From Desulfovibrio sp. (GTDB lineage: Bacteria; Desulfobacterota; Desulfovibrionia; Desulfovibrionales; Desulfovibrionaceae): a stretch of 64,000 nucleotides of DNA. Every line of letters begins with the position of its first letter. Positions within the stretch are counted from its first letter, which is position 1. Of the stretch, positions 1 to 64,000 are shown one piece after another. The notes under the pieces were generated by a model that saw only the letters and a list, made by a program, of their open reading frames with translations, made no database searches and had not been told where the DNA came from. A program made the translations under genes and the position numbers. The DNA is taken from the NCBI GenBank assembly GCA_024699605.1, contig JAILPJ010000071.1, forward strand, positions 6,882 to 70,881, given 5' to 3'.

Positions 1-388
1 TTATCGCATCGCGCATGACTGGAAACTCGATTACGTGGATGAAGCCCTGACGCTCTGGCGCATTCATGGTGGCAACACCACGTTTAAACATTTTGGGCAA
101 TTTGCCGACGAAACGCTTTATATCCTGCAAAAGCAACGCGCGCTCTATCCAAACTACGATCACGACTACGCAGATCTCGTCCGGCTGCTCACCCGACGCG
201 CCAATTTTCAGAAAGCCATCGACCTCTGGCACCACAACCACGCCGCTCAGGCCAGAGAACTGTTGCGGGCCATCAAAGAACCGAGCCTCAAACATCGGCT
301 CTTTTTCTTCGTGAGCTTTTTACCAGGTTCTTGCTTTGACCTTCTTGCCAGAATCTATTTTTCTCTACCAGCCTCTCTACGCCGCTAA
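1..388 (+). CDS. C-terminal part of a probable glycosyltransferase (GT2-like), 5' truncated by the window edge
   Basis: Frame is open from base 2 (YRIAHDWKLDYVDEALTLWRIHGGNTT). The 'L..YRIH..N.T' pattern resembles the GT2 C-terminal region. Only a fragment is visible. Confidence 0.5.
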   Translation, partial: YRIAHDWKLDYVDEALTLWRIHGGNTTFKHFGQFADETLYILQKQRALYPNYDHDYADLVRLLTRRANFQKAIDLWHHNHAAQARELLRAIKEPSLKHRLFFFVSFLPGSCFDLLARIYFSLPASLRR

Positions 389-978
389 AGCAGTGCAGCG
401 CCTACAACGCGGACTTCAGGGAGTGTACCATTAAGTACAGAAAGATACGATGTCCAGCGTTCTCCCTCCTGCAGAGCCTCCCACGCCAAATCGCGCAGTG
501 CCACATAACAGTCTGAGAGATCCTGCTGATCGGTATTGATGATCAGATCGGCTTCTTGGGGTTCATCAAAGGCATCGGAAACACCCGTAAAATTGGCCAT
601 TTTGCCCTGTGCGGCACGGGCATAAAACCCCTTGGTATCTCTTTTGACCAAGGTCTCTAGTCCGCAGCGAACCCAAACTTCCTTATAAAGAGGAATGCAT
701 TCGCGATTGAGTTGTCGCATGCAGGCATAGGGGGTGATGGCTGAAACCACACAGACTTTACCCTGATCGTGCAGTTCGAGCACGTATTCGCGCATCGCAT
801 CAATATTCTGGATACGATCTTCGCGACTAAAACCGTGGAAACCGTGCTGAATACGAAAGCGATCAGCATCCACAAATTCAGCGTCATAATCCTGCGATTG
901 TAAATAAAGACGCAATAACGATCCTAACGTTGTCTTGCCACTGCCTGATAAGCCGAGTAACCAAATAACAGGTGTCAT
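385..978 (-). CDS. cysC: Adenylyl-sulfate (APS) kinase
   Basis: VIWLLGLSGSGKTT P-loop, DAD/FSREDRIQNI, VSAITPY, RDTKGFY and FTGVSDAFDEP match APS kinase. GAGG RBS upstream. Confidence 0.9.
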   Translation of the reverse strand: MTPVIWLLGLSGSGKTTLGSLLRLYLQSQDYDAEFVDADRFRIQHGFHGFSREDRIQNIDAMREYVLELHDQGKVCVVSAITPYACMRQLNRECIPLYKEVWVRCGLETLVKRDTKGFYARAAQGKMANFTGVSDAFDEPQEADLIINTDQQDLSDCYVALRDLAWEALQEGERWTSYLSVLNGTLPEVRVVGAALL

Positions 979-1150
979 GCTATCCTCGCTTTGCTTTGCT
1001 GTAACGCCACATTGACGTTACAAGCCAAGTAAGCAAATTCTGTTCCAAAAGCCTGGGAAGCCTGCGCGGGCAAGGGATGCTCCCCATCCGTCAAAATGCT
1101 GACTAAGATTTGGACTGAACACGAGCATAGCCGGACATGATGTCACGTTC

Positions 1151-1570
1151 TCAGCACGGGCGGCTTTCTTCTGAATTTTTCAGCACATCTTCAAGGGTAA
1201 TGGAATCAAGCGTTTTGTTCAAAGAGGCCTGAAGATTGCCCCAGACACCGTGCATGGCACAGTCTGAATAGCGCTCGCAGGAGTCAGGGCAACTCAAACA
1301 CGAGCTCAATTCCATCCCCCCCTCCATGATCGTAAGAATCGTACCGATGGAGACCTCCTTCGGCGTACGCAAAAGCACATGTCCGCCCTTGGCCCCGCGT
1401 ACACTATCGGTGATGCCTGCAAGGCGGAGCTGACGTAAAATTTGTTCAATAAATTGGGCGCTGATACCTGTTTTGGCCGAAAGAAAACTTGAAGAAACGG
1501 GATTGCTATCATGCTGCGCCATACAGAACAGGATGCGAGCAGCGTATCGTGTCTTGGCAGAAAGCTTCAT
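1151..1570 (-). CDS. Rrf2-family transcriptional regulator with Cys cluster
   Basis: MKLSAKTRYAARIL N-terminus, SVRGAKGGHVL wing and CxxCxxxCxxxxxC. Start re-picked at 1570 rather than the ORF-track 1627. Confidence 0.9.
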   Translation of the reverse strand: MKLSAKTRYAARILFCMAQHDSNPVSSSFLSAKTGISAQFIEQILRQLRLAGITDSVRGAKGGHVLLRTPKEVSIGTILTIMEGGMELSSCLSCPDSCERYSDCAMHGVWGNLQASLNKTLDSITLEDVLKNSEESRPC

Positions 1571-1625
1571 TATACCTTTTTCAGCGTGGAAACCCCGGAC
1601 TATGCGGGGAGGATACGCTGCCTCC
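1571..1625 (-). promoter_or_regulatory. Structured 5'UTR element, copy 1 (upstream of rrf2)
   Basis: Minus strand: GGAGG CAGCGT ATCCT CCCCG-catagtc-CGGGG TTTCC ACGCTG AAAAAGGTATA ATG. GGAGG is 50 nt from the ATG. Confidence 0.8.
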
Positions 1626-1938
1626 AAATATCACCTTAATTCTTATCGCTCAGAGAAACAAATGTGCGCTGTGATCCTCAACGGATGACAAAAACGATTC
1701 TTTTCTGACTAACGACTGCACACAAGCATAGAGCTTTTCTCTAACCGCTCAAGGTGTACCATGGAGAGCGTATTTGATCTAGATCTTTTGTTTTTTGGCA
1801 AATGCGCTTGTGCAAAAAAAACTGAAATATCAGTACGTTGGCGGCACAAAAAAACTTTGTTCAGGGACCTGGCCGAACCTTTTCCACAAGACTTGGACAA
1901 AGACGCCCTTGTGCCCACCGTGATGCAAGGAAGATGAC

Positions 1939-1969
1939 AAAGGCCGTGTCGAAATACGACACGGCCTTT
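1939..1969. terminator. Intrinsic terminator hairpin downstream of hmcF
   Basis: AAAGGCCGTGTCG-aaata-CGACACGGCCTTT, a perfect 13-bp inverted repeat 57 nt past the hmcF stop. Confidence 0.75.
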
Positions 1970-2025
1970 GTTTATGGTAGGCGATTAGCGCAAAACTTGG
2001 CTTTTGCCAAAGTGAGCACTAAAGC

Positions 2026-3411
2026 TTAGGACTCAACATGTTCAATATTCGGAGGAATTTCCATCATATTAATGAGCAGCGGCTTGAGGAAGCTCCACTT
2101 GATATTGTGCTCTTCATAGACTTCCATCATATCACGAATAGCATCCCAGCAGTTATGGCAGGGAGTAACAACCATTTCAGCGCCTGTGGCACGGATTTGA
2201 TCGAGCTTATTCTTCAGCCCAATATTGCGCTCCTTGCGATAACGGCCAATGCCGTTCATACCGCCACCGCCACCGCAGCAGAAATTATGCTCATTGTTCG
2301 GATCCATTTCACGGAAGTCCTCGGCAATATACGACATAATTTCGCGCGTATAGCGGCCCAGCCCATCATTACGAACATAGTTACAAGCGTCCTGCAATGT
2401 GCAGGGCATCTTAAGCTTTTTCTCGGGATTGATCTTCAGCTTACCCGTACGCAAAACATGGGCGACCCATTCCACATAGTGCATAAAGGGCACCGGCGGA
2501 TCTCCGCTTTCACGTCCTGCCCAGTACGGACCTTCAACAACTGTGGCTCTGTGAGCATGACCACATTCCGTACCTACGACAACTTTTGGCTTCAGACGTT
2601 CCACGGCTTCGTAGATACGCTTGATATTCATGGCACAGCCTTCAAAGTCGCCAGCGAACATGGTTAAGGACGTATTCTCCCAGCCCACACGGGGAACCGT
2701 CCAGTTGGTGCCGGTAACATGGAAGAGAATGGCTGCCTGAGCCAGATCTTCAGGATAGTGCTTGGGCTCACGAGCATTACAGATGTACATGACATCGGCG
2801 CCGACCTTTTCCACGGGAATCTCAAGGCCAGGCCATTCATCGGAATTCTCGTCTGCCATCCATTCACAGGTATCGACCCAGTCTTCCTCTGTGACATCCA
2901 TCTGGGCTCCGTAAACACGGTGCATGCCAGAGCCGATCTTCATCTCCCAAGGAGTGAAGCCCTGCTTGAAGAGGACGCCACGCAAATAGCTGAACATGAC
3001 ACCGGTATCAATGCCGTGCGGACAGTACATGCCACAGCGATTACAGCAGGTACACTGACCCCAAGCGACATCCATGCAGTGCATCATAAATTCAGCATCC
3101 ACTCGACCGTTGCGCTTCAGCAGCTCACCCAGAGTCGACTGAATCTTGTAGGAGGGAATCTGTTTGGGATCGTTATTATTGGTCTTGTAGAAAAAGCAGC
3201 TGTCAGCACACATGCCACAATGCGCACAAATATTTAACCATGTGCGCGTACGGGATTTACAGGTCGATTGTAAATCATAAGCCAAGGCATCTTGATTGAC
3301 CTTGAGCTGACGCATTTGCTTATAGTATTCGGCACCGCCTTTATCGGCCAAAAGCTCGTGAATCGCTTCCTTGGTGGTCAAGGGTGCCGGAGAGCACAAA
3401 ATCTGAGACAT
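2026..3411 (-). CDS. hmcF: HmcF-like cytoplasmic Fe-S protein (HdrD/DsrK family, CCG domains)
   Basis: [11 protein letters not shown] and [14 protein letters not shown] ferredoxin motifs, [18 protein letters not shown] and PCHNC. Strong resemblance to Desulfovibrio HmcF. AAGGAG RBS before MSQIL. Confidence 0.88.
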
Positions 3412-3450
3412 GATGAACTCCTTGCAAGAAGCCAAAAAGACCGTTTGACC

Positions 3451-4137
3451 TTACCAGGGGAAGACACCACCGCGGGCGCGACCGCCACGCTTAATGGCAT
3501 AATCCATACCCAGCTGAGCCCGGGACATGAAGAAAAGGACAATGTGAGCGAGCTTGGTGAAGGGGGCGAGGACCAAAAAGAGTTCGCCTGTGATCACATG
3601 TAAAAGCAGCCAGGTATCGTAGGCATTCGCATCAAACTTGCACATCAGACCTGTGAAAAAGGGCATGAAGGTCAAAAGCAGGACCAACCAGTCCTTCCAG
3701 GTATTCAACTGACGCAAGACAGGAGAAAAAAGACGGCGCAGCACCAGAAGACCTAAACCGGCCAGACTGGCAATGCAAAGGATATCAGCCACGTTGGGCG
3801 GCAGAGAAGGCAAGGAGATCCCTGTGGTCTCTTCAAGAAGCACCGTGTGCCCGAGCAGGAAAAGAGGAATCAAGACGGCACCGAAGTGCAGCAGGAAAAA
3901 AGCCAGCATAGCCACAGGCTGAGCACGCCAGCCAGCGGTTCCACCGGGCAGAAGCCATTTACCAATGGAAGCCAAGGCTCCCGATACAGAACGATCCCTG
4001 TGGTAGGCGTAGGCGACCCGTTCAAGCCGCCAGTCGAGACCACGCACATACCAGACCGCACGCGCCAGGAGACCAACAACAAAAATAAGCAATGAAGCCA
4101 CAAAACATGGGCCTGAAAGTGTTTGCAACATGAGCAT
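3451..4137 (-). CDS. hmcE: HmcE-like membrane cytochrome b (NarI family)
   Basis: YVRGLDWRLERVAY, FFLLH, GHTVLL, LLHVITGELFLVLAPFTKLAHIVLFFMSRAQLGMDYAIKRGG match HmcE. His heme ligands present. Confidence 0.88.
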   Translation of the reverse strand: MLMLQTLSGPCFVASLLIFVVGLLARAVWYVRGLDWRLERVAYAYHRDRSVSGALASIGKWLLPGGTAGWRAQPVAMLAFFLLHFGAVLIPLFLLGHTVLLEETTGISLPSLPPNVADILCIASLAGLGLLVLRRLFSPVLRQLNTWKDWLVLLLTFMPFFTGLMCKFDANAYDTWLLLHVITGELFLVLAPFTKLAHIVLFFMSRAQLGMDYAIKRGGRARGGVFPW

Positions 4138-4156
4138 TCATCTCCTCAAGGCAGAG

Positions 4157-4558
4157 TTACTTGTTGTTCGCTCCAAGCGAGGCGGCCTCGACATGACAAG
4201 CACGACACTGCACCAAAGCCGGCCCTTGACCGCTCTTGCTGTGACAGCCGGTACAGGACTGGTGCAAATACGAAACCTGATTTCCCGCCTTCTGCAGACG
4301 GGCATCAGAAAACGCCGTAGACAAACCTTGCTTGGTCACTCTGTGGCAACGTGAGCAGTCACTGCCATGTTCATCCACATAGTTGACATGTTTTGTGTGA
4401 TTAAAAATGACCTTGGGCAGAGAGGGATTGGCGATAGCTGGAAAAGAAACCGTCAATATTTCGTCACTCTCAGCACTCTGGGAAGAAGTGGCAACCAATA
4501 CCAATAGGAGGAGACTACAGCAGAAGGCGCATGCGCTCCTCAGCGTGATGATGGGCAT
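4157..4558 (-). CDS. Exported triheme cytochrome c resembling the N-terminal domain of HmcA
   Basis: Signal peptide, LPKVIFNHTKH, and three CxxCH motifs (CSRCH, CTGCH, CRACH). GAGGA RBS before MPIIT. Confidence 0.85.
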   Translation of the reverse strand: MPIITLRSACAFCCSLLLLVLVATSSQSAESDEILTVSFPAIANPSLPKVIFNHTKHVNYVDEHGSDCSRCHRVTKQGLSTAFSDARLQKAGNQVSYLHQSCTGCHSKSGQGPALVQCRACHVEAASLGANNK

Positions 4559-5215
4559 AAAGTATCCTCGGAACGGGCGCAGACCCGTCAGCATGTCAGA
4601 AAAGGTCTGAAAGAACACCGAGCAAGATCGCACGTTGCAGCGACTCTCGATCCGTACAACGTGTAGGCAAAGCCCCCGACATTACGAAAAATCGTACACA
4701 AGAAGAGACGTGATCTTACGCGCGCCAAACAAACCATCTGGTTTCGCCGTCTGCTACGGCTTCTGCGAGGCGCAGAACACGAATGTCACTTACCGCGGAT
4801 AGCAAAACCCACGGCAGTACATGGGTACTCTTGGGCCGATATCTAGTCTACTCACTTTTGAGTCGGTACACCTCCTGCGGTTTGGCTGACTAGGAGTAAA
4901 GCCGGCAACAACTCCACATATCTAAAAAACATTGAGAGCAGACTACTGAGTACGAAAAAAGTCCCATATAATGATGCTTGTGTCAATCACATTTTCAAAA
5001 TTTGTCGTAAACTCTTTGCTCTGGACCAGAGTTTATGCCTTCCCAGCGTAAAAAATTGTCTGTGCAAGGACGAACTTAGGGCGCTGACCAAGCGCATTGA
5101 GCCACAAAGGACACGGGCGCTGTAGCCAACGGCGTCTTGGACTCAATCTGCCCTTATGCTAAAAAGAACTGTTGCTTGTGTACGTCACAGAAAACCTTCC
5201 AAGGCAAGGACAGTT

Positions 5216-6010
5216 ATGCTGCAAGAACACTTCACCCAACAGGGACAGGTAGTACTCATCGCCGGCGGCGGACGCATCTATACCGATATTGCAGCCCGCT
5301 TTGTGGCCAGCGAACGTTCTCTTGAAGATATTGTCGCTTCACCCTATTCCAAAAAAATCGTGCAAAACATTTTAAACAGCGGGCACCGCGCAGCACTTGA
5401 ATTTGACTATTTTCTTTTTGGTGTGGCCGGCTATTCTCGCGTTACAGAAACACAACTGGTACGGAAACGCTTGGCCTCCTACCTGATCAAATCAGGACGA
5501 GCTGAACTTGGCGGCAAAAGACAATTCTCCGTGGTTTATCCCAAAAGCATTGCCGAATTCTCCGCTGAGGTGACCTTGCCCGACGGTCACAAAGCCACGC
5601 TTTCAGGTCGAGATCTCGCTGAACTGACAAGTCAGTGGTATGACGCAGGTCTTGCCCAGGGACTGCCTGAAGAGGATCTCCGTTACCTCAAGCCTCAAGC
5701 CACTGAATTCAAGGCGATTATCGGCATGAATGCCCATGCCCTGCTCGACTGGTTTTCCATCCGCTGCTGCCGCAATGCCCAGCATGAAATTCGCGACTTG
5801 GCCTGGAAAATGCTCCGCCTCTGCAAAAAGGCCGCACCTGACCTGTTTGAGGGAGCCGGCCCCAACTGCGTACAACTGGGGTACTGTCCGGAAAACAGCA
5901 GACAAAATAAAGCCTGCCAGGGGCATATTCCCACCCGCGAGCAGGCCTTAACCTTGCTTAAGCAACATTGTACGCCTGAGATGCTTGAGAAAAACCGTCA
6001 GGGCTTTTGA
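5216..6010 (+). CDS. thyX: FAD-dependent thymidylate synthase (variant motif)
   Basis: GHRAALEF, GYSRVTETQLVRKRLASYLIKSGR, MNAHALLDWFSIRCCRNAQHEIR and GPNCVQLGYCPE. AAGGA RBS before MLQEH. Confidence 0.85.
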   Translation: MLQEHFTQQGQVVLIAGGGRIYTDIAARFVASERSLEDIVASPYSKKIVQNILNSGHRAALEFDYFLFGVAGYSRVTETQLVRKRLASYLIKSGRAELGGKRQFSVVYPKSIAEFSAEVTLPDGHKATLSGRDLAELTSQWYDAGLAQGLPEEDLRYLKPQATEFKAIIGMNAHALLDWFSIRCCRNAQHEIRDLAWKMLRLCKKAAPDLFEGAGPNCVQLGYCPENSRQNKACQGHIPTREQALTLLKQHCTPEMLEKNRQGF

Positions 6011-6042
6011 AAAAACGTCCCAAGACAGAAGAGTACAAACGC

Positions 6043-6086
6043 AAAGTCCGCAAGCCTTGTCCTGATCAGGCGTTGCGGACTTTTTT
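6043..6086. terminator. Bidirectional terminator between convergent thyX and RND permease
   Basis: AAAGTCCGCAA-GCC...GGC-G-TTGCGGACTTTTTT. Confidence 0.75.
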
Positions 6087-6107
6087 GTCTGTTTAGCTCA
6101 GCTGCCA

Positions 6108-9100
6108 TTACGCAGGGGATTTGGGAACAGCAGACGTTTTTCGAGAAAAAATTTCACAAATACAGACAAAGAAGACCGGAATAAAGAAAATACCCAAACA
6201 GGTGGCCAAAAACGTACCGCCAATAATCCCTGTGCCAATGGCATGCTGACTGTTGGCTCCGGCACCATGACTTAAGGCCAGCGGCATAACTCCAAGTAAA
6301 AAAGCCATGGAAGTCATGATAATGGGCCTGAACCGCAAGCGTGCGGCTTCAAGGGCTGCATCGCGAAAGGATCTTCCCTCACGCGCCAGCGAGCGCGCAA
6401 ATTCCACAATGAGGATGGCATTCTTGGCGGAAAGCCCAATGACGGCAAGCATACCCACCTGAAAATAAATATCATTGTACAGGCCGCGCAGACTGCTCAG
6501 AGCCACGGCGCCCAAGACACCAACCGGCACGACAAGAATAACGGCAAAAGGAATGACCCAGCTCTCGTACAGAGCCGCTAGGCAGAGAAAAACCGTGAGA
6601 ATGGAAAGCGCGTAAAGGAGACCTGAACGGCCACTTGCGGACTTCTCCTGATAGCTCAAGCCCGTCCACTCAAGACCAATGCCATGGGGCAATTCGCCAA
6701 CCAGACGGACAAGTTCGTCCATGGCTGTGCCAGAACTCACGCCAGCAGCCGGCGACGCTTCAATAATGGTAGACTGAACGCCATTAAAGCGTTCCAGTTG
6801 GCGCGGGCCGTATGTCCAGCTGAGCTTCGCAAAGGCGTCAAGCGGCACCATACGCCCCTTACTGTTACGGAAATACCAATGACGCAAATCTTCAATAGTC
6901 ATGCGATACGGCGCGTCTCCCTGCACATAAACGCGTTTGACACGTCCTCTGTCCACAAAATCATTGACATATTCGCCGCCTAACGCCGCGGTCAGATCTC
7001 GGTTCACCTGATCTGAATTGAGACTGAAAACGCCCACTTTGTGGTCATCAATATCAAGGCGCAGCTGGTTGACGTCTTCCAGAGACGATGTTCGCAGATT
7101 AAAAAGCAGAGGACTTTGCCGACCACGCCTGAGCAATTCTTCGCGAGCAGCAATCAAGGCATCATAACCAAGGCCACCCTGATCTTCGAGCTGCATGGAA
7201 ATGCCAGAGGACAAACCAAGACCAGAGACCTGGGGCGGCATAAAAAAGACAATGCGGGCCCCGGCATGATCGAGGAACCGTTCTCTGGCTCTCGCCACAA
7301 TGGCTCCTGCGCTCTGTTCGTCCAAAGGCCGCTCGTCCCAAAGCTTAAGTTTGACATAGCCTGAAATGACATTTTGTCCCAAACTGCCATAAGGACCGAG
7401 TCCTAAGGTGCTGGACACTGAAACAATATTACGACCTTCATCGTTCAGAAAAAAATCTTCCACTTCTTTGACAATGGCCAGAGAAGATTCACGGGTGCCG
7501 CCAGGCGGCATAAAAATCGTATAGTGCAGGCGTCCCTGATCCTCAACGGGCAAAAAAGAACTGGGCATACTCCGCAGGGCTACAATGGTCACAACGCAGA
7601 GCAAAAGGTAAAGGAGCATGATCCGGCCCTTGTGATTGAGCCAGATCTGCTCAAAATGCAGGAATTTCTTTGAGCAGGCATCAAAGAGGCGATTGAACTG
7701 CTGAAAAAAATGCAGTTCTCGCCCATGCCCTTGATGAGCAAGCAAGAGCTTGGAGCAGAGCGGGGGCGTAATGACAATAGCCACAAAGACGGAAAGCAGC
7801 ATGGAGGCGATGATCGTCAGGGCAAATTCCCGGTAGATGGCACCGGTAATGCCTGAAAAAAAGACCATCGGCAGAAAAACCGCGCTGAGCACCACTGCCA
7901 CACCGATCAAGGCGCCTGTTATCTGCTGCATGGATTTGATGATGGCGGCATGAGGATCGAGATGTTCGGTGTGAATGATGCGCTCAGTATTCTCGACAAC
8001 CACAATGGCATCATCCACAAGCAGACCAATAGCCAAAACAAGACCGAACATGCTCAAGGTATTGATCGAGGACCCCATAACCGCCATGACGGCCATGGTG
8101 CCAGTGAGCACAATGGGGACAGCAAGGGTCGGGATCAGTGTAGCCCGCCAATTCTGAATAAAAAGCAGCATAACCGCCGCCACAAGAGCAATGGCCTCCA
8201 AAAGCGTACACAGCACATTGTGAATCGACTGACGCACAAAGGGCACTGAATCAAAGGAGACCTGGCAGGTCAGTCCAGGCGGGAAAAAATTCTCCATGCG
8301 TTCCATAAACGCCTGCACGCGGTCCGCGGTTTCCACGGCATTGGCGCCTTCAGCCAGCTGAATACCCACGGAAACCGCGGGTTTGCCATTAAAGCGGGAG
8401 GTCAAAATATAGGTCTGCAGCCCCATTTCCACACGTGCCACATCGCGGATTCGAACCACGGATCCGTCTTCATTGACATGCACGACAATGGCAGCAAATT
8501 GGTCAATATTTTCCAGTTTGGACCGGGAAATGAGGGTGACGTTGATCTCCTGACCAGGCGTTGCTGGCAAACCACCGATCTGTCCCACGGAAATCTGCTC
8601 GTTTTGAGACTCTACGGCTTTGACAACATCACTGGGAGTTAAGGAAAACGATCGCAGCTTATGGGGATCAAGCCAGATACGCATGGCGTATGGCGAGCCA
8701 AAGAGCGTAGCATCACCGACCCCGTCCACACGACAGAGTGGGTCCAAGAGCACGGAAGCGACAAAGTCACCTATCTCTTCAGCGGGAAGGCGACCTGTGC
8801 TGTCGAGGAAAGCATAAAAATTCAGGAAGGTGTCAGAAATTTTGCGGACCCGAATACCCTGATTTTTGACGGTTTCGGGCAAAAGCGGCAGGGCGAGCTG
8901 CAAACGGTTCTGCACCTGCATCTGCGCCATGTCCGGATCGACTTCCGGCGCAAAGGTCAGGCGCATACGCATACGGCCTTCAGAACTGCTGGTGGTGGAA
9001 ATATAGAGCAGGTCATCAAGCCCAGTCATTCGCTGTTCAATGACCTGCGCGATGGAATCCTGCATGGTACGGGCCGAGGCACCGCTGTAATCGACGATCA

Positions 9101-9233
9101 AAGAAATGCTGGGCGGGGTCATGTGTGGGAACTGAGCCACCGGCATGGAGACACCAGCAATCATCCCCACCATCACAATCAGGATGGCAATGACACTGGC
9201 AAAAACAGGGCGATCAATAAAAAAATGGGACAT
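6108..9233 (-). CDS. RND efflux permease (AcrB/MexB HAE1 family)
   Basis: MSHFFIDRPVFA start, VDDAIVVVEN, KNAILIVEF and RFRPIIMT proton-relay motifs; 1041 aa. Confidence 0.93.
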   Translation of the reverse strand: MSHFFIDRPVFASVIAILIVMVGMIAGVSMPVAQFPHMTPPSISLIVDYSGASARTMQDSIAQVIEQRMTGLDDLLYISTTSSSEGRMRMRLTFAPEVDPDMAQMQVQNRLQLALPLLPETVKNQGIRVRKISDTFLNFYAFLDSTGRLPAEEIGDFVASVLLDPLCRVDGVGDATLFGSPYAMRIWLDPHKLRSFSLTPSDVVKAVESQNEQISVGQIGGLPATPGQEINVTLISRSKLENIDQFAAIVVHVNEDGSVVRIRDVARVEMGLQTYILTSRFNGKPAVSVGIQLAEGANAVETADRVQAFMERMENFFPPGLTCQVSFDSVPFVRQSIHNVLCTLLEAIALVAAVMLLFIQNWRATLIPTLAVPIVLTGTMAVMAVMGSSINTLSMFGLVLAIGLLVDDAIVVVENTERIIHTEHLDPHAAIIKSMQQITGALIGVAVVLSAVFLPMVFFSGITGAIYREFALTIIASMLLSVFVAIVITPPLCSKLLLAHQGHGRELHFFQQFNRLFDACSKKFLHFEQIWLNHKGRIMLLYLLLCVVTIVALRSMPSSFLPVEDQGRLHYTIFMPPGGTRESSLAIVKEVEDFFLNDEGRNIVSVSSTLGLGPYGSLGQNVISGYVKLKLWDERPLDEQSAGAIVARARERFLDHAGARIVFFMPPQVSGLGLSSGISMQLEDQGGLGYDALIAAREELLRRGRQSPLLFNLRTSSLEDVNQLRLDIDDHKVGVFSLNSDQVNRDLTAALGGEYVNDFVDRGRVKRVYVQGDAPYRMTIEDLRHWYFRNSKGRMVPLDAFAKLSWTYGPRQLERFNGVQSTIIEASPAAGVSSGTAMDELVRLVGELPHGIGLEWTGLSYQEKSASGRSGLLYALSILTVFLCLAALYESWVIPFAVILVVPVGVLGAVALSSLRGLYNDIYFQVGMLAVIGLSAKNAILIVEFARSLAREGRSFRDAALEAARLRFRPIIMTSMAFLLGVMPLALSHGAGANSQHAIGTGIIGGTFLATCLGIFFIPVFFVCICEIFSRKTSAVPKSPA

Positions 9234-9236
9234 AGG

Positions 9237-10409
9237 CTACTGTTGTCCCTTAGCCTGTCCCAAACTCACAGGATGTGTCTGCACCTGATCACCTTCCTTA
9301 AGTTGACGAAGTCCTTCCACGATCAGTTGTTCTCCCTCAACCAGTCCTTCGGAGATGATGATTTTCCGCCCACTCCGTTCTGCGGTACGCACTATCCTCT
9401 GTTGCACTCTGTTTTCAGCATCCACAACAAAAACACTCGTCTGACCGCGTGCTGATCTAAGCACACAGCTTTCAGGCACAAGCACAGCTTTTTCTTCCAC
9501 TCCCTCGTGCACAAAAGCTTTCACATAAAGACCGGGTAGAAGTGTGCCGTCAGGATTGGGAAAAACAGCGCGCAAGAGCACCATACCGGTACTTTCGTCC
9601 ACGGAAATATCGGCGAACTGCAGCTTGCCGGTCAGGGGATAGGTGTGGCTGTCATCGAGAACCAGGCGCACGCTCGTCTGACCTGGGGTATCCTGCTTGA
9701 TCTGCCCACTCAGATAACGTTCCCGCACACGTAAAAGATCAAGACTGGAGCGCGTCATGTCCACATAGACGGGATCCAGCTGTTGGATCACAGCCAGAGG
9801 TTCAGTCTGATTGGCGGTCACCAACGCGCCCTGAGTCATATGCGACTTCCCGATACGACCGGTGATCGGCGCCAAAACATCAGTATAGCGCAAACGAATT
9901 TCCGCCGTCAGCAGCGCCGCCGCACAGACTTCCACATCGGCCTTGGCCTGTAGATATTCGGCCTCGGCATCTTCCACGGCCTGCTGACTCACAGCATGGG
10001 AACCCAGAAGGGCACGTCTGCGGCTTCTGCGCAGCTCACACTGCGTCAAAGCCGCTCGCGCTCGCGCCAAGGCGGCCTTGGCGCTGGCAACTTCGGCCTC
10101 ATAGGTCGCAGGATCAATCTTGTAGAGGGATTGTCCCTCATGGACCAAAGAACCCTCGGAAAAGAGCTGCTTCTGTAAAATGCCACCCACCTGAGGTCGC
10201 ACTTCCGCTTTGCGATAGGCGCTTACGCGGCCGGATAATTCCACAGTGAGGGAAACATTTTCCGTGCAGACTTTCTGCACCCCCACATCCCGAATTTTTT
10301 TGGCTTCCTTGACGTGCTGCTGCTCACAGCCCGAAAGCCCTGTACAAAGGAGGCAAACGGCAAGGCAACAAAAAAAATGCGCCAATGGCAAAAAGACGGG
10401 CCCAAACAT
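9237..10409 (-). CDS. RND membrane-fusion lipoprotein (AcrA family)
   Basis: LSGC lipobox, AEVRPQVGGIL, APITGRIG, DPVYVDM. AAGGAG RBS before MFGPV. Confidence 0.92.
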   Translation of the reverse strand: MFGPVFLPLAHFFCCLAVCLLCTGLSGCEQQHVKEAKKIRDVGVQKVCTENVSLTVELSGRVSAYRKAEVRPQVGGILQKQLFSEGSLVHEGQSLYKIDPATYEAEVASAKAALARARAALTQCELRRSRRRALLGSHAVSQQAVEDAEAEYLQAKADVEVCAAALLTAEIRLRYTDVLAPITGRIGKSHMTQGALVTANQTEPLAVIQQLDPVYVDMTRSSLDLLRVRERYLSGQIKQDTPGQTSVRLVLDDSHTYPLTGKLQFADISVDESTGMVLLRAVFPNPDGTLLPGLYVKAFVHEGVEEKAVLVPESCVLRSARGQTSVFVVDAENRVQQRIVRTAERSGRKIIISEGLVEGEQLIVEGLRQLKEGDQVQTHPVSLGQAKGQQ

Positions 10410-10647
10410 AGGGACTCCTTGCAAGGAGACAATGCCAAAAAAGCCGGCAGAAGCTCTCTCCATGCCACATTCAGGTCTAAAAAGCAAATAGCGCCGCTGC
10501 TCCAAAAAACCTTGAAAAAACACACAAGGAGGAGAAAGCCAAGACCGTAATCTCCTCCTTGAAGCAATAGACAATTGACAAACGCCTGTTTTTGACGCAA
10601 GAAATCTTGAATTTTTCGAACATTTTTTACTGTTGTTGTGAGTGTTT

Positions 10648-10851
10648 ATGTTCTATTTTGCCCCCCGCGATGTCCAAACGACCCTTCCCTGTCCGCAATG
10701 CCAAACGCCGCTGCACATTGCCCGCTCTTGCCATGAAGTTTTCATGCGCTGTCCTACCTGTCAAAAACAGTTTCCACTCAAAGAGTTTATCCCCAAAGCC
10801 GATACGGCTATGGAAGAGTTTATGGAGAATGTCTATTGTGACAGGGTGTAA
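10648..10851 (+). CDS. Small dual-CXXC protein (Cys form)
   Basis: CPQC ... RSC ... CPTC ... CDRV in 67 aa resembles the deltaproteobacterial dual-CXXC small (seleno)protein family. Confidence 0.7.
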   Translation: MFYFAPRDVQTTLPCPQCQTPLHIARSCHEVFMRCPTCQKQFPLKEFIPKADTAMEEFMENVYCDRV

Positions 10852-10887
10852 AGCCCCTTCTTCCTCATCCGCTGCCTGAGAGAACCT

Positions 10888-11979
10888 ATGCGAGCTTTTC
10901 TTTGTTTTTTCCTCTTAGCCTTGCTTTTGCCAGTCCAAATGCCCATGGCCGATCCGGCTGAGCAGTCTGATCAGCCCACTGAGGCTGAAGAATCAGGACT
11001 TGGTGTCAATTCAGCCATTCTCTATGATCTGACCACCAATACGGTTCTTTTCGAACAAAATGCTGACGCCAAAATCCAGCCAGCTTCTCTGACCAAAATT
11101 ATGAGCATGTTTCTGGCTTTGGAACAAATTTCCCAAGGCCATCTGCGTTTCGACAGTCCTGTGCTCATCAGCAAAAAAGCGGCTAGTGAGGGAGGCTCGC
11201 GCATGGGCATCAGGGCAGGAGAAGAAATTCGTCTTGGTGAACTGCTCTTGGGTATGGCCGTGTCCTCGGGCAATGATGCCAGCTATGCTGTGGCAGAATT
11301 TGTCGGAGGCTCCAATGAAGCCTTCATTCGTGCCATGAACGCCAAAGCCAAACGCCTTGGGATGCATGATACCTGTTTTTGCACTCCCAATGGCCTGCCC
11401 ATGCAGGGCCAGTACACCACAGCACGCGACATGCTGATTTTGGCCTGTGCGTATCTGAAGCGCTATCCCTGGGCGCTTAGCCTGCACAACACCCGTGTGC
11501 TCAAGCATCTCGACTATGTCTCATGGAATAAAAATCCCTTACTCACGCAATATCCTGGCTGCGATGGGCTGAAAACCGGCTGGGTGAGAGCCTCAGGCTA
11601 CAATATGATTTTCACAGCCCAACGGAATAATCACCGTCTGCTGGCTGTCATTCTCGGTGCCCCCGACGCCCTGCACAGGGGCGTAGAAGCCTGCCGCATG
11701 CTTGATGCCGGTTTTCTTGTCTGTGCGCAGAAAGAACCTTCTGTTTCCGATGCATTAAGCCGCTTGCCCTTTGAAAACTACAGGCTCGATTTGCACAAGA
11801 ATGCCCATGAAGCCGTAGCGCGTTACGGCTATGTTTCCTCAGGTCTCAAGGCTCGCAAACACCATCAGGTAAAAGCCCGCTCAACCGCACACGCCAGTCG
11901 CAGAGTGGCTCAAAGACATAAAGATCGCCGTATGGCAAAACAAAAAACACCGAGCCGAAAGAAGAAAAGACATTCGTAA
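10888..11979 (+). CDS. dacA: D-alanyl-D-alanine carboxypeptidase (peptidase S11)
   Basis: Signal peptide, PASLTK (SxxK), SGN and LKTG motifs, and a basic C-terminal tail. Confidence 0.88.
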   Translation: MRAFLCFFLLALLLPVQMPMADPAEQSDQPTEAEESGLGVNSAILYDLTTNTVLFEQNADAKIQPASLTKIMSMFLALEQISQGHLRFDSPVLISKKAASEGGSRMGIRAGEEIRLGELLLGMAVSSGNDASYAVAEFVGGSNEAFIRAMNAKAKRLGMHDTCFCTPNGLPMQGQYTTARDMLILACAYLKRYPWALSLHNTRVLKHLDYVSWNKNPLLTQYPGCDGLKTGWVRASGYNMIFTAQRNNHRLLAVILGAPDALHRGVEACRMLDAGFLVCAQKEPSVSDALSRLPFENYRLDLHKNAHEAVARYGYVSSGLKARKHHQVKARSTAHASRRVAQRHKDRRMAKQKTPSRKKKRHS

Positions 11980-12000
11980 AATCTTCCCCAAAAAACGCCA

Positions 12001-12023
12001 AGAGCCGCCCAAAAGGCGGCTCT
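12001..12023. terminator. Hairpin between convergent dacA and MEMO1-family gene
   Basis: AGAGCCGCC-caaaa-GGCGGCTCT. Confidence 0.6.
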
Positions 12024-12045
12024 CGTCGTTTTCTGGTCAAAGCAA

Positions 12046-12891
12046 TCAGCGAGAAAGATAAAAACGCAGGCCGGCATAGCCCACGGTCTGCCGATAATTG
12101 CCTGAGGCTTCAGCTGAACTGGTATGGGCGACAAGCTGACTTGACAAGGTGCCCAAATGAGAGGCCGCGTACATGACTAACGCACAGGGCGCTGCGCCAC
12201 ACATCGTAATCGATTGTTCCCGACACACGGCAAGCAAGCCGTCGCTGTCGGCAGCCGCGATTTTTTCCAGAGCCAGCTCATCTTTGGCAAGACAGGTTGT
12301 ATGATCTTCAAAATGGTTCATATCGGAACTGATGATAATGCCGTATGAACGCTTTCGCGCCTCAAGACTCTGCAAAAAGAACGCAAGCTCTTTGCCGGCC
12401 TGCCTGAGCTGACCGGGCTGCTGAGTCCCCACACAGACCGGAACAATTGCCGGAAGTGAAGCCCTTGCTATGGAGAGAAAAGGCAAAAGGACCTCAATGG
12501 CGTGCTCTCCCTGATGCGCGGAATAGTCAGCACTGAATGAGCCTTGGTCGGTGAGTTCCTGACAAAGCTCACTGGCTACGGGAAAATCTCCCAGAGGTGT
12601 TTTCCAGGCTCCGTCAGGCCAGACGCTCAAAGGCCTGCCGCGACCAGTATGATTGGGACAGAAGATCAAAAGTGTGTCGGCAAGTTTGAGTTCGGCCAGG
12701 GTGGCTGCCAGGACGTTACCGCAATAGATATAGCCAGCATGGGGCAAAAGCAAAGCCCAGGGCTGCACGGCAGAGGCCTTAAGAGGATACTTGCTCGGAC
12801 CCGTTTGCGTATACGCCGCAAGAGCTTCTTCCAACTGATCTCTGTTCTGCGGATAAAAGCGCCCGATGGCAACAGGTTCACGCACTATCAT
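12046..12891 (-). CDS. AmmeMemoRadiSam system protein B (MEMO1 family)
   Basis: VREPVAIGRFYP, PHAGYIYCG, PNHTG, EHAIEV, SSDMNH, ITMCG, VGYA. Confidence 0.88.
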   Translation of the reverse strand: MIVREPVAIGRFYPQNRDQLEEALAAYTQTGPSKYPLKASAVQPWALLLPHAGYIYCGNVLAATLAELKLADTLLIFCPNHTGRGRPLSVWPDGAWKTPLGDFPVASELCQELTDQGSFSADYSAHQGEHAIEVLLPFLSIARASLPAIVPVCVGTQQPGQLRQAGKELAFFLQSLEARKRSYGIIISSDMNHFEDHTTCLAKDELALEKIAAADSDGLLAVCREQSITMCGAAPCALVMYAASHLGTLSSQLVAHTSSAEASGNYRQTVGYAGLRFYLSR

Positions 12892-12900
12892 GGCACACCC

Positions 12901-14163
12901 CTAAAATATGGCCTTACCGCCAAGCCAATGATGCTTGACGCGGCCTGAGAGTTCCTGTCCCAAAAACGGTGTATTCTTCCCTTTGGAGTAAAGATTTTCT
13001 TCAGAAGGAATCCAGGTGGCATGCGGATCAAAAAGGAAAAAGTCCGCAGGATCACCCGGCGCAAAACCATTAACAGGCAAATGGAAAATCTCGCCTGGCC
13101 TTCTGGCCCAAAGTCTGTGCAGGGCATCTTCTGGCAAGAGATGTTCTCTGACTAGTCCAAAGGTCAGCGTCAGTGCCAGATCAAGTCCAGAAAAACCGAC
13201 CAGGGCCTGATCAAGAGCTGTCATTTTCTCATGCAGAGCGTGCGGCGCATGATCGGTGACGAGAATGTCAATGGTGCCATCCCCTACAGCCTGAATTAAG
13301 GCATCACGATCTTTCTTGGTCCTAAGCGGCGGGCTGACTTTGCAAAGCGCATTGTAGCCTTCCAGAGCACTTTCATCGAGAAGCAGATAATGCGGACAGG
13401 TTTCCGCCGTCACAGCAATACCCCGCGATTTTCCCCAGGCAATGACATCAACAGTCAGGGCACTAGAGACATGGGCAATATGCACGGGAAGCCCCAGATA
13501 CTCCGCAAGCATGATGTCCCGGGCGGCCTGCAGGGCTTCGCCTACGGCCGGCTGCCCCTTGACGCCGAGCAGACCGCTCATCTCTCCTTCGTTCATCACC
13601 CAGTGATCTGCCAAGGTGGGATCCTCACAGTGGTCTATGACTGTCAACGAAAAATCGGCAGCATATTCCATGATGCGACGCATCATCTCTGTGCTTTGCA
13701 CAGGCCGGCCATCGTTGGAAATGGCAACACAGCCAGCTTCCTTGAGTTCTCCCATGGGAGAGAGCTCTCGCCCTTCAAGATTTTTCGTGGCAGCACCGAT
13801 GGGATAAAGTCTGGGACCATGAGGATGGCTTTTTTTGGCCTGACTGAGCATCAGACTGGTTACGGCGGCATTGTCATTGACCGGACGGGTATTGGCCATA
13901 CACATCACTGCCCCAAAACCACCGTGTACCGCGGCGTTTAGGCCGCTGGCAATATCTTCTTTATATTCAAAGCCAGGTTCGCGCAGATGCACATGGGCAT
14001 CAATGAAACTGGGCATCAGCACCAAACCCTGCGCGTCAAAGACCTCACAATTTTCGGGCAGTTTTTGATGACCTGCCGGCGTCATGGTGACAATCCGCTC
14101 GTCTTCGATCAAGAGGTCCACCAAGGCCTCAAGATGCAGCGCATTTTTTACGCACAGATACAT
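12901..14163 (-). CDS. pyrC: Dihydroorotase
   Basis: DAHVHLREPG, MANTRP, IDHCED, AHVS, TCPHYL, KVSPPLR, TDHAPH, KNTPF. Confidence 0.93.
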   Translation of the reverse strand: MYLCVKNALHLEALVDLLIEDERIVTMTPAGHQKLPENCEVFDAQGLVLMPSFIDAHVHLREPGFEYKEDIASGLNAAVHGGFGAVMCMANTRPVNDNAAVTSLMLSQAKKSHPHGPRLYPIGAATKNLEGRELSPMGELKEAGCVAISNDGRPVQSTEMMRRIMEYAADFSLTVIDHCEDPTLADHWVMNEGEMSGLLGVKGQPAVGEALQAARDIMLAEYLGLPVHIAHVSSALTVDVIAWGKSRGIAVTAETCPHYLLLDESALEGYNALCKVSPPLRTKKDRDALIQAVGDGTIDILVTDHAPHALHEKMTALDQALVGFSGLDLALTLTFGLVREHLLPEDALHRLWARRPGEIFHLPVNGFAPGDPADFFLFDPHATWIPSEENLYSKGKNTPFLGQELSGRVKHHWLGGKAIF

Positions 14164-14318
14164 AGTTCTCCCGTTCCAAAAAGCTGATAAAGATGAAAAA
14201 AACTGATTGTCCTTTGAAACTCAGTATCACGATCGCGATCCGGTCTTACGAAAACCTTTCGAAAGCGTTGTGAGGCCGAAAAAAGCCTCTTTGCGCCGAT
14301 CTGCGTCTTCTTTCAACA

Positions 14319-15260
14319 CTACTTACGCGTGGCCAGCAGATAGAGGACCGCCATACGCACCGCCACGCCGGCTGAAACCTGATCAAGGATCAAACTCGCC
14401 GAAGAATCAGCCACCGCATCTGAAATTTCCAGTCCCCGGTTCAGCGGGCCCGGATGCAAAACTTTGACCTGGGCTGCCGCTCGTTCAAGGTGCTTCATGC
14501 CCAGGCAGAATCTCCGCGAATACTCGGAAAGATCAGGCAAAAGACCCGCCTGCTGCCGCTCAAGTTGCAATCTCAGGCACATCACGGCATCCATTCCGTC
14601 TACGGCGCAATTCAGGTCATGAAAGACCTCCACAGGCCAATTTTCCACCCCGGCCGGCAGAAGCGTTCTCGGTGCGCACAGCCGCACCTGCACGCCCAGC
14701 ATATGTAAAAGCTGAACGTTGGAGCGGGCTACACGACTGTGAGCAATGTCACCCAGGATCAAGAGTTTCTTGCCAGCAAAGACGCCATCCCACGCTGTCC
14801 GTAAACTGTAGCAATCAAGCAGGGCCTGGGTGGGATGCGCATGCCAGCCGTCCCCGGCATTGACGACACCGCAGGAGAGCTGTCCGGCCAAAAAGGCCGC
14901 CGCACCGCTGCTTGAATGTCTGACAACGATGACATCTGGATTCATGGCCTGCAGAGTCAGACCTGTATCGAGCAGGCTTTCCCCCTTGTTCAGGCTGCTG
15001 CCTGCCTGGGAAAGAGCGTGTGTATCGGCTGAAAGGCGTTTGCCAGCCACATCAAAGGACGTTTTGGTACGCGTACTGTTTTCCACAAAGAAAAGAATAA
15101 TCGTTCTGCCCTGCAGCGTTGGCACCTTCCTCACCGGGCGACGATTGATTTCTTGAAAACTGCGCGCCAAATCCAGCAGATGGGAAACATCCGCCACGCT
15201 CAACTGTGAGGTGCCGAGCAAATCCTTATGTTGCCAGAGATAGCGAGTATCCGTAGTCAT
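14319..15260 (-). CDS. pyrB: Aspartate carbamoyltransferase catalytic subunit
   Basis: [41 protein letters not shown]. Confidence 0.96.
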
Positions 15261-15639
15261 GGTGCTGGTCCTCTTCTAAAAAAAAATCCGCCTGGAAAGC
15301 GGAAAAATCATAACAATCAGAAATGACTGAAGCGCAAATCTACGGCCATCCAAGGCGTCTGACGGTTGAAAGAAACAAAATAAGGCCAGTTCGTTTCTCC
15401 TTGCCCTGTGTCCCTGGTATAGACTGCAATCCGAGATTGGCGCACGCAAAGAACTCCTTCATATCACAGAAAGCAACGGTTTGCTTTCAGCGATTGTACG
15501 GCAGCCGGCAAAAAAAGTGAACCGCGAAAAAAGACCTTGAGTGAATTGTCTCTCTCCCTAGACAGTAGGACGTGCATAGAGTACTTTTCAGGCTTTCAAA
15601 CTCGAAATGGCCCCCATTTCTTTTGTTCCAGGAGCTGTC

Positions 15640-16437
15640 ATGTTCACTTCGCTGCTTGTCTATCTTTTATGTGGTGCCGTGGCCGGTATCCTCGCTGGCC
15701 TGCTCGGCGTCGGCGGGGGCATCGTCATTGTACCGATGCTCTTAGTCATCTTCCCCACACAGAATATACCGCCTGAGCTCTGTCAGCACCTGGCCTTGGG
15801 GACTTCTCTGGCCAGTATTGTCATCACCTCTGTTTCCAGTGCCAGAGCCCATCACAAACGCGGTGCCGTGCATTGGGAAATTGTCAAGAATATCACCCCT
15901 GGCATCCTGATCGGCACCTTTGTGGGGAGCCTAGTGGCCAGCCATATGCCCATTCTTTTTCTCAAACTCTTTTTCATCTGCTTTTTGATCATTGTGGCCA
16001 TTAAGATGATTTCTCGCTATCAGCCCAAGGCCGGACGTGAAATGCCAGGTTTTCTCGGGACAAGCTCCGTAGGTGGCGTCATCGGCCTGATCTCAAGTTT
16101 TGTGGGTATTGGTGGCGGCACCCTTTCTGTGCCTTTCATGACCTTCTGCAATGTCCCCATGCATGAAGCCGTAGGCACATCAGCTGCCATTGGTTTTCCC
16201 ATCGCCCTTGCAGGCACCGTAGGCTATATTCTGGGCGGTCTGAACACCCCCAATCTCCCTGAGGGAACACTCGGCTTTGTGCATCTTTATGCTCTTGTCG
16301 GTCTCGCCTGCGCCAGCTTTTGTACCGCACCTCTCGGAGCGAGACTTTCCCACTCCCTGCCCACAGCCAAGCTTAAGCAGTGTTTTGCTGTTTTCTTGCT
16401 CTTTGTGGCAGCCAAAATGCTTTTTAATCTCATCTAA
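15640..16437 (+). CDS. TauE/SafE-family sulfite exporter
   Basis: GLLGVGGGIVIVP and FVGIGGGTLSVP repeats, ALGTSLA and AVGTSAA. GGAG RBS before MFTSL. Confidence 0.88.
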   Translation: MFTSLLVYLLCGAVAGILAGLLGVGGGIVIVPMLLVIFPTQNIPPELCQHLALGTSLASIVITSVSSARAHHKRGAVHWEIVKNITPGILIGTFVGSLVASHMPILFLKLFFICFLIIVAIKMISRYQPKAGREMPGFLGTSSVGGVIGLISSFVGIGGGTLSVPFMTFCNVPMHEAVGTSAAIGFPIALAGTVGYILGGLNTPNLPEGTLGFVHLYALVGLACASFCTAPLGARLSHSLPTAKLKQCFAVFLLFVAAKMLFNLI

Positions 16438-17664
16438 ATGCAAACAAACAAAACGACTTTTGCGGTCAAAGCCCGCCGTATTCTGCCCTTGGCTGATGAG
16501 AAAGCGGCACGAGGCTCGCAGCTCTTTGGACGCCTGAAAAGCATTGACAATGCGGTGCTCATTGTCCACGCAGGCCAGGTCGTGGCTCTGGGTAAAGCCC
16601 GTGAAATCCGCCTGCCTGGGGACTGTGAGCTTACGGATCTGGGACCAGTCTGTCTCATTCCCGGCACGATCAATGCGCACACGCATCTTGACCTTTCCTA
16701 TCTGGCAGAAAAAACCACATGGCGAAAGGGTTTCTCCGCCTGGTTGCAAAGCCTGATTCCGCTTTTGCCACGTGGCCAGATCCCCCCAGAGACCCTGACG
16801 CAAGCCATACACAAGGCCTGTCAGGACCTTGCCGCCTACGGCACAGCGCATGTGGGCAATATCGCCGGTTCAGCCGATCATCTTCTGGCGGCAACCGACG
16901 ACTCGGCACGTCAGGCAGGTTTTGGCATCAGCCATTTCTGTGAATGCTTTGGCTTTGCCCAAAGTCAAGACGAGACCAACGCCGATCTTTGGCCACCCTT
17001 TGTCCGCCGCGATCTGCAAGAACGACCTGAGTTGGCCGAGCGCGTAGCCCCTGCCGGCCACGCACTCTATTCCACCTCGGCCGAAAAACTTGTTCGGGCC
17101 AAACAGTTTTGCCGAAAACACGCTCGCGTTTTCAGTCTCCATCTTGCCGAATCGCCTGAAGAAACGGAAATGCTCACACTTGGCCGAGGAAGCCTTTTTG
17201 AAATCTTCCGTCAGTCCATCCTACCAGAGCATTGGCAGGCGCCTGGCAAGCGTCCGTTAGCCTATGCCTGTCAGCTCAATCTGCTCGGAGCCAGGACCCT
17301 CGCTGTGCACGGAGTCGACCTCGACGCTCAGGAGGCTCAGGTTCTGGCGGCAACTGGCGCAGCACTTTGCCTCTGCCCTCGCTCCAATCAACATTTGGGC
17401 GTCGGCTCAGCTGACGTCAAGACCTTGATCGAAGAAAATGTGCTACTCTGCCTTGGCACAGATGGACTGACTTCCAATACGGACCTTGATGTCTGCCAGG
17501 AAGCTCTTTTTCTGCAGGAACAGGCAGACATACCTGGCGAAGCGCTCATTCGCATGCTCACAGTCAATGCCGCCCGCGCTCTCGGTCTGGGCAAAAATGC
17601 CGGCCGCCTGGTACCTGGTGCGGCAGCCAATTTCTGCATACTGCCGCAACAATTCCTCTTTTAG
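16438..17664 (+). CDS. Metal-dependent amidohydrolase (nucleoside deaminase-like)
   Basis: INAHTHLD, HALYS, HLAES, AVHGV, LCPRSN, LGTDGLTSN. Substrate cannot be determined from sequence. Confidence 0.85.
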   Translation: MQTNKTTFAVKARRILPLADEKAARGSQLFGRLKSIDNAVLIVHAGQVVALGKAREIRLPGDCELTDLGPVCLIPGTINAHTHLDLSYLAEKTTWRKGFSAWLQSLIPLLPRGQIPPETLTQAIHKACQDLAAYGTAHVGNIAGSADHLLAATDDSARQAGFGISHFCECFGFAQSQDETNADLWPPFVRRDLQERPELAERVAPAGHALYSTSAEKLVRAKQFCRKHARVFSLHLAESPEETEMLTLGRGSLFEIFRQSILPEHWQAPGKRPLAYACQLNLLGARTLAVHGVDLDAQEAQVLAATGAALCLCPRSNQHLGVGSADVKTLIEENVLLCLGTDGLTSNTDLDVCQEALFLQEQADIPGEALIRMLTVNAARALGLGKNAGRLVPGAAANFCILPQQFLF

Positions 17665-17674
17665 CCTTCAAAAG

Positions 17675-17724
17675 AAAAAGCCGCAGTGCTCAAGGCTTTG
17701 GCCCTGAGCGCCACGGCTTTTTTT
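17675..17724. terminator. Bidirectional terminator between amidohydrolase and tyrS
   Basis: AAAAAGCCG...GCTCA-GGC-tttg-GCC-TGAGC...CGGCTTTTTTT, approximate arms. Confidence 0.65.
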
Positions 17725-17914
17725 ACGTAAACGCAAGAAGTTGTGGACAGGCCCATCAGTACGACTCTGGCACAGCTTGTTCGTAAGCCAGACTGACAGT
17801 TGGTCTGCGTACTCAAAAAAGGCCTGTGCCAAGGAAGCTACGCTGCGTTGCTCAACGGCTTCAACGCACAAGCCCCGGACTATTTCTGCGTCCTTACGCA
17901 GAGCGGGCAAAAAA

Positions 17915-19114
17915 CTAGGCTTGCACTATCACCTTCAGAAAACGCTTTTTACCAAGACGAATCACATACTGACCTTGCGCAAATGGGGTCTGCGCGTCTT
18001 CACAGCGTGTTCCATTGACTGTCAGAGAGCCCGATTTAATCAAGCGGCGGGCCTCACTGCGGCTTTTGACAAGACCTGCGGCTTCCAAAAAAGCCACCGG
18101 CGTTGACGCCTCTCCATAGGCGCAGGTCCATTCCTCAATATCTGTGGGGACACCGCCTGAGGCAAATACACTGGCAAACTCCTGTCGAGCCGCCTGAGCC
18201 GCTTCTTGGCTGTGATAACGTGTGATGATCTCCTCGGCAAGATTCTCCTTGCAGGTCTTGGGATGGAGATCGCCCTGTTCCACACGACTTTTCATCCCGG
18301 CGATTTCTTCAAGACTTTTTTCCGACAAAAGTTCATAGTAGCGCCACATCAACTCATCGGAAATCTTCATAAATTTTCCGAACATTTCTTTCGGCGTTTC
18401 ATCAATGCCAATATAATTTCCATACGATTTTGACATTTTTCTCACGCCATCGAGTCCTTCAAGCAGAGGCATAGTCAGAATACACTGAGCTTCCTGTCCA
18501 TACTGCCCCTGCAAGGTGCGGCCCATGAGTAAATTGAACTTTTGATCCGTACCACCGATTTCTACATCGGTATGCAAACTCACGGAATCGTAACCCTGGC
18601 AGAGTGGATAAATAAATTCATGAATCGAAATGGGACGTTTTTCACGATAGCGCTTTTCAAAATCGTCTCGTTCCATCATCCTAGCCACCGTATAGCAGGA
18701 AGCAAGCTTAATGAAGCCGGCGGCATCGAGCCGGGAAAGCCAGTGGGAATTGAATTCCACCAAAGTCTTCTCAGGATCAAGAATTTTAAAGACCTGTTTT
18801 TTATAGGTCTCGGCATTCGCCAGAACCTGCTCTCCGGTGAGCGGGGGACGGGTTTCCGAACGCCCGCTGGGATCGCCAATCCGTCCGGTAAAATCGCCGA
18901 TCAAAAAAACGACCGTATGCCCCAGCTGCTGAAAATGCCGCATTTTCTGCATAATCACGGTGTGCCCGAGGTGCAAATCCGGTGCTGTGGGATCAAAGCC
19001 GACTTTGACACGCAAAGGTGTTCCACGTTCAAGTTTCCGTTTGAGCTCATCCTCATCAATGAGCTCCACCACGCCACGTTTAATTAAAGCAAGCTGTTGT
19101 TCAAGATCTTTCAT
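17915..19114 (-). CDS. tyrS: Tyrosine--tRNA ligase
   Basis: [13 protein letters not shown] (HIGH), [14 protein letters not shown]-terminal S4 domain. Confidence 0.97.
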
Positions 19115-19169
19115 CAGAAATTCAGCGTGGATACCCCATCCTGAAGAACGGGGAGGAAACGCTGCCTCC
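19115..19169 (-). promoter_or_regulatory. Structured 5'UTR element, copy 2 (upstream of tyrS)
   Basis: Minus strand: GGAGG CAGCGT TTCCT CCCCGTTC-ttca-GGATGGGG TATCC ACGCTG AATTTCTG ATG. 50 nt from GGAGG to ATG. Confidence 0.8.
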
Positions 19170-19526
19170 GGTATTTCGCAGTATCATCATCCCGGGCAAA
19201 TGCCCGTAGCCATAGCCATCGGTACGCTTGAGCAGCAGGTCTGACTGGTCCGTCAGCCTTGACGCTGACAAAAACAGCCTTCGCCAAACAAAAATACGGC
19301 CAGAACGCCAAAGCGCAGTTTGACTATCAAGTCAATTCGCCTATGCGTTACCTATCGCAGCACAGGCTGTCAAGCCAAGGAATACACCAGAAGCGTGGGA
19401 AAAGCCCTTCAACATGGGTTATTTGCTTGCAACTTGCGGTTCTGTTGACTATAATAGTCCATTCTTGTCTAGGCTTGCGGACGCGGCCACGGCTTTTTTT
19501 TTTCACTTTCCACGTCGAGAGTCATC

Positions 19527-19916
19527 ATGCCTGATTTATCCTGTGATTTTACGCCAGATTTCAGCAAGGGACTTATCCCGGCCATTGTCCAGGATGTCCA
19601 TGACAAAGAAGTTCTGATGCTGGCCTATCTCAATGAAGAAGCCTGGAAACTGACTCTTGAGAGTGGTGAAGCGCATTATTTTAGTCGCAGCCGTCAAACG
19701 ATCTGGCACAAAGGCGAAAGTTCTGGAAATACGCAAAAAGTTCTGGCGATCCGTCTCGACTGCGACAACGACACACTGCTGTTTATCGTTGAGCAGCGGG
19801 GCGATGCGGCCTGTCACACTGGTCGTAGATCGTGTTTTTACCGTGAGCTCAAAAACAATACCGTCTCCTTCTGCTCCCCTCAAGTTTTCGATCCCAAGCA
19901 GGTGTACAAAGCCTGA
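19527..19916 (+). CDS. hisI: Phosphoribosyl-AMP cyclohydrolase
   Basis: [40 protein letters not shown]. Confidence 0.95.
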
Positions 19917-19977
19917 AAGCGCAAGGACAAAAGGGCAAATAGAATCCTTGGTCCAAGCTCAAACAACACGCAAGGTC

Positions 19978-20865
19978 ATGCATACATCACCCATCCTCAA
20001 GCTCGCCATCCCCAAAGGTTCGCTCGAAGAGACAACCATCAATCTCTTTGAACGTGCCGGCTGGAAAATTCGCCGACACAGTCGCAACTATTTCCCGGAA
20101 ATCAATGATCCCGAAATTGCCGTCTCTATCTGCCGCGTACAGGAAATCGGCAGTTATGTTGAAGACGGTGTCATGGACTGCGGCATTGCCGGCGAGGATT
20201 GGCTCGTGGAGCGTGGCGTCGAAAAAGGCGTACGCCAGATCTCTCGCCTGATCTATTCCAAAGTCTCCATGCAGCCCTGCCGCTGGGTGCTCGCAGTGGC
20301 GCAGGATGCCCCCTATACTTCAGCGCGTGATCTCAAAGGCAAGCGCATTGCCACGGAGCTGATCAACATGACGCGCGGCTATTTTGACCGTCAGGGCATT
20401 GATTGCGAAGTTTTTTATTCCTGGGGCGCCACTGAGGCCAAAATTGTTGAAGGCTTAGCTGACGGCATTGTGGAAGTCACTGAAACCGGATCCACCATCC
20501 GGGCTCAGGGGCTGCGCATCATTGACGAGGTCATGCAGTCAAGCCCGGTCCTCATCACCAACGCCCAGGCCTGGAATACGCCTGAAAAGCGTCGCAAAAT
20601 TGAACAAATTGATCTGTTATTGCAGGGGGCCCTCAAGGCCCAATCGCTGGTTGCCATCAAGATGAATGCTCCGGCCGATCATCTTGAAGCGATTTTAGAA
20701 ATGCTGCCAGCCCTCAATTCCCCCACCGTTTCCCCCTTACGTATCGACCAATGGCTTTCTGTAGAAACCGTCGTGGATGTGCACCTTGTGCGAGACCTCA
20801 TTCCCCGACTGTGTGCAGCGGGAGCCCAAGGCATCATTGAATACGCTCTGAACAAGGTTATCTGA
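19978..20865 (+). CDS. hisG: ATP phosphoribosyltransferase (long form)
   Basis: LKLAIPKGSL, DCGIAGED, IATEL, WGATEAK, VTETGSTI and a C-terminal regulatory domain. Start re-picked at MHTSP. Confidence 0.94.
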   Translation: MHTSPILKLAIPKGSLEETTINLFERAGWKIRRHSRNYFPEINDPEIAVSICRVQEIGSYVEDGVMDCGIAGEDWLVERGVEKGVRQISRLIYSKVSMQPCRWVLAVAQDAPYTSARDLKGKRIATELINMTRGYFDRQGIDCEVFYSWGATEAKIVEGLADGIVEVTETGSTIRAQGLRIIDEVMQSSPVLITNAQAWNTPEKRRKIEQIDLLLQGALKAQSLVAIKMNAPADHLEAILEMLPALNSPTVSPLRIDQWLSVETVVDVHLVRDLIPRLCAAGAQGIIEYALNKVI

Positions 20866-20873
20866 GGCACACC

Positions 20874-21656
20874 ATGGACGATCTGAGCCACGACGACAAA
20901 ATGGCATTTGTGGAAAATCTGCCTGAGATTACGGCAGAAGAGCGTTTTTGTTTTGACTGCCATCCGCAGGTCCCCTGTTTCAATCAATGCTGTGCCGAGC
21001 TGACTCTGCCCCTGACCCCCTACGATATCATGCGCCTCTGCCGACATCTGGCCATGCCGAGCCAGGAATTTCTGACGACCTACACGGATATGCAGACCAT
21101 GCCAGAAACAGGGTTTCCCATGCATACCCTGAAGATGAACAGGGAACCCGGCGAGCCATGCCCTTTTGTCAGCCCCGTGGGTTGTCAGGTCTATGAGAAC
21201 AGGCCAAGCGCCTGTCGAGCCTATCCCCTCGGTCGCGGTACCAAATTGGGAGAACAGGGTATTGTCGAGCGTTTTTTCCTGGTGCACGAAGAGCATTGCC
21301 ACGGTTTTGACGAGGGCCACGAGCGCACACCAGCCGAATGGTTCGCCAATCAGGGACTGACCCCCTACAATGCTTCCAATGATCAGTACATGCGCCTGAT
21401 GAGTATGGTCCAGGCCAGTGGCAAACCTCTGGATCAACGCCTGCAGGCCATGAGTCGTCTCTGTCTCTTTCATCTTGACTCGTTTCGGCAGATGATTGAG
21501 AAAATGCGCATTTTTGCGCATCTCGACCTTGACGCTGAACGCAAAGCCCTGATTATGGAAGACAGTCTTGAAGGGGATAGCGCCTGTTTGGCCTTTGCCA
21601 TCGACTGGATGGAACTCGTCATCTTTGGACAGGCAGCGCATCTCAAGCGCAAATAG
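20874..21656 (+). CDS. YkgJ-like Cys-cluster (CxxxxxCxxxCC) protein
   Basis: FDCHPQVPCFNQCC, CPF...GCQVYENRPSACRAYP. Confidence 0.8.
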   Translation: MDDLSHDDKMAFVENLPEITAEERFCFDCHPQVPCFNQCCAELTLPLTPYDIMRLCRHLAMPSQEFLTTYTDMQTMPETGFPMHTLKMNREPGEPCPFVSPVGCQVYENRPSACRAYPLGRGTKLGEQGIVERFFLVHEEHCHGFDEGHERTPAEWFANQGLTPYNASNDQYMRLMSMVQASGKPLDQRLQAMSRLCLFHLDSFRQMIEKMRIFAHLDLDAERKALIMEDSLEGDSACLAFAIDWMELVIFGQAAHLKRK

Positions 21657-21822
21657 TCCAAGAGCCTGCCCTGATCGGGGCATAAGCACTTTTTTTCATA
21701 CGTATTTTGCAGCTGTCATGACCCCCTGAAATTTCCCGGACAGTTTGCAAAGTGATCTTTGAGGTTTGACTGGCAACTCGCCACTATGCTTTCACCATTT
21801 TCTTTGTAGACGGGAGGTCTGT

Positions 21823-23088
21823 ATGAATCTTGGGAGGCAGGTCTATCAATTTCTCCTTGCCGGTTCTCAAGCATATGCGAAATGGGATCTCGAAGTTTCC
21901 ACTTCGATTCTCAAAAACCGGAAAAAACTGCTGATTCTTTTGGCTCTGGCAGTGCCCGTGCTCGCCGGCTGTCTGGTTGAAGCCTTTGCCGAAGGCCACG
22001 AAATGCTCGGTGGCAAAGCGGCCTATGCACCAGCCTTTTATACCAGCACCATCTTTCTCGCTTCCATTGCCGTGGGTTTGGCCGCAGGCCTGATTACCGG
22101 CTGCATCGGCGCAGGCGGCGGTTTCATCATCACGCCGGCACTCATGGCTGTGGGTGTGAAAGGTATTTTGGCAGTGGGCACAGACCTTTTCCACATCTTT
22201 GCCAAAGCCATCATGGGGACCACCATCCATAAAAAGCTGGGTAATGTCTCGGCAAAACTGGCCATTGCCTTCCTTGTGGGCTCCATCGCTGGTACCTTTA
22301 TCGGCGGCTTTATCAACAAGGGTCTCTATAACAAAGATCCCCTGCTCTCCGAGCTCTTCATCAGCACCATCTATGCTCTGCTTCTGGGCTTTTTGGGCTT
22401 TTACGCCCTTTTTGATTTTCTGCGCGCCACCCGTGGCACAGCCGCTCAGACTCAGACCACACAAAACGCCAATGCCGGCCTGACCGGTCTTTCCGTAAAA
22501 ATGCAGAGCTTGAGTGTTCCGCCCATGATCACCTTTGACGAGGATCTGGTTCCCGGCGGCCGCCGCATTTCCGGCTGGATCGTAGCCGCAGGTGGTGTGA
22601 TTGTCGGACTTCTGGCTGCCATCATGGGCGTGGGCGGCGGCTTCGTGACATTCCCGATGTTCGTCTATGTCTTTGGTGTTTCCTCCATGACCACGGTGGG
22701 CACCGACATTCTGCAAATCATCTTTACCGCTGGTTTCGCGGCTGTTGGCCAGTACGCCATCTATGGCTATGTCTTCTATACCCTGGCTATTGGTATGCTT
22801 TTGGGTTCCCTGCTGGGAATTCAAATTGGCGCTCTGACCACCAAGGTCGTCAAGGGTGTCCATATCCGCGGTTTCTACGCCATGTCGATCATTGCCGGTT
22901 TCATCAACCGCGTTTCCGTTCTGCCGAAGAAGCTTGTGGAAATGGAAGTGCTCAATTGGAATCCCACTGTGGTCAATGCCATTGAGCAGGTCGGCAACTA
23001 TGTCTTCTGGGGCGTTGTGGCCTTCTTTGGCTTCTGGGTCTTCAGCAAGTTCTTTGTCAATCTCGGCAAACTCAGAGGGGAGGCCTAA
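21823..23088 (+). CDS. Long TauE/SafE-family membrane protein
   Basis: GCIGAGGGFIITP, AVGTDLFH, AIMGVGGGF, TVGTDILQ. GGAGG RBS. Confidence 0.85.
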   Translation: MNLGRQVYQFLLAGSQAYAKWDLEVSTSILKNRKKLLILLALAVPVLAGCLVEAFAEGHEMLGGKAAYAPAFYTSTIFLASIAVGLAAGLITGCIGAGGGFIITPALMAVGVKGILAVGTDLFHIFAKAIMGTTIHKKLGNVSAKLAIAFLVGSIAGTFIGGFINKGLYNKDPLLSELFISTIYALLLGFLGFYALFDFLRATRGTAAQTQTTQNANAGLTGLSVKMQSLSVPPMITFDEDLVPGGRRISGWIVAAGGVIVGLLAAIMGVGGGFVTFPMFVYVFGVSSMTTVGTDILQIIFTAGFAAVGQYAIYGYVFYTLAIGMLLGSLLGIQIGALTTKVVKGVHIRGFYAMSIIAGFINRVSVLPKKLVEMEVLNWNPTVVNAIEQVGNYVFWGVVAFFGFWVFSKFFVNLGKLRGEA

Positions 23089-23090
23089 TC

Positions 23091-23819
23091 ATGCTCATTC
23101 ACGAAAAGAAAGCCTTCGTACGCGGCAGTTTGATGATTCTGAGCTTTCTGGTGGTCTTCTGCCTCATTTTATCGCCAGTTTTTCATGATGAACACGGCAA
23201 CCCGCTGACAGGTCTGCAATTTGCCGACAATGTCTTTAACGAACTCTCCAAGGGTTCCTCCAATTTCATCCCCACCGTACGCGAACAGCTTAAAAGCGTG
23301 CAAGGCAAGAATGTAGACGTCACCGTCAAGCTCAAGAAGCCCGAAAAGGCAGCTCTGGCTGTCACGGTTCTGCAGAAAGCCGGCATTGAAGCCAAGGCTG
23401 ATGGCGCCCAGGTCAGCTATAAGGGTGATCTGGCCACGCTGCTGGCCAGCGTTGTGGACGACAGCGAACACCTCTACAACAACAACGACAAGGCCGTTTC
23501 TGAGAAATATGCCGGCGCCAAGGCTCTGGATGTCACCTCAGCTTGGTGGTACGTGCTTTCGCCCTCCATCAAGGAGCTGCAGAAAAAAGGCATGTTTGGT
23601 GAGGCCAAAGTCCTGGATCAGGTGATCCGCCGCGCCCTTGAGCCGGGTCACAACTTCTTCGGTGTGGAACCTGTGCACGTCAAAGATCACATTTTGCTTT
23701 TGACCTGCATGCTGGTCTTCTACATCCTTTACACCCTCTGGTACGGCTTTTCCATCTTCGAACTCTTTGAAGGCATTGGCCTGGCCATGACCAAGTCCAA
23801 GGTCAAGCAGGAAAGCTAA
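23091..23819 (+). CDS. Conserved membrane-anchored protein co-transcribed with the long TauE gene
   Basis: N- and C-terminal TM helices flank a soluble domain (ADNVFNELSKGSS). Starts 2 nt after the TauE stop, with a GGAGG RBS. Confidence 0.7.
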   Translation: MLIHEKKAFVRGSLMILSFLVVFCLILSPVFHDEHGNPLTGLQFADNVFNELSKGSSNFIPTVREQLKSVQGKNVDVTVKLKKPEKAALAVTVLQKAGIEAKADGAQVSYKGDLATLLASVVDDSEHLYNNNDKAVSEKYAGAKALDVTSAWWYVLSPSIKELQKKGMFGEAKVLDQVIRRALEPGHNFFGVEPVHVKDHILLLTCMLVFYILYTLWYGFSIFELFEGIGLAMTKSKVKQES

Positions 23820-23842
23820 ACGTCTCTCACTCGCATTTTTGC

Positions 23843-23872
23843 AAAGGACCGGGCTTTTGTGCCTGGTCCTTT
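23843..23872 (+). terminator. Intrinsic terminator
   Basis: AAAGGACCGGGC-ttttgt-GCCTGGTCCTTT. Confidence 0.65.
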
Positions 23873-23926
23873 GTCATTTTTCTGACAGAAAGGATTTCCG
23901 CAAGGCCGCACTTCGGTCGTAGTTTT

Positions 23927-23942
23927 TGGCATGGTCATTGCA
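23927..23942 (+). promoter_or_regulatory. Sigma-54 (-24/-12) promoter
   Basis: TGGCAT-GGTCA-TTGCA matches TGGCAC-N5-TTGC with exact GG/GC spacing, 56 nt upstream of the 84-aa ORF. Confidence 0.75.
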
Positions 23943-23998
23943 TTAAGGTAAGCAGAGTTTTTTCTTCAGCACTTTTTACCCTGCGGTGGAGGATTATT

Positions 23999-24253
23999 AT
24001 GAACATCTCAAGCATCGACAATGCCTATCTGACGGAACTCTATCTGCCTGAACGCGACGGTCACAACGGCTCAGCCCCGGTGGCACCTCAGGACATCGTC
24101 AATCTTTCAACCCTGCCGGATATGACCGATGAAGAAGTGGAAGGCTTGATGCAGGAAACCATTCAAATGATTGGCAGCGATTCGGTCAACGCCCTTTCCG
24201 TGCACAACGGTCTCGACGCCAACCGCGTCTTTGCCCTTCTTGGTATGGCCTAA
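23999..24253 (+). CDS. Small acidic hypothetical protein
   Basis: GGAGG RBS, upstream sigma-54 promoter, downstream GC hairpin (about 24285-24314). Confidence 0.75.
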   Translation: MNISSIDNAYLTELYLPERDGHNGSAPVAPQDIVNLSTLPDMTDEEVEGLMQETIQMIGSDSVNALSVHNGLDANRVFALLGMA

Positions 24254-24574
24254 TCACTCTACCCTCGTGCTGCAGGCAAGATTTGCCCCCCGACGCCGTG
24301 GCTGAGGGGGGCTTTGTCGTGGCTGAGCTTGCAGGTTTGCCGGCTTCTGTCTATATTCCCTCCAGATGAATCTAGAGATCAGCGCTTTTGCCAAGATCCC
24401 GCAACGATCAGCAGATCCTGAGCCTCTTGTCTGGCTCACAGGCCCCCATGCTGGACATAAACACAACACGAACTTTTGAACGGCACGTCCGTTCTCAGTC
24501 CAAAATGTACCTGATTCTGATCATGCTGGCCTTTTCTCCCGAAACCTCTTTTCCTCACCTCTACACTTCGTGAC

Positions 24575-26104
24575 ATGGCAGAAAACATCACACCGCACAC
24601 AGAAACAACGGACGCAGTCTTTTCAACGGCAGAGCTCTCTGTGCAACAGCCTGACCGAGCGCTCCCCCCTCTCACCACTGACGAGCTCCCTGAAGCTCTC
24701 AAACAAGGCCTTGCACGCTGTGGCTGGCAAAAAATCACACCCGTGCAGAGTTATGCGATCCCCTATCTCCTCAGACAACGCGATTTGATGATTCAGTCAC
24801 GCACAGGCAGCGGCAAGACAGGAGCCTATCTTCTGCCCATGCTCAACTTGCTCTCAGCCGCAAACAAAGCCGTGCAGCTGCTCATTCTCGTTCCCACCCG
24901 CGAACTGGCGGTGCAAGTCGAGCACGAGGCCCAAACGCTTTTTGCCCAAACCGGCTTAACGATCTGCTCCCTCTATGGCGGCGTAGGCTACAAAAAGCAG
25001 ATGCAAGCCCTGGAAACTGGCGTACAGATTGTTGTGGGCACACCAGGAAGAATTTTAGATCACCTTTTGCGCCACAGTCTCGACCTCTCAGCGCTTACGC
25101 AGCTCGTCTTCGATGAAGCTGACCGCATGCTCTCCATCGGTTTCTATCCTGACATGAAAGAGCTGCAACGCTTTTTGCCGGAGAAACGACTGCACACCAC
25201 ACTGCTTTCGGCCACATTTCCCCCTCATGTGGTTCAGCTGGCCAGTGAATTCATGCAACAACCCGACATGCTCTCCCTTTCCCACAAGGAAGTCCATGTA
25301 GCAAGCGTGCGGCACTGCTTCTGCCAAGTTTCCCGTATGGACAAGGACAGAGCCTTGATCCGTCTGCTGGAATCAGAAAACCCCGCTTCTGCCATCATTT
25401 TTTGTAATACCAAGGCCAATGTCGCGTACTTGGCCGAGGTCCTCAAAGGCTTTGGCTATCGGGCTGAAGGCCTGTCATCGGATCTCACACAACATCAACG
25501 CGAAGCGGTGCTTACACGCATCCGCAGCGGCGACCTGCCCTATCTGGTAGCCACTGATGTGGCCTCACGCGGCATCGATATCCCAGCCCTTTCCCACGTT
25601 TTTCTCTACGAACCGCCTGAGGACCGTGAAAGCTATATTCATCGCGCTGGTCGCACAGGTCGTCTGGATTGTGCCGGAACGGTGATTTCACTCACTGATG
25701 TCATGGAACAGATGGAGCTTGAGCGCATTGCTCGCTACTATCATATTCAGCTGCAACAGCTCGAAGTTCCAGACGATGCCAAAGTTGCCGATATTGTTGG
25801 GCAAAGATTGGCCACCCAACTTGAAAGCCGCTTTCGTACGCTGACCGGTCTTGAAAAGGAGCGTGCACGCAGGTATCGCCTCCTTGCCAAAAAGCTGAGC
25901 CAAGAAAATCTTGAAGAGAAAGATCACGAGGATCTCGACGGAATGGCTCTTTTGGCCATGCTGCTCGACGACTATCAGCAGCGAAGCAAACAGCAGCCCG
26001 CGCTGCTCCCCCAGGCGTCCACACAGACCAGGAAGAAGAATTCCAGACGGCGCAGACGCTCCCACAAGGGAACTGCTCCCAAAGAGACAAATGCATCAGC
26101 CTAA
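24575..26104 (+). CDS. DEAD-box RNA helicase
   Basis: TPVQ, TGSGKT, PTRELA, TPGR, DEAD, SAT, RGID, HRAGRTGR and a basic tail. Confidence 0.93.
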   Translation: MAENITPHTETTDAVFSTAELSVQQPDRALPPLTTDELPEALKQGLARCGWQKITPVQSYAIPYLLRQRDLMIQSRTGSGKTGAYLLPMLNLLSAANKAVQLLILVPTRELAVQVEHEAQTLFAQTGLTICSLYGGVGYKKQMQALETGVQIVVGTPGRILDHLLRHSLDLSALTQLVFDEADRMLSIGFYPDMKELQRFLPEKRLHTTLLSATFPPHVVQLASEFMQQPDMLSLSHKEVHVASVRHCFCQVSRMDKDRALIRLLESENPASAIIFCNTKANVAYLAEVLKGFGYRAEGLSSDLTQHQREAVLTRIRSGDLPYLVATDVASRGIDIPALSHVFLYEPPEDRESYIHRAGRTGRLDCAGTVISLTDVMEQMELERIARYYHIQLQQLEVPDDAKVADIVGQRLATQLESRFRTLTGLEKERARRYRLLAKKLSQENLEEKDHEDLDGMALLAMLLDDYQQRSKQQPALLPQASTQTRKKNSRRRRRSHKGTAPKETNASA

Positions 26105-26176
26105 GTGTTTTTGGACCGAAGCGATAAGCTTCCCTTCCCAAAGCCGCAAGACCCCATCGCCAACCACTCAACTCCC

Positions 26177-27106
26177 ATGCAGATTGCCCATACCCCTAAA
26201 GAACTCGCCGTATCCGGCCAGTCAGTGCTGACCATCGGCAATTTTGACGGTGTGCACAAAGGTCATCAGTCGCTCATTCTGCGCACCCTCGAAATAGCCA
26301 AAAAGCAGCAGATGACGAGTATTGTGGTGACGTTTTGGCCGCATCCTCGGCGAATCGTCCATCCTCAAAAACCACATTTTCCGCTCTCCACACGCCAAAA
26401 GCGTCTTGAGCTGCTGGCTGAACTGGGAGTGGACTGTGTCTTGGAACTCGACTTTACGCCGGAACTAGCCAGGCAAAGTCCAGAAGAATTTGTGCAAAAC
26501 TATCTTCTCGCCTTATCCCTACGGCACCTGGTGACAGGCTACGATTTTTGTCTGGGCCGTGGACGCAGCGGCCATACGGAAGAGCTGAGGGCTATCGGCG
26601 CGAAATATGGATTTCGCGTTGAGCAGATGCCGGCACTCAAGCAAGTAGACGATATTGTCAGCTCCACACGTCTCAGAGCCCTCATCGCCCAAGGCGATCT
26701 CATAAGCGCCAGTCAGTTGCTCGGGCGCCTCTACGAAATCGAAGGAGAAGTTATCCATGGTTTCGGCCGGGGTGAAAAGCTCGGTTTTCCCACAGCCAAT
26801 CTTGCGCCGCCTGATATCCTGCTACCGGCAAACGGTGTCTATGCGGCCTATGCCCGCTGCGCGGGCAGATACTGTCAGGCCCTCGTCAATATTGGTCACA
26901 ATCCAACCTTTGGCGAGCAACCCCTCTGTGTTGAAGCCTTTTTGCTCGAAAGCCAAGGCAGTCTTTATGGCCAAACGCTCAATCTAGCCTTTGTCAGCCG
27001 GCTGCGCGAAGAAATCCGTTTTGCCAGCCCCGCGGATCTCGTCAAGCAAATCGGTCTTGATCTGCAAAAGGCAAAAGCGATCTTTGCCCAAAGGCCAAAC
27101 CAATAG
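26177..27106 (+). CDS. ribF: Bifunctional riboflavin kinase/FAD synthetase
   Basis: TIGNFDGVHKGH, VSSTRLR, GFPTAN, GVYA, NIGHNPTF, EIRF. Start re-picked at MQIAH. Confidence 0.95.
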   Translation: MQIAHTPKELAVSGQSVLTIGNFDGVHKGHQSLILRTLEIAKKQQMTSIVVTFWPHPRRIVHPQKPHFPLSTRQKRLELLAELGVDCVLELDFTPELARQSPEEFVQNYLLALSLRHLVTGYDFCLGRGRSGHTEELRAIGAKYGFRVEQMPALKQVDDIVSSTRLRALIAQGDLISASQLLGRLYEIEGEVIHGFGRGEKLGFPTANLAPPDILLPANGVYAAYARCAGRYCQALVNIGHNPTFGEQPLCVEAFLLESQGSLYGQTLNLAFVSRLREEIRFASPADLVKQIGLDLQKAKAIFAQRPNQ

Positions 27107-27110
27107 CTGT

Positions 27111-27169
27111 GCAAAAATGCCGAAAGCCCCGCTGGTCTCGGTCGATCAGCGGGGCTTTCGGCGTTTTTG
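27111..27169. terminator. Long bidirectional terminator hairpin between ribF and fliS
   Basis: GCAAAAATGCCGAAAGCCCCGCTGGTC ... GATCAGCGGGGCTTTCGGCGTTTTTGC, a ~26-bp near-perfect inverted repeat. Confidence 0.75.
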
Positions 27170-27326
27170 CGATCAGTTTTCCGAAAAAGCCAAAAGGCAA
27201 GGCAGCAGAGCCCTTGGCAAAATTTCTTCCTTCTCTCGCCTCGTAATTTTGCGCGCAAAACAAGATAGATCCTCACACGAGGCCTTCGTTGCTCTTCGCC
27301 AGGGGAAAGCGCAAGTCAGAACAGCG

Positions 27327-27986
27327 CTACATCTGCCCGTATGAACGCAGACGATTTTGCATCATACCGTTCTGCATGCCAGGCTGAGAGACAAAATTCT
27401 GGGCGCTATAGGCAGCATTGGGCATAGCAGGCTGTGGCTGTTCCGCAGGGCTGGCAGGTGAAGCCTGCGACTGCATCATACGCCCATAGGCCGCACGCGC
27501 CTGCAGACCTGAAACCGGAGCGCCACTGCCTGATCCCGTCATCAACGGCTGAGCGCGCTTATTCACGGAAGCAACAGGCTGCATACGCTGAGAAATCTGC
27601 TGTACGGCACTCTTGGCCTCAGGACGGTTGACAATCTCAGCATAGGCACTGCGCAGACCTTCAATGATCTTGACAACGCTATCCAGCGCATTGAGATCGA
27701 GCTTGAGATTGGCCTGCAACAGTCTGGCTGTGCACAAGAAGTACAGATTGTTGAGATTGGTGGCTAGGCTGCCGCCTTTTTCCATGTTCAAGGATCCAGC
27801 CAGTTCGTTGATAATATCAATGACCTTAGAAATCAGCAGGCCTTTGGCGGCATAATCCTTGGCCAACATCTTCTCGCGCGCTTGTTGCAAAAACTTGAGC
27901 GCGCCATCATAGAGCATGATCAAAAGATGCCCTTGATCGGTGGTACTGACATTGGTCTTAAAATACGCGTGTGCTGCCTTGTTCAT
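27327..27986 (-). CDS. fliS: Flagellar chaperone FliS with C-terminal extension
   Basis: AYFKTNVSTTDQGHLLIMLYDGA, ELAGSLNMEKGG, NLNNLY, LRSAY, then ~90 aa rich in Q/P/A/S. Confidence 0.92.
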   Translation of the reverse strand: MNKAAHAYFKTNVSTTDQGHLLIMLYDGALKFLQQAREKMLAKDYAAKGLLISKVIDIINELAGSLNMEKGGSLATNLNNLYFLCTARLLQANLKLDLNALDSVVKIIEGLRSAYAEIVNRPEAKSAVQQISQRMQPVASVNKRAQPLMTGSGSGAPVSGLQARAAYGRMMQSQASPASPAEQPQPAMPNAAYSAQNFVSQPGMQNGMMQNRLRSYGQM

Positions 27987-28139
27987 AAGAAATCCTTTTC
28001 AGATGCTGCTGCACGCTCCTGTGCAGGCTTAAAAGTGGCGTAAAACCTCGTTTGTTCCCCCTAAGCGCATCAACTACGCTGAGAGTCCTCACTGACGGTT
28101 CGCGTCTTCCTCACTCTCCGCAAATACACCGTAACCTTG

Positions 28140-31100
28140 CTACTTACTATTACCAAGCTGCTTAATTTGAGCTTCTAATGATGTCTGTTCATCGTTGAGC
28201 TTACGCAATAATGTTTCCAGATTCGAAAAAACTTTCTTCTGCCGATTATACCAAGAATCAAGACGTTGTTGTTCTTTAGCGATGGACTTGTCAATATTTT
28301 CCATAATCCCCGCGTAATTGGCCTTAAGCGTCATCATGGCACCATTTTCACTCTTCAGTGAAAGCTGTGCTTCAATAATGTCGTCGGGGGCATTGGAACT
28401 GACATTGACTTTGTTAAAGACAAGTTCCTTGGAAAGGAAACTCTCCACTGTCTGCACCAGGCCCTGCTTAATGCGCACCTGGCCAGTATGGGTCCCTTCT
28501 GTCATGTCATCGATATTGATGGCCAGGCCTCGAGCTGCGCCGGCAGCACAGGTATAGTAATAGCCGCCGCGCGATTCGTCGCGCACGCAGGCCTCGCCAC
28601 CGATGGTCACATTGGCAATGTGGCCTGTGGCGTCCACATCATAGGAAACATCATAAATGCCGGCTTCCGTAATGCCAGAGACATGGCTATTGTAGCGAAA
28701 ATCTGCTGTCGTGGAGGTACCGGTCCCTTCCGAGACAAAGAAATCAACGAGATCCGAGATATGATTATTGAGCATATTCTCGTAGTTTTCTTCGTCCATG
28801 GTCTGCAGATAGTCAGATCTTGGGGCGATGACCAAGAGTCCGTAGGTTTGGCTGGTCGCATCGGTATCGGTCTTCACGCCGAGATTGGCCAGACACGAAA
28901 GCATATCACCTGAAAGCAGATCGTCGGCCGTGGCCATAGACTGAAAGCCGGGAGGAGTGCCCGTCACAACTTGCAAAAATCGTGACTTGACCAGTTGCAC
29001 GCCATAGTTACCCGTCAGCAGACCACCTTTTTCCGCCGTCAGAGTGGACTTGCTGTAATTGCTTGAGCCTTTGTCCTTCGGGTCGTTTGACGTTGTTTCC
29101 TTATCTTCATCCACCTTGCTCAGTTCATTGATGGTCATAATCACGGAATTGACCGCATCGAGGAAATTCTGAATAGACGTTTCCACTGAGGCCACATCCG
29201 TAGAAATGGTCAAATTGCTTTCACCGACACCGTGCAAGGTCAGGGAAACGCCGTCGAGCAGATCCGTGATGGTATTGGATTCCGACTGCATGGCCATGGG
29301 CCAGTTGTCAACCTGATAGATGGCATTGCTGGAATTGGTGATACTCCAATTGGAGGAGGAAACAATCTGACCGGCAAGGCCACTGCCTGTGAGCGACTGA
29401 AGATTGGAGACGTGGAGATAGGCCTCACCAGAAGTGGCCGCATCCACCCAGGCATTGCCCTCACTATCCAGTAAGGAAACCTCACTGCCTGTGCCGGCAA
29501 GCTGATTGGCGAGCTCAGCGGCAATTTCTTCCATGGTCGAGCCACTGGCCATGGAAAAAGCAATGGTTGAACCGTCATTTAGGACCATGGAATAGGACAA
29601 CTGTGGCGGTTCTTCCAAATAGCGGACAGGATTTCCTTCGCCATCGGTTGTGCTGTAAAACGATGAGCCGTCCATCTGCATGGTCACGTCACTCATCTTG
29701 GTGCTGAACCCTGAAGTTCCCTTGGCACCTGTGGAAAGATAGAAAGCCTTGACATTCTCCAGCGCAAGCACGGTATTGCCGTCACTGTCCGTACTTTCCT
29801 CAAAACTCTTGCCCTGGGCGGTCATGGCGGCCTTAATGGCGGCCAAAAGATCGTTGTTGGTCAGATCGCTCGTTAAGGGATTGCCATCGGCGGTTTCATC
29901 CACATAGATAGCACTGCCATCGGAGGAGACAATGGTATACCGCAAGGCCTCGCCACTGCCAGAGTCAGCGCCATCGATGCGTGAGGCCAGCTTGCCTGAA
30001 GAAAAGGTCACCTTGGTTGTGGCATCAGTAAGCGCGGCGCTCATGGCATCGGCTGTCCCTGTGGCCGCATAGCTTTCTTGCGCCAAACCCAGATCACTCA
30101 AATCATGACCAGCAACGGTAAGGCCAGCGATTTCGGAAAGCTTGACCTGATAGGTCCCAGCATTCTGCTTGACTTGGGCCGAACTTTGCAGCGACTGCTT
30201 GAGCTGATTCAAAAAATCCTGCTTGCTCGCAGAACTATCAAGAGAAAAGCTGCGGGTATTGCCGTCAGCTAGGGTTACAGTAAAATCAAGCGTTTCCGAG
30301 GGAGAAGAACTTAAGAGCTGCTCGCTCAAATCACTGCCTGCAGAGACCGTAAGTCCAGCCGGCGTATAAGAAGGCTTGCCCTCATAGCTGCGGCTTAGGG
30401 AGGTTATCCCGCCAATTACGAGATTGCCCGAAGCATCAAAACTTGTGGTCACAAGTCCCGCACCGGCAGCATTGGTCAGAGCCTGTGCGAGTTCCTGGTC
30501 TGTGGCGTCACCTTTGAGAGAGACGGAAATCTTCGTGCCGCTCTCCAGCGTTGCGGTATAGGTGTACTTGGTGGGATCCGTCACAGGCACAGTCATGTCA
30601 TAGCTTGAATTGGTACTCCAAACGGAAGTGGACTGCGTGACATCCATGCCCTCCAAGGCACAGCTATAAATGGTCAAAGAATTGGATTCACCGGTAGACT
30701 TGCCGGCAATCTGATAGACATAGCCATTGCCGGTATTAATCACCGAAAGATTGATGCCGGGATTCTTGGAGGAATTATTGATCATGCTGACAAAGGATTC
30801 CAGCGTCGTATTCGGCGCAATATCGTAAGAATAGTGCTTGCCAGCGTAATCAAAGGAGAAGGTGACGGTTTGGCCGGTCTTATTAATGATATCGGCCTTG
30901 TTTTCAAACACAGCGCCTGTATTGCACCAGATGGCGTTATTGGCCATCTGCGAAACCACAATCTTGTGCTGAGCGTCGGCCGCCGAACCCGTGGCCAAAG
31001 CGGTCAAGACCTTTTCGTCCGTGCTCAGGGAATTCTTGGTGACAAAGCTGTTGGGATTGCCAATGGCGGAAAGCATCTGCTTGGCCGCAGACATCTGATC

Positions 31101-31271
31101 GATGACCGTATTAAAGGCATCGTAGCGCAGCTGCCAGTCGCCCTTCCAGGCCTTCAACTGGTTCAGCTGTGTCTTTTCGACTGCATAGAGCTTCTCGAGC
31201 GTGGAATCGAAATCGGTATCCATACCGCTCAGGCCGGAAATGGCCGTGGAGCCCGAAATACTGATAGACAT
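28140..31271 (-). CDS. fliD: Flagellar filament cap protein FliD, unusually long (1043 aa)
   Basis: ISGLSGMDTD N-terminus, SESNTITDLLDGVSLTL, FLDAVNSV, C-terminal coiled coil, adjacency to fliS. Confidence 0.9.
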   Translation of the reverse strand: MSISISGSTAISGLSGMDTDFDSTLEKLYAVEKTQLNQLKAWKGDWQLRYDAFNTVIDQMSAAKQMLSAIGNPNSFVTKNSLSTDEKVLTALATGSAADAQHKIVVSQMANNAIWCNTGAVFENKADIINKTGQTVTFSFDYAGKHYSYDIAPNTTLESFVSMINNSSKNPGINLSVINTGNGYVYQIAGKSTGESNSLTIYSCALEGMDVTQSTSVWSTNSSYDMTVPVTDPTKYTYTATLESGTKISVSLKGDATDQELAQALTNAAGAGLVTTSFDASGNLVIGGITSLSRSYEGKPSYTPAGLTVSAGSDLSEQLLSSSPSETLDFTVTLADGNTRSFSLDSSASKQDFLNQLKQSLQSSAQVKQNAGTYQVKLSEIAGLTVAGHDLSDLGLAQESYAATGTADAMSAALTDATTKVTFSSGKLASRIDGADSGSGEALRYTIVSSDGSAIYVDETADGNPLTSDLTNNDLLAAIKAAMTAQGKSFEESTDSDGNTVLALENVKAFYLSTGAKGTSGFSTKMSDVTMQMDGSSFYSTTDGEGNPVRYLEEPPQLSYSMVLNDGSTIAFSMASGSTMEEIAAELANQLAGTGSEVSLLDSEGNAWVDAATSGEAYLHVSNLQSLTGSGLAGQIVSSSNWSITNSSNAIYQVDNWPMAMQSESNTITDLLDGVSLTLHGVGESNLTISTDVASVETSIQNFLDAVNSVIMTINELSKVDEDKETTSNDPKDKGSSNYSKSTLTAEKGGLLTGNYGVQLVKSRFLQVVTGTPPGFQSMATADDLLSGDMLSCLANLGVKTDTDATSQTYGLLVIAPRSDYLQTMDEENYENMLNNHISDLVDFFVSEGTGTSTTADFRYNSHVSGITEAGIYDVSYDVDATGHIANVTIGGEACVRDESRGGYYYTCAAGAARGLAINIDDMTEGTHTGQVRIKQGLVQTVESFLSKELVFNKVNVSSNAPDDIIEAQLSLKSENGAMMTLKANYAGIMENIDKSIAKEQQRLDSWYNRQKKVFSNLETLLRKLNDEQTSLEAQIKQLGNSK

Positions 31272-31445
31272 AAATCCTCACAAAGCTTTTTGCCGAATTT
31301 TTCCTCATTCCGCCTCGGGAAAATTTATGCAAAAAGCATGCTAACCTAAAAGTTCGCGGCACAAAAACCGCTACAGCTCCTCCTTGTCCTTTTCGGCTGT
31401 GACAGAAAAAAGTTTAGCCAGGCAGTGACAAAAAAAATGCCTGAC

Positions 31446-32084
31446 TCAAAGGGTTGGAAGGGTAATAAAATGTTGCCAACGGGCCAGAAGTCCACGCACG
31501 GCCTTCCCTCGATGACTGCGACTGGTCTTCTGTTCACAGCTGAGCATGGCTGCGGTCGTACCGATTTCAGGATCAAAAAAAATGGGATCATAGCCAAAGC
31601 CATTGCTGCCTAAAGGGGCCGTCAGAAGTCGTCCTTCCCAATGACCTTCAATGGTCATTTCGCGACCATCAGGACGAACAGCGGCCATACAGGTCACAAA
31701 ACGGCAGCCGCGCTTTGACTCAGGCAAGCCTTCCATCTCAAAAAGTAACTTGCGCATATTGCGCTGATCCCGGTTTTCCCCCTCAAGAAATTCCCAGTCA
31801 TCGGCATAGCGTGCCGAATGCACACCAGGACGTCCGTTTAAGGCGTCAACCTCAAGCCCCGAATCGTCGGCCACGGCAATCAGCTGGGTGAGCTTGGCAA
31901 CCTGACGAGCTTTGATCAGGGCATTTTGGGCAAAAGTTGCCCCGTTTTCTTCCACAGGCCCAAGTTCGGGAAAGTCTCCAAGACCAAGCAGCCGAACACC
32001 CAAAGCCGCCATGGGACCAGACAGTTCTCGAATCTTGCCGGCATTGGTAGTAGCCAAAACCACATTCAGGACATTTTCCGACAT
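31446..32084 (-). CDS. rdgB: Non-canonical purine NTP pyrophosphatase (Ham1 family)
   Basis: LATTNAGKIRE, ENGATFAQNALIKA, ADDSGL, PGVHSARY, GFGYDPIF, SHRGKA. Confidence 0.94.
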   Translation of the reverse strand: MSENVLNVVLATTNAGKIRELSGPMAALGVRLLGLGDFPELGPVEENGATFAQNALIKARQVAKLTQLIAVADDSGLEVDALNGRPGVHSARYADDWEFLEGENRDQRNMRKLLFEMEGLPESKRGCRFVTCMAAVRPDGREMTIEGHWEGRLLTAPLGSNGFGYDPIFFDPEIGTTAAMLSCEQKTSRSHRGKAVRGLLARWQHFITLPTL

Positions 32085-32260
32085 TATCCCCTCCTAGAGC
32101 CCAAAATAATACATTTTGATTGCGCCAGAATAATGGCTGCGTGTAAAGAGCAGAAAAATCCGCTCCGCATCTCGACATTTGCAAAGATTAAGTTTACGTT
32201 TTCTTTTCGGCGAAAAAAAGGCCGTCGTTTTGCCTTCTCTGGTTCTTTTTTGGAGGTTAC

Positions 32261-34333
32261 ATGCATCTTTTCTTCGACAAGGCAGCCTGTCAAAACACGC
32301 GACGGGCCCTGCAGAATGAATGGTTACTGACCAACGGCCTTGGAGATTACGCCAGCAGCAGCATTCTCAACTGCAATACGCGTAAGTATCATGGTCTTCT
32401 TGTCTCTTCCACCCCCAAGGGCCGAATGGTTCTGCTGTCCACACTGGAAGAATCGCTGTTCGGAGAAAACCGGGAATTTCTCTTTTCGACCCGTCAGCAC
32501 CCACTGACCATGTACCCCAATGGCTATGAATTTCAGGAGCTCTTCTCTCTGGAGGATTGGCCGGTCTTTGTCTATCGCATGGGCAAAACCTTCATCCGCC
32601 GTGAACTGCTCCTTGAGCAGGGAAAAACACGCCTGATCATCCGCTGGACCATTGATGGCAACGGCCTGATGCCCACACGGCTCAGAGTCAAGCCGCTGCT
32701 GGCCGTTCGGAGTTTTCATGAACTGACCCGTGCCAATGACGCACTTTGCAGCAAATGCACCCCCATCCCCGGGGGCTTTGCCATTACTCCGTATGACGGT
32801 CAGCCCACACTCTACTTCCAGAATATCGACCCCCACGGCTTTACGGAAGCGCCAGACTGGTACCGCAATGTGGAATATCAGCAGGAGCACGAACGCGGCT
32901 TCCCCTACAGCGAAGATCTCTTCATGCCCGGTTGCATTGATTTTTCCGTGGCCGGCCGAAAAACCATTTTTCTCGTTGTGGGAACCTCGCCGCTGGAATG
33001 TGCCGCAGAAGATATCTGGGAACGTGAAGTACGCGCTTTCCAGGAGGTTCGTGACAAGGAAGGGCGAACCGGACTGATCAAGCATCTCAAGCGCAGCGGC
33101 AAACAGTTCATTGTGAAGAATCCCAATGGTCGCAAGGCCATTCTGGCCGGTTATCACTGGTTTGACGCCTGGGGCCGGGATACGCTGATTTCCCTGCCAG
33201 GTCTGACCTTTGCCGCTGACAGAATCGATGAAGGCTGTGAGATTCTGACAGAAATCGGCAAAAGTGTACGCCGGGGTCTGATCCCCAATATGTTCTCCCC
33301 CACAGGCAACGATGCCTACAACTCTGCTGACGCCGCCCTCTGGTATGCCTTTGCCGTACAGAGCTTTCTCGCCGCTACGGAAAAATCCGACGAGAGCTAT
33401 GCCTGGGTCAAAACCCATGCTTGGCCTGCCCTTTTGGAAATCATCAAGGGCTTCCGCCAAGGCCCTGGCTTTGACATCTTTTTTGACGACGAAGGACTCC
33501 TGCACGCCGGCAATGCCACAACCCAGCTGACATGGATGGATGCCCAGATCAATGGACAGCCCGTCACACCGCGACACGGCTGCGCAGTAGAACTCAACGC
33601 CCTCTGGTACAATACCCTGGCCTTTGTGCAGGAACTGGCCGAGAAATATGGTGAAAGCGAGATCAATGAAAGAGCCCTGCTCGCAACCATGCGCAAGAAC
33701 TTTATTCGCCATTTTTACGTCACAACGCCAGCTGGCGGCTATCTGGGTGATGTCTGGCGCAACGGCTGGCTCGACAAGAGTATTCGTCCCAATCAAATCT
33801 TTGCCATTTCTCTGCCTCACAGCCCCGTCCCCGAGAAATTCCGCTATCCCATCTGGCAAACGGTCAAGGAAAATCTTTTGACACCCTTTGGCCTGCGCAC
33901 TCTGGCTCCCAGCGATATAGCTTTCCAAAGCCGCTATGAAGGTGGACCCGCAGAACGCGATGCCAGCTATCATCAGGGCACGGTCTGGCCCTGGCTTCTG
34001 GGGCATTACACCGATGCCACCGTTCGAGCCACGTGGGCTGTTGAGCAAGAAATACACGATCTGCTCGAAACCGTTGCCCCTCTCTTCAGCGTACACTTCC
34101 TGGAGGCAGGGCTTGGTACCATTTCTGAAGTCTTTGATGCCGCACCGCCCTATCGGCCCAATGGCTGTATTGCTCAGGCCTGGAGTGTGGCTGAATGTTT
34201 ACGTATGCTGACTTGTGCCCGCAAGCATGCTCCAGGTGTCTACGCCAATTTCAGAGAAAAAATCTTCAAAAGACTCTTTCATCCGACAGATGACACCGTA
34301 GGCCGGGGCCGTCTTGTGGAAACGTTCGGTTAG
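32261..34333 (+). CDS. Glycogen debranching enzyme (amylo-alpha-1,6-glucosidase; GDE_N + GDE_C)
   Basis: EWLLTNGLGDYASS, RKYHGLL, AGYHWFDAWGRDTLISLPG, TWMDA, IRPNQ, YHQGTVWPW, ISEVFD, QAWSVAE. Confidence 0.9.
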   Translation: MHLFFDKAACQNTRRALQNEWLLTNGLGDYASSSILNCNTRKYHGLLVSSTPKGRMVLLSTLEESLFGENREFLFSTRQHPLTMYPNGYEFQELFSLEDWPVFVYRMGKTFIRRELLLEQGKTRLIIRWTIDGNGLMPTRLRVKPLLAVRSFHELTRANDALCSKCTPIPGGFAITPYDGQPTLYFQNIDPHGFTEAPDWYRNVEYQQEHERGFPYSEDLFMPGCIDFSVAGRKTIFLVVGTSPLECAAEDIWEREVRAFQEVRDKEGRTGLIKHLKRSGKQFIVKNPNGRKAILAGYHWFDAWGRDTLISLPGLTFAADRIDEGCEILTEIGKSVRRGLIPNMFSPTGNDAYNSADAALWYAFAVQSFLAATEKSDESYAWVKTHAWPALLEIIKGFRQGPGFDIFFDDEGLLHAGNATTQLTWMDAQINGQPVTPRHGCAVELNALWYNTLAFVQELAEKYGESEINERALLATMRKNFIRHFYVTTPAGGYLGDVWRNGWLDKSIRPNQIFAISLPHSPVPEKFRYPIWQTVKENLLTPFGLRTLAPSDIAFQSRYEGGPAERDASYHQGTVWPWLLGHYTDATVRATWAVEQEIHDLLETVAPLFSVHFLEAGLGTISEVFDAAPPYRPNGCIAQAWSVAECLRMLTCARKHAPGVYANFREKIFKRLFHPTDDTVGRGRLVETFG

Positions 34334-34485
34334 ACTCAACTCTTCATTCTCAAGAGGAATGGTTTGCTGTTTTTCCTGTTTTTGCTTCTCCCTTCCTCTT
34401 GTTCTCAACGCGGAGAGTCTTTTGCGACTTTTCGCCAGATTCTACAGCAACCTTTCAGGAAACCAAGGAACAGAGGAAGCTTCTC

Positions 34486-35805
34486 ATGCAGATTTTAATG
34501 CTCGGCTGGGAATTCCCCCCGCACATCAGTGGAGGTCTCGGCACAGCCTGCTTTGGCATGACCCAGGCTCTCGCGCAAAAAGGAGCCAAAGTCATTTTTG
34601 TGCTGCCAAAGACCAGCAGCGCAGGCGATCCCGGCTTTTTGAAACTGCGTTCGGCCAGCGGTACAGTCATTAATTATGAAGCGGCCAGAAGAATGCAGTC
34701 AGTCGGAGATAGCGTCTGGCAGGACAATATTCGTTTTCTGCCGATCATGAGTCCGCTGACGCCCTATCTTACGCCGGAAGCCTATACCAAAGCCCTCAAG
34801 GAGCTTCACCAGTCCACTCGTTTTTCTGAAGAAACCGCTATCAGCCATGGCACGTTCACCTATCAGCTCAAAGGTGGCTATGGTCCTGGCCTTATGGAAG
34901 AGGTCTACCGCTATTCACGACTGGCCTGCGCTATTGCTCTTCAGGAAAAGTTCGACGTTATCCACGTACACGACTGGATGACTTATCCAGCAGGTCTCCT
35001 GGTCAAAGCCCTCACCGGCAAGCCGCTTGTTTGCCATATCCACGCCACGGAATACGATCGCAGTGGCGAGAATATCAACACGCAGGTGGCAGCCATTGAG
35101 CGGGCGGGCCTGCTTGGCGCCGACCGTGTGGTGGCTGTGAGCCGTCTGACACGCGATGTGGTTGTGCAACGCTACGGTGTCCCCCGTGAAAAAGTCACGG
35201 TGGTCTATAACGCCGTAACTCGCCCAGAAATCGAGCATCATTATGTCATTCCACCGCGCTTAAGACACGAAAAACGCGTGCTCTTCCTCGGCCGCGTCAC
35301 CTATCAGAAGGGCCCTGAATATTTCATGGAGGCCGCGCGCCTTGTCCTGCAGAAAGTGCAGCACGTACGTTTCTATATGGCCGGCAGCGGCGATATGCTG
35401 CCAGGCCTGATCCGTCGGGCCAGCCAGCTGCGCATTGGCCGGCGTTTCCATTTTGCCGGTTTTCTGCGCGGTGAAGAAGTCAACCGCATGTTCGCCCTCA
35501 GCGACCTCTACGTCATGCCCTCAGTTTCAGAGCCCTTCGGTATCACGCCGCTTGAGGCCATGCTCTATGATGTCCCGGTTCTGCTCTCCCGTCAGTCAGG
35601 CGTCTCTGAAGTGCTCCATCACGCCCTCAAGGCCGATTTCTGGGATACCCGCGACATGGCCGACAAAATCTGCGCTGTGCTTCAACATCCGGCTCTGGCT
35701 ATGGAAATTGTGCAGAATTGCCGCGAAGAGATGAAAACCATTCGTTGGGAAAATGCCGCCGAGCAGCTTTTGAGCATCTACCAAAGTCTCACGGGAGGAA
35801 ACTAA
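34486..35805 (+). CDS. GT4 glycosyltransferase (alpha-glucan synthase-like)
   Basis: MLGWEFPPHISGGLG, HVHDWMT, HATEYDRSG, FLGRVTYQKG, SEPFGITPLEA. Confidence 0.88.
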   Translation: MQILMLGWEFPPHISGGLGTACFGMTQALAQKGAKVIFVLPKTSSAGDPGFLKLRSASGTVINYEAARRMQSVGDSVWQDNIRFLPIMSPLTPYLTPEAYTKALKELHQSTRFSEETAISHGTFTYQLKGGYGPGLMEEVYRYSRLACAIALQEKFDVIHVHDWMTYPAGLLVKALTGKPLVCHIHATEYDRSGENINTQVAAIERAGLLGADRVVAVSRLTRDVVVQRYGVPREKVTVVYNAVTRPEIEHHYVIPPRLRHEKRVLFLGRVTYQKGPEYFMEAARLVLQKVQHVRFYMAGSGDMLPGLIRRASQLRIGRRFHFAGFLRGEEVNRMFALSDLYVMPSVSEPFGITPLEAMLYDVPVLLSRQSGVSEVLHHALKADFWDTRDMADKICAVLQHPALAMEIVQNCREEMKTIRWENAAEQLLSIYQSLTGGN

Positions 35806-37175
35806 TGGCTGCGATCTGTCTCTGCCTGGCCATTCATGAGCCCTACTACCTGCGCCGCTACACCATTTTTGATGTGGCGGGAAACAGTCTTTATGAAGAC
35901 GACGACCGCAGCTGCAATATGGCGATGCAAAATGCTCAGAGCTGTTATCTGCCCACCAATGAAATTCTTTACCGACTCATCCAGCGTTTCAAGGGGGATT
36001 TCAGAATAGCCCTGAGCGTCTCGGGTTCTGCTCTGGATCTCTTTGAACAGTACACCCCTGAGGTCATTGATAGCCTCAAGGCTCTGGCTGAAACGGGTTG
36101 TGTGGAATTTATCAGCGAAAGCGGGCCACACAGCCTGGCCTGCCTCTATTCCAAGGAAGAATTTGTCCACCAGGTCCAGGAGCATACCCGCAGAATCCGT
36201 CGCACCTTTGGCAAAATTCCCAATACCTTCCGCAATTCGGAACTGCTCTACGGCAATGATCTGGCTCAGGTTATTGAACAGTTGGGCTTTTCCACAGTGC
36301 TCACCGAAGGCTCTCCCCAGCTCCTGGGCTGGCGTAATGCCAATTTTGTCTATGCTTCCTCTGTTGCCCCCCAGCTGCACCTTCTGCTGCGCAACGCCGA
36401 TCTTTCCACGGATATCAGCCAGCGCTTCAGCCAGAAGAGCTGGGACCGCTGGCCGCTGACCGCTGACACGTTTGCCGGCTGGTGCGCCAAAATCGGAGAA
36501 AACGCCGATACCATCAATCTCTTTCTGGATTTTCACGTTTTCGGTCTGCGCAATACAGTTGAAAGCGGCATTTTCTCCTTCTTGGAAGCCCTGCCTCAGG
36601 CCATCTTACAGCATAAACACTTACATTTCCTGACCCCCAGACAGATCATCAAAAAATATCCTGTCAGCGACACCCTGGCTGTTGCTGAATATCAAAGCTG
36701 GAACGACGAAGGCTGCGATCTCAAGGGCTGGCTTGGCAATGAAATGCAAAAAGATGCCATCAAGGAGCTCTACAGTCTGGCCAAGAGAATCCGTAGTCTA
36801 GGGGATGAAAATCTTCTGCACGATTTCGAACGCCTGCAGACATCGGACTATTTCCATTATATGTCCACACGCTGGTTTTCCGAGTCTCAGCCTGACCGTC
36901 CCAATCCTTATCACAGTCCCTATGATGCTTATATTTCCTATATGAATATCACCAGTGACTTGACCGATCGACTGACCAAACTTGAGGAAGCCAAAAGATC
37001 CTCGCGCACACTCAGGAACAAAGCCGCTTCTTCGTCACAGACCGCCAAGGCGCAAAACATTGCTTCTGCCAAAAAGACTTCCGTCAGCGCCAGCGGCGAA
37101 AAAAAGCCAACCCGGAAACGGAGCCTGAGCAAATCGCCAACGCAGAAACGTGTGCCTAAAAAAACCAGCCGTTGA
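35805..37175 (+). CDS. GH57 alpha-amylase-like glycoside hydrolase
   Basis: HEP, YLPTN, SVSG, RNSEL (nucleophile), WPLTAD, D-x-x-x-FG, LQTSD, NPYHSPY. TAATG overlap with the GT4 gene. Confidence 0.85.
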   Translation: MAAICLCLAIHEPYYLRRYTIFDVAGNSLYEDDDRSCNMAMQNAQSCYLPTNEILYRLIQRFKGDFRIALSVSGSALDLFEQYTPEVIDSLKALAETGCVEFISESGPHSLACLYSKEEFVHQVQEHTRRIRRTFGKIPNTFRNSELLYGNDLAQVIEQLGFSTVLTEGSPQLLGWRNANFVYASSVAPQLHLLLRNADLSTDISQRFSQKSWDRWPLTADTFAGWCAKIGENADTINLFLDFHVFGLRNTVESGIFSFLEALPQAILQHKHLHFLTPRQIIKKYPVSDTLAVAEYQSWNDEGCDLKGWLGNEMQKDAIKELYSLAKRIRSLGDENLLHDFERLQTSDYFHYMSTRWFSESQPDRPNPYHSPYDAYISYMNITSDLTDRLTKLEEAKRSSRTLRNKAASSSQTAKAQNIASAKKTSVSASGEKKPTRKRSLSKSPTQKRVPKKTSR

Positions 37176-37260
37176 TCGTTCTCTCCTGGAGATATTGCAT
37201 CACTCTCCACGCAATCTGAACCAGATCCTCTTACCGTACTCAAGTTAAGGAGAAGACTCT

Positions 37261-40200
37261 ATGGAGTTCAACAACGCGCCAGTGACCCTTTTCGAAGTTA
37301 GCTGGGAAGTCTGCAACAAGGTCGGCGGAATCTATTCTGTCGTCAGTAGCAAGGCTCTGAAGTCGCGCGACATTTTCAACGACAGATACTATGTCCTTGG
37401 TCCTCTTCTCCAGCACAATTCAGGTTTTGAAGAAACCGACGAACCGATCTGGGATAAAATCCGAGCTGCCCTCACAGAAAAAGAAATCACGGCCAAGCTC
37501 GGCAGATGGATGATTCCCGGCAATCCCCGGGCAATCCTTGTGGATTTTGCCAAACGCTACGATTCCAACCAACTGCTCTATGAGCTGTGGAAAAACTTTG
37601 GTGTGGATTCGCTGTCGGGCGGTTGGGACTATATTGAACCGGTGATGTTCTCCACGCTCTGCGGAGAAGTGATCGGAGCTATTCACGAGGCCAAAGTCGT
37701 CCCCAAAAACGGGCACTCAGTCGCGCTCTTCCACGAATGGATGTGTGGTGCTGGTCTGCTCTGGCTGAAAAAGAACCATCCCAGTGTGGGCACGGTCTTC
37801 ACAACCCATGCCACCATGCTCGGGCGAGCCATGGCTGGCTCAGGCAGTGATATTTACTCCAATCTGCGCAACATCAATCCTGCAACTGAAGCCGCCGCGC
37901 ACAATATCACGGCCAAATGGTCCATGGAGAGCACCAGCGCTCGCGAAGCCGATGCCTTTACCACGGTGAGCAATATTACCGGTGAAGAAAGCGCCGTTTT
38001 CCTCGGTCGCCAACCCACGGTGATCACCACCAATGGCCTCGACATGCGCGTTATTCCCGATTACTCACAAAAGCGTGACATCCCCAACCAACATCGCGCA
38101 AAGATTCTCGAAGTTTCTCAGCGCTTTTTGCGTACCGATCTGCCTGAGAATACCAAGATCATCGCCATTTCCGGCCGTTATGAGTACCACAATAAGGGCG
38201 TGGACATTTTCCTGGAAGCCATCGCGCGCGCCAATGTCAATCTCGCCGGCAACAATGACACCTGCATTCTTGCTCTCTGCCTGGTCATGGGCGGACACAC
38301 GGGTGTCAATGAAGACGCCATTTCCGGTAAGCCCGATGCCTCTGACAATGGACTCCCCTTCCTCTGCACCCACTTTGCCTGGAATGCGCCCAATGACGCC
38401 ATTATCACCAATTGCCGACGTCTCGGACTGAACAATCGCGCAGCAGATCATGTCAAAGTGATTTTTGTGCCAGCCATGCTCGACGGCAATGATGGCTTTT
38501 TCAATATGAAGTATGAGGAAATCCTGCAGGCCTGCGATGCCGGTTTCTTCCCCTCATGGTACGAGCCGTGGGGCTATACACCGCAAGAATCGGCGGCTTG
38601 GGCTGTGCCCACCTTTACGACAGATCTTTCAGGCTTTGGTATCTGGGCCAAGCAGAAGATGCAGGAAGACGACTGCGACTATCCCGGCATCAAAATTTTG
38701 CCCAGGCGCGGTCGCAGCTTTTCTGAATGCGTGACCGTGCTGCATCAAAATCTGCTCGACCTGACCACCAGCACACCTGAGGATTTTGCTGTACTTCGCC
38801 GTTCAGCCAGGCTTTTGGCCACCAAGACTGACTGGAACTTCTTCTACGACAATTACTGTAAGGCCTTCTCTGTGGCGCTGAGCAAGGTCGACGCCCGCGT
38901 TGAGCGCCCCTCTTCAGCGCGTGAAGCCTTAAACCGCGTGCTCACAGCCTCATCCTCGGCGACACCTTTCTTGCGCTCCATTCTGGCGGTCGCCGAAATT
39001 CCCAAGGCCCTGATCCGGCTGCGCGATCTGGCCCAAAATCTTTGGTGGTGCTGGAACAATAAGGCCAAAACCCTCTTCAGTGATCTCAATCCCCAGGCCT
39101 GGGCCAAGAATCACAATCCCATCCAAGTCCTCGAAGAAACCGATCCTGAGCGTATCAACGCCATGATCTACAATCAGGAGTACATGAAGTGTTACGATGA
39201 GGTTGTGGCGGCTTTTGACAGTTACATGGCGCAGCCTCTGCATGCCCAATCCGATCATGTCACTCCCAAGCATCCCATTGTCTATTTCTCTACGGAATAC
39301 GGCCTCAATGAGTCGGTACCCATTTACTCGGGTGGTTTAGGCGTACTTTCGGGCGACCACTTAAAGTCCGCTTCAGATTTGGCCATTCCCCTGATTGGCA
39401 TTGGCCTGCTCTACCGCAAGGGCTATTTCAAACAGTACATAGATCTCTCAGGCCGCCAGGTTGCCGAATATCCGGTCAATAAGTTCGCCCATCTTCCCAT
39501 CCGACCCATGCTCAGTGAAGAAGGTGAGCCACTCATGGTGCAGATTGATCTGCCCGGCCGCACCCTCTACGCGCGCATCTGGAAAATGCAGGTGGGTCGT
39601 ATCCCCCTCTATCTGCTTGATTCCGATGTTGACAAAAACACGCCGGAAGACCGCGAAATCACGGCCAATCTCTATGTGGGTGACCGTGAAACCAGGCTTC
39701 TGCAGGAAATTCTGCTCGGCATCGGTGGTATCCGCCTGCTGCGCAAGCTCAATCTTGAGCCGCATGTCTATCACATGAATGAAGGTCACTCGGCCCTGCT
39801 CGTCATTGAGCGCCTTACCGAATGCATGAATATGGGCATGAGCTATGCTGAAGCCTCCAAGCGCGTTTGCTCCAACACGCTCTTCACTACCCATACCCCG
39901 GTTGCTGCGGGCAATGAAGCCTTCTCGCTGGAAATGATGCAGCGCTATCTGGGCAGCGTGGCCGCCCGTCTTGGTCTTTCCTGGCAGCAATTTGCCCAGC
40001 TCGGTCAAATGGAAGGCTCCAATCCCCAGCAGTTTGAAATGACGATCCTCGCGCTGCGTTTCTCGCGCTGGAGCAATGGTGTCAGCCGTCTGCACGGAGT
40101 CGTGGCCAGGCATATGTGGAATAAGCTCTGGAAAAACCTGCCACTGACCGAAGTTCCCATCTACCACGTCACCAATGGCGTGCATACGCCATCGTATGTG

Positions 40201-41523
40201 GGTATGCAGATGGAAGAGCTGCTCAATCAGTATCTCGGTCCGGATTGGCTGAGTGCGCCGCCGGAGTCCCCAATCTGGGAAGGCATTGACAAGATTCCCA
40301 ACGATGAATACTGGACCGCCAAGATGACGCAGAAAGAGGAGCTGCTCAATCTGCTACGCGAAAGCAGTCTCGATTTTGCCCAGAAATTCGGCATGAACAC
40401 GAGCAAAATCAAGGCCATGGAGCGACTGCTCTACCCCTCGACCCTGATTATTGGCTTCGCCCGACGTTTTGCGCCCTATAAGCGCGCAACTCTGCTCTTT
40501 GCCGATCCCGATCGTCTGGCCCGCATTTTGAACGATCCGGCCAAGCCTGTCTGCCTGGTCTTTGCTGGCAAGTCACATCCTGCCGACGAAGCCGGCAATG
40601 ATCTGATTCAAAAGGTGGTCCAGGCCTGCTGCGACCCGCGTTTCCTGGGCAAGATCTTCTTCATCGAGGATTACAATCTGGGTATTTCGCGTGTTCTCTC
40701 ACAGGGTTGCGACGTCTGGCTGAACACACCGCGCAGACCGTACGAAGCCTCAGGGACCAGTGGTATGAAGCTTCCGGTCAATGGCGGCATCAACTTGAGT
40801 ATTTCCGACGGCTGGTGGTGCGAGGGCTATAACCGCCGTAATGGCTGGACCATAGGTCCTGTGGTGCGTACGGAGTTGCCCAAGGACACGCAGAACGACT
40901 ACGCCGACGCGGAATCTCTCTATAATCTTCTGGAACATGATGTCATTCCGCTCTACCACGACGTGGATGAGCATAAGTTGGCCAAGCGCTGGATCGACAT
41001 CTCCAAGAACTCCATGAAGAGCTTGACGGCCAAGTACAATTCGGCCCGCATGCTCAACGACTACTGCCGCGAGGCCTATCTTCCGGCCGCCGAGCGCAGA
41101 GATCGTCTGGCCGAAGATGACTGGAAGCTACTGCGCGAAGTGGTGAACTGGGAACAGAGTCTGCCCAGCCGTTTCAGGACCATCAATATGGAGAAGATCG
41201 AAATTCGCGGGGCCGACGGCTACACCATGGTCTGCGGCGAACCCATCGAAGTCAATCTCCATCTCCATTTGGGCGAAATGCGTCCCGAGGAAATCGAAGC
41301 CCAGCTGGTCATCGGCCTGGTGCACGGCAATGGCAACTTTATCAAGATGCCCACAGTTCTGCCCTTACAGGCTGAGCCGGCTGATCACGGAACCGATGGC
41401 ATGGATTATTCCATCAGCTATACGCCGACAACAAACGGCCATTATTGCTACGGCATCCGTGTTGTTCCCGTCCATCACGGACTGACATCTTGGCTCGAAA
41501 CCGGCCTTGTGCTCTGGGCCTAA
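37261..41523 (+). CDS. Fusion of GT3 glycogen synthase (N-terminal) and GT35 alpha-glucan phosphorylase (C-terminal)
   Basis: GT3: FEVSWEVCNKVGGIY, GRYEYHNKG, YEPWGYTP. GT35: LAQNLWW, YFSTEYG, YSGGLGVLSGDHLKSASD, MNEGH, FARRFAPYKR, EASGTSGMK. No stop codon between the two halves. Confidence 0.92.
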   Translation: MEFNNAPVTLFEVSWEVCNKVGGIYSVVSSKALKSRDIFNDRYYVLGPLLQHNSGFEETDEPIWDKIRAALTEKEITAKLGRWMIPGNPRAILVDFAKRYDSNQLLYELWKNFGVDSLSGGWDYIEPVMFSTLCGEVIGAIHEAKVVPKNGHSVALFHEWMCGAGLLWLKKNHPSVGTVFTTHATMLGRAMAGSGSDIYSNLRNINPATEAAAHNITAKWSMESTSAREADAFTTVSNITGEESAVFLGRQPTVITTNGLDMRVIPDYSQKRDIPNQHRAKILEVSQRFLRTDLPENTKIIAISGRYEYHNKGVDIFLEAIARANVNLAGNNDTCILALCLVMGGHTGVNEDAISGKPDASDNGLPFLCTHFAWNAPNDAIITNCRRLGLNNRAADHVKVIFVPAMLDGNDGFFNMKYEEILQACDAGFFPSWYEPWGYTPQESAAWAVPTFTTDLSGFGIWAKQKMQEDDCDYPGIKILPRRGRSFSECVTVLHQNLLDLTTSTPEDFAVLRRSARLLATKTDWNFFYDNYCKAFSVALSKVDARVERPSSAREALNRVLTASSSATPFLRSILAVAEIPKALIRLRDLAQNLWWCWNNKAKTLFSDLNPQAWAKNHNPIQVLEETDPERINAMIYNQEYMKCYDEVVAAFDSYMAQPLHAQSDHVTPKHPIVYFSTEYGLNESVPIYSGGLGVLSGDHLKSASDLAIPLIGIGLLYRKGYFKQYIDLSGRQVAEYPVNKFAHLPIRPMLSEEGEPLMVQIDLPGRTLYARIWKMQVGRIPLYLLDSDVDKNTPEDREITANLYVGDRETRLLQEILLGIGGIRLLRKLNLEPHVYHMNEGHSALLVIERLTECMNMGMSYAEASKRVCSNTLFTTHTPVAAGNEAFSLEMMQRYLGSVAARLGLSWQQFAQLGQMEGSNPQQFEMTILALRFSRWSNGVSRLHGVVARHMWNKLWKNLPLTEVPIYHVTNGVHTPSYVGMQMEELLNQYLGPDWLSAPPESPIWEGIDKIPNDEYWTAKMTQKEELLNLLRESSLDFAQKFGMNTSKIKAMERLLYPSTLIIGFARRFAPYKRATLLFADPDRLARILNDPAKPVCLVFAGKSHPADEAGNDLIQKVVQACCDPRFLGKIFFIEDYNLGISRVLSQGCDVWLNTPRRPYEASGTSGMKLPVNGGINLSISDGWWCEGYNRRNGWTIGPVVRTELPKDTQNDYADAESLYNLLEHDVIPLYHDVDEHKLAKRWIDISKNSMKSLTAKYNSARMLNDYCREAYLPAAERRDRLAEDDWKLLREVVNWEQSLPSRFRTINMEKIEIRGADGYTMVCGEPIEVNLHLHLGEMRPEEIEAQLVIGLVHGNGNFIKMPTVLPLQAEPADHGTDGMDYSISYTPTTNGHYCYGIRVVPVHHGLTSWLETGLVLWA

Positions 41524-41550
41524 GAACGAACAAAACGCATAAAAATACGA

Positions 41551-41579
41551 GGAGGGATGGGCTTGCCCATCCCTCCTTT
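41551..41579. terminator. Intrinsic terminator after the glycogen locus
   Basis: GGAGGGATGGG-cttg-CCCATCCCTCC-TTT. Confidence 0.75.
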
Positions 41580-41646
41580 GCTATCAAAAACACCTTCAGG
41601 CCCGGCAAAAACGCCCCCGAGCCGGCCGCATTGTTGGGTCCTTTCC

Positions 41647-42618
41647 CTAAACGTAGGGATCCGCGCTTTCCAGATACCTGGTCACATAATCCCTTACTCC
41701 CTGCTCGAGCGAGACAAAAGAGATCGGGCACTGGTACTCCTTAAGCCAGTGCATATCGGCGCAGGTATAATTCTGATAATGCGCTGAAAGATTGTCAGGC
41801 ATGGGCTGATAGACAATGTTCGTTTCCCGCCCCATGGCGGCAAAAACAGCACGCCCGAGATCATTGAAACTGCGGGCCTGGCCTGTGCCGACATTGTGAA
41901 TACCGCAGATGTCTGGATTTTCCAAAAGCCAGGCGATGAGCGCTGTGCAGTCCTTGACATAGACAAAATCGCGTTTCTGCTCACCGTCAGAGAGATCCTT
42001 GGTGTTGGAAGCAAATAGACTGAGCTGACCACGCCTGCGGATTTCCGCGTGTGCCTTGAAAACCACACTGCTCATGGCCCCTTTATGGTATTCATTGGGG
42101 CCGTAGACATTGAAGAATTTCAGACTGGCAATACGGTTGTCCAGGCCTTCGCGCAACAGCCAGAGATCAAGCAAATGTTTGGAATAGCCGTAGATATTCA
42201 GGGGCCTGAGTTGGCCTATCAGGTCCTGATCATCGGAAAAACCCAGACTGCCGTTGCCATAGGTTGCGGCGGAGCTGGCCACAATCATACGGATGTCATG
42301 CGCCACAGCATAACGGCAAAGATCCTGGCTGTAATGAAAATTATTGTCCATGAGAAAGTCAGCATTCTCCTGCGTTGTCGCCGAACAGGCGCCAAGATGG
42401 ACAATAGCACTTACCGAAAAAGGCAGGGCATCACGCAGGAGCAGTTCTCGAAAACGCTCCCTTGGCAGATAGTCCACATAGCGACGCTTGACGAGATTGC
42501 GCCATTTCTCACTTGTGCCTAAATGATCAACGACAAGGATATCGTCGATCCCTACCATGTTCAGCTGCCACAAAAGTACGCTGCCGATAAAGCCTGCACC
42601 GCCAGTTACAACAAGCAC
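41647..42618 (-). CDS. hldD: ADP-L-glycero-D-manno-heptose 6-epimerase
   Basis: VTGGAGFIGS, HLGACSATT, ASSAATYG, PLNIYGYSK, FFNVYGPNEYHKG, RDFVYV, YQNYTCAD. Confidence 0.94.
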   Translation of the reverse strand: MLVVTGGAGFIGSVLLWQLNMVGIDDILVVDHLGTSEKWRNLVKRRYVDYLPRERFRELLLRDALPFSVSAIVHLGACSATTQENADFLMDNNFHYSQDLCRYAVAHDIRMIVASSAATYGNGSLGFSDDQDLIGQLRPLNIYGYSKHLLDLWLLREGLDNRIASLKFFNVYGPNEYHKGAMSSVVFKAHAEIRRRGQLSLFASNTKDLSDGEQKRDFVYVKDCTALIAWLLENPDICGIHNVGTGQARSFNDLGRAVFAAMGRETNIVYQPMPDNLSAHYQNYTCADMHWLKEYQCPISFVSLEQGVRDYVTRYLESADPYV

Positions 42619-42756
42619 GCTATCTCCTTTTGCCTATACTTGACGTAAGACTATGTCAGAAAAAAATTTGCTACTTCCGCGCAGAAATGGTATCCCCAAA
42701 GCCCTCTGTCAGGCAAGTTAGCGCCTGACCATCATACCAGCCCAAAAGGATTTCTT

Positions 42757-43101
42757 ATGCAGATATGCCTTGCCTCTTTTGACGATCACGAAATCATGCT
42801 GGAACTGCGAGCAGGGCTAGTTTATATTGACGGAGAAGTGCAGCCCATCAAACATGTGACGGAAGAAGAGATCCAAGACTTCGCCGCAAAGCTCGAGGCT
42901 GTTCCCGTAAGCGACGATCCTGGCTTAGCTGCCCTGCTCGACGCCAAGAGAGCAGAAATTCTTGTCTCCCTGCTGGGTCGGGCCGTAGGCGAGGAATGTA
43001 TCGATTTTCTCACTAGCCTGCTCGACAGACTGCATTTTAATGTGCTGCACTATCTTGACGAAGACCATAGCTGTGAGTGCCATGACCATGAACATGCTTG
43101 A
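42757..43101 (+). CDS. Small acidic protein with His/Cys-rich C-terminus, coupled to sufC
   Basis: AAGGA RBS; ends in DEDHSCECHDHEHA; 8-nt overlap with the sufC start. Confidence 0.7.
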   Translation: MQICLASFDDHEIMLELRAGLVYIDGEVQPIKHVTEEEIQDFAAKLEAVPVSDDPGLAALLDAKRAEILVSLLGRAVGEECIDFLTSLLDRLHFNVLHYLDEDHSCECHDHEHA

Positions 43102-43867
43102 AATCATTGACCTTCACGTCAGTATCGGAGGCACACCGGTTCTCAAGGGTGTGAATCTGACCATCAAGTCGGGAGAAACCTTTATCCTCTTTGGTCCCAA
43201 TGGCTCGGGCAAAACGAGTCTTTTGATGACATTGATGGGTGTTTCCGGCTACCAGGTGACGCAGGGAAAGATTCTTTTCAAAGGCCAAGACATCACCGAA
43301 GCCCCCATGTATGAACGTGCTCGCCTGGGCATCGGAATCTCCTTTCAACGTCCTCCGACCATCCGGGGCCTGCCCACAGGAAAACTCGTCGAACTCTGTG
43401 CCCGCAAGCAAAAAATCGACATCCCGGCCATGGCCCGAAAGCTCAATTTTGACACCTTTCTCGAACGGGATGTCAATGCCGGCTTTTCCGGCGGAGAGAT
43501 CAAACGTTCTGAGCTTTTGCAACTCATGGCCCAGCGGCCCGATCTGATCCTCTTTGATGAGCCGGAAAGCGGAGTCGATCTGGAAAATATGGCCCTTGTG
43601 GGCAATACCGTACATGAATTGCTTGAGGGAGATGGTCCCAAAGGCGCCAGCCTCAGACAATTGGGTCGCGTGCGCCACACCTGTGGGCTGATCATCACGC
43701 ATACTGGCTATATTTTGCAATACGTCAATGCCCACCGCGGCCAGGTGCTCTATCACGGCAAACTCTGCTGTGAAGCCAATCCTCACGAGATTCTCAAACA
43801 TATTCAAAAACATGGCTATCACGAATGCCTGCGCTGTCTGTCCACAGACGACAAGGAGCTACGCTGA
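43094..43867 (+). CDS. sufC: SufC-like ABC ATPase (minimal SUF/SMS type)
   Basis: GPNGSGKTS, GFSGGEIKRSELLQ, DEPESGVD, IITHTG. Confidence 0.88.
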   Translation: MLEIIDLHVSIGGTPVLKGVNLTIKSGETFILFGPNGSGKTSLLMTLMGVSGYQVTQGKILFKGQDITEAPMYERARLGIGISFQRPPTIRGLPTGKLVELCARKQKIDIPAMARKLNFDTFLERDVNAGFSGGEIKRSELLQLMAQRPDLILFDEPESGVDLENMALVGNTVHELLEGDGPKGASLRQLGRVRHTCGLIITHTGYILQYVNAHRGQVLYHGKLCCEANPHEILKHIQKHGYHECLRCLSTDDKELR

Positions 43868-45027
43868 TGAGTGTCGATCTTTCGCGCTATTCCTTCAATG
43901 CCGGAGAAAAGACAGGACCCCTTGCCGATCTCGGCCTTCTGCCGAAAATGGATCAAGTCAGGCTCATAGAAGCCGGCATCAATGTGCAAGACCACAACGT
44001 CAGTGGTGCCTTTATGCAGATCAACCGTGAAGGTGTGCACTGCAATACGCGCCATGAAGGTGTTGAACTTTTGAGCATTCAGGCTGCCTTAAAAAAATAC
44101 GACGGCCTGCCCAGGCATTTCTGGCATCTACTCGATCCCGAGGCTGATGATCTGGCCAAAACAGCCAAGGAAACCCTTGGCGGCGGCTATTTTATTCGCG
44201 CAAAAAAAGGCGTGAAAGTCACTGAGCCTCTGCAGTCGTGCATGTTTATTAAGGGAGCACGGGTTGGCCAGAGCGTACACAATATCGTTATTGTGGAAGA
44301 AGGCGCGGAATTACACATTCTCAATGGCTGTGCCACCTCAAAATCTACGGAGGAGGCTCTGCATCTGGGTTTTACCGAGTACTATGTGGAAAAAGGCGGC
44401 AAGCTCACGTTCACCATGGTGCACAATTGGGGCGAGAACGTCACGGTCCGCCCGAGATCAGCCGGCATTGTGGAAAGCGGAGGAGAGTTTCAAAGCAACT
44501 ACATCCTGCTGAAAACAGTGGGTGATCTTTCCATGTACCCGGTGATCAAGCTTGTGGGCGAAAATGCGGTTTCGCGTTTTAATTCCGTGATCGTCGCTCC
44601 CAAGGGATCCAATCTCGACTGCGGCAACAGAATTGAACTCAATGCGCCCAATACCCGCGGAGAAGTCATCGCCCGCGTTCTGACAGTCGGCGGCAAGGTG
44701 GTCAGCCGCGGCTATATTGGTGCCCAGGCCACACCGGTCAAAGGTCATCTCGAATGCAAAGGCCTCATTCTCGGTGGTGGTTCCATCCACACCATTCCTG
44801 AACTCTTCAGCTGCCAGGATGGCGTTGAGCTCTCCCACGAAGCAGCTGTCGGTAAAATAGCCCAAGAGGAAATCGAATACCTCATGGCTCGCGGTCTTGA
44901 TGAAGATGAGGCGGCCTCAACGATTGTCCGAGGCTTCCTCAATGTTGACATCATGGGCCTGCCTGAGCAGCTCAAAGACGCTATGAACGAGCAAATCGCA
45001 ACGCTCAATTCCAGCGCAGCCCTCTAA
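43867..45027 (+). CDS. sufB: SufB/SufD-like Fe-S scaffold (minimal SUF/SMS type)
   Basis: HNIVIVEEGA, GHLECKGL, HTIPEL, ELSHEAAVGKIAQEEIEYLMARGL. TGATG coupling to sufC. Confidence 0.85.
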   Translation: MSVDLSRYSFNAGEKTGPLADLGLLPKMDQVRLIEAGINVQDHNVSGAFMQINREGVHCNTRHEGVELLSIQAALKKYDGLPRHFWHLLDPEADDLAKTAKETLGGGYFIRAKKGVKVTEPLQSCMFIKGARVGQSVHNIVIVEEGAELHILNGCATSKSTEEALHLGFTEYYVEKGGKLTFTMVHNWGENVTVRPRSAGIVESGGEFQSNYILLKTVGDLSMYPVIKLVGENAVSRFNSVIVAPKGSNLDCGNRIELNAPNTRGEVIARVLTVGGKVVSRGYIGAQATPVKGHLECKGLILGGGSIHTIPELFSCQDGVELSHEAAVGKIAQEEIEYLMARGLDEDEAASTIVRGFLNVDIMGLPEQLKDAMNEQIATLNSSAAL

Positions 45028-45072
45028 AGGCCCTTGACGGCCATGAAGACCCTCGACTATAGATAAGACATT

Positions 45073-45148
45073 GGGCCTGTAGCTCAATTGGCAGAGCCTC
45101 CGGCTCATAACCGGCAAGTTCCAGGTTCAAGTCCTGGCAGGCCCACCA
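45073..45148 (+). tRNA. tRNA with CAT anticodon, probably tRNA-Ile2 (lysidine type); elongator Met not excluded
   Basis: 76 nt; acceptor stem GGGCCTG/CAGGCCC, T-loop TTCAAGT, CAT at 45106-45108, encoded CCA. Lacks initiator hallmarks. GGGCCT start and A37-A38 favour Ile. Confidence 0.9.
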
Positions 45149-45161
45149 GCCCGACAAAAAT

Positions 45162-45183
45162 AGCCCTTTCCAGGGCTTTTTTT
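45162..45183 (+). terminator. Terminator after tRNA
   Basis: AGCCCT-ttcc-AGGGCT followed by a T-run. Confidence 0.7.
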
Positions 45184-45231
45184 GTGCCTAAGCTTCCCCC
45201 TGGAAGCCCTCCAACCGACAATGTTCCGCAG

Positions 45232-45262
45232 AAAAAAAAGCCACGGTTCTGATCCCGTGGCT
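45232..45262 (-). terminator. Terminator of the minus-strand hypothetical gene
   Basis: AGCCACGG-N8-CCGTGGCT followed by a T-run on the minus strand. Confidence 0.65.
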
Positions 45263-45364
45263 CTCAAGCGCAGCTAAACTGTCACACGAACCTCGATCCC
45301 GCAAAGGCCAATCCACACGGCACAAAATCATGCGAGCTCGTGCTATGCGAACTCCACCGTCCAG

Positions 45365-46099
45365 CTATTGACGCATAAACTGCATGGTTTCACCGTTGGG
45401 CGAACTGATGATCAGGGTATTATCCCGAATCAGAGCCCTGTGCTCGCCATTACGGCCAACGCCGGTACCGCCAGTGATATGATAGCTGAGAATATTGTTT
45501 CTGAACGAAAAGTCGCCACTTTCAATTTTGCGACCCTTGAGGAAAAACTGATACTTGTTGCCGTGAAACACAAAGCGGGCATCACCCTGTGCTGTAGGAC
45601 TCACCCAGGAACCTTCAAGCGGCGTCTTGGCAGCGCGGGCAAAATCGTCAAAGCCCGTATCACGGGACCGTTGTCCTTGATCGCCAAAACCTGGAATAGG
45701 CGCACGCTCCTGGCTTTTGCCCGGATAGCGCACAAGACGGATATCGTGATCCAAAACCAGCGTATTGCCAGAAAGTTCATAGTGAAAGTCAAGGACCTTG
45801 TCCTTTTCAAGACGCAGCTGCAGACTGTGGCCACGCGTACGCCATAGACCGTAAAGTTCCTGACTGTTCATGCCCATGGCACAGACATTGTGCATAAACA
45901 CGAGCACAAGCTCATCCTGCCCCCGTCGACCTACCCAGGCACCCTGAAGCGGAGATGAGGCCGTCTCACGCATATTCTGCTCAAGACGTTCAAGGAGATC
46001 TCGGCCTTGTCGGCTCAATTCAGGCCGGGCAAACGTCAACGCTGGCAAAAGCAAAAGCGTGCACAAAACAAGACTGACTGCAGATAGTGCGCGATGCAT
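45365..46099 (-). CDS. Exported hypothetical protein with two similar beta-rich domains
   Basis: Signal peptide. PLQGAWVG...LSGNTLVL and PLEGSWVS...IRDNTLII look like a tandem duplication. GGAGG RBS before MHRAL. Confidence 0.7.
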   Translation of the reverse strand: MHRALSAVSLVLCTLLLLPALTFARPELSRQGRDLLERLEQNMRETASSPLQGAWVGRRGQDELVLVFMHNVCAMGMNSQELYGLWRTRGHSLQLRLEKDKVLDFHYELSGNTLVLDHDIRLVRYPGKSQERAPIPGFGDQGQRSRDTGFDDFARAAKTPLEGSWVSPTAQGDARFVFHGNKYQFFLKGRKIESGDFSFRNNILSYHITGGTGVGRNGEHRALIRDNTLIISSPNGETMQFMRQ

Positions 46100-46310
46100 C
46101 GTTCCTCCCATGCTCGGCAAAAAAAATACCAACACGCCACACACGCTGTGCGACAAAATCAAGACGGCCTACACGCCAAACGCAATGCCTGTACTTTTGA
46201 CCGAAACGCTTTTTGGCTCGGCCAGCAGTCGCCAAAGGGAGACTCCTTGATGGGCAAAAAGCTGAAGCGAGATGATCACGCAAAGCGTTTTTGCTTGGCA
46301 CAGGCCAATC

Positions 46311-47660
46311 TTAGCGGGCTCCCTTGGGGAAAAGGACTACACCAATCGTTTTAAAAATAATATGTATATCCAGGAGAAGCGACATATTCTTAATATAGTA
46401 AAGATCATATTCCAATTTACAGCGCGCGTCTTCCTCACTGGCGCCATAGGGATAGCAAACTTGAGCCCAGCCTGTGAGTCCTGGTTTCACCGTATGTCGC
46501 ATGCTGTAGTAGGGGATAGTCTCTTTCAACTTCTCCACAAAAGCCATACGCTCAGGTCTGGGCCCAATAAAACTCATATCGCCTTTGAGAATGTTCCAGA
46601 TCTGCGGCAGCTCATCTATACGGACCTTTCGGATAAAACGGCCGAAACGCGTAACGCGACTGTCATTGGCTTTGGCCCACACTGCGCCGTTTTTTTCCGC
46701 ATCGGCGCACATGGAACGAAATTTATACACCGTAAATTCTTTTTCAAAGAGGCCTACACGATCTTGCCGGTAAATGACAGGACCTGGAGACTCAAGTCGG
46801 ATGATAATGGCTGTAATGAGCATGACAGGAGCGGTGAAGACCAAGAGCAGAAGAGAACAGAGCACATCAACGGCACGCTTCAGACGGCGCAGTGAACCGC
46901 GTGTATTTAAGGAAAAGCCTTCGGAAAGCAGCAGCCACTCTTCCGTAATCTGTGAAAGCGGCAAGCGTTTGACCACGTGCTCGTAAAAGGAACGGATATC
47001 CACCACCATACGCCCACCGAGCTTGGCCATCAAAAGATCATGGGCAATATCATCATCAATGGGGGCATCAGGCAACAGCAGAATCATGGTGGCATGCTGT
47101 TCCTGAGCAATGCGTAAGGCATCAAAAGGTGCTCCCAGGCAGGGACCAGCTTCCGCTCCCTGCCCCTTTTCCCCCACATAACCAAGAATTCTGGCCTTGG
47201 GCAGACCTTCCTGCAAAAGCTGACGGACTTTACCGGCCCGATCAACCCCCACGAGCAAAATGCGCAAGGGATGGGTTAAGCTGTCGGCATTGCGATAGTA
47301 AAACCAGCGCCAGGCCAGACAAAAGGTTGAGGAGAGCAAAAAAAGCAGTCCCAGGGTTTCTCGGTCAAAACGCCAGTGGTCAAAGGCATAGGAGGCCACT
47401 GTGCTTGAGAGAATGCCAAGCACACAGCCCACAAGCAAGCGCCCCAGGCTTTCCTTAAAGTCCTCAAAACCCACCTTATAGGCGTCTGTGATATAAAAGA
47501 AAAGAAGATAGAAAAATATGGTGAATAGCGAGGCACCGGTATAGTCGAAAAAGACATTGAGATCACTGGCAATAGTCAGAAGCCCGGTCACAGCGAGAGC
47601 TAAGAGCAGGCAAAAAGCATCCAGGGTCTGCAAGAGAGCTCTGCGATAGGCACTAATCAT
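46311..47660 (-). CDS. Polyprenyl glycosylphosphotransferase (WcaJ/WbaP family initiating sugar transferase)
   Basis: Four N-terminal TMs, LKRAVD, YKFRSM, DSRVTRFGRFIRKVRIDELPQIWN, GPRPE, KPGLTGWAQV. Confidence 0.92.
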   Translation of the reverse strand: MISAYRRALLQTLDAFCLLLALAVTGLLTIASDLNVFFDYTGASLFTIFFYLLFFYITDAYKVGFEDFKESLGRLLVGCVLGILSSTVASYAFDHWRFDRETLGLLFLLSSTFCLAWRWFYYRNADSLTHPLRILLVGVDRAGKVRQLLQEGLPKARILGYVGEKGQGAEAGPCLGAPFDALRIAQEQHATMILLLPDAPIDDDIAHDLLMAKLGGRMVVDIRSFYEHVVKRLPLSQITEEWLLLSEGFSLNTRGSLRRLKRAVDVLCSLLLLVFTAPVMLITAIIIRLESPGPVIYRQDRVGLFEKEFTVYKFRSMCADAEKNGAVWAKANDSRVTRFGRFIRKVRIDELPQIWNILKGDMSFIGPRPERMAFVEKLKETIPYYSMRHTVKPGLTGWAQVCYPYGASEEDARCKLEYDLYYIKNMSLLLDIHIIFKTIGVVLFPKGAR

Positions 47661-47671
47661 CTCTCTCCTCC

Positions 47672-48796
47672 TCAAACCAGTCCCATTTCTTGCAGAATAT
47701 GGGCCGCAACAACTTCGGCATCAAAAAGCGTTTGCGCACGTTTGCGTCCATTATTGCCCATGACCTGCACCTGTTCAGGATGTTCACAAAATTCTTCCAT
47801 AGCCTGCTTGAGGGCCTCGACATCACGCACGCTGACCAGCCGGCCGTTTTCTCCGTCAACGACCACTTCACGGCAACCAGGAGCATCGCTGACAATGGCG
47901 GCCCGTCCCGTACTCATGGCTTCCATGACGGCCGTGGGCGTACCTTCCCGCCACGAGGGCAAAACAAGCACATGACACGCTCGAAGATAGGGACGAACAT
48001 CCTGCGTCTGTCCAAGATACTCAATAACACCGGCCTTTTGCCAGCCTAAAACTTCATCCACGGGCACACAGCCAGGTCCGTGCTCTTCCGGACCGAGAAT
48101 CTGAAAGCGGGCTTTGGGGAAACGCGCCTTGACGGCACGGGCTGCAGCAAAATACTCACGCAGCCCCTTGGCTTCAAGCAGGCGACCAATGAGCAAAAAG
48201 ACCGGATTCTCCGCCTCGGGCAAAAGCGGGGGAGCATAGGCAAAACGCGCTGTATCCACGCCAGTGCCCCGAGCAAAAAGCACTCGGGCCGATTCATCGA
48301 GAATACCTTGGCTTTGAAAAAGAGCCGCATCATCGGGATTTTGAAAAAAGATTCCTTGGGCAAAACACAAGGAATGCCGATAGAGGAATGCCGTGAGAGC
48401 ATGCAGCAGACGCTTGGCGGCTGAATCCGCCTCAAAGGTATAGCCTAGGCCGGTAATCGTAGCATAAATATGCGGGACATGCCGCAGACGAGCTGCCAGA
48501 CAGCCGTAGATCACAGGTTTGATGGTGGAAGTGAAGAGCACCTCACAGTCTTCTTCCCGCAGAATTCGTAAAAGCTGCAAAAAGGTTTTGATATCCTGAA
48601 AGGGATTGAGCCCCTTACGGGCAAGATAATAGGTGCGCACGACCCCGTTTTCTGCAAGTGCGTCTAAGTCTGAAGCCTCACCGTCAGCCGGGACGCAGAC
48701 AACGACCTCATGACCGGCAGCCCGCATCTGACGCATCAGCACGGTCCAGAAATTGCGTACGGCCCGGGCCTGATTTCCCAAAACTAGTACTTTCAT
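47672..48796 (-). CDS. GT4 glycosyltransferase (PglA/WbpU-like)
   Basis: TIKPVIYG, TITGLG, FQNPDD, GTGVD, GRLLEAKG, LPSWREGTP. Confidence 0.88.
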   Translation of the reverse strand: MKVLVLGNQARAVRNFWTVLMRQMRAAGHEVVVCVPADGEASDLDALAENGVVRTYYLARKGLNPFQDIKTFLQLLRILREEDCEVLFTSTIKPVIYGCLAARLRHVPHIYATITGLGYTFEADSAAKRLLHALTAFLYRHSLCFAQGIFFQNPDDAALFQSQGILDESARVLFARGTGVDTARFAYAPPLLPEAENPVFLLIGRLLEAKGLREYFAAARAVKARFPKARFQILGPEEHGPGCVPVDEVLGWQKAGVIEYLGQTQDVRPYLRACHVLVLPSWREGTPTAVMEAMSTGRAAIVSDAPGCREVVVDGENGRLVSVRDVEALKQAMEEFCEHPEQVQVMGNNGRKRAQTLFDAEVVAAHILQEMGLV

Positions 48797-48851
48797 CAGC
48801 TATTTCAGCGTGGAGCCTCTGTTCCGAGGACTGGGAGGAAACGCTGCCTCC
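48797..48851 (-). promoter_or_regulatory. Structured 5'UTR element, copy 3 (upstream of GT4)
   Basis: Minus strand: GGAGG CAGCGT TTCCTCCCAGT CCTC-ggaaca-GAGG CTCC ACGCTG AAATAGCTG ATG. 50 nt from GGAGG to ATG. Confidence 0.8.
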
Positions 48852-49207
48852 AATAACGATATTTTTGGCCATTTCTAGCCACACGAGCCTGTGTCTAACG
48901 CCTATCAGCCCAGCCTTTCCCTAAGACGGCAAAGGAAATTTGATTGCCTTGTGGCTATCACCTTTTCCCGCCTTTCTCAAGCGCAGCGGGCAGGCTTGCA
49001 TAGCGCTTCGAAATGCTCTAAAGCTTGTCTTTTCGGGTTCCTCTTACGTTTGTGAGGGATTTGCCAGTACAAGGCTTGTCCTCTCCAAGCACAGGTTCTC
49101 GCTTCTTCGCCACAGTCCAAGAAGTTCCCGTCCCCCACGACATGGCCGCAGCCTTGTAGCACTCTCAGAGGTCGGACGGACATGCTGATCAATACAGGAA
49201 AAACAAC

Positions 49208-49263
49208 GGAGGCAGCGTTTCCTCTCAGGCTTTGCGTCTGAGGTTTTCACGCTGAAATACGTA
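49208..49263 (+). promoter_or_regulatory. Structured 5'UTR element, copy 4 (upstream of WbpP-like epimerase)
   Basis: GGAGG CAGCGT TTCCT CTCAGGC-tttgc-GTCTGAG GTTTTC ACGCTG AAATACGTA ATG. 51 nt from GGAGG to ATG. Confidence 0.8.
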
Positions 49264-50289
49264 ATGACCGCCTTTACTCAATGTTCCGAGCAGATCCAAA
49301 AAAAACCTGAACACTGGCTGATCACCGGTGTAGCTGGTTTTATCGGCTCCAACCTTTTAGAAACCCTGCTCAAACTCGGTCAAAAAGTGACCGGCCTCGA
49401 CAATTTTCTCACAGGCTACCAGAAGAATCTTGATATGGTGGAAAAGCTTGTGGGACCAGAAGCCTGGAAAAATTTTACCTTTATTAAAGGGGACATCCGC
49501 GATCTTGCAACCTGCCAAAAGGCCGTGCAAGGAGTTCAACATGTACTCCATGAAGCGGCCCTAGGCTCAGTACCCCGTTCCATTGCCGATCCGCTGCTCT
49601 CCAACAGCTGCAATATCGACGGTTTTCTCAACATGCTTTTGGCCGCACGCGATGCCAAGGTGGAGAGTTTTGTCTATGCCGCCTCATCTTCCACCTACGG
49701 AGATTCCACAGAACTACCCAAGGTGGAAGACAAAATCGGGCATCCCCTTTCTCCTTACGCGGTCACCAAATACGTCAATGAACTCTATGCGGATGTCTGT
49801 GCTCGCTGTTATGGTTTTCAAACCATCGGTCTGCGCTACTTCAATGTTTTTGGTCAACGTCAGGATCCCTACGGAGCCTATGCCGCCGTCATTCCCCAGT
49901 GGTTTGCGAGCATGCTGAAGAATGAAACGGTCTACATTAACGGTGATGGCGAAACCACACGCGACTTCTGCTATATTGATAATGTTGTGCAGGCCAATCT
50001 TCTGGCCAGCATGGCTTGTGAAACGGCCAAAAACAAGGTTTACAATGTCGCCTTTGGCCAACGCATCACGTTAAACGAGCTTTTTTCAGCTATTCGCGAC
50101 GAAGTCGCCCGTCACAGGCCCGAGGCTGCTGAGATGACGGCCACCTACCGTGATTTCCGGGCAGGCGATGTCAGACATTCTTTGGCCGACATCACCCGTG
50201 CCAAAACGCTTCTAGGCTATGCCCCCACTCATGATGTTCGCTCTGGCCTTCGTCTGGCAGGCGATTGGTACGCCGCCAATCTTTCCTGA
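49264..50289 (+). CDS. UDP-GlcNAc 4-epimerase (WbpP/TviC-like extended SDR)
   Basis: [55 protein letters not shown]. Confidence 0.9.
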
Positions 50290-50292
50290 ACC

Positions 50293-51597
50293 TTAGGCCA
50301 AGGCCGTCAAATCATAGTCGGCACTTTCCACGATATCGGCACTGACCACTTGGCCCGGGGCAACTCCCGGGCCACTGATATAGGTCTGGCCATCCACTTC
50401 CGGGGCCTGAAACCAAAGCCGTCCGTTATGCAAGCCTGGCCATTCCTCGTTGACGCTGTCAACCAGAACAGGCAGTCGCTGACCGACATAGCGTGTCAAT
50501 AATTCCTGGCTCACAGAGCGCTGTATTTCCATCAGCTCATCACGTCGAGCCTGAGCCACCGCCTCGGGTACCTGGTCAGGATAGCTGTAGGCCTTTGTCC
50601 CCTCTTCACGCTGGTACGTGAACACCCCGAGATGGGAAAAACCATTTTCTTCCACAAAACGGCAGAGATGGGCAAAATGGGCGTCAGTCTCTCCAGGAAA
50701 GCCCACGATACATGTGGTACGAATAACCGCATCAGGCACAATGCGACGCACCCGCTCGACGATGCGTGCGGCATCCTGGGCAAAGGGCCGCCCCATGCGG
50801 CTGAGGATTTCGGGATGGGCATGTTGCAGAGGAATGTCAAAATAGGGCAGCAAAGGCGCACCGGTATCGCGCAGAAAACGTAAAAAAGCTTCATCCAGAC
50901 CCGTGGGATACAGATAGAGCAGGCGCAGCCAGAGTAACGACTCACGTCGGCACAGCTCGCTGATCAGGCTTTGCAACGACTCGCCAGTATCCTTGCCATA
51001 ATCTGTGACGTCCTGGGCGACAAGATCAATCTCGCGGACACCTTGCGCCAACAAAGCATCCGCTTCTGCGAGGAGAGCGTGACTTGCGCTGGACTTGAGC
51101 GGACCGCGAATATCAGGAATGGTACAAAAGGCGCATCTGTGCCGGCACCCCTCGCCAATTTTCAGCCAGGCGTACGAAGGCCCTGTGGACAAAAGACGGC
51201 CCCCTTTTCCCGCAGACTGCCCCAACAGGGCTTGACTAAGACGCTCAGGCCAGTGCTCAAGATCGCTACTCTCCAGCCAGAGATCCACTTCCGGGATCTC
51301 CTTGGCGAGCTCCTTTGCGCCATAGCGCCCCACAAGGCAGCCGCCCACGGCAAAAAACGGACGTTTTTTCAGATTGCTGATGGCCTGGGCAAGCTGCAGA
51401 ATGGTCTGAACCGATTCACGGACAGCTGGCTCAATGAAGCCGCAGGTATTCACAAAAATAAGCTGGGCACGCCCTTTCTGTCTGACAAAACGGATCCTGC
51501 AGCCCAGAGAGCCCAAGAGACGTTCCGTATCCACCCGATTCTTAGGACAGCCGAGACTCACGGACCACACAGCAAGACTTGTCTCTTTCCTCTGCAT
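50293..51597 (-). CDS. rimO: Ribosomal protein S12 methylthiotransferase
   Basis: SLGCPKNRVDTE, NTCGFIEPA, GCRHRCAFC, YFDIPLQH, GFPGET, APEVDG TRAM region. Start re-picked at MQRKE. Confidence 0.95.
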   Translation of the reverse strand: MQRKETSLAVWSVSLGCPKNRVDTERLLGSLGCRIRFVRQKGRAQLIFVNTCGFIEPAVRESVQTILQLAQAISNLKKRPFFAVGGCLVGRYGAKELAKEIPEVDLWLESSDLEHWPERLSQALLGQSAGKGGRLLSTGPSYAWLKIGEGCRHRCAFCTIPDIRGPLKSSASHALLAEADALLAQGVREIDLVAQDVTDYGKDTGESLQSLISELCRRESLLWLRLLYLYPTGLDEAFLRFLRDTGAPLLPYFDIPLQHAHPEILSRMGRPFAQDAARIVERVRRIVPDAVIRTTCIVGFPGETDAHFAHLCRFVEENGFSHLGVFTYQREEGTKAYSYPDQVPEAVAQARRDELMEIQRSVSQELLTRYVGQRLPVLVDSVNEEWPGLHNGRLWFQAPEVDGQTYISGPGVAPGQVVSADIVESADYDLTALA

Positions 51598-51659
51598 CTT
51601 GTCACCTCTACACGTAAACGTACGCTTTTTCCCCGAACTTGAAAATCGTTGGTTGCCCC

Positions 51660-52244
51660 ATGCCTGCCAAACGCCTGCTTTTTGCCGTCTCCGGCGCAAG
51701 CGGTATGCCACTTGCGGCTTGTGTCCTTGAACATCTGAGAACCATTCCAGAGCTTGAGATTCATCTTCTTATCTCCCAAAGGGCCCGCACAGTCATCGCC
51801 CATGAACAGGGTCCTTCTCTGGAAAAACTGGCCCATGTGCTATACGCGGCCGACGATCTGGCCGCCGCTCCTGCCAGTGGCTCATGGCTGTCTCTGGGAA
51901 TGATTATCTGCCCTTGCTCCATGGCTTCGCTAGCTGCCATAGCCACAGGTTGCGGTACCAATCTCATCCACAGAGCCGCTGACTGCATGCTCAAAGAACG
52001 CCGCCCTCTTGTTCTGGTACCGCGCGAAACGCCCCTCAACCGTCTGCATTTGACCAATATGCTTGCCGCCCACGACGCCGGTGCCATTCTCATGCCCTTC
52101 ATGCCGGCCTTCTACACCGGAAGCTGTGACTTTAACGATCTGGTCAGAGAATTCAGCGGACGCCTGCTGGATCAGTTCGGCGTGGAGCATACACTCTGTA
52201 GACGTTGGCAAGGCTCACCAAAAAACCAGAAGATGGACTTCTAA
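51660..52244 (+). CDS. ubiX: Flavin prenyltransferase
   Basis: SGASG, ASGS, PCSMASLAAIATG, NLIHRAAD, LKERRPLVLVPRETP, PAFY. Confidence 0.93.
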   Translation: MPAKRLLFAVSGASGMPLAACVLEHLRTIPELEIHLLISQRARTVIAHEQGPSLEKLAHVLYAADDLAAAPASGSWLSLGMIICPCSMASLAAIATGCGTNLIHRAADCMLKERRPLVLVPRETPLNRLHLTNMLAAHDAGAILMPFMPAFYTGSCDFNDLVREFSGRLLDQFGVEHTLCRRWQGSPKNQKMDF

Positions 52245-52278
52245 CGCCGCAAAGGCTGATTCGGCAAAGGAGAACAAC

Positions 52279-53742
52279 GTGGATCTCGCCCTCAGCAAAC
52301 GCCTTCTCGTCGTAGGCGATGTGATGCTTGACCGCTACACCGAAACACAGGTGCAGAGGATTTCGCCGGAAGCTCCTGTTCCCGTGGCCAATGTGCAACG
52401 TCGCTGGAATGCCCCGGGCGGGGCCGCCAATGTCGCCAGAAATCTTTCCAGACTAGGTCTTGCGGTCACCCTTGTAGGCGCCAGAGCCAATGATCAGAGC
52501 GGACAAGAACTTGCCTGCCTGCTCGATCAGGAAAGTATCATGGCGCCGCCTTGCCTCTGCACGGATCGTCCCACAACCTGTAAAAGCCGCATTCTGGCTC
52601 GGGGACAGCAGTTGCTGCGTCTTGACGAGGAGTCCTGCCAGCCTTTTTCAAGCGAACTGGTGAAAAAGCTTTGGCAAAACACAGAGCATGCTCTGCCTTG
52701 GGCTCAAGCGGTCATTCTCTCCGATTATGGCAAAGGCGTCTTTGCTGAAAGCCCCAAGCAGCCTTCTTTGGCCCGTGAAATCATTGCCCACTGCCGGCAA
52801 AAATCCATACCCGTACTCGTCGATCCCAAAGGTTCAGACTGGAGTCGCTTTAGCTACGCCGATTGTCTGACCCCCAATACCCGAGAATTGGCCTGCGTAC
52901 TCAAAACCGACAACGGCGATTTTGAGCATCTTGTCCAAGAAGCCCTGAACCTGATGCAGTCGCTGAACCTCAGTCGCCTTCTGGTTACGCGCGGCGCAAA
53001 GGGCATGGCCATGCTTGAGCGCAACGGTCAAGTCACGGAACTGCCCACCAAAGCCCATGAAGTTTGTGATGTCTCAGGTGCCGGCGATACTGTCATTGCG
53101 GTTCTGGCAGCAGCCGTAGCCGAAGGTTACGACTGGATTGAGGCAGCAAAAATCGCCAATGTCGCGGCGGGTATTGTGGTGGCCAAAGTCGGCACAAGCC
53201 CTGTTGATCGCGATGAATTGCTTTCCGCTTTGGCATCTGATAACAATTCTTTCTCCATGACGGTCAATGCTCTGAGCAGCAAAATCATGAGCCAGGGACG
53301 ACTTCTGGAAAAAATTGCGGAATGGCGCAGGCACCACGACCGCATTGTCTTTACCAACGGCTGCTTTGACCTGATTCACCCCGGTCACATCAAACTTGTG
53401 CAGGAAGCGGCACATCTGGGAGATCGCCTGGTGGTCGCCATCAACAGCGACGCTTCAGTCAAACGCCTCAAAGGACCCGACAGGCCCATACAGCCGGAAA
53501 ATGCCCGGGTTCTCGTCATGGCCGGCCTGACCGGTGTGGATGCCGTAATTCTTTTTGACGACGATACGCCACTTGAGCTGATCACAAAGATTCTTCCCGA
53601 TGTTCTTGTGAAGGGCAGCGACTATCGTCTTGATACTGTGGTCGGCGCCGACATTGTGCAAAAGTCTGGCGGCGAAGTACATCTTGTGCAAATTATTGAC
53701 GGATTCAGTACAAGCAGGATCGTTTCCGCCTTCGCTCAATAG
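52279..53742 (+). CDS. hldE: Bifunctional heptose-7-phosphate kinase / heptose-1-phosphate adenylyltransferase
   Basis: VGDVMLDRY, RISPEAPVP, SDYGKG, DVSGAGDTV, TNGCFDLIHPGH, VKGSDY. GTG start after AAGGAG. Confidence 0.94.
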   Translation: MDLALSKRLLVVGDVMLDRYTETQVQRISPEAPVPVANVQRRWNAPGGAANVARNLSRLGLAVTLVGARANDQSGQELACLLDQESIMAPPCLCTDRPTTCKSRILARGQQLLRLDEESCQPFSSELVKKLWQNTEHALPWAQAVILSDYGKGVFAESPKQPSLAREIIAHCRQKSIPVLVDPKGSDWSRFSYADCLTPNTRELACVLKTDNGDFEHLVQEALNLMQSLNLSRLLVTRGAKGMAMLERNGQVTELPTKAHEVCDVSGAGDTVIAVLAAAVAEGYDWIEAAKIANVAAGIVVAKVGTSPVDRDELLSALASDNNSFSMTVNALSSKIMSQGRLLEKIAEWRRHHDRIVFTNGCFDLIHPGHIKLVQEAAHLGDRLVVAINSDASVKRLKGPDRPIQPENARVLVMAGLTGVDAVILFDDDTPLELITKILPDVLVKGSDYRLDTVVGADIVQKSGGEVHLVQIIDGFSTSRIVSAFAQ

Positions 53743-53808
53743 CTGGGCCTTTCAAGAAAGCCGGGGTCTGCTGCGCATGCGCCTTCGCAGCAGCAAGGAG
53801 TTTATGAC

Positions 53809-56800
53809 GTGATACGCAAGGGACCACATATATCAATTGCTCCGAATTATGTGGTAAACCGCATATTGAAGATCAATATCGATGATTTCTCGGAATGGCC
53901 GGAATCTGTTCGCAATCTGGCCATCTCCATAGCCGAGGAACTCTTTCTTGTCGCCTACAATCCCTTTATTGATGTCCGCACGGTACGCGCAAGTGTAGAC
54001 GCGACCTTCGAACGCGAAGCCGTTTCTCTTGCCCATTACTATGCCACGACCATCAGTGAAGGCATCACCATGTTCTGGTCGGCCTATACGGCTGAAGCGG
54101 AATATCGTGACAAACTCATTGACGCTCTGAGCGACATTTTACCCACAGAATGCATTCTGACCGACGCCATGTCCCTTGTGGGCATGGCCACAGACGCCAC
54201 GGATCTGAGAATGGAGCTGCCGCTGCTCGTGGTCGAGCCTGATACCACAGAGCAGGTGGCAAAAATCGTAACCCTCGCCAATGACTTAAAATTTGCCGTC
54301 ATTCCCCGAGGTGGTGGTTCAGGTATGACCGGGGGCGCTGTGCCCGCCCGCAGACGCACTATCATGTGTTCCATGACGCGCCTGACGCACATTGGCCCCA
54401 TTGACCTGGATGCGATGACCATGACCTGCCAGTGCGGGGTCATCACACAGGCGGCCATCACCGCTGTTGACAAGGCAGGCGCTCTTTTTTCTGTAGACCC
54501 GGCCTCAAAGCAAGCGTCATCCATCGGCGGCAATATCTCGGAAAATGCCGGTGGCCCCAGTGCCTTTGAATACGGAACAACTCTTGACAATCTGCTCTGG
54601 TGGCAAATGGTTACGCCGACCGGAGAGATCATTGTTGTGGAGCGTCAAAATCATCCGCGCCACAAAATTTTACCTGAGGAGACCGCGGTTTTTCACGTCA
54701 AAGATCGTTTAGGCGGTGTGCTGCGCAGCATTGAACTCAGGGGTGATGAAATCCGACTGCCTGGCCTGGGGAAGGATGTGACCAACAAGGCGCTGGGGGG
54801 GCTACCCGGCGTACAAAAAGAAGGCACAGACGGCATCATCACCGAGGCCTGCTTTATTATTCACAAAAAGCCCCATCTCAAGCGCGTGATGGCCCTTGAA
54901 TTCTTTGGTCAGTCCATGCATGCAGCGGCTGTAGTGGTCAGAGAATTGGTGGCCCTACGCAATAAAATCCGCGAAAACGGCGACTACGCTCATCTATCGG
55001 CCCTTGAAGAATTCAACGCCAAATACGTCCAGGCTCTTGAATATCAAACCAAGTCCAAACAGTACGGCGGACAGCCCATCTCCGTGATCATTCTGCAGGT
55101 CGACGGCGACGACGCGGCCCTGCTCGACCGCTGCGTCGACGATATTGTCCGCGTCGTGGAAAAGCAGGACGATGTGGACATTATTGTGGCGCACGACGAC
55201 AAGGAAGCCGAACATTTCTGGGAAGATCGGCACAGACTTTCCGTCATCGCCAAGCGCACCTCAGGTTTCAAGCTCAACGAAGACGTGGTCATTCCCGTCA
55301 CCAAAATCCCTGATTTTGCCTTATTCCTAGAACAGCTGAATCTCGAATGTACGGCTCAGGCTTATCGCCGAGCTCTGCAGGAAATAGTCCGACTGCCCGG
55401 TTTTCCCATCGAAGATACTGAAGTCAATCAGGAATTTGCCGTAGCCACCAAAGCTGCCAAAGGCAGTGTCTCCTCTACGGAAATTTCCGATGATCTCATG
55501 CTGCAAGGAGCCCGAGCCTTTCTGGAACGGCTCAAGGAAAAATATCCGCCTCTGGCCAAAAAAATCGCAAAAATTACTGCGTACATGGAAGCCAGCCGCA
55601 TCATCGTGGCCAGCCACATGCATGCTGGCGACGGCAATTGCCATGTCAATATTCCCGTCAATTCCAATGACCATGACATGCTTGAACGCGCGGAAAAAAC
55701 CGCTGCGCGCGTCATGAGCCATTGTCAGGAAATTGGCGGTGAAGTTTCCGGTGAGCACGGCATCGGTATCACCAAGATCGCTTTTCTGGCGCAAGACAAA
55801 ATGGACGCGCTCAGACGCTTTAAGGAACAGGTGGATCCCAGGGATGTGATGAATCCGGCCAAGCTGGTCTTCAGAGAATTGCCTGTCAAACCTTTCACCT
55901 TTTCCTTCAACCGTTTGCTCAATGATATCAACGCCAGTGGTTTGCCAGACAAAGAAAAGCTGATCAGTCTTCTGACCTCCATTCAGACCTGCACTCGCTG
56001 CGGCAAGTGCAAACAGGTCTGCGCCATGAGCTATCCCGAGCGCTCCATGCAGTACCATCCGCGCAACAAGAATATGATCCTCGGCATGCTCATTGAGGCG
56101 GTCTACTATTCACAGGTCGTCACAGGGGAAAGCAATACACAGCTGCTGGCAGCTCTGCGGGACGTAGTTGAACACTGCACAGCCTGTGGTCGCTGTATGG
56201 CCAATTGTCCGGTCAAGATTCCCTCAGGTGAAGTGGCCTTGAGTCTTCGGGCTTTTCTCGACCACGAAGGGGCCGGCGGACACCCCATCAAGGAACGTGT
56301 GCTAGAATTTTTACAAGAAGACATCGCCAAACGCGTGCCCAAAGCCGCCAAAATGGCCTCTTTGGGTCAAAAGATGCAGAATCGCTTCCTCGGCTTTATT
56401 CCCCAGGCCTGGAAAAAACGCTTTGAAAGCCCTCTTTTCTCTGGTCGCGGCCCCAAGATGGGCTATACCAATCTCTACGAAAGCTTGAAACTTGGCCGCG
56501 GCAATGTTTTTCTGCCAGAAAAGTTCCGTGAGGGAATGCCCCTTGCCCTGTATTTTCCTGGCTGCGGTGGGGCACTGTTCTACGACCGCATAGGTCTGAG
56601 CAGTCTCATGTTGCTCCTCTATGCTGGCTATGCTGTGGCTATTCCGCCCAGACACCTCTGCTGCGGCTACCCTTTGCTCGCCGCTGGCATGGACACAGAC
56701 TACGAGGATACTCTGGCCGAATGCCGACAGCAGCTTTCTGAAATGCTTCGCAAGCTCAGCCGCAGAAAATTTGCCATTACACTGCTCGTCACGTCCTGCG

Positions 56801-57384
56801 GAACCTGCCTCGACAGTCTAAGCCGACTAAAGCTTTCCGAATCTTTTCCCGGTCTTGTTCAAAACGATGTGGTCCAGGCCGTATTGCCCAAGCTTGACCA
56901 GCGCCTCTTCACCGTGCCTGAAGAGCCTAAGAGCATGCTCTACCACGCTGCCTGCCACTGCGAATGGGCAGGTCTGCACCGTGTCAAAGGACAGACTCAG
57001 ATTGCCAGCCAGCTTGCTCAAAGCACTGGCTATGACGTGCGCCTGCATCCTGGCTGCTGCGGTGAATCGGGCATGGGCTCGATCACCAGCCCCGCTATCT
57101 ATAATCAGTTGCGCGCCCGCAAAGAAAAGGCCCTCAGTCAAACCTTTCAAGAAGGGTACGATGGCCCTGTGCTTGTGGGCTGCCCTTCGTGCAAAATCGG
57201 CATTGGCCGCTGCCTGATCAATCTTGGGGAAAAACGACAGGTCTTGCATGTGGCCGAATGGCTAGCACGTCTCATCGACGGAGAAGACAGACGGCAGACT
57301 TTCCGAAAACGCGTTAACGATACGCGGGGCGAATTGCGGGTTGTGGAGCTTCCGAACTCAACTGGCCGGCAGGAAGAGGCATGA
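53809..57384 (+). CDS. FAD-linked oxidoreductase fused to Fe-S and CCG domains (GlcD/GlcF, lactate-dehydrogenase-like)
   Basis: PRGGGSGMTGG, GGNISENAGG, HAGDGNCH, SGEHGIG, CTRCGKC, CTACGRC, YFPGC, CCGYP, GCCGE, GCPSC. Confidence 0.85.
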   Translation: MIRKGPHISIAPNYVVNRILKINIDDFSEWPESVRNLAISIAEELFLVAYNPFIDVRTVRASVDATFEREAVSLAHYYATTISEGITMFWSAYTAEAEYRDKLIDALSDILPTECILTDAMSLVGMATDATDLRMELPLLVVEPDTTEQVAKIVTLANDLKFAVIPRGGGSGMTGGAVPARRRTIMCSMTRLTHIGPIDLDAMTMTCQCGVITQAAITAVDKAGALFSVDPASKQASSIGGNISENAGGPSAFEYGTTLDNLLWWQMVTPTGEIIVVERQNHPRHKILPEETAVFHVKDRLGGVLRSIELRGDEIRLPGLGKDVTNKALGGLPGVQKEGTDGIITEACFIIHKKPHLKRVMALEFFGQSMHAAAVVVRELVALRNKIRENGDYAHLSALEEFNAKYVQALEYQTKSKQYGGQPISVIILQVDGDDAALLDRCVDDIVRVVEKQDDVDIIVAHDDKEAEHFWEDRHRLSVIAKRTSGFKLNEDVVIPVTKIPDFALFLEQLNLECTAQAYRRALQEIVRLPGFPIEDTEVNQEFAVATKAAKGSVSSTEISDDLMLQGARAFLERLKEKYPPLAKKIAKITAYMEASRIIVASHMHAGDGNCHVNIPVNSNDHDMLERAEKTAARVMSHCQEIGGEVSGEHGIGITKIAFLAQDKMDALRRFKEQVDPRDVMNPAKLVFRELPVKPFTFSFNRLLNDINASGLPDKEKLISLLTSIQTCTRCGKCKQVCAMSYPERSMQYHPRNKNMILGMLIEAVYYSQVVTGESNTQLLAALRDVVEHCTACGRCMANCPVKIPSGEVALSLRAFLDHEGAGGHPIKERVLEFLQEDIAKRVPKAAKMASLGQKMQNRFLGFIPQAWKKRFESPLFSGRGPKMGYTNLYESLKLGRGNVFLPEKFREGMPLALYFPGCGGALFYDRIGLSSLMLLLYAGYAVAIPPRHLCCGYPLLAAGMDTDYEDTLAECRQQLSEMLRKLSRRKFAITLLVTSCGTCLDSLSRLKLSESFPGLVQNDVVQAVLPKLDQRLFTVPEEPKSMLYHAACHCEWAGLHRVKGQTQIASQLAQSTGYDVRLHPGCCGESGMGSITSPAIYNQLRARKEKALSQTFQEGYDGPVLVGCPSCKIGIGRCLINLGEKRQVLHVAEWLARLIDGEDRRQTFRKRVNDTRGELRVVELPNSTGRQEEA

Positions 57385-58052
57385 GCGGTGACCTTCTGCT
57401 GGCACTCGAAAAGATTGCCATCTACATTGTTCCCGCCCTTCTTGGCATTATTTTGCATGAAGTGGCACACGGAGCCTGCGCCGCCTACCTTGGCGATCCC
57501 ACGGCCAAATCTCTGGGGAGACTGACCCTCAATCCTCTGCCCCATGTTGATCCTTTGGGTCTGCTGGTCTTTGTGCTGACCAGTCTGACGAGCCCTTTTG
57601 TTTTTGGCTGGGCCAAACCGGTACCCGTAAATCCCCGCTATTTTGCCAATCCGGCGAAAGGCATGATGCTTGTGGCCTTGGCTGGTCCTGCCACGAATTT
57701 TCTTTTGGCCCTACTCTTTGCCCTGCTGCTCTGGCTGGCAATCGCGCTTTTGCCGGAGGCAGCCTTCACCTCAGCCTTGACATTGACCATCCTAACGGCC
57801 ATGAAAGCCGGAGTATTCATCAATCTGGCCCTGGCCTGGCTCAATCTTTTGCCTGTTCCGCCTCTTGACGGCAGTCGTATTCTCTCGTTTTTTTTGCCCA
57901 GATCTCTCGCATTGACCTATCTGCGCATTGAACGTTACGGACTTCTTCTGTTGATGCTGCTGCTCTTTTCTGGACTGTTGAATAAAATTCTCGTCCCACT
58001 GCTTCAGGGCTCGGCCAACCTGCTTTTGGGCTTTCTCGATATCTACGCCTGA
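57381..58052 (+). CDS. Site-2 protease (peptidase M50)
   Basis: LHEVAHG (HExxH), GWAKPVP, AGPATN, NLLPVPPLDG. Confidence 0.92.
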   Translation: MSGDLLLALEKIAIYIVPALLGIILHEVAHGACAAYLGDPTAKSLGRLTLNPLPHVDPLGLLVFVLTSLTSPFVFGWAKPVPVNPRYFANPAKGMMLVALAGPATNFLLALLFALLLWLAIALLPEAAFTSALTLTILTAMKAGVFINLALAWLNLLPVPPLDGSRILSFFLPRSLALTYLRIERYGLLLLMLLLFSGLLNKILVPLLQGSANLLLGFLDIYA

Positions 58053-58081
58053 CAATAGGCATAAACGACAACTATCAGATC

Positions 58082-58543
58082 ATGCGAGTGCTTGGCATTG
58101 ACTACGGGCTGGAACGCACAGGCCTTGCCGTTTCCGATCCCTCAGGCAAAGTCGTCTTTCCGCTCAAAACCCTGCGTCTGGCCGATTTTGGCACAAGAGC
58201 GGCTCTGCTGGATGCTCTTGCCGATACGATTCACAATACCGATGTCGAAGCCTGCGTTGTGGGTCTACCCCTTCCTCTTGAAGGCGAGGAAACACTGATC
58301 TGCCGTCAAATCCGTAATGTGACACGACGCCTGATGCGTCGTGTCATGCTGCCCTTTTATTTTATGAATGAAGCCCTGACCTCGTATCTGGCTTGGGAAG
58401 ACCTCAAACAGAGCGGCGTAAAGGCTCGCAAACGTCGCGACGTTCTGGATCAGCAAGCTGCTGTCCGTATTCTGCAGGCTTTTCTGGCTGAAGCGGAGAA
58501 GCAGGGCCCAAGCTTTCTTACGCAGGCGCAGGTCCAAGCTTGA
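58082..58543 (+). CDS. ruvX: YqgF/RuvX-family nuclease
   Basis: LGIDYG...GLAVSD, VVGLP, NEALTS, DQQAAVRILQ. Confidence 0.92.
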   Translation: MRVLGIDYGLERTGLAVSDPSGKVVFPLKTLRLADFGTRAALLDALADTIHNTDVEACVVGLPLPLEGEETLICRQIRNVTRRLMRRVMLPFYFMNEALTSYLAWEDLKQSGVKARKRRDVLDQQAAVRILQAFLAEAEKQGPSFLTQAQVQA

Positions 58544-58565
58544 AAGAATCTGCCGAAATGAGAGG

Positions 58566-59666
58566 ATGGCGGTGAAACACCCTGTTCTGCGCGTCTGTTC
58601 CCTACTCTTCTTAATCCTATTGTACGCAGCCGGCTATTTAGGCCTCAGGGCCTGGACGTTTCTGCACGAAGCGCCAGAAGCCGATGGCCGTGAGGTTTTT
58701 TTCGACGTCTTGCCAGGAGCCCGTCTGGGCAATGTTGCACGACAACTCTTTGAAGCCGGCCTGATCACCGATGAAAAAGCCTTCGTATGGCTTGCTCGTC
58801 TCAACCAGGAACACAATCAACTGAAGGCCGGACGCTTTGCCCTGAATACGGGTTGGCTGCCCGAAACCGTGCTGGCAACACTGGTTCATGGCAAACCGGT
58901 GCTCTACCGCATCACCGTACCCGAGGGGCTGACCCTCTGGCAAACAGCCAAATTGCTCGAAACACAGGGCTTTGTGCGGGCTGAAATCTTTCTGAATGTG
59001 GTCACAGACCCAACGTTTCTCACCAATTGCGGTATTCCCCTGCCCAGTGCCGAAGGTTTTCTCATGCCTGATACCTATCTGCTCAAAAAAGATGAGGCAC
59101 AGGACAATCCGAAGCCAAAAACAAGCGAAACGACAGAGCCCTCGGTATCTCCTGAACGTAAGCAGGCCACGAACATTGCCCGACGTCTTGTGGATAATTT
59201 TTGGAGCAGGGCAGAAAGCCTCTGGCCTGGAAACAAACGGCCACAAGCCGATCAGCTCAAACGCTGGGTGATTTTAGCTTCCATTGTGGAAAAAGAGACC
59301 TCCCTTGAAGAAGAGCGAGCACGCGTGGCCGGTGTTTATGCCAACCGACTGGCCAAAAATATGCTCCTGCAGGCTGATCCCACTGTCATTTATGGCTTAG
59401 GACAAAAGTTTTCAGGGCGTCTGCTCTACCGGCATCTTGAGGATCTCAAAAATCCGTATAATACCTATCAGCATGCGGGTCTGCCCCCCGGTCCCATCTG
59501 TTCCTTTGGCATGAGTGCCCTGAAAGCGGCTATTTCCCCTGAAGCCCACAACTTCCTCTATTTTGTGGCACAAAGCGAAGGCAAGGGACACGTCTTCTCA
59601 CGCACTCTTGAGGAACACAACAAAGCCGTGCAAAAATACCGGCAGAGCAAAAAGAAGCCCAATTAA
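58566..59666 (+). CDS. mltG: Endolytic transglycosylase
   Basis: TVPEG, EGFLMPDTY, LASIVEKET, NRL...LQADPTVIY, NPYNTY...GLPPGPI, LYFVA. Confidence 0.94.
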   Translation: MAVKHPVLRVCSLLFLILLYAAGYLGLRAWTFLHEAPEADGREVFFDVLPGARLGNVARQLFEAGLITDEKAFVWLARLNQEHNQLKAGRFALNTGWLPETVLATLVHGKPVLYRITVPEGLTLWQTAKLLETQGFVRAEIFLNVVTDPTFLTNCGIPLPSAEGFLMPDTYLLKKDEAQDNPKPKTSETTEPSVSPERKQATNIARRLVDNFWSRAESLWPGNKRPQADQLKRWVILASIVEKETSLEEERARVAGVYANRLAKNMLLQADPTVIYGLGQKFSGRLLYRHLEDLKNPYNTYQHAGLPPGPICSFGMSALKAAISPEAHNFLYFVAQSEGKGHVFSRTLEEHNKAVQKYRQSKKKPN

Positions 59667-59695
59667 CGGCCAGAGACGGGCAAAGGATTGAAACC

Positions 59696-59953
59696 GTGAA
59701 GTACATTATTGTGGAAGATTTTTCAGGTCAGGAAGTGCCTTTTATTTTTCCCCGCAGGGTTGATCACAGTGATATGCGCGAGCAGCTTCCCTACGGCAAA
59801 ATCGTCTCGGCAGGCTATGTCGAGCTTGGCCCTCAGGGTTTTTTCTGCTCAGGCGGTGATCGCGAACTCAACGTCAAGGCAAGGCCTGAAGCTGACGCTC
59901 TCATCCTCAAGGAAGCACTGCGCCAACGTCCCAAGGCAAACACTATCTCGTAA
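59696..59953 (+). CDS. Small hypothetical protein
   Basis: 85-aa ORF, MKYIIV...PFIFP...H...VSAG...C.G, co-oriented after mltG. Confidence 0.7.
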   Translation: MKYIIVEDFSGQEVPFIFPRRVDHSDMREQLPYGKIVSAGYVELGPQGFFCSGGDRELNVKARPEADALILKEALRQRPKANTIS

Positions 59954-60052
59954 GCCTTGCCGCCCATGAAAAATGCGGTCCCTTCAGATCATCAGGCAAC
60001 GTCCTGCTGTTCAGCCGCCGAAAATTTCTACCTTTTGATTCAAGAGACACTG

Positions 60053-60107
60053 GGAGGCAGCACGTCCGCCTCGGCGTAATGACGAGATCTCTGTGCTGAA
60101 ATAGCTC
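60053..60107 (+). promoter_or_regulatory. Structured 5'UTR element, copy 5 (upstream of cbiA), with compensatory changes
   Basis: GGAGG CAGCAC GTCCGC CTCG-gcgtaatga-CGAG ATCTCT GTGCTG AAATAGCTC ATG. 50 nt from GGAGG to ATG. Confidence 0.8.
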
Positions 60108-61523
60108 ATGAACTTGCCTCAGTCTGGTTTTCTCGTGGCTTCCAACGCCAGCCATGCCGGAAAAACCAGCACTTGTCTTGCTCTGATCGCTGCACTGAAC
60201 AGACGAGGCCTTATCATCCAACCAGCCAAATCTGGTCCTGATTTCATTGATACCAGTTATCTTGCCGCTTTTGCCCAACGCCCCTGTGTCAATCTTGATC
60301 TCTGGCTGCTTGGCAAAAATGGGGTGATGCGCCTTCTGCAACGGCTACAGCGTCAAAACACAGCCCCTGCAGCCGACCTTCTTCTCGTTGAAGGGGCTAT
60401 GGGGCTCTACGACGGCGGTCTGGGCTCAAGTTTTGCCCTGGCCCGCGCCCTCAAGCTACCAGTACTCTTACTGCTCAATGTTCAAGGCATGGGGGAATCT
60501 GTGGCAGCCCTGGCTCAGGGTTTTTTAGCCCAGGCCGAGGGAAAAATCGCCTTTGCAGGCCTGATACTCACCCATACGGGCAGTCATACGCATCAAGCGC
60601 TTCTGACTCGAGCCCTTCGCCGCATTACCAAACAATACCGTGTGCCACTTCTTGGTTTTTTGCCAAGATCCGGTTCCCCTCAGATTGCCTCTCGTCATCT
60701 TGGCCTTGTGGATATTGCGGAAAGTCTGCCCGAACTTGACCAGCAAGCCATGGCTGACTGGTTTGAAAAAAACGTAGCCCTCGATCGACTCCTCAAAAAT
60801 CTGCGTATCCCCTGCCAAAAAAAGTCACAGCCGGCTTCTACTCCCTCACTTTGCGTCCAGCACGTGGCATCATCCAAAAAAGCTCGTATTGCCATAGCCC
60901 ATGACCGTGCCTTTTCTTTTTGCTATGCTGATCTGCCGTTATTTTTCACAGAGCAGGGCTTTGAAGTGCGTTTTTTTTCTCCCCTTATGGATCAAGCTCT
61001 CCCTGCCTGTGAGGCTATCTACCTTCCTGGCGGCTATCCTGAACTTTTTGCCCATGAACTTGCTGCAAACAGCAGCATGATCAAGTCGTTGACTTGCGCG
61101 CAGGCCGAGAATATCCCCATCTACGGAGAATGTGGCGGCTATTTGTATCTTTTACAGGAGCTTGAGCTTCACAATGGCACAACTGTGCCCATGGCGGGCC
61201 TGTTGCCTGGAAAAGCTGTGATTTGTAGCCAACTCCAGGGCTTAGGCTACCGCCTGGGAGATCTGATCTGGGATATTTTTGCATTGGGCCAAACAATTCG
61301 GGTACGCGGCCATGAATTCCACTACGCACGAGTGCTTACTCAGAGCACAAGCCCCCTCTGGTTGCTGCACAATAAACAAAAAAAGCCTCTTGGCCCTTCT
61401 GGCTGTACCAAAAAATTCACAGCAGGAAGCTTTCTGCATCTTCCCGTAGAAGGCAATCGCAGCTTCTGGCGTGCCTGGCTTTCCCTGGCTAGCCAAGTCA
61501 AAGGGAGAACGCCATGCCAGTAA
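60108..61523 (+). CDS. cbiA: Cobyrinate a,c-diamide synthase
   Basis: HAGKTS, KSGPDFID, VEGAMGLYDG, SRHLGL, YLPGGYPE, YGECGG, GHEFHY. Confidence 0.9.
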   Translation: MNLPQSGFLVASNASHAGKTSTCLALIAALNRRGLIIQPAKSGPDFIDTSYLAAFAQRPCVNLDLWLLGKNGVMRLLQRLQRQNTAPAADLLLVEGAMGLYDGGLGSSFALARALKLPVLLLLNVQGMGESVAALAQGFLAQAEGKIAFAGLILTHTGSHTHQALLTRALRRITKQYRVPLLGFLPRSGSPQIASRHLGLVDIAESLPELDQQAMADWFEKNVALDRLLKNLRIPCQKKSQPASTPSLCVQHVASSKKARIAIAHDRAFSFCYADLPLFFTEQGFEVRFFSPLMDQALPACEAIYLPGGYPELFAHELAANSSMIKSLTCAQAENIPIYGECGGYLYLLQELELHNGTTVPMAGLLPGKAVICSQLQGLGYRLGDLIWDIFALGQTIRVRGHEFHYARVLTQSTSPLWLLHNKQKKPLGPSGCTKKFTAGSFLHLPVEGNRSFWRAWLSLASQVKGRTPCQ

Positions 61524-62173
61524 CACTTTCCCACGCTCTTGATACAGCACAAAGCCCCAAAGCTATTGAAGAGCGCTCTTTTGCCCTGATCGACGCTATG
61601 CTGCCACCTCCCCGGCCCTTTTCGGGACGTCTCTGGGAAATTGCCAGACGTTGCATCCACACCAGCGGCGATACCACAATCCTGGCAGACCTGCGTCTCA
61701 GTGAACAAGCGCTGAATAGCGGTCTTGCCGCCTTGCGATCAGGCTGTACCATTTATACCGATACGCGTATGGCCAAGGATGGCCTGCCGCTCAGACGCCT
61801 GGCTCCGCTCCAATGCCACACGCTTGCACTCATGGAGCTTGACGGTCTTGAGGCTCTGGCTCAAGAACACGGCACAACCAGAGCCCATGCGGCCGTCAAA
61901 AGCATTCAAGATCAACTGGGAGGGCAAATTGTGGTCATCGGCAATGCCCCCACAGCCCTGCTCTGCCTTCTTGACTGCCTCAAACAGGGAGCTCCCTGCC
62001 CTGCCCTGATCGTGGGTATGCCCGTGGGTTTTGTCAATGCGGCCCAGTCCAAAGAACTTCTGGCTCAGAGTTCCTATCCCCATTTTACGCTGCTGGGTAC
62101 CCGGGGCGGATCAGCGCTAGCAGCCTGCTGTGTCAATGCCATGGCCGAAATGCTGCACAACGAGATATGCTGA
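61514..62173 (+). CDS. cbiC: Precorrin-8X methylmutase
   Basis: IEERSFALID, RCIHTSGD, GTTRA, IGNAPTAL, GMPVGFVNAAQSK, GGSALAA. Confidence 0.93.
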   Translation: MPVTLSHALDTAQSPKAIEERSFALIDAMLPPPRPFSGRLWEIARRCIHTSGDTTILADLRLSEQALNSGLAALRSGCTIYTDTRMAKDGLPLRRLAPLQCHTLALMELDGLEALAQEHGTTRAHAAVKSIQDQLGGQIVVIGNAPTALLCLLDCLKQGAPCPALIVGMPVGFVNAAQSKELLAQSSYPHFTLLGTRGGSALAACCVNAMAEMLHNEIC

Positions 62174-62204
62174 AACTAACGCCAATCATCTCTCTCTTTG
62201 AAGA

Positions 62205-62247
62205 CGGCGTGGCCCTTGGGGTACCAACACCCTGCAACGCTTCTTCC
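62205..62247 (-). repeat. Degenerate orphan copy of the 5'UTR element
   Basis: Minus strand: GGAAG AAGCGT TGC AGGGTGTTGGTACCCC AAGGGCC ACGCCG. Only 4 bp of the outer stem remain and there is no downstream ORF. Confidence 0.4.
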
Positions 62248-62397
62248 CAACGGCCTAAAACAGGGGGCGCTTCGGCAAAAGAGCTGGGCCTTCAAGCAGC
62301 CAGAATGGCGACGAAACAGTCCAGGCTGCTTCATGGACCCTTCTGCCGGCTGAGCGTCGGCTCAGACGGCTATTCATACCAATCCAGGAAAAACAGC

Positions 62398-62455
62398 GGA
62401 GGCGGCGTTTGCGCTCCGTCCTCAATGGCGGGGTTTCCACGCTGAAAAAAGCAAG
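62398..62455 (+). promoter_or_regulatory. Structured 5'UTR element, copy 6 (upstream of ispH)
   Basis: GGAGG CGGCGT TTGCG CTCCGTC-ctcaat-GGCGGGG TTTCC ACGCTG AAAAAAGCAAG ATG. 53 nt from GGAGG to ATG. Confidence 0.78.
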
Positions 62456-63304
62456 ATGAATGTACTACGAGCACAAACAGCGGGTTTCTGTATGGGGGTC
62501 GGCCTTGCCCTAAAAAAACTGGACTCGGCTCTGGCCAAAAGTGATGGACGTAAAATTTCAACGTTGGGCCCCCTGATCCACAATCCTCAGGTACTGGCAG
62601 CCTATGAAGCCAAAGGTGTTGTTTGTGTAGAAGACATCGCCTCTCTTGGCATCCACGACTGTGTCGTGATTCGGGCCCACGGTATTCCGCGTGAACGCGA
62701 AATACTCCTCCGTCAGAGCGGAGCCTTTGTCGTTGATGCCACCTGCCCAAAAGTCAAAAAGGCCCAGCTGGCCATTGCCCATGCCACACAACATGGCGAA
62801 GCCCTGATACTGTTTGGCGAAGCCGATCATCCAGAAGTTCGCGGCCTGATCTCGTACGCCCAGGGGCCGGCCTGTGTCATCGGTGCCGACGACGATCTTC
62901 AAAATCTGCCAGTGCCGCTGGAGCGAGGACTGGTGCTGGCCTCGCAAACGACCCAGGATCGCGAAGCGTTTCAACGACTTGAACGCAAAGCGGCCAGTCT
63001 GCACCCCGATCTTGAGGTGCTTTCAACCATCTGTGACGCCACGAAACAACGTCAGGAAGAGGCTCGTTCCATTGCCCAGAAAGTCGATATTATGGTTGTC
63101 GTTGGGGGACGACAAAGTGGCAATACCCGCAGACTGGCTGATGTAGTGGCCGCCTGCGGCATTGAAACTGTGCTTGTGGAAACAGCCGACGAGCTGGAAG
63201 AAAAAAAATTTCGGCAAAAAGCATGCGTAGGCCTAACGGCTGGCGCATCTACGCCGAAAAGCCTCATAGATATGGCCGAAGCACGACTCGCTGCCATGGA
63301 GTAA
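62456..63304 (+). CDS. ispH: 4-hydroxy-3-methylbut-2-enyl diphosphate reductase
   Basis: AGFCMGV, IHNP, RAHG, DATCPKV, HPEV, SQTT, TICDAT, SGNT, TAGASTP. Confidence 0.96.
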   Translation: MNVLRAQTAGFCMGVGLALKKLDSALAKSDGRKISTLGPLIHNPQVLAAYEAKGVVCVEDIASLGIHDCVVIRAHGIPREREILLRQSGAFVVDATCPKVKKAQLAIAHATQHGEALILFGEADHPEVRGLISYAQGPACVIGADDDLQNLPVPLERGLVLASQTTQDREAFQRLERKAASLHPDLEVLSTICDATKQRQEEARSIAQKVDIMVVVGGRQSGNTRRLADVVAACGIETVLVETADELEEKKFRQKACVGLTAGASTPKSLIDMAEARLAAME

Positions 63305-63353
63305 GTGCCGGCAAATTCTCAGTTTTTTATGCCGGCATGCACGCGGAGGAGAT

Positions 63354-64000
63354 ATGTCACAAACTGCCATCACCAATATCCTGTTGGAAGCCGGAACCAA
63401 TGAACTCGAGATAGTGGAATTTTATCTCGATGAAGCGCTTACCGAAGAAGATATTGCTCGCGTGGAAGCTTTGGCCCAGATGGAAGGACATGCCTCCTCG
63501 TTGAAAAAGGAGACTTCCAACACTCCGGGCGATTTGGGGAGTTTTCTGCTGCCAGGAGAAAAACAGGCACACAAAACGTTTTATCGCGGCTATTATGGCG
63601 TCAACGTGGCCAAAGTGACAGAAATCATTCGCATGCCCAGAGTCACTGAACTGCCGGAACTGCAAAGTCCAAGTGTCAAAGGGGCCTTTAATCTGCGCAA
63701 CCGCATTGTCCCCCTTGTGGACCTTGGTCAGTGGCTGGGGAAAATTCCGGCCCATGAAAGCCAGGACACCAAAGCCATTGTCACGGAATTCAACAATGTC
63801 AATACCGCCTTTATGGTCACAGGCGTCAACCGTATTCACCGTATCAGTTGGGAAGAGGTTGAACCTCCGAACCAGTATGTTTCTAGCGTTTCAAGTGACA
63901 CGATAGTCGGCGTGGTCAAATTCGATGATCGTATTGTCTTTTTGCTGGATCTGGAAAAAATCGTCACCAATCTCAATCCCCGTCTGGCGCTGCGTCTTGG
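63354..64000 (+). CDS. cheV: CheV-like chemotaxis protein (CheW domain visible), runs off the window; absent from the ORF track
   Basis: GGAGGAG RBS; MSQTAITNILLEAGTNELEIVEFYLDE...YGVNVAKVTEIIRMP...FNLRNRIVPLVDL...RIHRISWEEV...LLDLEKIV. Confidence 0.88.
   Translation, partial: MSQTAITNILLEAGTNELEIVEFYLDEALTEEDIARVEALAQMEGHASSLKKETSNTPGDLGSFLLPGEKQAHKTFYRGYYGVNVAKVTEIIRMPRVTELPELQSPSVKGAFNLRNRIVPLVDLGQWLGKIPAHESQDTKAIVTEFNNVNTAFMVTGVNRIHRISWEEVEPPNQYVSSVSSDTIVGVVKFDDRIVFLLDLEKIVTNLNPRLALRL

Follow-up and report, generated by a model that had tools for sequence, protein, structure and literature searches.

Within the window studied here, i.e., the whole 64,000-nucleotide stretch of Desulfovibrio sp. 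DNA that was analysed, six genes are each preceded by a similar, potentially structured sequence that abuts the start codon, which raises the question of what this sequence is and how the genes behind it are translated. An earlier note on this DNA had taken the six copies for a novel, free-standing family of cis-acting RNA, and direct reading of all six confirmed both the positions and the architecture it described. Specifically, each copy consists of GGAGG, a 6-nt arm (P1a; CAGCGT, CGGCGT or CAGCAC), 27–30 nt that hold CCTC(C) and a hairpin of variable sequence (P2), a complementary arm (P1b; ACGCTG or GTGCTG) and an A/T-rich spacer of 8–11 nt, followed by ATG. The pattern GGAGGCRGCR..YGCTGAA matched six times in the window and not once in 100 shuffles, and a covariance model run with filters off recovered exactly the six copies, with no weaker match. 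The conserved block begins about 12–20 nt 5′ of GGAGG (aGGAAAAACAAC), a small correction to the earlier boundaries, and in some copies there is another hairpin, about 30 nt upstream.

The gene identities given earlier agree with Pfam (Rrf2, TyrRS, GT4, NAD-epimerase, CbiA/CobB and LytB/IspH). On the minus strand, copy 1 (1570–1640; 76.0 bits) precedes the rrf2-family gene, with GGAGG at 1625–1621, P1a at 1620–1615, P1b at 1587–1582, the spacer at 1581–1571 and ATG at 1570–1568; the longest rrf2 open reading frame runs through the element, an example of how gene callers can misplace starts here. Copy 2 (19112–19184; 75.7 bits), before tyrS, has GGAGG at 19169–19165, P1a at 19164–19159, P1b at 19128–19123, the spacer at 19122–19115 and ATGAAA from 19114, and copy 3 (48794–48866; 77.2 bits), before a GT4 glycosyltransferase gene, has GGAGG at 48851–48847 and ATGAAA from 48796. 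On the plus strand, copy 4 (49193–49266; 76.4 bits), before an NAD-dependent epimerase gene, runs from an A-rich leader (49193–49207) through GGAGG (49208–49212), P1a CAGCGT (49213–49218), J1 TTCCT (49219–49223), P2 (49224–49242; CTCAGGC/GTCTGAG, loop TTTGC), J2 (49243–49248), P1b ACGCTG (49249–49254) and the spacer (49255–49263) to ATGA (49264–49267); metagenome contigs of other copies join or leave this stretch at 49188 and 49224. Copy 5 (plus strand, 60038–60110; 70.7 bits), before cbiA/cobB, has GGAGG at 60053–60057, ATGAAC from 60108 and, as P1, the compensated variant CAGCAC/GTGCTG. Copy 6 (plus strand, 62383–62458; 75.7 bits), before ispH/lytB, has GGAGG at 62398–62402, ATGAAT from 62456 and a P1 with one G·U pair (CGGCGT/ACGCTG). 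Upstream of it, at approximately 62348–62369 on the same strand, lies an extra hairpin, CTGAGC-GTCG-GCTCAG followed by ACGG, similar to the GTCTGATCAG..GATCAGAC hairpin found about 30 nt 5′ of GGAGG in a subfamily with P1 arms CGGCGT/ACGCCG; this extra hairpin may represent the opposite end of a mini-transposon that lacks genes.

Copies across the genome lie directly before start codons

The expectation that six copies in one window implied many more was borne out by the whole genome, which gave 111 covariance-model matches and 113 nhmmer matches. Placement was far from random relative to start codons: 110 of the 113 nhmmer matches lay 6–11 nt before a start codon that opens a reading frame of at least 60 amino acids, meaning that the element serves about 4% of the genes (~110) in this rumen Desulfovibrio genome. 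Of 81 copies, 79 had the end of P1 6–11 nt from the ATG; GGAGG ended 33–70 nt before it (38–75 nt from the start of GGAGG to ATG, with a mode of 55).

The sequence directly 3′ of the copies was itself distinctive. ATGA followed 92% of copies and ATGAA 67%, compared with 25.5% and 8.9% of ordinary genes, and TGATG was present in 48% of copies vs 6% of ordinary genes. Start codons account for only about 20% of non-coding ATGAA sites, whereas 97% of copies are at starts; we would explain this excess by retention under selection.

No two copies in this genome were identical (maximum interior identity 92%), and they appear to be old. No intact tnpB or iscB was found in the genome: TnpB was absent and there were only fragments of IscB and TnpA, one set of them beside a copy on contig C48. 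Metagenome DNA contigs covering the locus contained no excision joints.

The same sequence ends IS200/IS605-family transposons in other genomes

The origin of the element became apparent in other genomes, where the same ~75 nt form the terminus of multi-copy insertion sequences of the IS200/IS605 family that carry tnpB, or iscB with a HEARO guide RNA. The hosts of these full-length elements were related Desulfovibrio species, members of another family in the order and a cyanobacterium-like bin. In G065 and G064, six contig ends were common up to ...GCGCCGAATATTTGATGAA and divergent beyond; 48 nt upstream, on the other strand, starts an open reading frame that runs into TnpB (NF040570, 209 bits; PF07282, PF01385), beyond which come a right-end hairpin and a sharp boundary. 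In G114 the order was HEARO RNA (RF02033, 101.8 bits), a 428-aa IscB, the motif and ATGAAC of a lipoprotein gene, and the same layout was found in G212 and G148 (the other family of the order) and in the cyanobacterium-like bin. Identical copies break contigs in G065, G114, G212 and SU_1_2, the signature of mobility. Within the genus, the element was found in 18 of 111 species, with a patchy distribution and often at contig ends.

All full-length copies end in ...TTG|ATGA(A) with flanks diverging after this point, which yields a transposon-adjacent motif (TAM) of (T)TCAT. A subterminal hairpin with an imperfect palindrome, i.e., P2 within P1, was present in all copies and backed by covariation. 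The right end of these transposons also has a hairpin, though one with neither a P1-like outer helix nor GGAGG. The links to a nuclease gene, a guide RNA and a distinct right end were present in these relatives and absent from the six copies of the window.

Judged by sequence, the element is thus the outward-facing left end (LE) of an IS200/IS605-type transposon that docks before ATGA(A) starts. Its adjacency to start codons arises because (T)TCAT, the target motif, and ATGA(A) are complementary, meaning that the fixed position, previously read as regulatory design, comes mainly from targeting. The match to an insertion-sequence end, which the earlier note had named as an outcome that would speak against a new RNA family, therefore replaces that family with a transposon end. 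Strong covariation and sequence conservation would also be expected of a structured regulatory RNA, or of a site for protein binding, that stands alone, is unrelated to mobile DNA and was spread by selection; such an origin is already contradicted by at least four other genomes, where the element is physically part of an insertion sequence of the TnpB or IscB type, and sits badly with its patchy, cross-phylum distribution and its target-site signature ATGA(A), and we consider it very improbable.

The published TAM of the IscB element ISGst5 is TTCAT, and IscB reads from the right end (RE) towards LE (https://doi.org/10.1101/2023.03.14.532601). Known IS200/IS605 TnpB and IscB elements and their gene-less PATEs resemble the present family in having subterminal hairpins at both ends, the LE motif (T)TCAT, TnpB on one strand or IscB with HEARO reading from RE to LE, and identical multiple copies in some hosts but short, gene-less copies in others (Meers et al., https://doi.org/10.1101/2023.03.14.532601). 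Unlike them, the LE described here has an outward GGAGG and the extra outer helix P1, and nearly all of its short copies in this genome lie at the true starts of intact genes, some of them essential, for which they are apparently the only ribosome-binding site.

P1 and P2 are covarying helices predicted to leave GGAGG mostly unpaired

Compensatory changes established P1 and P2 as real helices: positions in them were 96.8% paired, and two-sided changes numbered 52, compared with 9.4 ± 2.6 in shuffles. The predicted minimum-free-energy structure was P1 plus P2, with GGAGG mostly unpaired beside the spacer and the AUG; all six P1 pairs formed in 67 of the 86 sequences examined.

These predictions bear on a two-part proposal made earlier, namely that P1 loops out the hairpin and brings GGAGG near the AUG, and that a competing GGAGG:CCUCC hairpin hides it. 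The first part was supported by the predicted fold, which forms P1 with GGAGG mostly free. The second would amount to a two-state translational switch, with GGAGG:CCUCC as the off state and the P1-presented GGAGG as the on state, controlled by temperature, ligand or protein (and still compatible with a transposon origin). Most copies do contain a GGAGG-N8-CCUCC inverted repeat, J1 (UUUCC) is 95% conserved between orthologues and the topology would allow an H-type pseudoknot formed from both helices. By contrast, the GGAGG:CCUCC hairpin was not the predicted fold in most copies: GGAGG was paired at two bases or fewer in 49 of the 86 folds and fully paired in only 14, with inconsistent partners, rather than sequestered as in an RNA thermometer. 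Moreover, CCUCC is often changed (CCGCC, CCACC, CCTAC, TTCTCC) while GGAGG is not, the genes served are functionally unrelated, close relatives lack the element at the same genes, and Rfam matched nothing in the window at the gathering score and, around copies 3 and 4, nothing even at E ≤ 10. Nothing was found in support of a switch or a ligand, and we regard this reading as improbable.

The distal GGAGG as a probable replacement for the native Shine-Dalgarno sequence

The earlier observation that five of the six genes lack a Shine-Dalgarno (SD) sequence near the ATG extended to the genome: GGAG, GAGG or AGGA lay within −16 to −4 in none of the 81 copies examined. The assembly contains no 16S rRNA gene from which to read the anti-SD sequence. 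By contrast, at least 12 orthologues without the element had GGAG or GAGG 5–9 nt before the same ATG, and one decayed copy that had lost GGAGG now had a proximal GGAG..AGGAG. Some genes filled in one species had empty orthologues in another, and in relatives the element also precedes rplS and rpmJ. Between orthologues, SD and P1 were 100% identical and J1 95%, compared with 24% for the P2 loop and 87% for coding sequence. Part of this apparent conservation may be due to turnover or re-insertion and not to purifying selection; in RGIG6612, copies at different loci had near-identical hairpins and spacers and were closer to each other than to their orthologues.

The sequence and predicted fold thus combine a distant SD, a stable intervening helix whose closure would restore its spacing and the absence of a proximal SD. 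A hairpin-bridged SD is the most economical reading of the predicted structures, because P1 and P2 are real helices, GGAGG is mostly unpaired, there is no other SD and empty orthologues have an ordinary one. On this basis, about 110 genes seem to rely for translation on a transposon-derived GGAGG that a hairpin brings close to the start codon, and the copies appear to be retained because they now supply the only SD. Transcript data were confined to a single metatranscriptome run, in which a contig covering 48887–49204 ended at the repeat; it carries no strand or start-site information and could be DNA.

We therefore favour, with a probability of roughly 0.7, the explanation that the elements are gene-less relics or miniatures of an IS200/IS605 LE that now act as hairpin-bridged SD sequences for host genes and are kept by selection. 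Under this explanation, each copy would be a short, gene-less relic or miniature derivative with LE on the strand pointing out of the transposon. Insertion directly 5′ of a start codon, guided by (T)TCAT, would part the gene from its own SD, while LE would bring an outward GGAGG, a stable P1+P2 hairpin and an 8-nt A/T-rich tail. In the resulting chimeric mRNA, P1 would leave GGAGG and the host AUG about 8–11 nt plus one helix width apart, and the gene would still be translated. Once the native SD had decayed LE could no longer be lost, and selection on GGAGG and on P1/P2 pairing would keep it while the nuclease gene and all other parts of the transposon eroded.

The main rival is that the element is purely selfish DNA, with GGAGG, P1, P2 and the TTTCC loops kept for TnpA acting on single-stranded DNA, the copies or mini-transposons mobile or recently immobile, and the genes translated otherwise (through the A-rich spacer with protein S1, or independently of SD). 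GGAGG, P1 and the TTTCC loops are indeed conserved in active, full-length, multi-copy elements of distant hosts across phyla and may be there because the TnpA transposase, and not translation, needs them. In IscB elements, GGAGG falls within the last part of the iscB reading frame, another point against the favoured explanation. The near-identical copies of RGIG6612 also fit, as does the second hairpin of the CGGCGT/ACGCCG subfamily, whose fixed distance (~30 nt) would be expected of a two-ended mini-transposon; this hairpin is unlike the right end of the full-length elements, and alignments of filled and empty sites are too diverged to fix its far boundary. Furthermore, template switching can give quasi-palindromes 'compensatory' changes without selection. 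Against this, a right end that lacks both P1-like helix and GGAGG implies that these are not generic TnpA requirements, and the strand bias is opposite to that expected for TnpA: the mRNA strand folded better in 53 copies vs 26 (p = 1e-4), and its G·U pairs numbered 90 vs 36. This genome also holds no identical pair of copies, and a proximal SD has re-evolved in none of 81 copies, although empty orthologues depend on one, and was gained in the copy that lost GGAGG. We consider purely selfish maintenance unlikely, though less so than a switch.

Beyond the hairpin-bridged SD itself lies a wider proposal, on which we would put about even odds: in a TnpB/IscB lineage with the TAM (T)TCAT, LE may have become a transferable, hairpin-bridged ribosome-binding site that allows the transposon to dock exactly on the starts of transcribed genes and leave them expressed. 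As the displaced native SD decayed, LE would become locked in, and in some rumen Desulfovibrio about 4% of genes would over time have had their translation initiation region replaced, among them tyrS and ispH in this genome and rplS and rpmJ in relatives. Docking would also give IscB elements the host read-through transcription that their guide RNA needs.

Relation to known systems and rejected identities

Hairpin-bridged ('split') ribosome-binding sites reportedly occur in phage T4 genes 38 and 25, which resemble the present case in having an SD far 5′ of the AUG, a stable hairpin that restores the distance and no proximal SD. Each T4 case concerns one gene only, and the hairpins are unrelated, whereas here one family of about 113 copies was delivered by a transposon and would serve the same function. 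Insertion sequences with outward expression signals include IS10 (pOUT) and IS1 and IS2 (hybrid promoters); there too a transposon end provides an adjacent host gene with expression signals, but these are promoters, whereas the putative signal here is for translation initiation and stands in fixed register with the host start. REP/REPIN, ERIC and Correia-type repeats are likewise abundant, short, hairpin-forming and co-transcribed with genes, but they show no link to start codons and lack an SD, and the association here is with TnpB/IscB rather than RAYT. No precedent for a family of split or bridged SD sites, or for an IS605 end with an outward ribosome-binding site, emerged from the literature searched.

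If our reading is correct, a selfish element that hits a gene where it is most sensitive, at the start codon, is tolerated by bringing a replacement ribosome-binding site, and the ~110 copies form a natural, genome-scale set of structure-bridged SD sites, which to our knowledge have so far come only from isolated phage genes. Such repeats are also open to confusion with riboswitch-like RNAs, and their LE sequence and TAM are of use in defining which TnpB and IscB elements of gut Desulfovibrio are active.

Several other identities were rejected. A leader peptide or uORF, already thought unlikely, is ruled out by the lack of a start codon after GGAGG and by hairpin lengths that vary without 3-nt periodicity. 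Integron attC sites do not fit either (no R′/R″ core sites; the genes are syntenic core genes), and the LE hairpin of the genome's own IS200, which has an intact Y1 transposase gene (contig C98), differs in sequence. Finally, the recurrent CUGAUGA at the start codon suggested a hammerhead-like core, for which there was no stem II or III and no Rfam match; TGATGA occurs there because the transposon terminus (..TTG) adjoins its target ATGA.

The six copies in the window belong to a genome-wide family

Direct reading of the sequence confirmed the six sites reported in the earlier note, all with the same order of parts: GGAGG, a 6-nt arm, a pyrimidine-rich CCTC(C) stretch, a variable hairpin, the complementary arm, an A/T-rich spacer of 8–11 nt and ATG. 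We henceforth refer to the outer helix as P1, the inner hairpin as P2 and the strands between them as J1 and J2. A pattern built from the conserved parts matched only these six sites in the window (0 matches in 100 shuffles), and a covariance model (R1) run with filters off again found the six copies and no weaker ones. Pfam bore out the proposed identities of the downstream genes (Rrf2, TyrRS, GT4 glycosyltransferase, NAD-dependent epimerase, CbiA/CobB and LytB/IspH). An Rfam search returned no family matching the element, the sole match in the window being an ordinary tRNA gene (45073-45145, + strand). For the rrf2-family gene, the longest ORF (1151-1627, - strand) opens at a TTG that lies within the element or 5' of it, and the true ATG lies at 1570-1568, meaning that gene callers may set starts wrongly at such copies.

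Across the assembly (2.76 Mb, 114 contigs, 51.5% G+C) we found 67 copies with a strict regular expression, at least 111 with the covariance model (150 of 611 candidates scored) and 113 with an nhmmer profile, in line with the earlier expectation of many more. Directly after 110 of the 113 comes a start codon whose ORF spans 60 aa or more, and all three remaining copies have a damaged GGAGG. P1 ended 6–11 nt (mode 8) before the ATG in 79 of the 81 copies measured. The reported absence of a Shine-Dalgarno sequence (SD) near the ATG held in all 81, insofar as none had GGAG, GAGG or AGGA at positions -16 to -4. Sequence conservation reaches some 12–20 nt 5' of GGAGG (aGGAAAAACAAC). No two copies were identical (best interior identity 92%, median 53%). 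On contig C24 (reverse-strand offsets 39409-39537) two copies stand in tandem, a decayed upstream one (AGGTGG), then ATGAACAGTCATTCA, then an intact one, suggesting that this gene start received an insertion more than once.

The motif is the left end of an IS200/IS605-family element

Within the genus, only 18 of 111 species had the motif, a few of them in dozens of copies, and many of the matches lay at contig ends; it also occurred, likewise at contig ends, in three genomes from a different family of the order. This patchy distribution and the contig-end positions gave the first clue to transposon identity. In related genomes (G065/G064), an identical repeat at six contig ends stops at ...GGAGGCGGCGC..GCGCCGAATATTTGATGAA, beyond which the flanks differ. 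An opposite-strand ORF (MKRTISMKLL...) begins 48 nt upstream of GGAGG and runs on, on another contig, into TnpB (NF040570, 209 bits; PF07282; PF01385), after which come a right-end hairpin CCGCCCTTCAGGGCGG, a tail GGTTGTTTACGC and a sharp boundary. Elements in two genomes of the other family (G212/G148) are also of TnpB type with the same layout, one copy being docked at the start codon of a lipoprotein gene and another lying between genes. A further related genome (G114) carries an IscB-type element, in which HEARO RNA (the IscB guide RNA; RF02033, 101.8 bits) comes first, then iscB (428-aa product), whose end overlaps the motif, and then ...TTTTTG|ATGAAC, at whose ATG a lipoprotein gene begins.

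Geobacillus elements of the IS605 family have been reported to have their transposon-adjacent motif (TAM) on the 5' side of the left end; in the IscB element ISGst5 it is TTCAT. Their IscB guide RNAs are formed from right-end sequence, with transcription originating outside the element, insertion causes no target duplication, and gene-less derivatives termed PATEs occur (10.1101/2023.03.14.532601). Taken together with the full-length elements, these features identify the motif as the left end of an IS200/IS605-family element, read on its outward-facing strand. The earlier note had proposed a free-standing, novel cis-acting RNA family; the motif is instead an IS end, the very finding it had named as counting against that proposal, and the element thus belongs to a known kind of object (an IS200/IS605-family end or PATE-like repeat).

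Docking at start codons

The TAM also explains why copies adjoin start codons, since (T)TCAT on one strand reads ATGA(A) on the other. After copies in the genome we found ATGA in 92% and ATGAA in 67% of cases; the figures for the starts of ordinary SD-led genes were 25.5% and 8.9%. TGATG, which shows the transposon terminus ..TTG, was present at 48% of copies vs. 6% of ordinary genes. This signature indicates that the abutting ATG is the start codon native to the host gene, all DNA 5' of it being transposon. Start codons account for only about one fifth of non-coding ATGAA sites, whereas 97% of copies adjoin one, an excess that may reflect retention: copies that had become the sole ribosome-binding site could not be lost, and others would decay or excise.

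Conserved helices and a probable role in translation initiation

Covariation, which the earlier note had proposed to test, was evident in a model-based alignment of 77 sequences representing at least three species: 96.8% of helix cells paired, two-sided changes numbered 52 vs. 9.4±2.6 in shuffles, and shifting helix partners along the alignment abolished pairing. P1 and P2 are therefore real helices, P1 occurring as CAGCGT/ACGCTG, CGGCGT/ACGCCG, CGGCAT/ATGCCG, CAGCAC/GTGCTG, CGGCGC/GCGCCG and CGGCGA/TCGCCG. In 67 of the 86 sequences examined, ViennaRNA predicted a complete P1 around P2 and a symmetric internal loop (UUUCC/UUUCC). GGAGG was mostly unpaired in these predictions, which lent no support to the suggested two-state switch. 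The mRNA-strand fold was the stabler in 53 copies and the complementary-strand fold in 26 (Wilcoxon p=1e-4), and G·U pairs numbered 90 on the mRNA strand vs. 36 on the opposite strand. The TAM sits on the complementary strand, which should be the one that TnpA handles.

Many copies lie at orthologous genes in species with 80–90% identical coding DNA and yet have very different P2 hairpins. The copies in the genome under study are old and appear domesticated. In eight orthologous pairs the SD and both P1 arms were 100% identical and J1 95%, followed by P2 stems (80%), J2 (71%), spacer (63%) and P2 loop (24%); the first 240 coding nucleotides were 87% identical. Such conservation could, however, be inflated by re-insertion at the same TAM, as copies in one genome (RGIG6612) resemble one another more than their orthologues. 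At some genes the element is confined to a single species, and in at least 12 cases the orthologue lacking it has GGAG, GAGG or AGGAG 5–9 nt before the same ATG. Genes with the element in relatives include rplS and rpmJ. One copy in the genome under study has lost GGAGGCA and now has a new GGAG..AGGAG directly before the ATG. The sole RNA-library contig, covering 48887-49204 of the window, stops at the repeat.

GGAGG, P1 and the UUUCC loops may alternatively serve transposition, given that they are also kept in active elements of distant hosts and that in IscB elements GGAGG belongs to the iscB reading frame. By contrast, the right end of these full-length transposons has a hairpin but lacks GGAGG and any outer helix resembling P1. 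Together with the conservation of P1 and SD, the SDs at empty sites and the mRNA-strand fold bias, this leads us to favour GGAGG and P1 as an RNA-level bridged ribosome-binding site of the docked gene. The proposed mechanism would resemble that of phage T4 genes 38 and 25, which have hairpin-bridged SD sites. What appears to be new is the combination, i.e., a transposon end with an apparent portable bridged SD that now provides the initiation region for about 4% of a bacterium's genes; our literature search found no description of a transposon end in this role.

In IscB elements (L109:1456-1530, - strand; L095:239-286) the iscB frame ends inside the motif, with GGAGG encoding Gly-Gly and the stop in the P2 loop; copies differ by a frameshift at this point.

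Wider matches and mobile-element remnants

An exact-pattern scan of 185,579 species matched several rumen Desulfovibrio MAGs, a termite-gut Desulfobulbus and a 6-Mb bin labelled 'Gracilibacteria' (SU_1_2, 'Candidatus Gracilibacteria', JAAUUT01; loci L042, L052, L055, L056, L065 and L074). Contigs of this bin contain GCGATCGC repeats (HIP1-like, cyanobacterial), and six contig ends have a 125-nt transposon terminus in common; the bin is probably cyanobacterial rather than CPR, and mislabelled or mis-binned. A 2-kb contig with two motif copies (L060; JAILRC010000027, 'Lachnospiraceae' RUI374), about 72% similar to contig C45, probably comes from a Desulfovibrio and was placed in the bin of a Firmicute.

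The genome under study has no TnpB and only fragments of IscB. Its intact Y1 (IS200-type) transposase gene (159 aa; C98:23380-23739, L084) has an end hairpin, CGTGACTTTGGTCACG, different from the motif. One copy adjoins a decayed IS region with IS200-type TnpA and IscB fragments (C48:31212-32161, L087), likely a remnant of a once full-length element. Copies of the CGGCGT/ACGCCG subfamily have a second hairpin, GTCTGATCAG..GATCAGAC, about 30 nt upstream, which does not resemble the known right end. The GTCTGATCAG-n-GATCAGAC palindrome occurs about 12–15 times (on C11, C17, C28, C49, C57, C63, C65, C93 and C98, e.g., C57:15296 and C65:5015), almost always about 30 nt 5' of a GGAGG of this type, and given this fixed position it may represent the opposite end of a mini-transposon. 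A similar hairpin precedes the ispH copy, at 62348-62369 of the window.

Follow-up and report, generated by a model that had tools for sequence, protein, structure and literature searches.

Fossil left ends of IscB transposons as probable split ribosome-binding sites in a rumen Desulfovibrio

Element preceding the cbiA gene

The 64-kb stretch of DNA analysed here (the window) belongs to a MAG of 2.76 Mb (G000; 114 contigs, 51.5% GC), and the sequencing runs in which this genome is contained are sheep, goat and bovine gut metagenomes. One of the genes of the window codes for a protein of the cobyrinic acid a,c-diamide synthase type (CbiA) and is followed by a CbiC gene. The region immediately upstream of cbiA was found to comprise the following features:

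59954..60052, plus strand: insert of ~100 nt 5' of GGAGG, present in G000 and missing before cbiA in the relatives G067 and G097
60053..60057, plus strand: GGAGG, the sole Shine-Dalgarno (SD)-like motif before cbiA, 50 nt 5' of the ATG
60058..60063, plus strand: 5' arm of the outer stem, CAGCAC, a subfamily variant (read directly; RNA fold; covariation)
60064..60092, plus strand: hairpin interior of 29 nt with internal loop, inner stem and apical loop (RNA fold)
60070-60073 with 60083-60086, plus strand: inner stem, 4 bp (RNA fold)
60074-60082, plus strand: apical loop (RNA fold)
60093..60098, plus strand: 3' arm of the outer stem, GTGCTG (read directly; RNA fold; covariation)
60099..60107, plus strand: A-rich spacer AAATAGCTC, 9 nt, without an SD; last bases of the transposon end
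60108..60112, plus strand: ATGAA, the cbiA start codon and two further bases; reverse complement of TTCAT
60108..61523, plus strand: cbiA (Pfam GATase_3, 1.9e-28, and CbiA, 4e-13)

The insert at 59954..60052 is probably a decayed remnant of iscB 3' coding sequence that came in with the transposon end discussed below, the similarity of this remnant to iscB being weak. In G067 and G097, the cbiA products of which share 64% and 69% amino acid identity with that of G000, the gaps upstream of cbiA measure 12 and 42 nt and contain no element; these are the two closest orthologous leaders found, and the element is equally missing from those of 22 more distant orthologues within the genus. An 85-aa ORF without a Pfam family (59696-59953, plus strand) is conserved directly 5' of cbiA in all three genomes. 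It is co-directional with cbiA and ends 154 nt upstream of it in G000 (12 and 42 nt in the two nearest relatives), so that the leading position of cbiA in an operon, as assumed in the preliminary description of this locus, is unclear. A consensus scan detected neither a promoter nor a terminator in the cbiA and ispH gaps.

The cobalamin riboswitch that had been reported as lacking was indeed not found: Rfam yielded only a tRNA at gathering thresholds in the whole window and no cobalamin match at E<=10 in the region 59950-60130; E-value searches on two copies of the element returned noise, including weak C/D-box snoRNA matches. The link of the element to cobalamin is incidental, as its copies also precede the genes of an Rrf2-family regulator, TyrS, a glycosyltransferase, an epimerase, IspH and GAPDH, among others.

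Copies in the window and in the genome

A pattern search with the layout GGAGGCAGCRY...RYGCTG gave five matches in the window against 0.02 expected from shuffles, and the ispH copy makes a sixth. The copies other than that of cbiA are:

62398..62460 (arm-pair span 62398-62444), plus strand: ispH copy, arms CGGCGT/ACGCTG; left remnant longer, to ~62340
49208..49268 (arm-pair span 49208-49254), plus strand: copy of the NAD-dependent epimerase gene, arms CAGCGT/ACGCTG
48792..48851 (arm-pair span 48851-48806), minus strand: copy of the GT4 glycosyltransferase gene, arms CAGCGT/ACGCTG
19110..19169 (arm-pair span 19169-19123), minus strand: tyrS copy, arms CAGCGT/ACGCTG
1566..1625 (arm-pair span 1625-1582), minus strand: copy of the Rrf2-family regulator gene, arms CAGCGT/ACGCTG

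Direct reading confirmed the arms given in the preliminary description, i.e. CAGCAC/GTGCTG before cbiA against CAGCGT/ACGCTG in four copies, with all six pairs kept, and CGGCGT/ACGCTG before ispH. All six copies have an ATG 8-11 nt after the element and are predicted to fold with the GGAGG left free: an outer stem of 6 bp is separated by a 5x5 internal loop of pyrimidines from an inner hairpin that varies between copies. A 92-aa ORF preceding ispH (62167-62445, plus strand) has no Pfam match, overlaps the transposon remnant and ends in the GCTGA of the element; it is probably not a gene.

The whole genome harbours at least 113 copies according to iterated nhmmer, or 119 according to a covariance model built from the six window copies. 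All members follow one layout: GGAGG comes first, the 6-bp outer stem then encloses a pyrimidine internal loop and a variable inner hairpin, and a spacer of 7-11 nt leads to ATGA(A). A start codon lies just 3' of the element in 95 of the 98 copies parsed (ATG in 93), and the median length of the ORFs thus opened is 308 aa; the spacer between the 3' arm and the start codon measures 7-11 nt in 90/95 copies. ATGA follows the element directly in 88 and ATGAA in 64 of these 95 copies, the background being ~10%. The distance from GGAGG to ATG has its mode at 55 nt, and the spread of 53-57 nt covers three frames. In ordinary genes of G000, by comparison, GGAGG lies 4-9 nt from the ATG with a spacing mode of 5 nt. 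Proximal SDs are lacking in the family: an SD-like 4-mer occurs in 3/95 element spacers vs 42% for ordinary ORFs.

Outside the window, on the minus strand of contig C24 (~4830-4985), two copies stand in tandem, the second of which begins 23 nt after the first. The SD of the first copy has decayed to AAGG and this copy ends in ATGAAC, and the second ends in ATGAAT before the gene. The arrangement looks like a second insertion beside an ATGAA created or kept by the first copy.

Covariation and selection on pairing

The enlarged alignment, which drew on G000, on sister species and on other phyla, comprised 110 copies, of which 99 were distinct. Covariation proved to be strong: paired cells amounted to 92.0% vs 80.9 +/- 0.6% in shuffles of the 99 distinct copies, changes on both sides were seen in 147 cells vs 44 in shuffles, and none of 500 shuffles reached any of the covariation measures. 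When the 3' partners were slid, pairing fell to 26-47%. The inner stem is both the most variable and the most covarying part of the family, and at the second pair of the outer stem 51 copies have A-U and 42 have G-C. The GGAGG column is ~99% conserved in the 99 distinct copies and forms, together with UUUCCUCC, the most conserved columns of the alignment. Pairing is thus under selection at the family level.

The preliminary description had regarded the double substitution in the cbiA arms as evidence of a functional RNA helix under pairing selection. This view agrees with the family-level covariation and with the excess of G-U pairs described below; the cbiA change itself, however, is not shown to be a compensation within this leader. 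Family-wide, the two pairs concerned are G-C in 96 copies and A-U in 2, and U-A in 79, U-G in 12 and C-G in 3. The arms CAGCAC/GTGCTG recur in a second copy of G000 (contig C19) and in two copies of the sister species G097 that are identical and have a consensus interior, and they represent an inherited subfamily variant. The covariation is likewise largely inherited at the family level.

Covariation in a repeated hairpin may stem from a transposase reading single-stranded DNA as well as from a function in RNA. On the mRNA-sense strand, G-U combinations outnumber A-C ones by 77 to 29 (p=3e-6) and by 16 to 1 in the unambiguous outer stem taken separately; related copies are included in these counts, and the alignment behind them was fitted to a model. 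This excess argues for a constraint acting at the RNA level.

The element as the left end of an IscB transposon

The origin of the element is apparent from full copies in other phyla, where it lies directly behind iscB with the HEARO/omega RNA upstream, which makes it a transposon left end (LE) and not an autonomous riboswitch-like RNA. Loci of this kind, in which the element is flanked by iscB, occur in Chlamydiae, Chloroflexia, Terriglobia, Pseudomonadota and Desulfurivibrio. In the latter (locus L074), a 496-aa ORF with a PLMP-like N-terminus and RRXRR and HNH domains enters the element, reads through its GGAGG and stops in the apical loop. With the L074 protein as a query, IscB homologues (50-54% identity) were found to end exactly at the element in L066, L119, L081 and L099, and the IscB proteins adjoining the element match Pfam RRXRR with E-values of 1e-67 to 1e-72 as well as HNH. 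Upstream of iscB, HEARO (RF02033, gathering score 83) was detected with 151.5 bits in L066, 117.3 in L119 and 115.4 in L074. In full-length elements the GGAGG bases form Gly codons near the C-terminus of IscB, and the apical loop, conserved as CUGAAG/CUAAAG in full copies, contains the iscB stop codon ~30 nt 5' of the ATG. The HEARO start in L074, L066 and L119 carries a hairpin, CCCCGCCC...GGGGCG, which resembles the inner stem-loop of the LE; the short copies of G000 are devoid of it.

Traces of the same organization persist in G000. IscB remnants adjoin copies on contigs C73, C74 and C57, and the left modules of ~15 copies are longer and consist of decayed iscB 3' coding sequence which aligns to the IscB C-terminus. 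An ATGG located upstream in the longer copies was considered as an old start codon or a right-end motif and was discarded, since it belongs to decayed iscB coding sequence (ISWRHC region). HEARO has one match over the cut-off in G000 and four below it. The one over the cut-off, at C36:9809-10053 (minus strand, locus L207), scores 114.6 bits and is followed by an IscB-like frame with stop codons, a decayed IscB element of a second type without an adjoining copy of the SD-hairpin unit. A search of the short units of G000 for a canonical right end gave none. Y1_Tnp has three matches in this genome; across the genus, the Y1 transposase is present in 64/111 genomes regardless of the element, does not track it and is not discriminating.

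Meers et al. (bioRxiv 10.1101/2023.03.14.532601) place the omega RNA of IscB elements upstream of iscB, with the right end as its boundary, and the TAM on the 5' side of the left end; for GstIscB they give TTCAT as the TAM. By this published order of omega RNA/right end and TAM/LE, the left end is the hairpin that follows iscB, and the ATGAA adjoining it on the gene strand is the reverse complement of TTCAT. Judged by its sequence, the cbiA hairpin is a fossil LE of an IscB-encoding transposon of the IS200/IS605 family (HEARO/OMEGA element). An ATGAA target-site duplication at cbiA was also considered and set aside, as the alignment of orthologues is ambiguous there.

The subterminal hairpin of IS200/IS605 elements is recognised by TnpA as single-stranded DNA, on the strand that carries the TAM 5' of the LE. 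Consequently, the earlier statement that the helix is not a protein-bound DNA site fails with regard to the origin of the element. The strand read by TnpA is the antisense strand of the host gene, which explains both why the arms are conserved and why the internal loop is rich in purines on the strand in question. The G-U excess falls on the mRNA strand, i.e. the wrong one for TnpA, and hence supports selection at the RNA level in the retained copies.

The more than 100 ends without iscB could have arisen either by repeated decay of full insertions or by the spread of a truncated unit. Several of them possess the same truncated left module, which suggests that the truncated unit itself has spread. 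About 15 copies of G000 carry a second, GATC-containing palindrome (CGTCTGATCAG / CTGATCAGACG) within the iscB remnant, at -60 to -25 from GGAGG (in the window, e.g. at 62340-62375). None of the intact iscB 3' ends examined contains this palindrome, which may be a derived feature of the truncated unit that spread.

In L074 (760-2804; Desulfurivibrio sp. D14AmB) the IscB element resides inside a tnpB gene: the ORF following the element begins at position 72 of the OrfB_IS605 profile and carries a Cas12f1-like TNB domain. One IS200/IS605 element has thus been inserted into another at an internal ATGAA.

Distribution and turnover

An exact scan of GTDB species genomes detected the 18-mer core of the element in several MAGs of rumen Desulfovibrio. 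One Desulfurivibrio genome and MAGs carrying the labels Chlamydiae, Cyanobacteria, Chloroflexia, Terriglobia and Actinomycetota also contain full copies, which are followed by an ATG at 8-12 nt. The element was found in 21/111 genomes of the genus, in none of 150 others sampled across the phylum and in 2/121 of a cyanobacterial order; copy numbers elsewhere reach 47 in one other delta-proteobacterial MAG and 1-5 in cyanobacterial, chlamydial and Chloroflexia genomes. The distribution is therefore sporadic and patchy. As for carriage by phages, IMG/VR gave a single match to the 18-mer, which is due to chance and does not represent the element.

At loci that allow a comparison between relatives, gain and loss of the element are fast. 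Three genes with closely related products (rplS, 99% amino acid identity; L096, 97%; L079, 96%) bear the element in another rumen Desulfovibrio and an ordinary SD at 6-8 nt in G000. At loci where both species have the element, the inner hairpins differ in sequence and length and still fold. Near-identical copies can occur at unrelated loci within a single genome. In the rumen Desulfovibrio MAG RGIG6612, the inner hairpins preceding the genes of GAPDH (L058:7269-7339) and of an unrelated secreted protein (L121:7334-7404) are one base apart, and that of the GAPDH leader in G000 is quite unlike its RGIG6612 counterpart; the RGIG6612 pair points to recent copying or conversion within the genome.

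Proposed role in translation initiation

The probable, though by no means certain, explanation of these data is that the fossil LE of an IscB transposon has been retained as a split ribosome-binding site of the host gene. The hairpin has a predicted free energy of ~-18.5 kcal/mol, the outer stem has a probability of 0.90 in the predicted ensemble, and the spacer is A-rich and mostly unpaired (median 0.62). A distant SD, a stable predicted hairpin, a suitable spacing once the latter is folded and the lack of a proximal SD are all in place. As genes bearing the element have no other SD, we infer that the GGAGG, bridged by a looped-out hairpin as in genes 25 and 38 of T4, drives translation; selection at the RNA level on the fossils is likewise inferred. 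More than 100 genes of this rumen Desulfovibrio thus appear to use transposon leftovers as ribosome-binding sites. One metatranscriptome contig of 174 nt matches exactly and covers a leader together with the start of the GAPDH gene, at low depth and with DNA carry-over being possible. What counts against the split site is that the effective spacing of GGAGG, 8-10 nt plus the helix end, exceeds the genomic mode of 5 nt; the 3' end of 16S rRNA is missing from the G000 assembly.

The proposed course of events is as follows. IscB elements would integrate beside a TTCAT motif, and since this is the reverse complement of ATGAA, the LE would come to abut the ATG of a gene on the sense strand, bringing along GGAGG and then the subterminal hairpin. 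In the mRNA the hairpin would fold and be looped out, placing GGAGG effectively 8-10 nt from the AUG, and owing to such a bridged site the insertion would not silence the host gene. The interior of the transposon (omega RNA and iscB) would have been lost afterwards, whereas the end would have stayed because it had become the translation initiation region of the gene. Pairing would first have been constrained by TnpA recognition of the DNA hairpin, the variant CAGCAC/GTGCTG having presumably arisen in that mobile lineage, and the pairing of the fossils is now probably kept by the need for an RNA helix. A role of the element in RNA is likely. A wider proposal, which is quite conceivable but falls somewhat short of being probable, holds that the IscB/IS200-IS605 lineage has evolved an LE which doubles as a portable translation initiation region, that start codons serve as safe harbours, and that ~4% of the genes, tyrS included, depend on exapted ends whose RNA helix is under purifying selection.

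The same leftovers might instead be purely selfish relics, i.e. decaying ends whose pairing reflects recent descent under the constraint of TnpA, with the genes translated independently of an SD by means of the A-rich spacer or of coupling. The inheritance of the arm variant, the rapid gain and loss, the mostly unpaired state of the spacer and the fact that copies within one genome are more alike than copies of the same gene across species all fit such a history. It nevertheless seems unlikely, given that GGAGG is ~99% conserved even in iscB-less fossils, that the surplus of G-U over A-C is seen on the mRNA strand, whereas the active strand of the transposon is, from the orientation published for TAM and LE, the opposite one, that widely different inner stems still fold, and that essential genes such as tyrS are left without any other SD.

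Sequestration of the SD, on the other hand, would turn the element into a regulatory RNA switch, in which CCUCC of the 5' internal loop pairs with GGAGG in a hairpin or a pseudoknot and gates a regulon by temperature, ligand or protein. The anti-SD pairing put forward in the preliminary description exists as complementarity between GAGGC (60054-60058) and GCCTC (60068-60072), a 5-bp SD:anti-SD hairpin of ~-6.3 kcal/mol is possible, the topology would allow an H-type pseudoknot together with the outer stem, and GGAGG and its partner columns are the most conserved ones. The pairing is, however, absent from the predicted fold, its median probability being 0.01 in an ensemble of nested structures only, and an SD-sequestering switch or thermometer was rejected on this ground. 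Moreover, the same bases are accounted for by IscB coding and by the transposon hairpin, the genes downstream of the family copies share no common function, no Rfam family matches and the taxon distribution is sporadic, all of which renders the switch very unlikely. A K-loop (CUGA...UGAUGA) was discarded as well, since its CUG takes part in Watson-Crick pairs of the outer stem and CCGA stands in place of CUGA in 42% of the copies.

A leader-peptide or termination-reinitiation cassette, in which a small upstream ORF crosses the element and stops at a UGA overlapping the AUG (UGAUG), is barely credible: a stop overlaps the ATG in 59/95 copies and the iscB stop of full elements lies in the apical loop ~30 nt upstream, but the GGAGG-to-ATG distances (53-57 nt) fall in all three frames, upstream open frames are inconsistent and an ORF ending at the overlap starts from just 2/14 candidate upstream ATGs.

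Comparison with known systems

The closest relatives of the element preferred here as a split ribosome-binding site are the IscB transposons of the IS200/IS605 family, such as ISGst5 of Geobacillus stearothermophilus, together with those derivatives of them that lack genes (PATEs). The full copies share with them the order of omega RNA, iscB and hairpin, and the flanking ATGAA corresponds, as its reverse complement, to the TTCAT TAM on the 5' side of the LE; further common traits are the subterminal imperfect palindrome, the patchy spread across phyla, the many non-autonomous copies and the Y1 transposase genes in the genome. In contrast to these transposons, most G000 copies consist of the end only and lack iscB, the omega RNA and any recognisable right end, and they stand almost only against start codons, in gene orientation and with GGAGG placed for the host gene.

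In T4 genes 25 and 38 the SD is linearly too far from the AUG, and a hairpin between the two restores the functional distance and is needed for initiation (PMC3014915). Those are single genes with a spacing of 22-27 nt, while here a transposon-derived 42-nt hairpin is found at more than 100 genes. The intergenic repeats of the Correia/NEMIS, ERIC, MIRU and REP/REPIN families (PMC3184786), which influence the genes next to them, are similarly small, folded, multi-copy elements co-transcribed with host genes; the present family differs from them in that its mobilising family and target motif can be named (IS200/IS605, TTCAT) and in that its place at the start codon is exact to the base.

The literature searched, full text included, does not describe an IscB left end that serves its host as a ribosome-binding site; neither a Shine-Dalgarno role nor one in ribosome binding is mentioned by Meers et al. 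(bioRxiv 10.1101/2023.03.14.532601), and a literature search with the exact sequence gave unrelated primer matches only. If true, the proposed role would explain how a small genome accommodates more than 100 insertions of an RNA-guided-nuclease transposon without death of the host: the transposon picks start codons and supplies a working ribosome-binding site. It would amount to a large-scale rewiring of translation initiation by mobile DNA and would give annotators a reason for genes whose only SD sits ~50 nt upstream. The >100 natural variants would form a set for studying how the ribosome accommodates a hairpin between SD and AUG.

Signal peptides are in mild excess among the proteins encoded 3' of the element (26% vs 9-16%), which is probably a by-product of ATGAA(A) starts.
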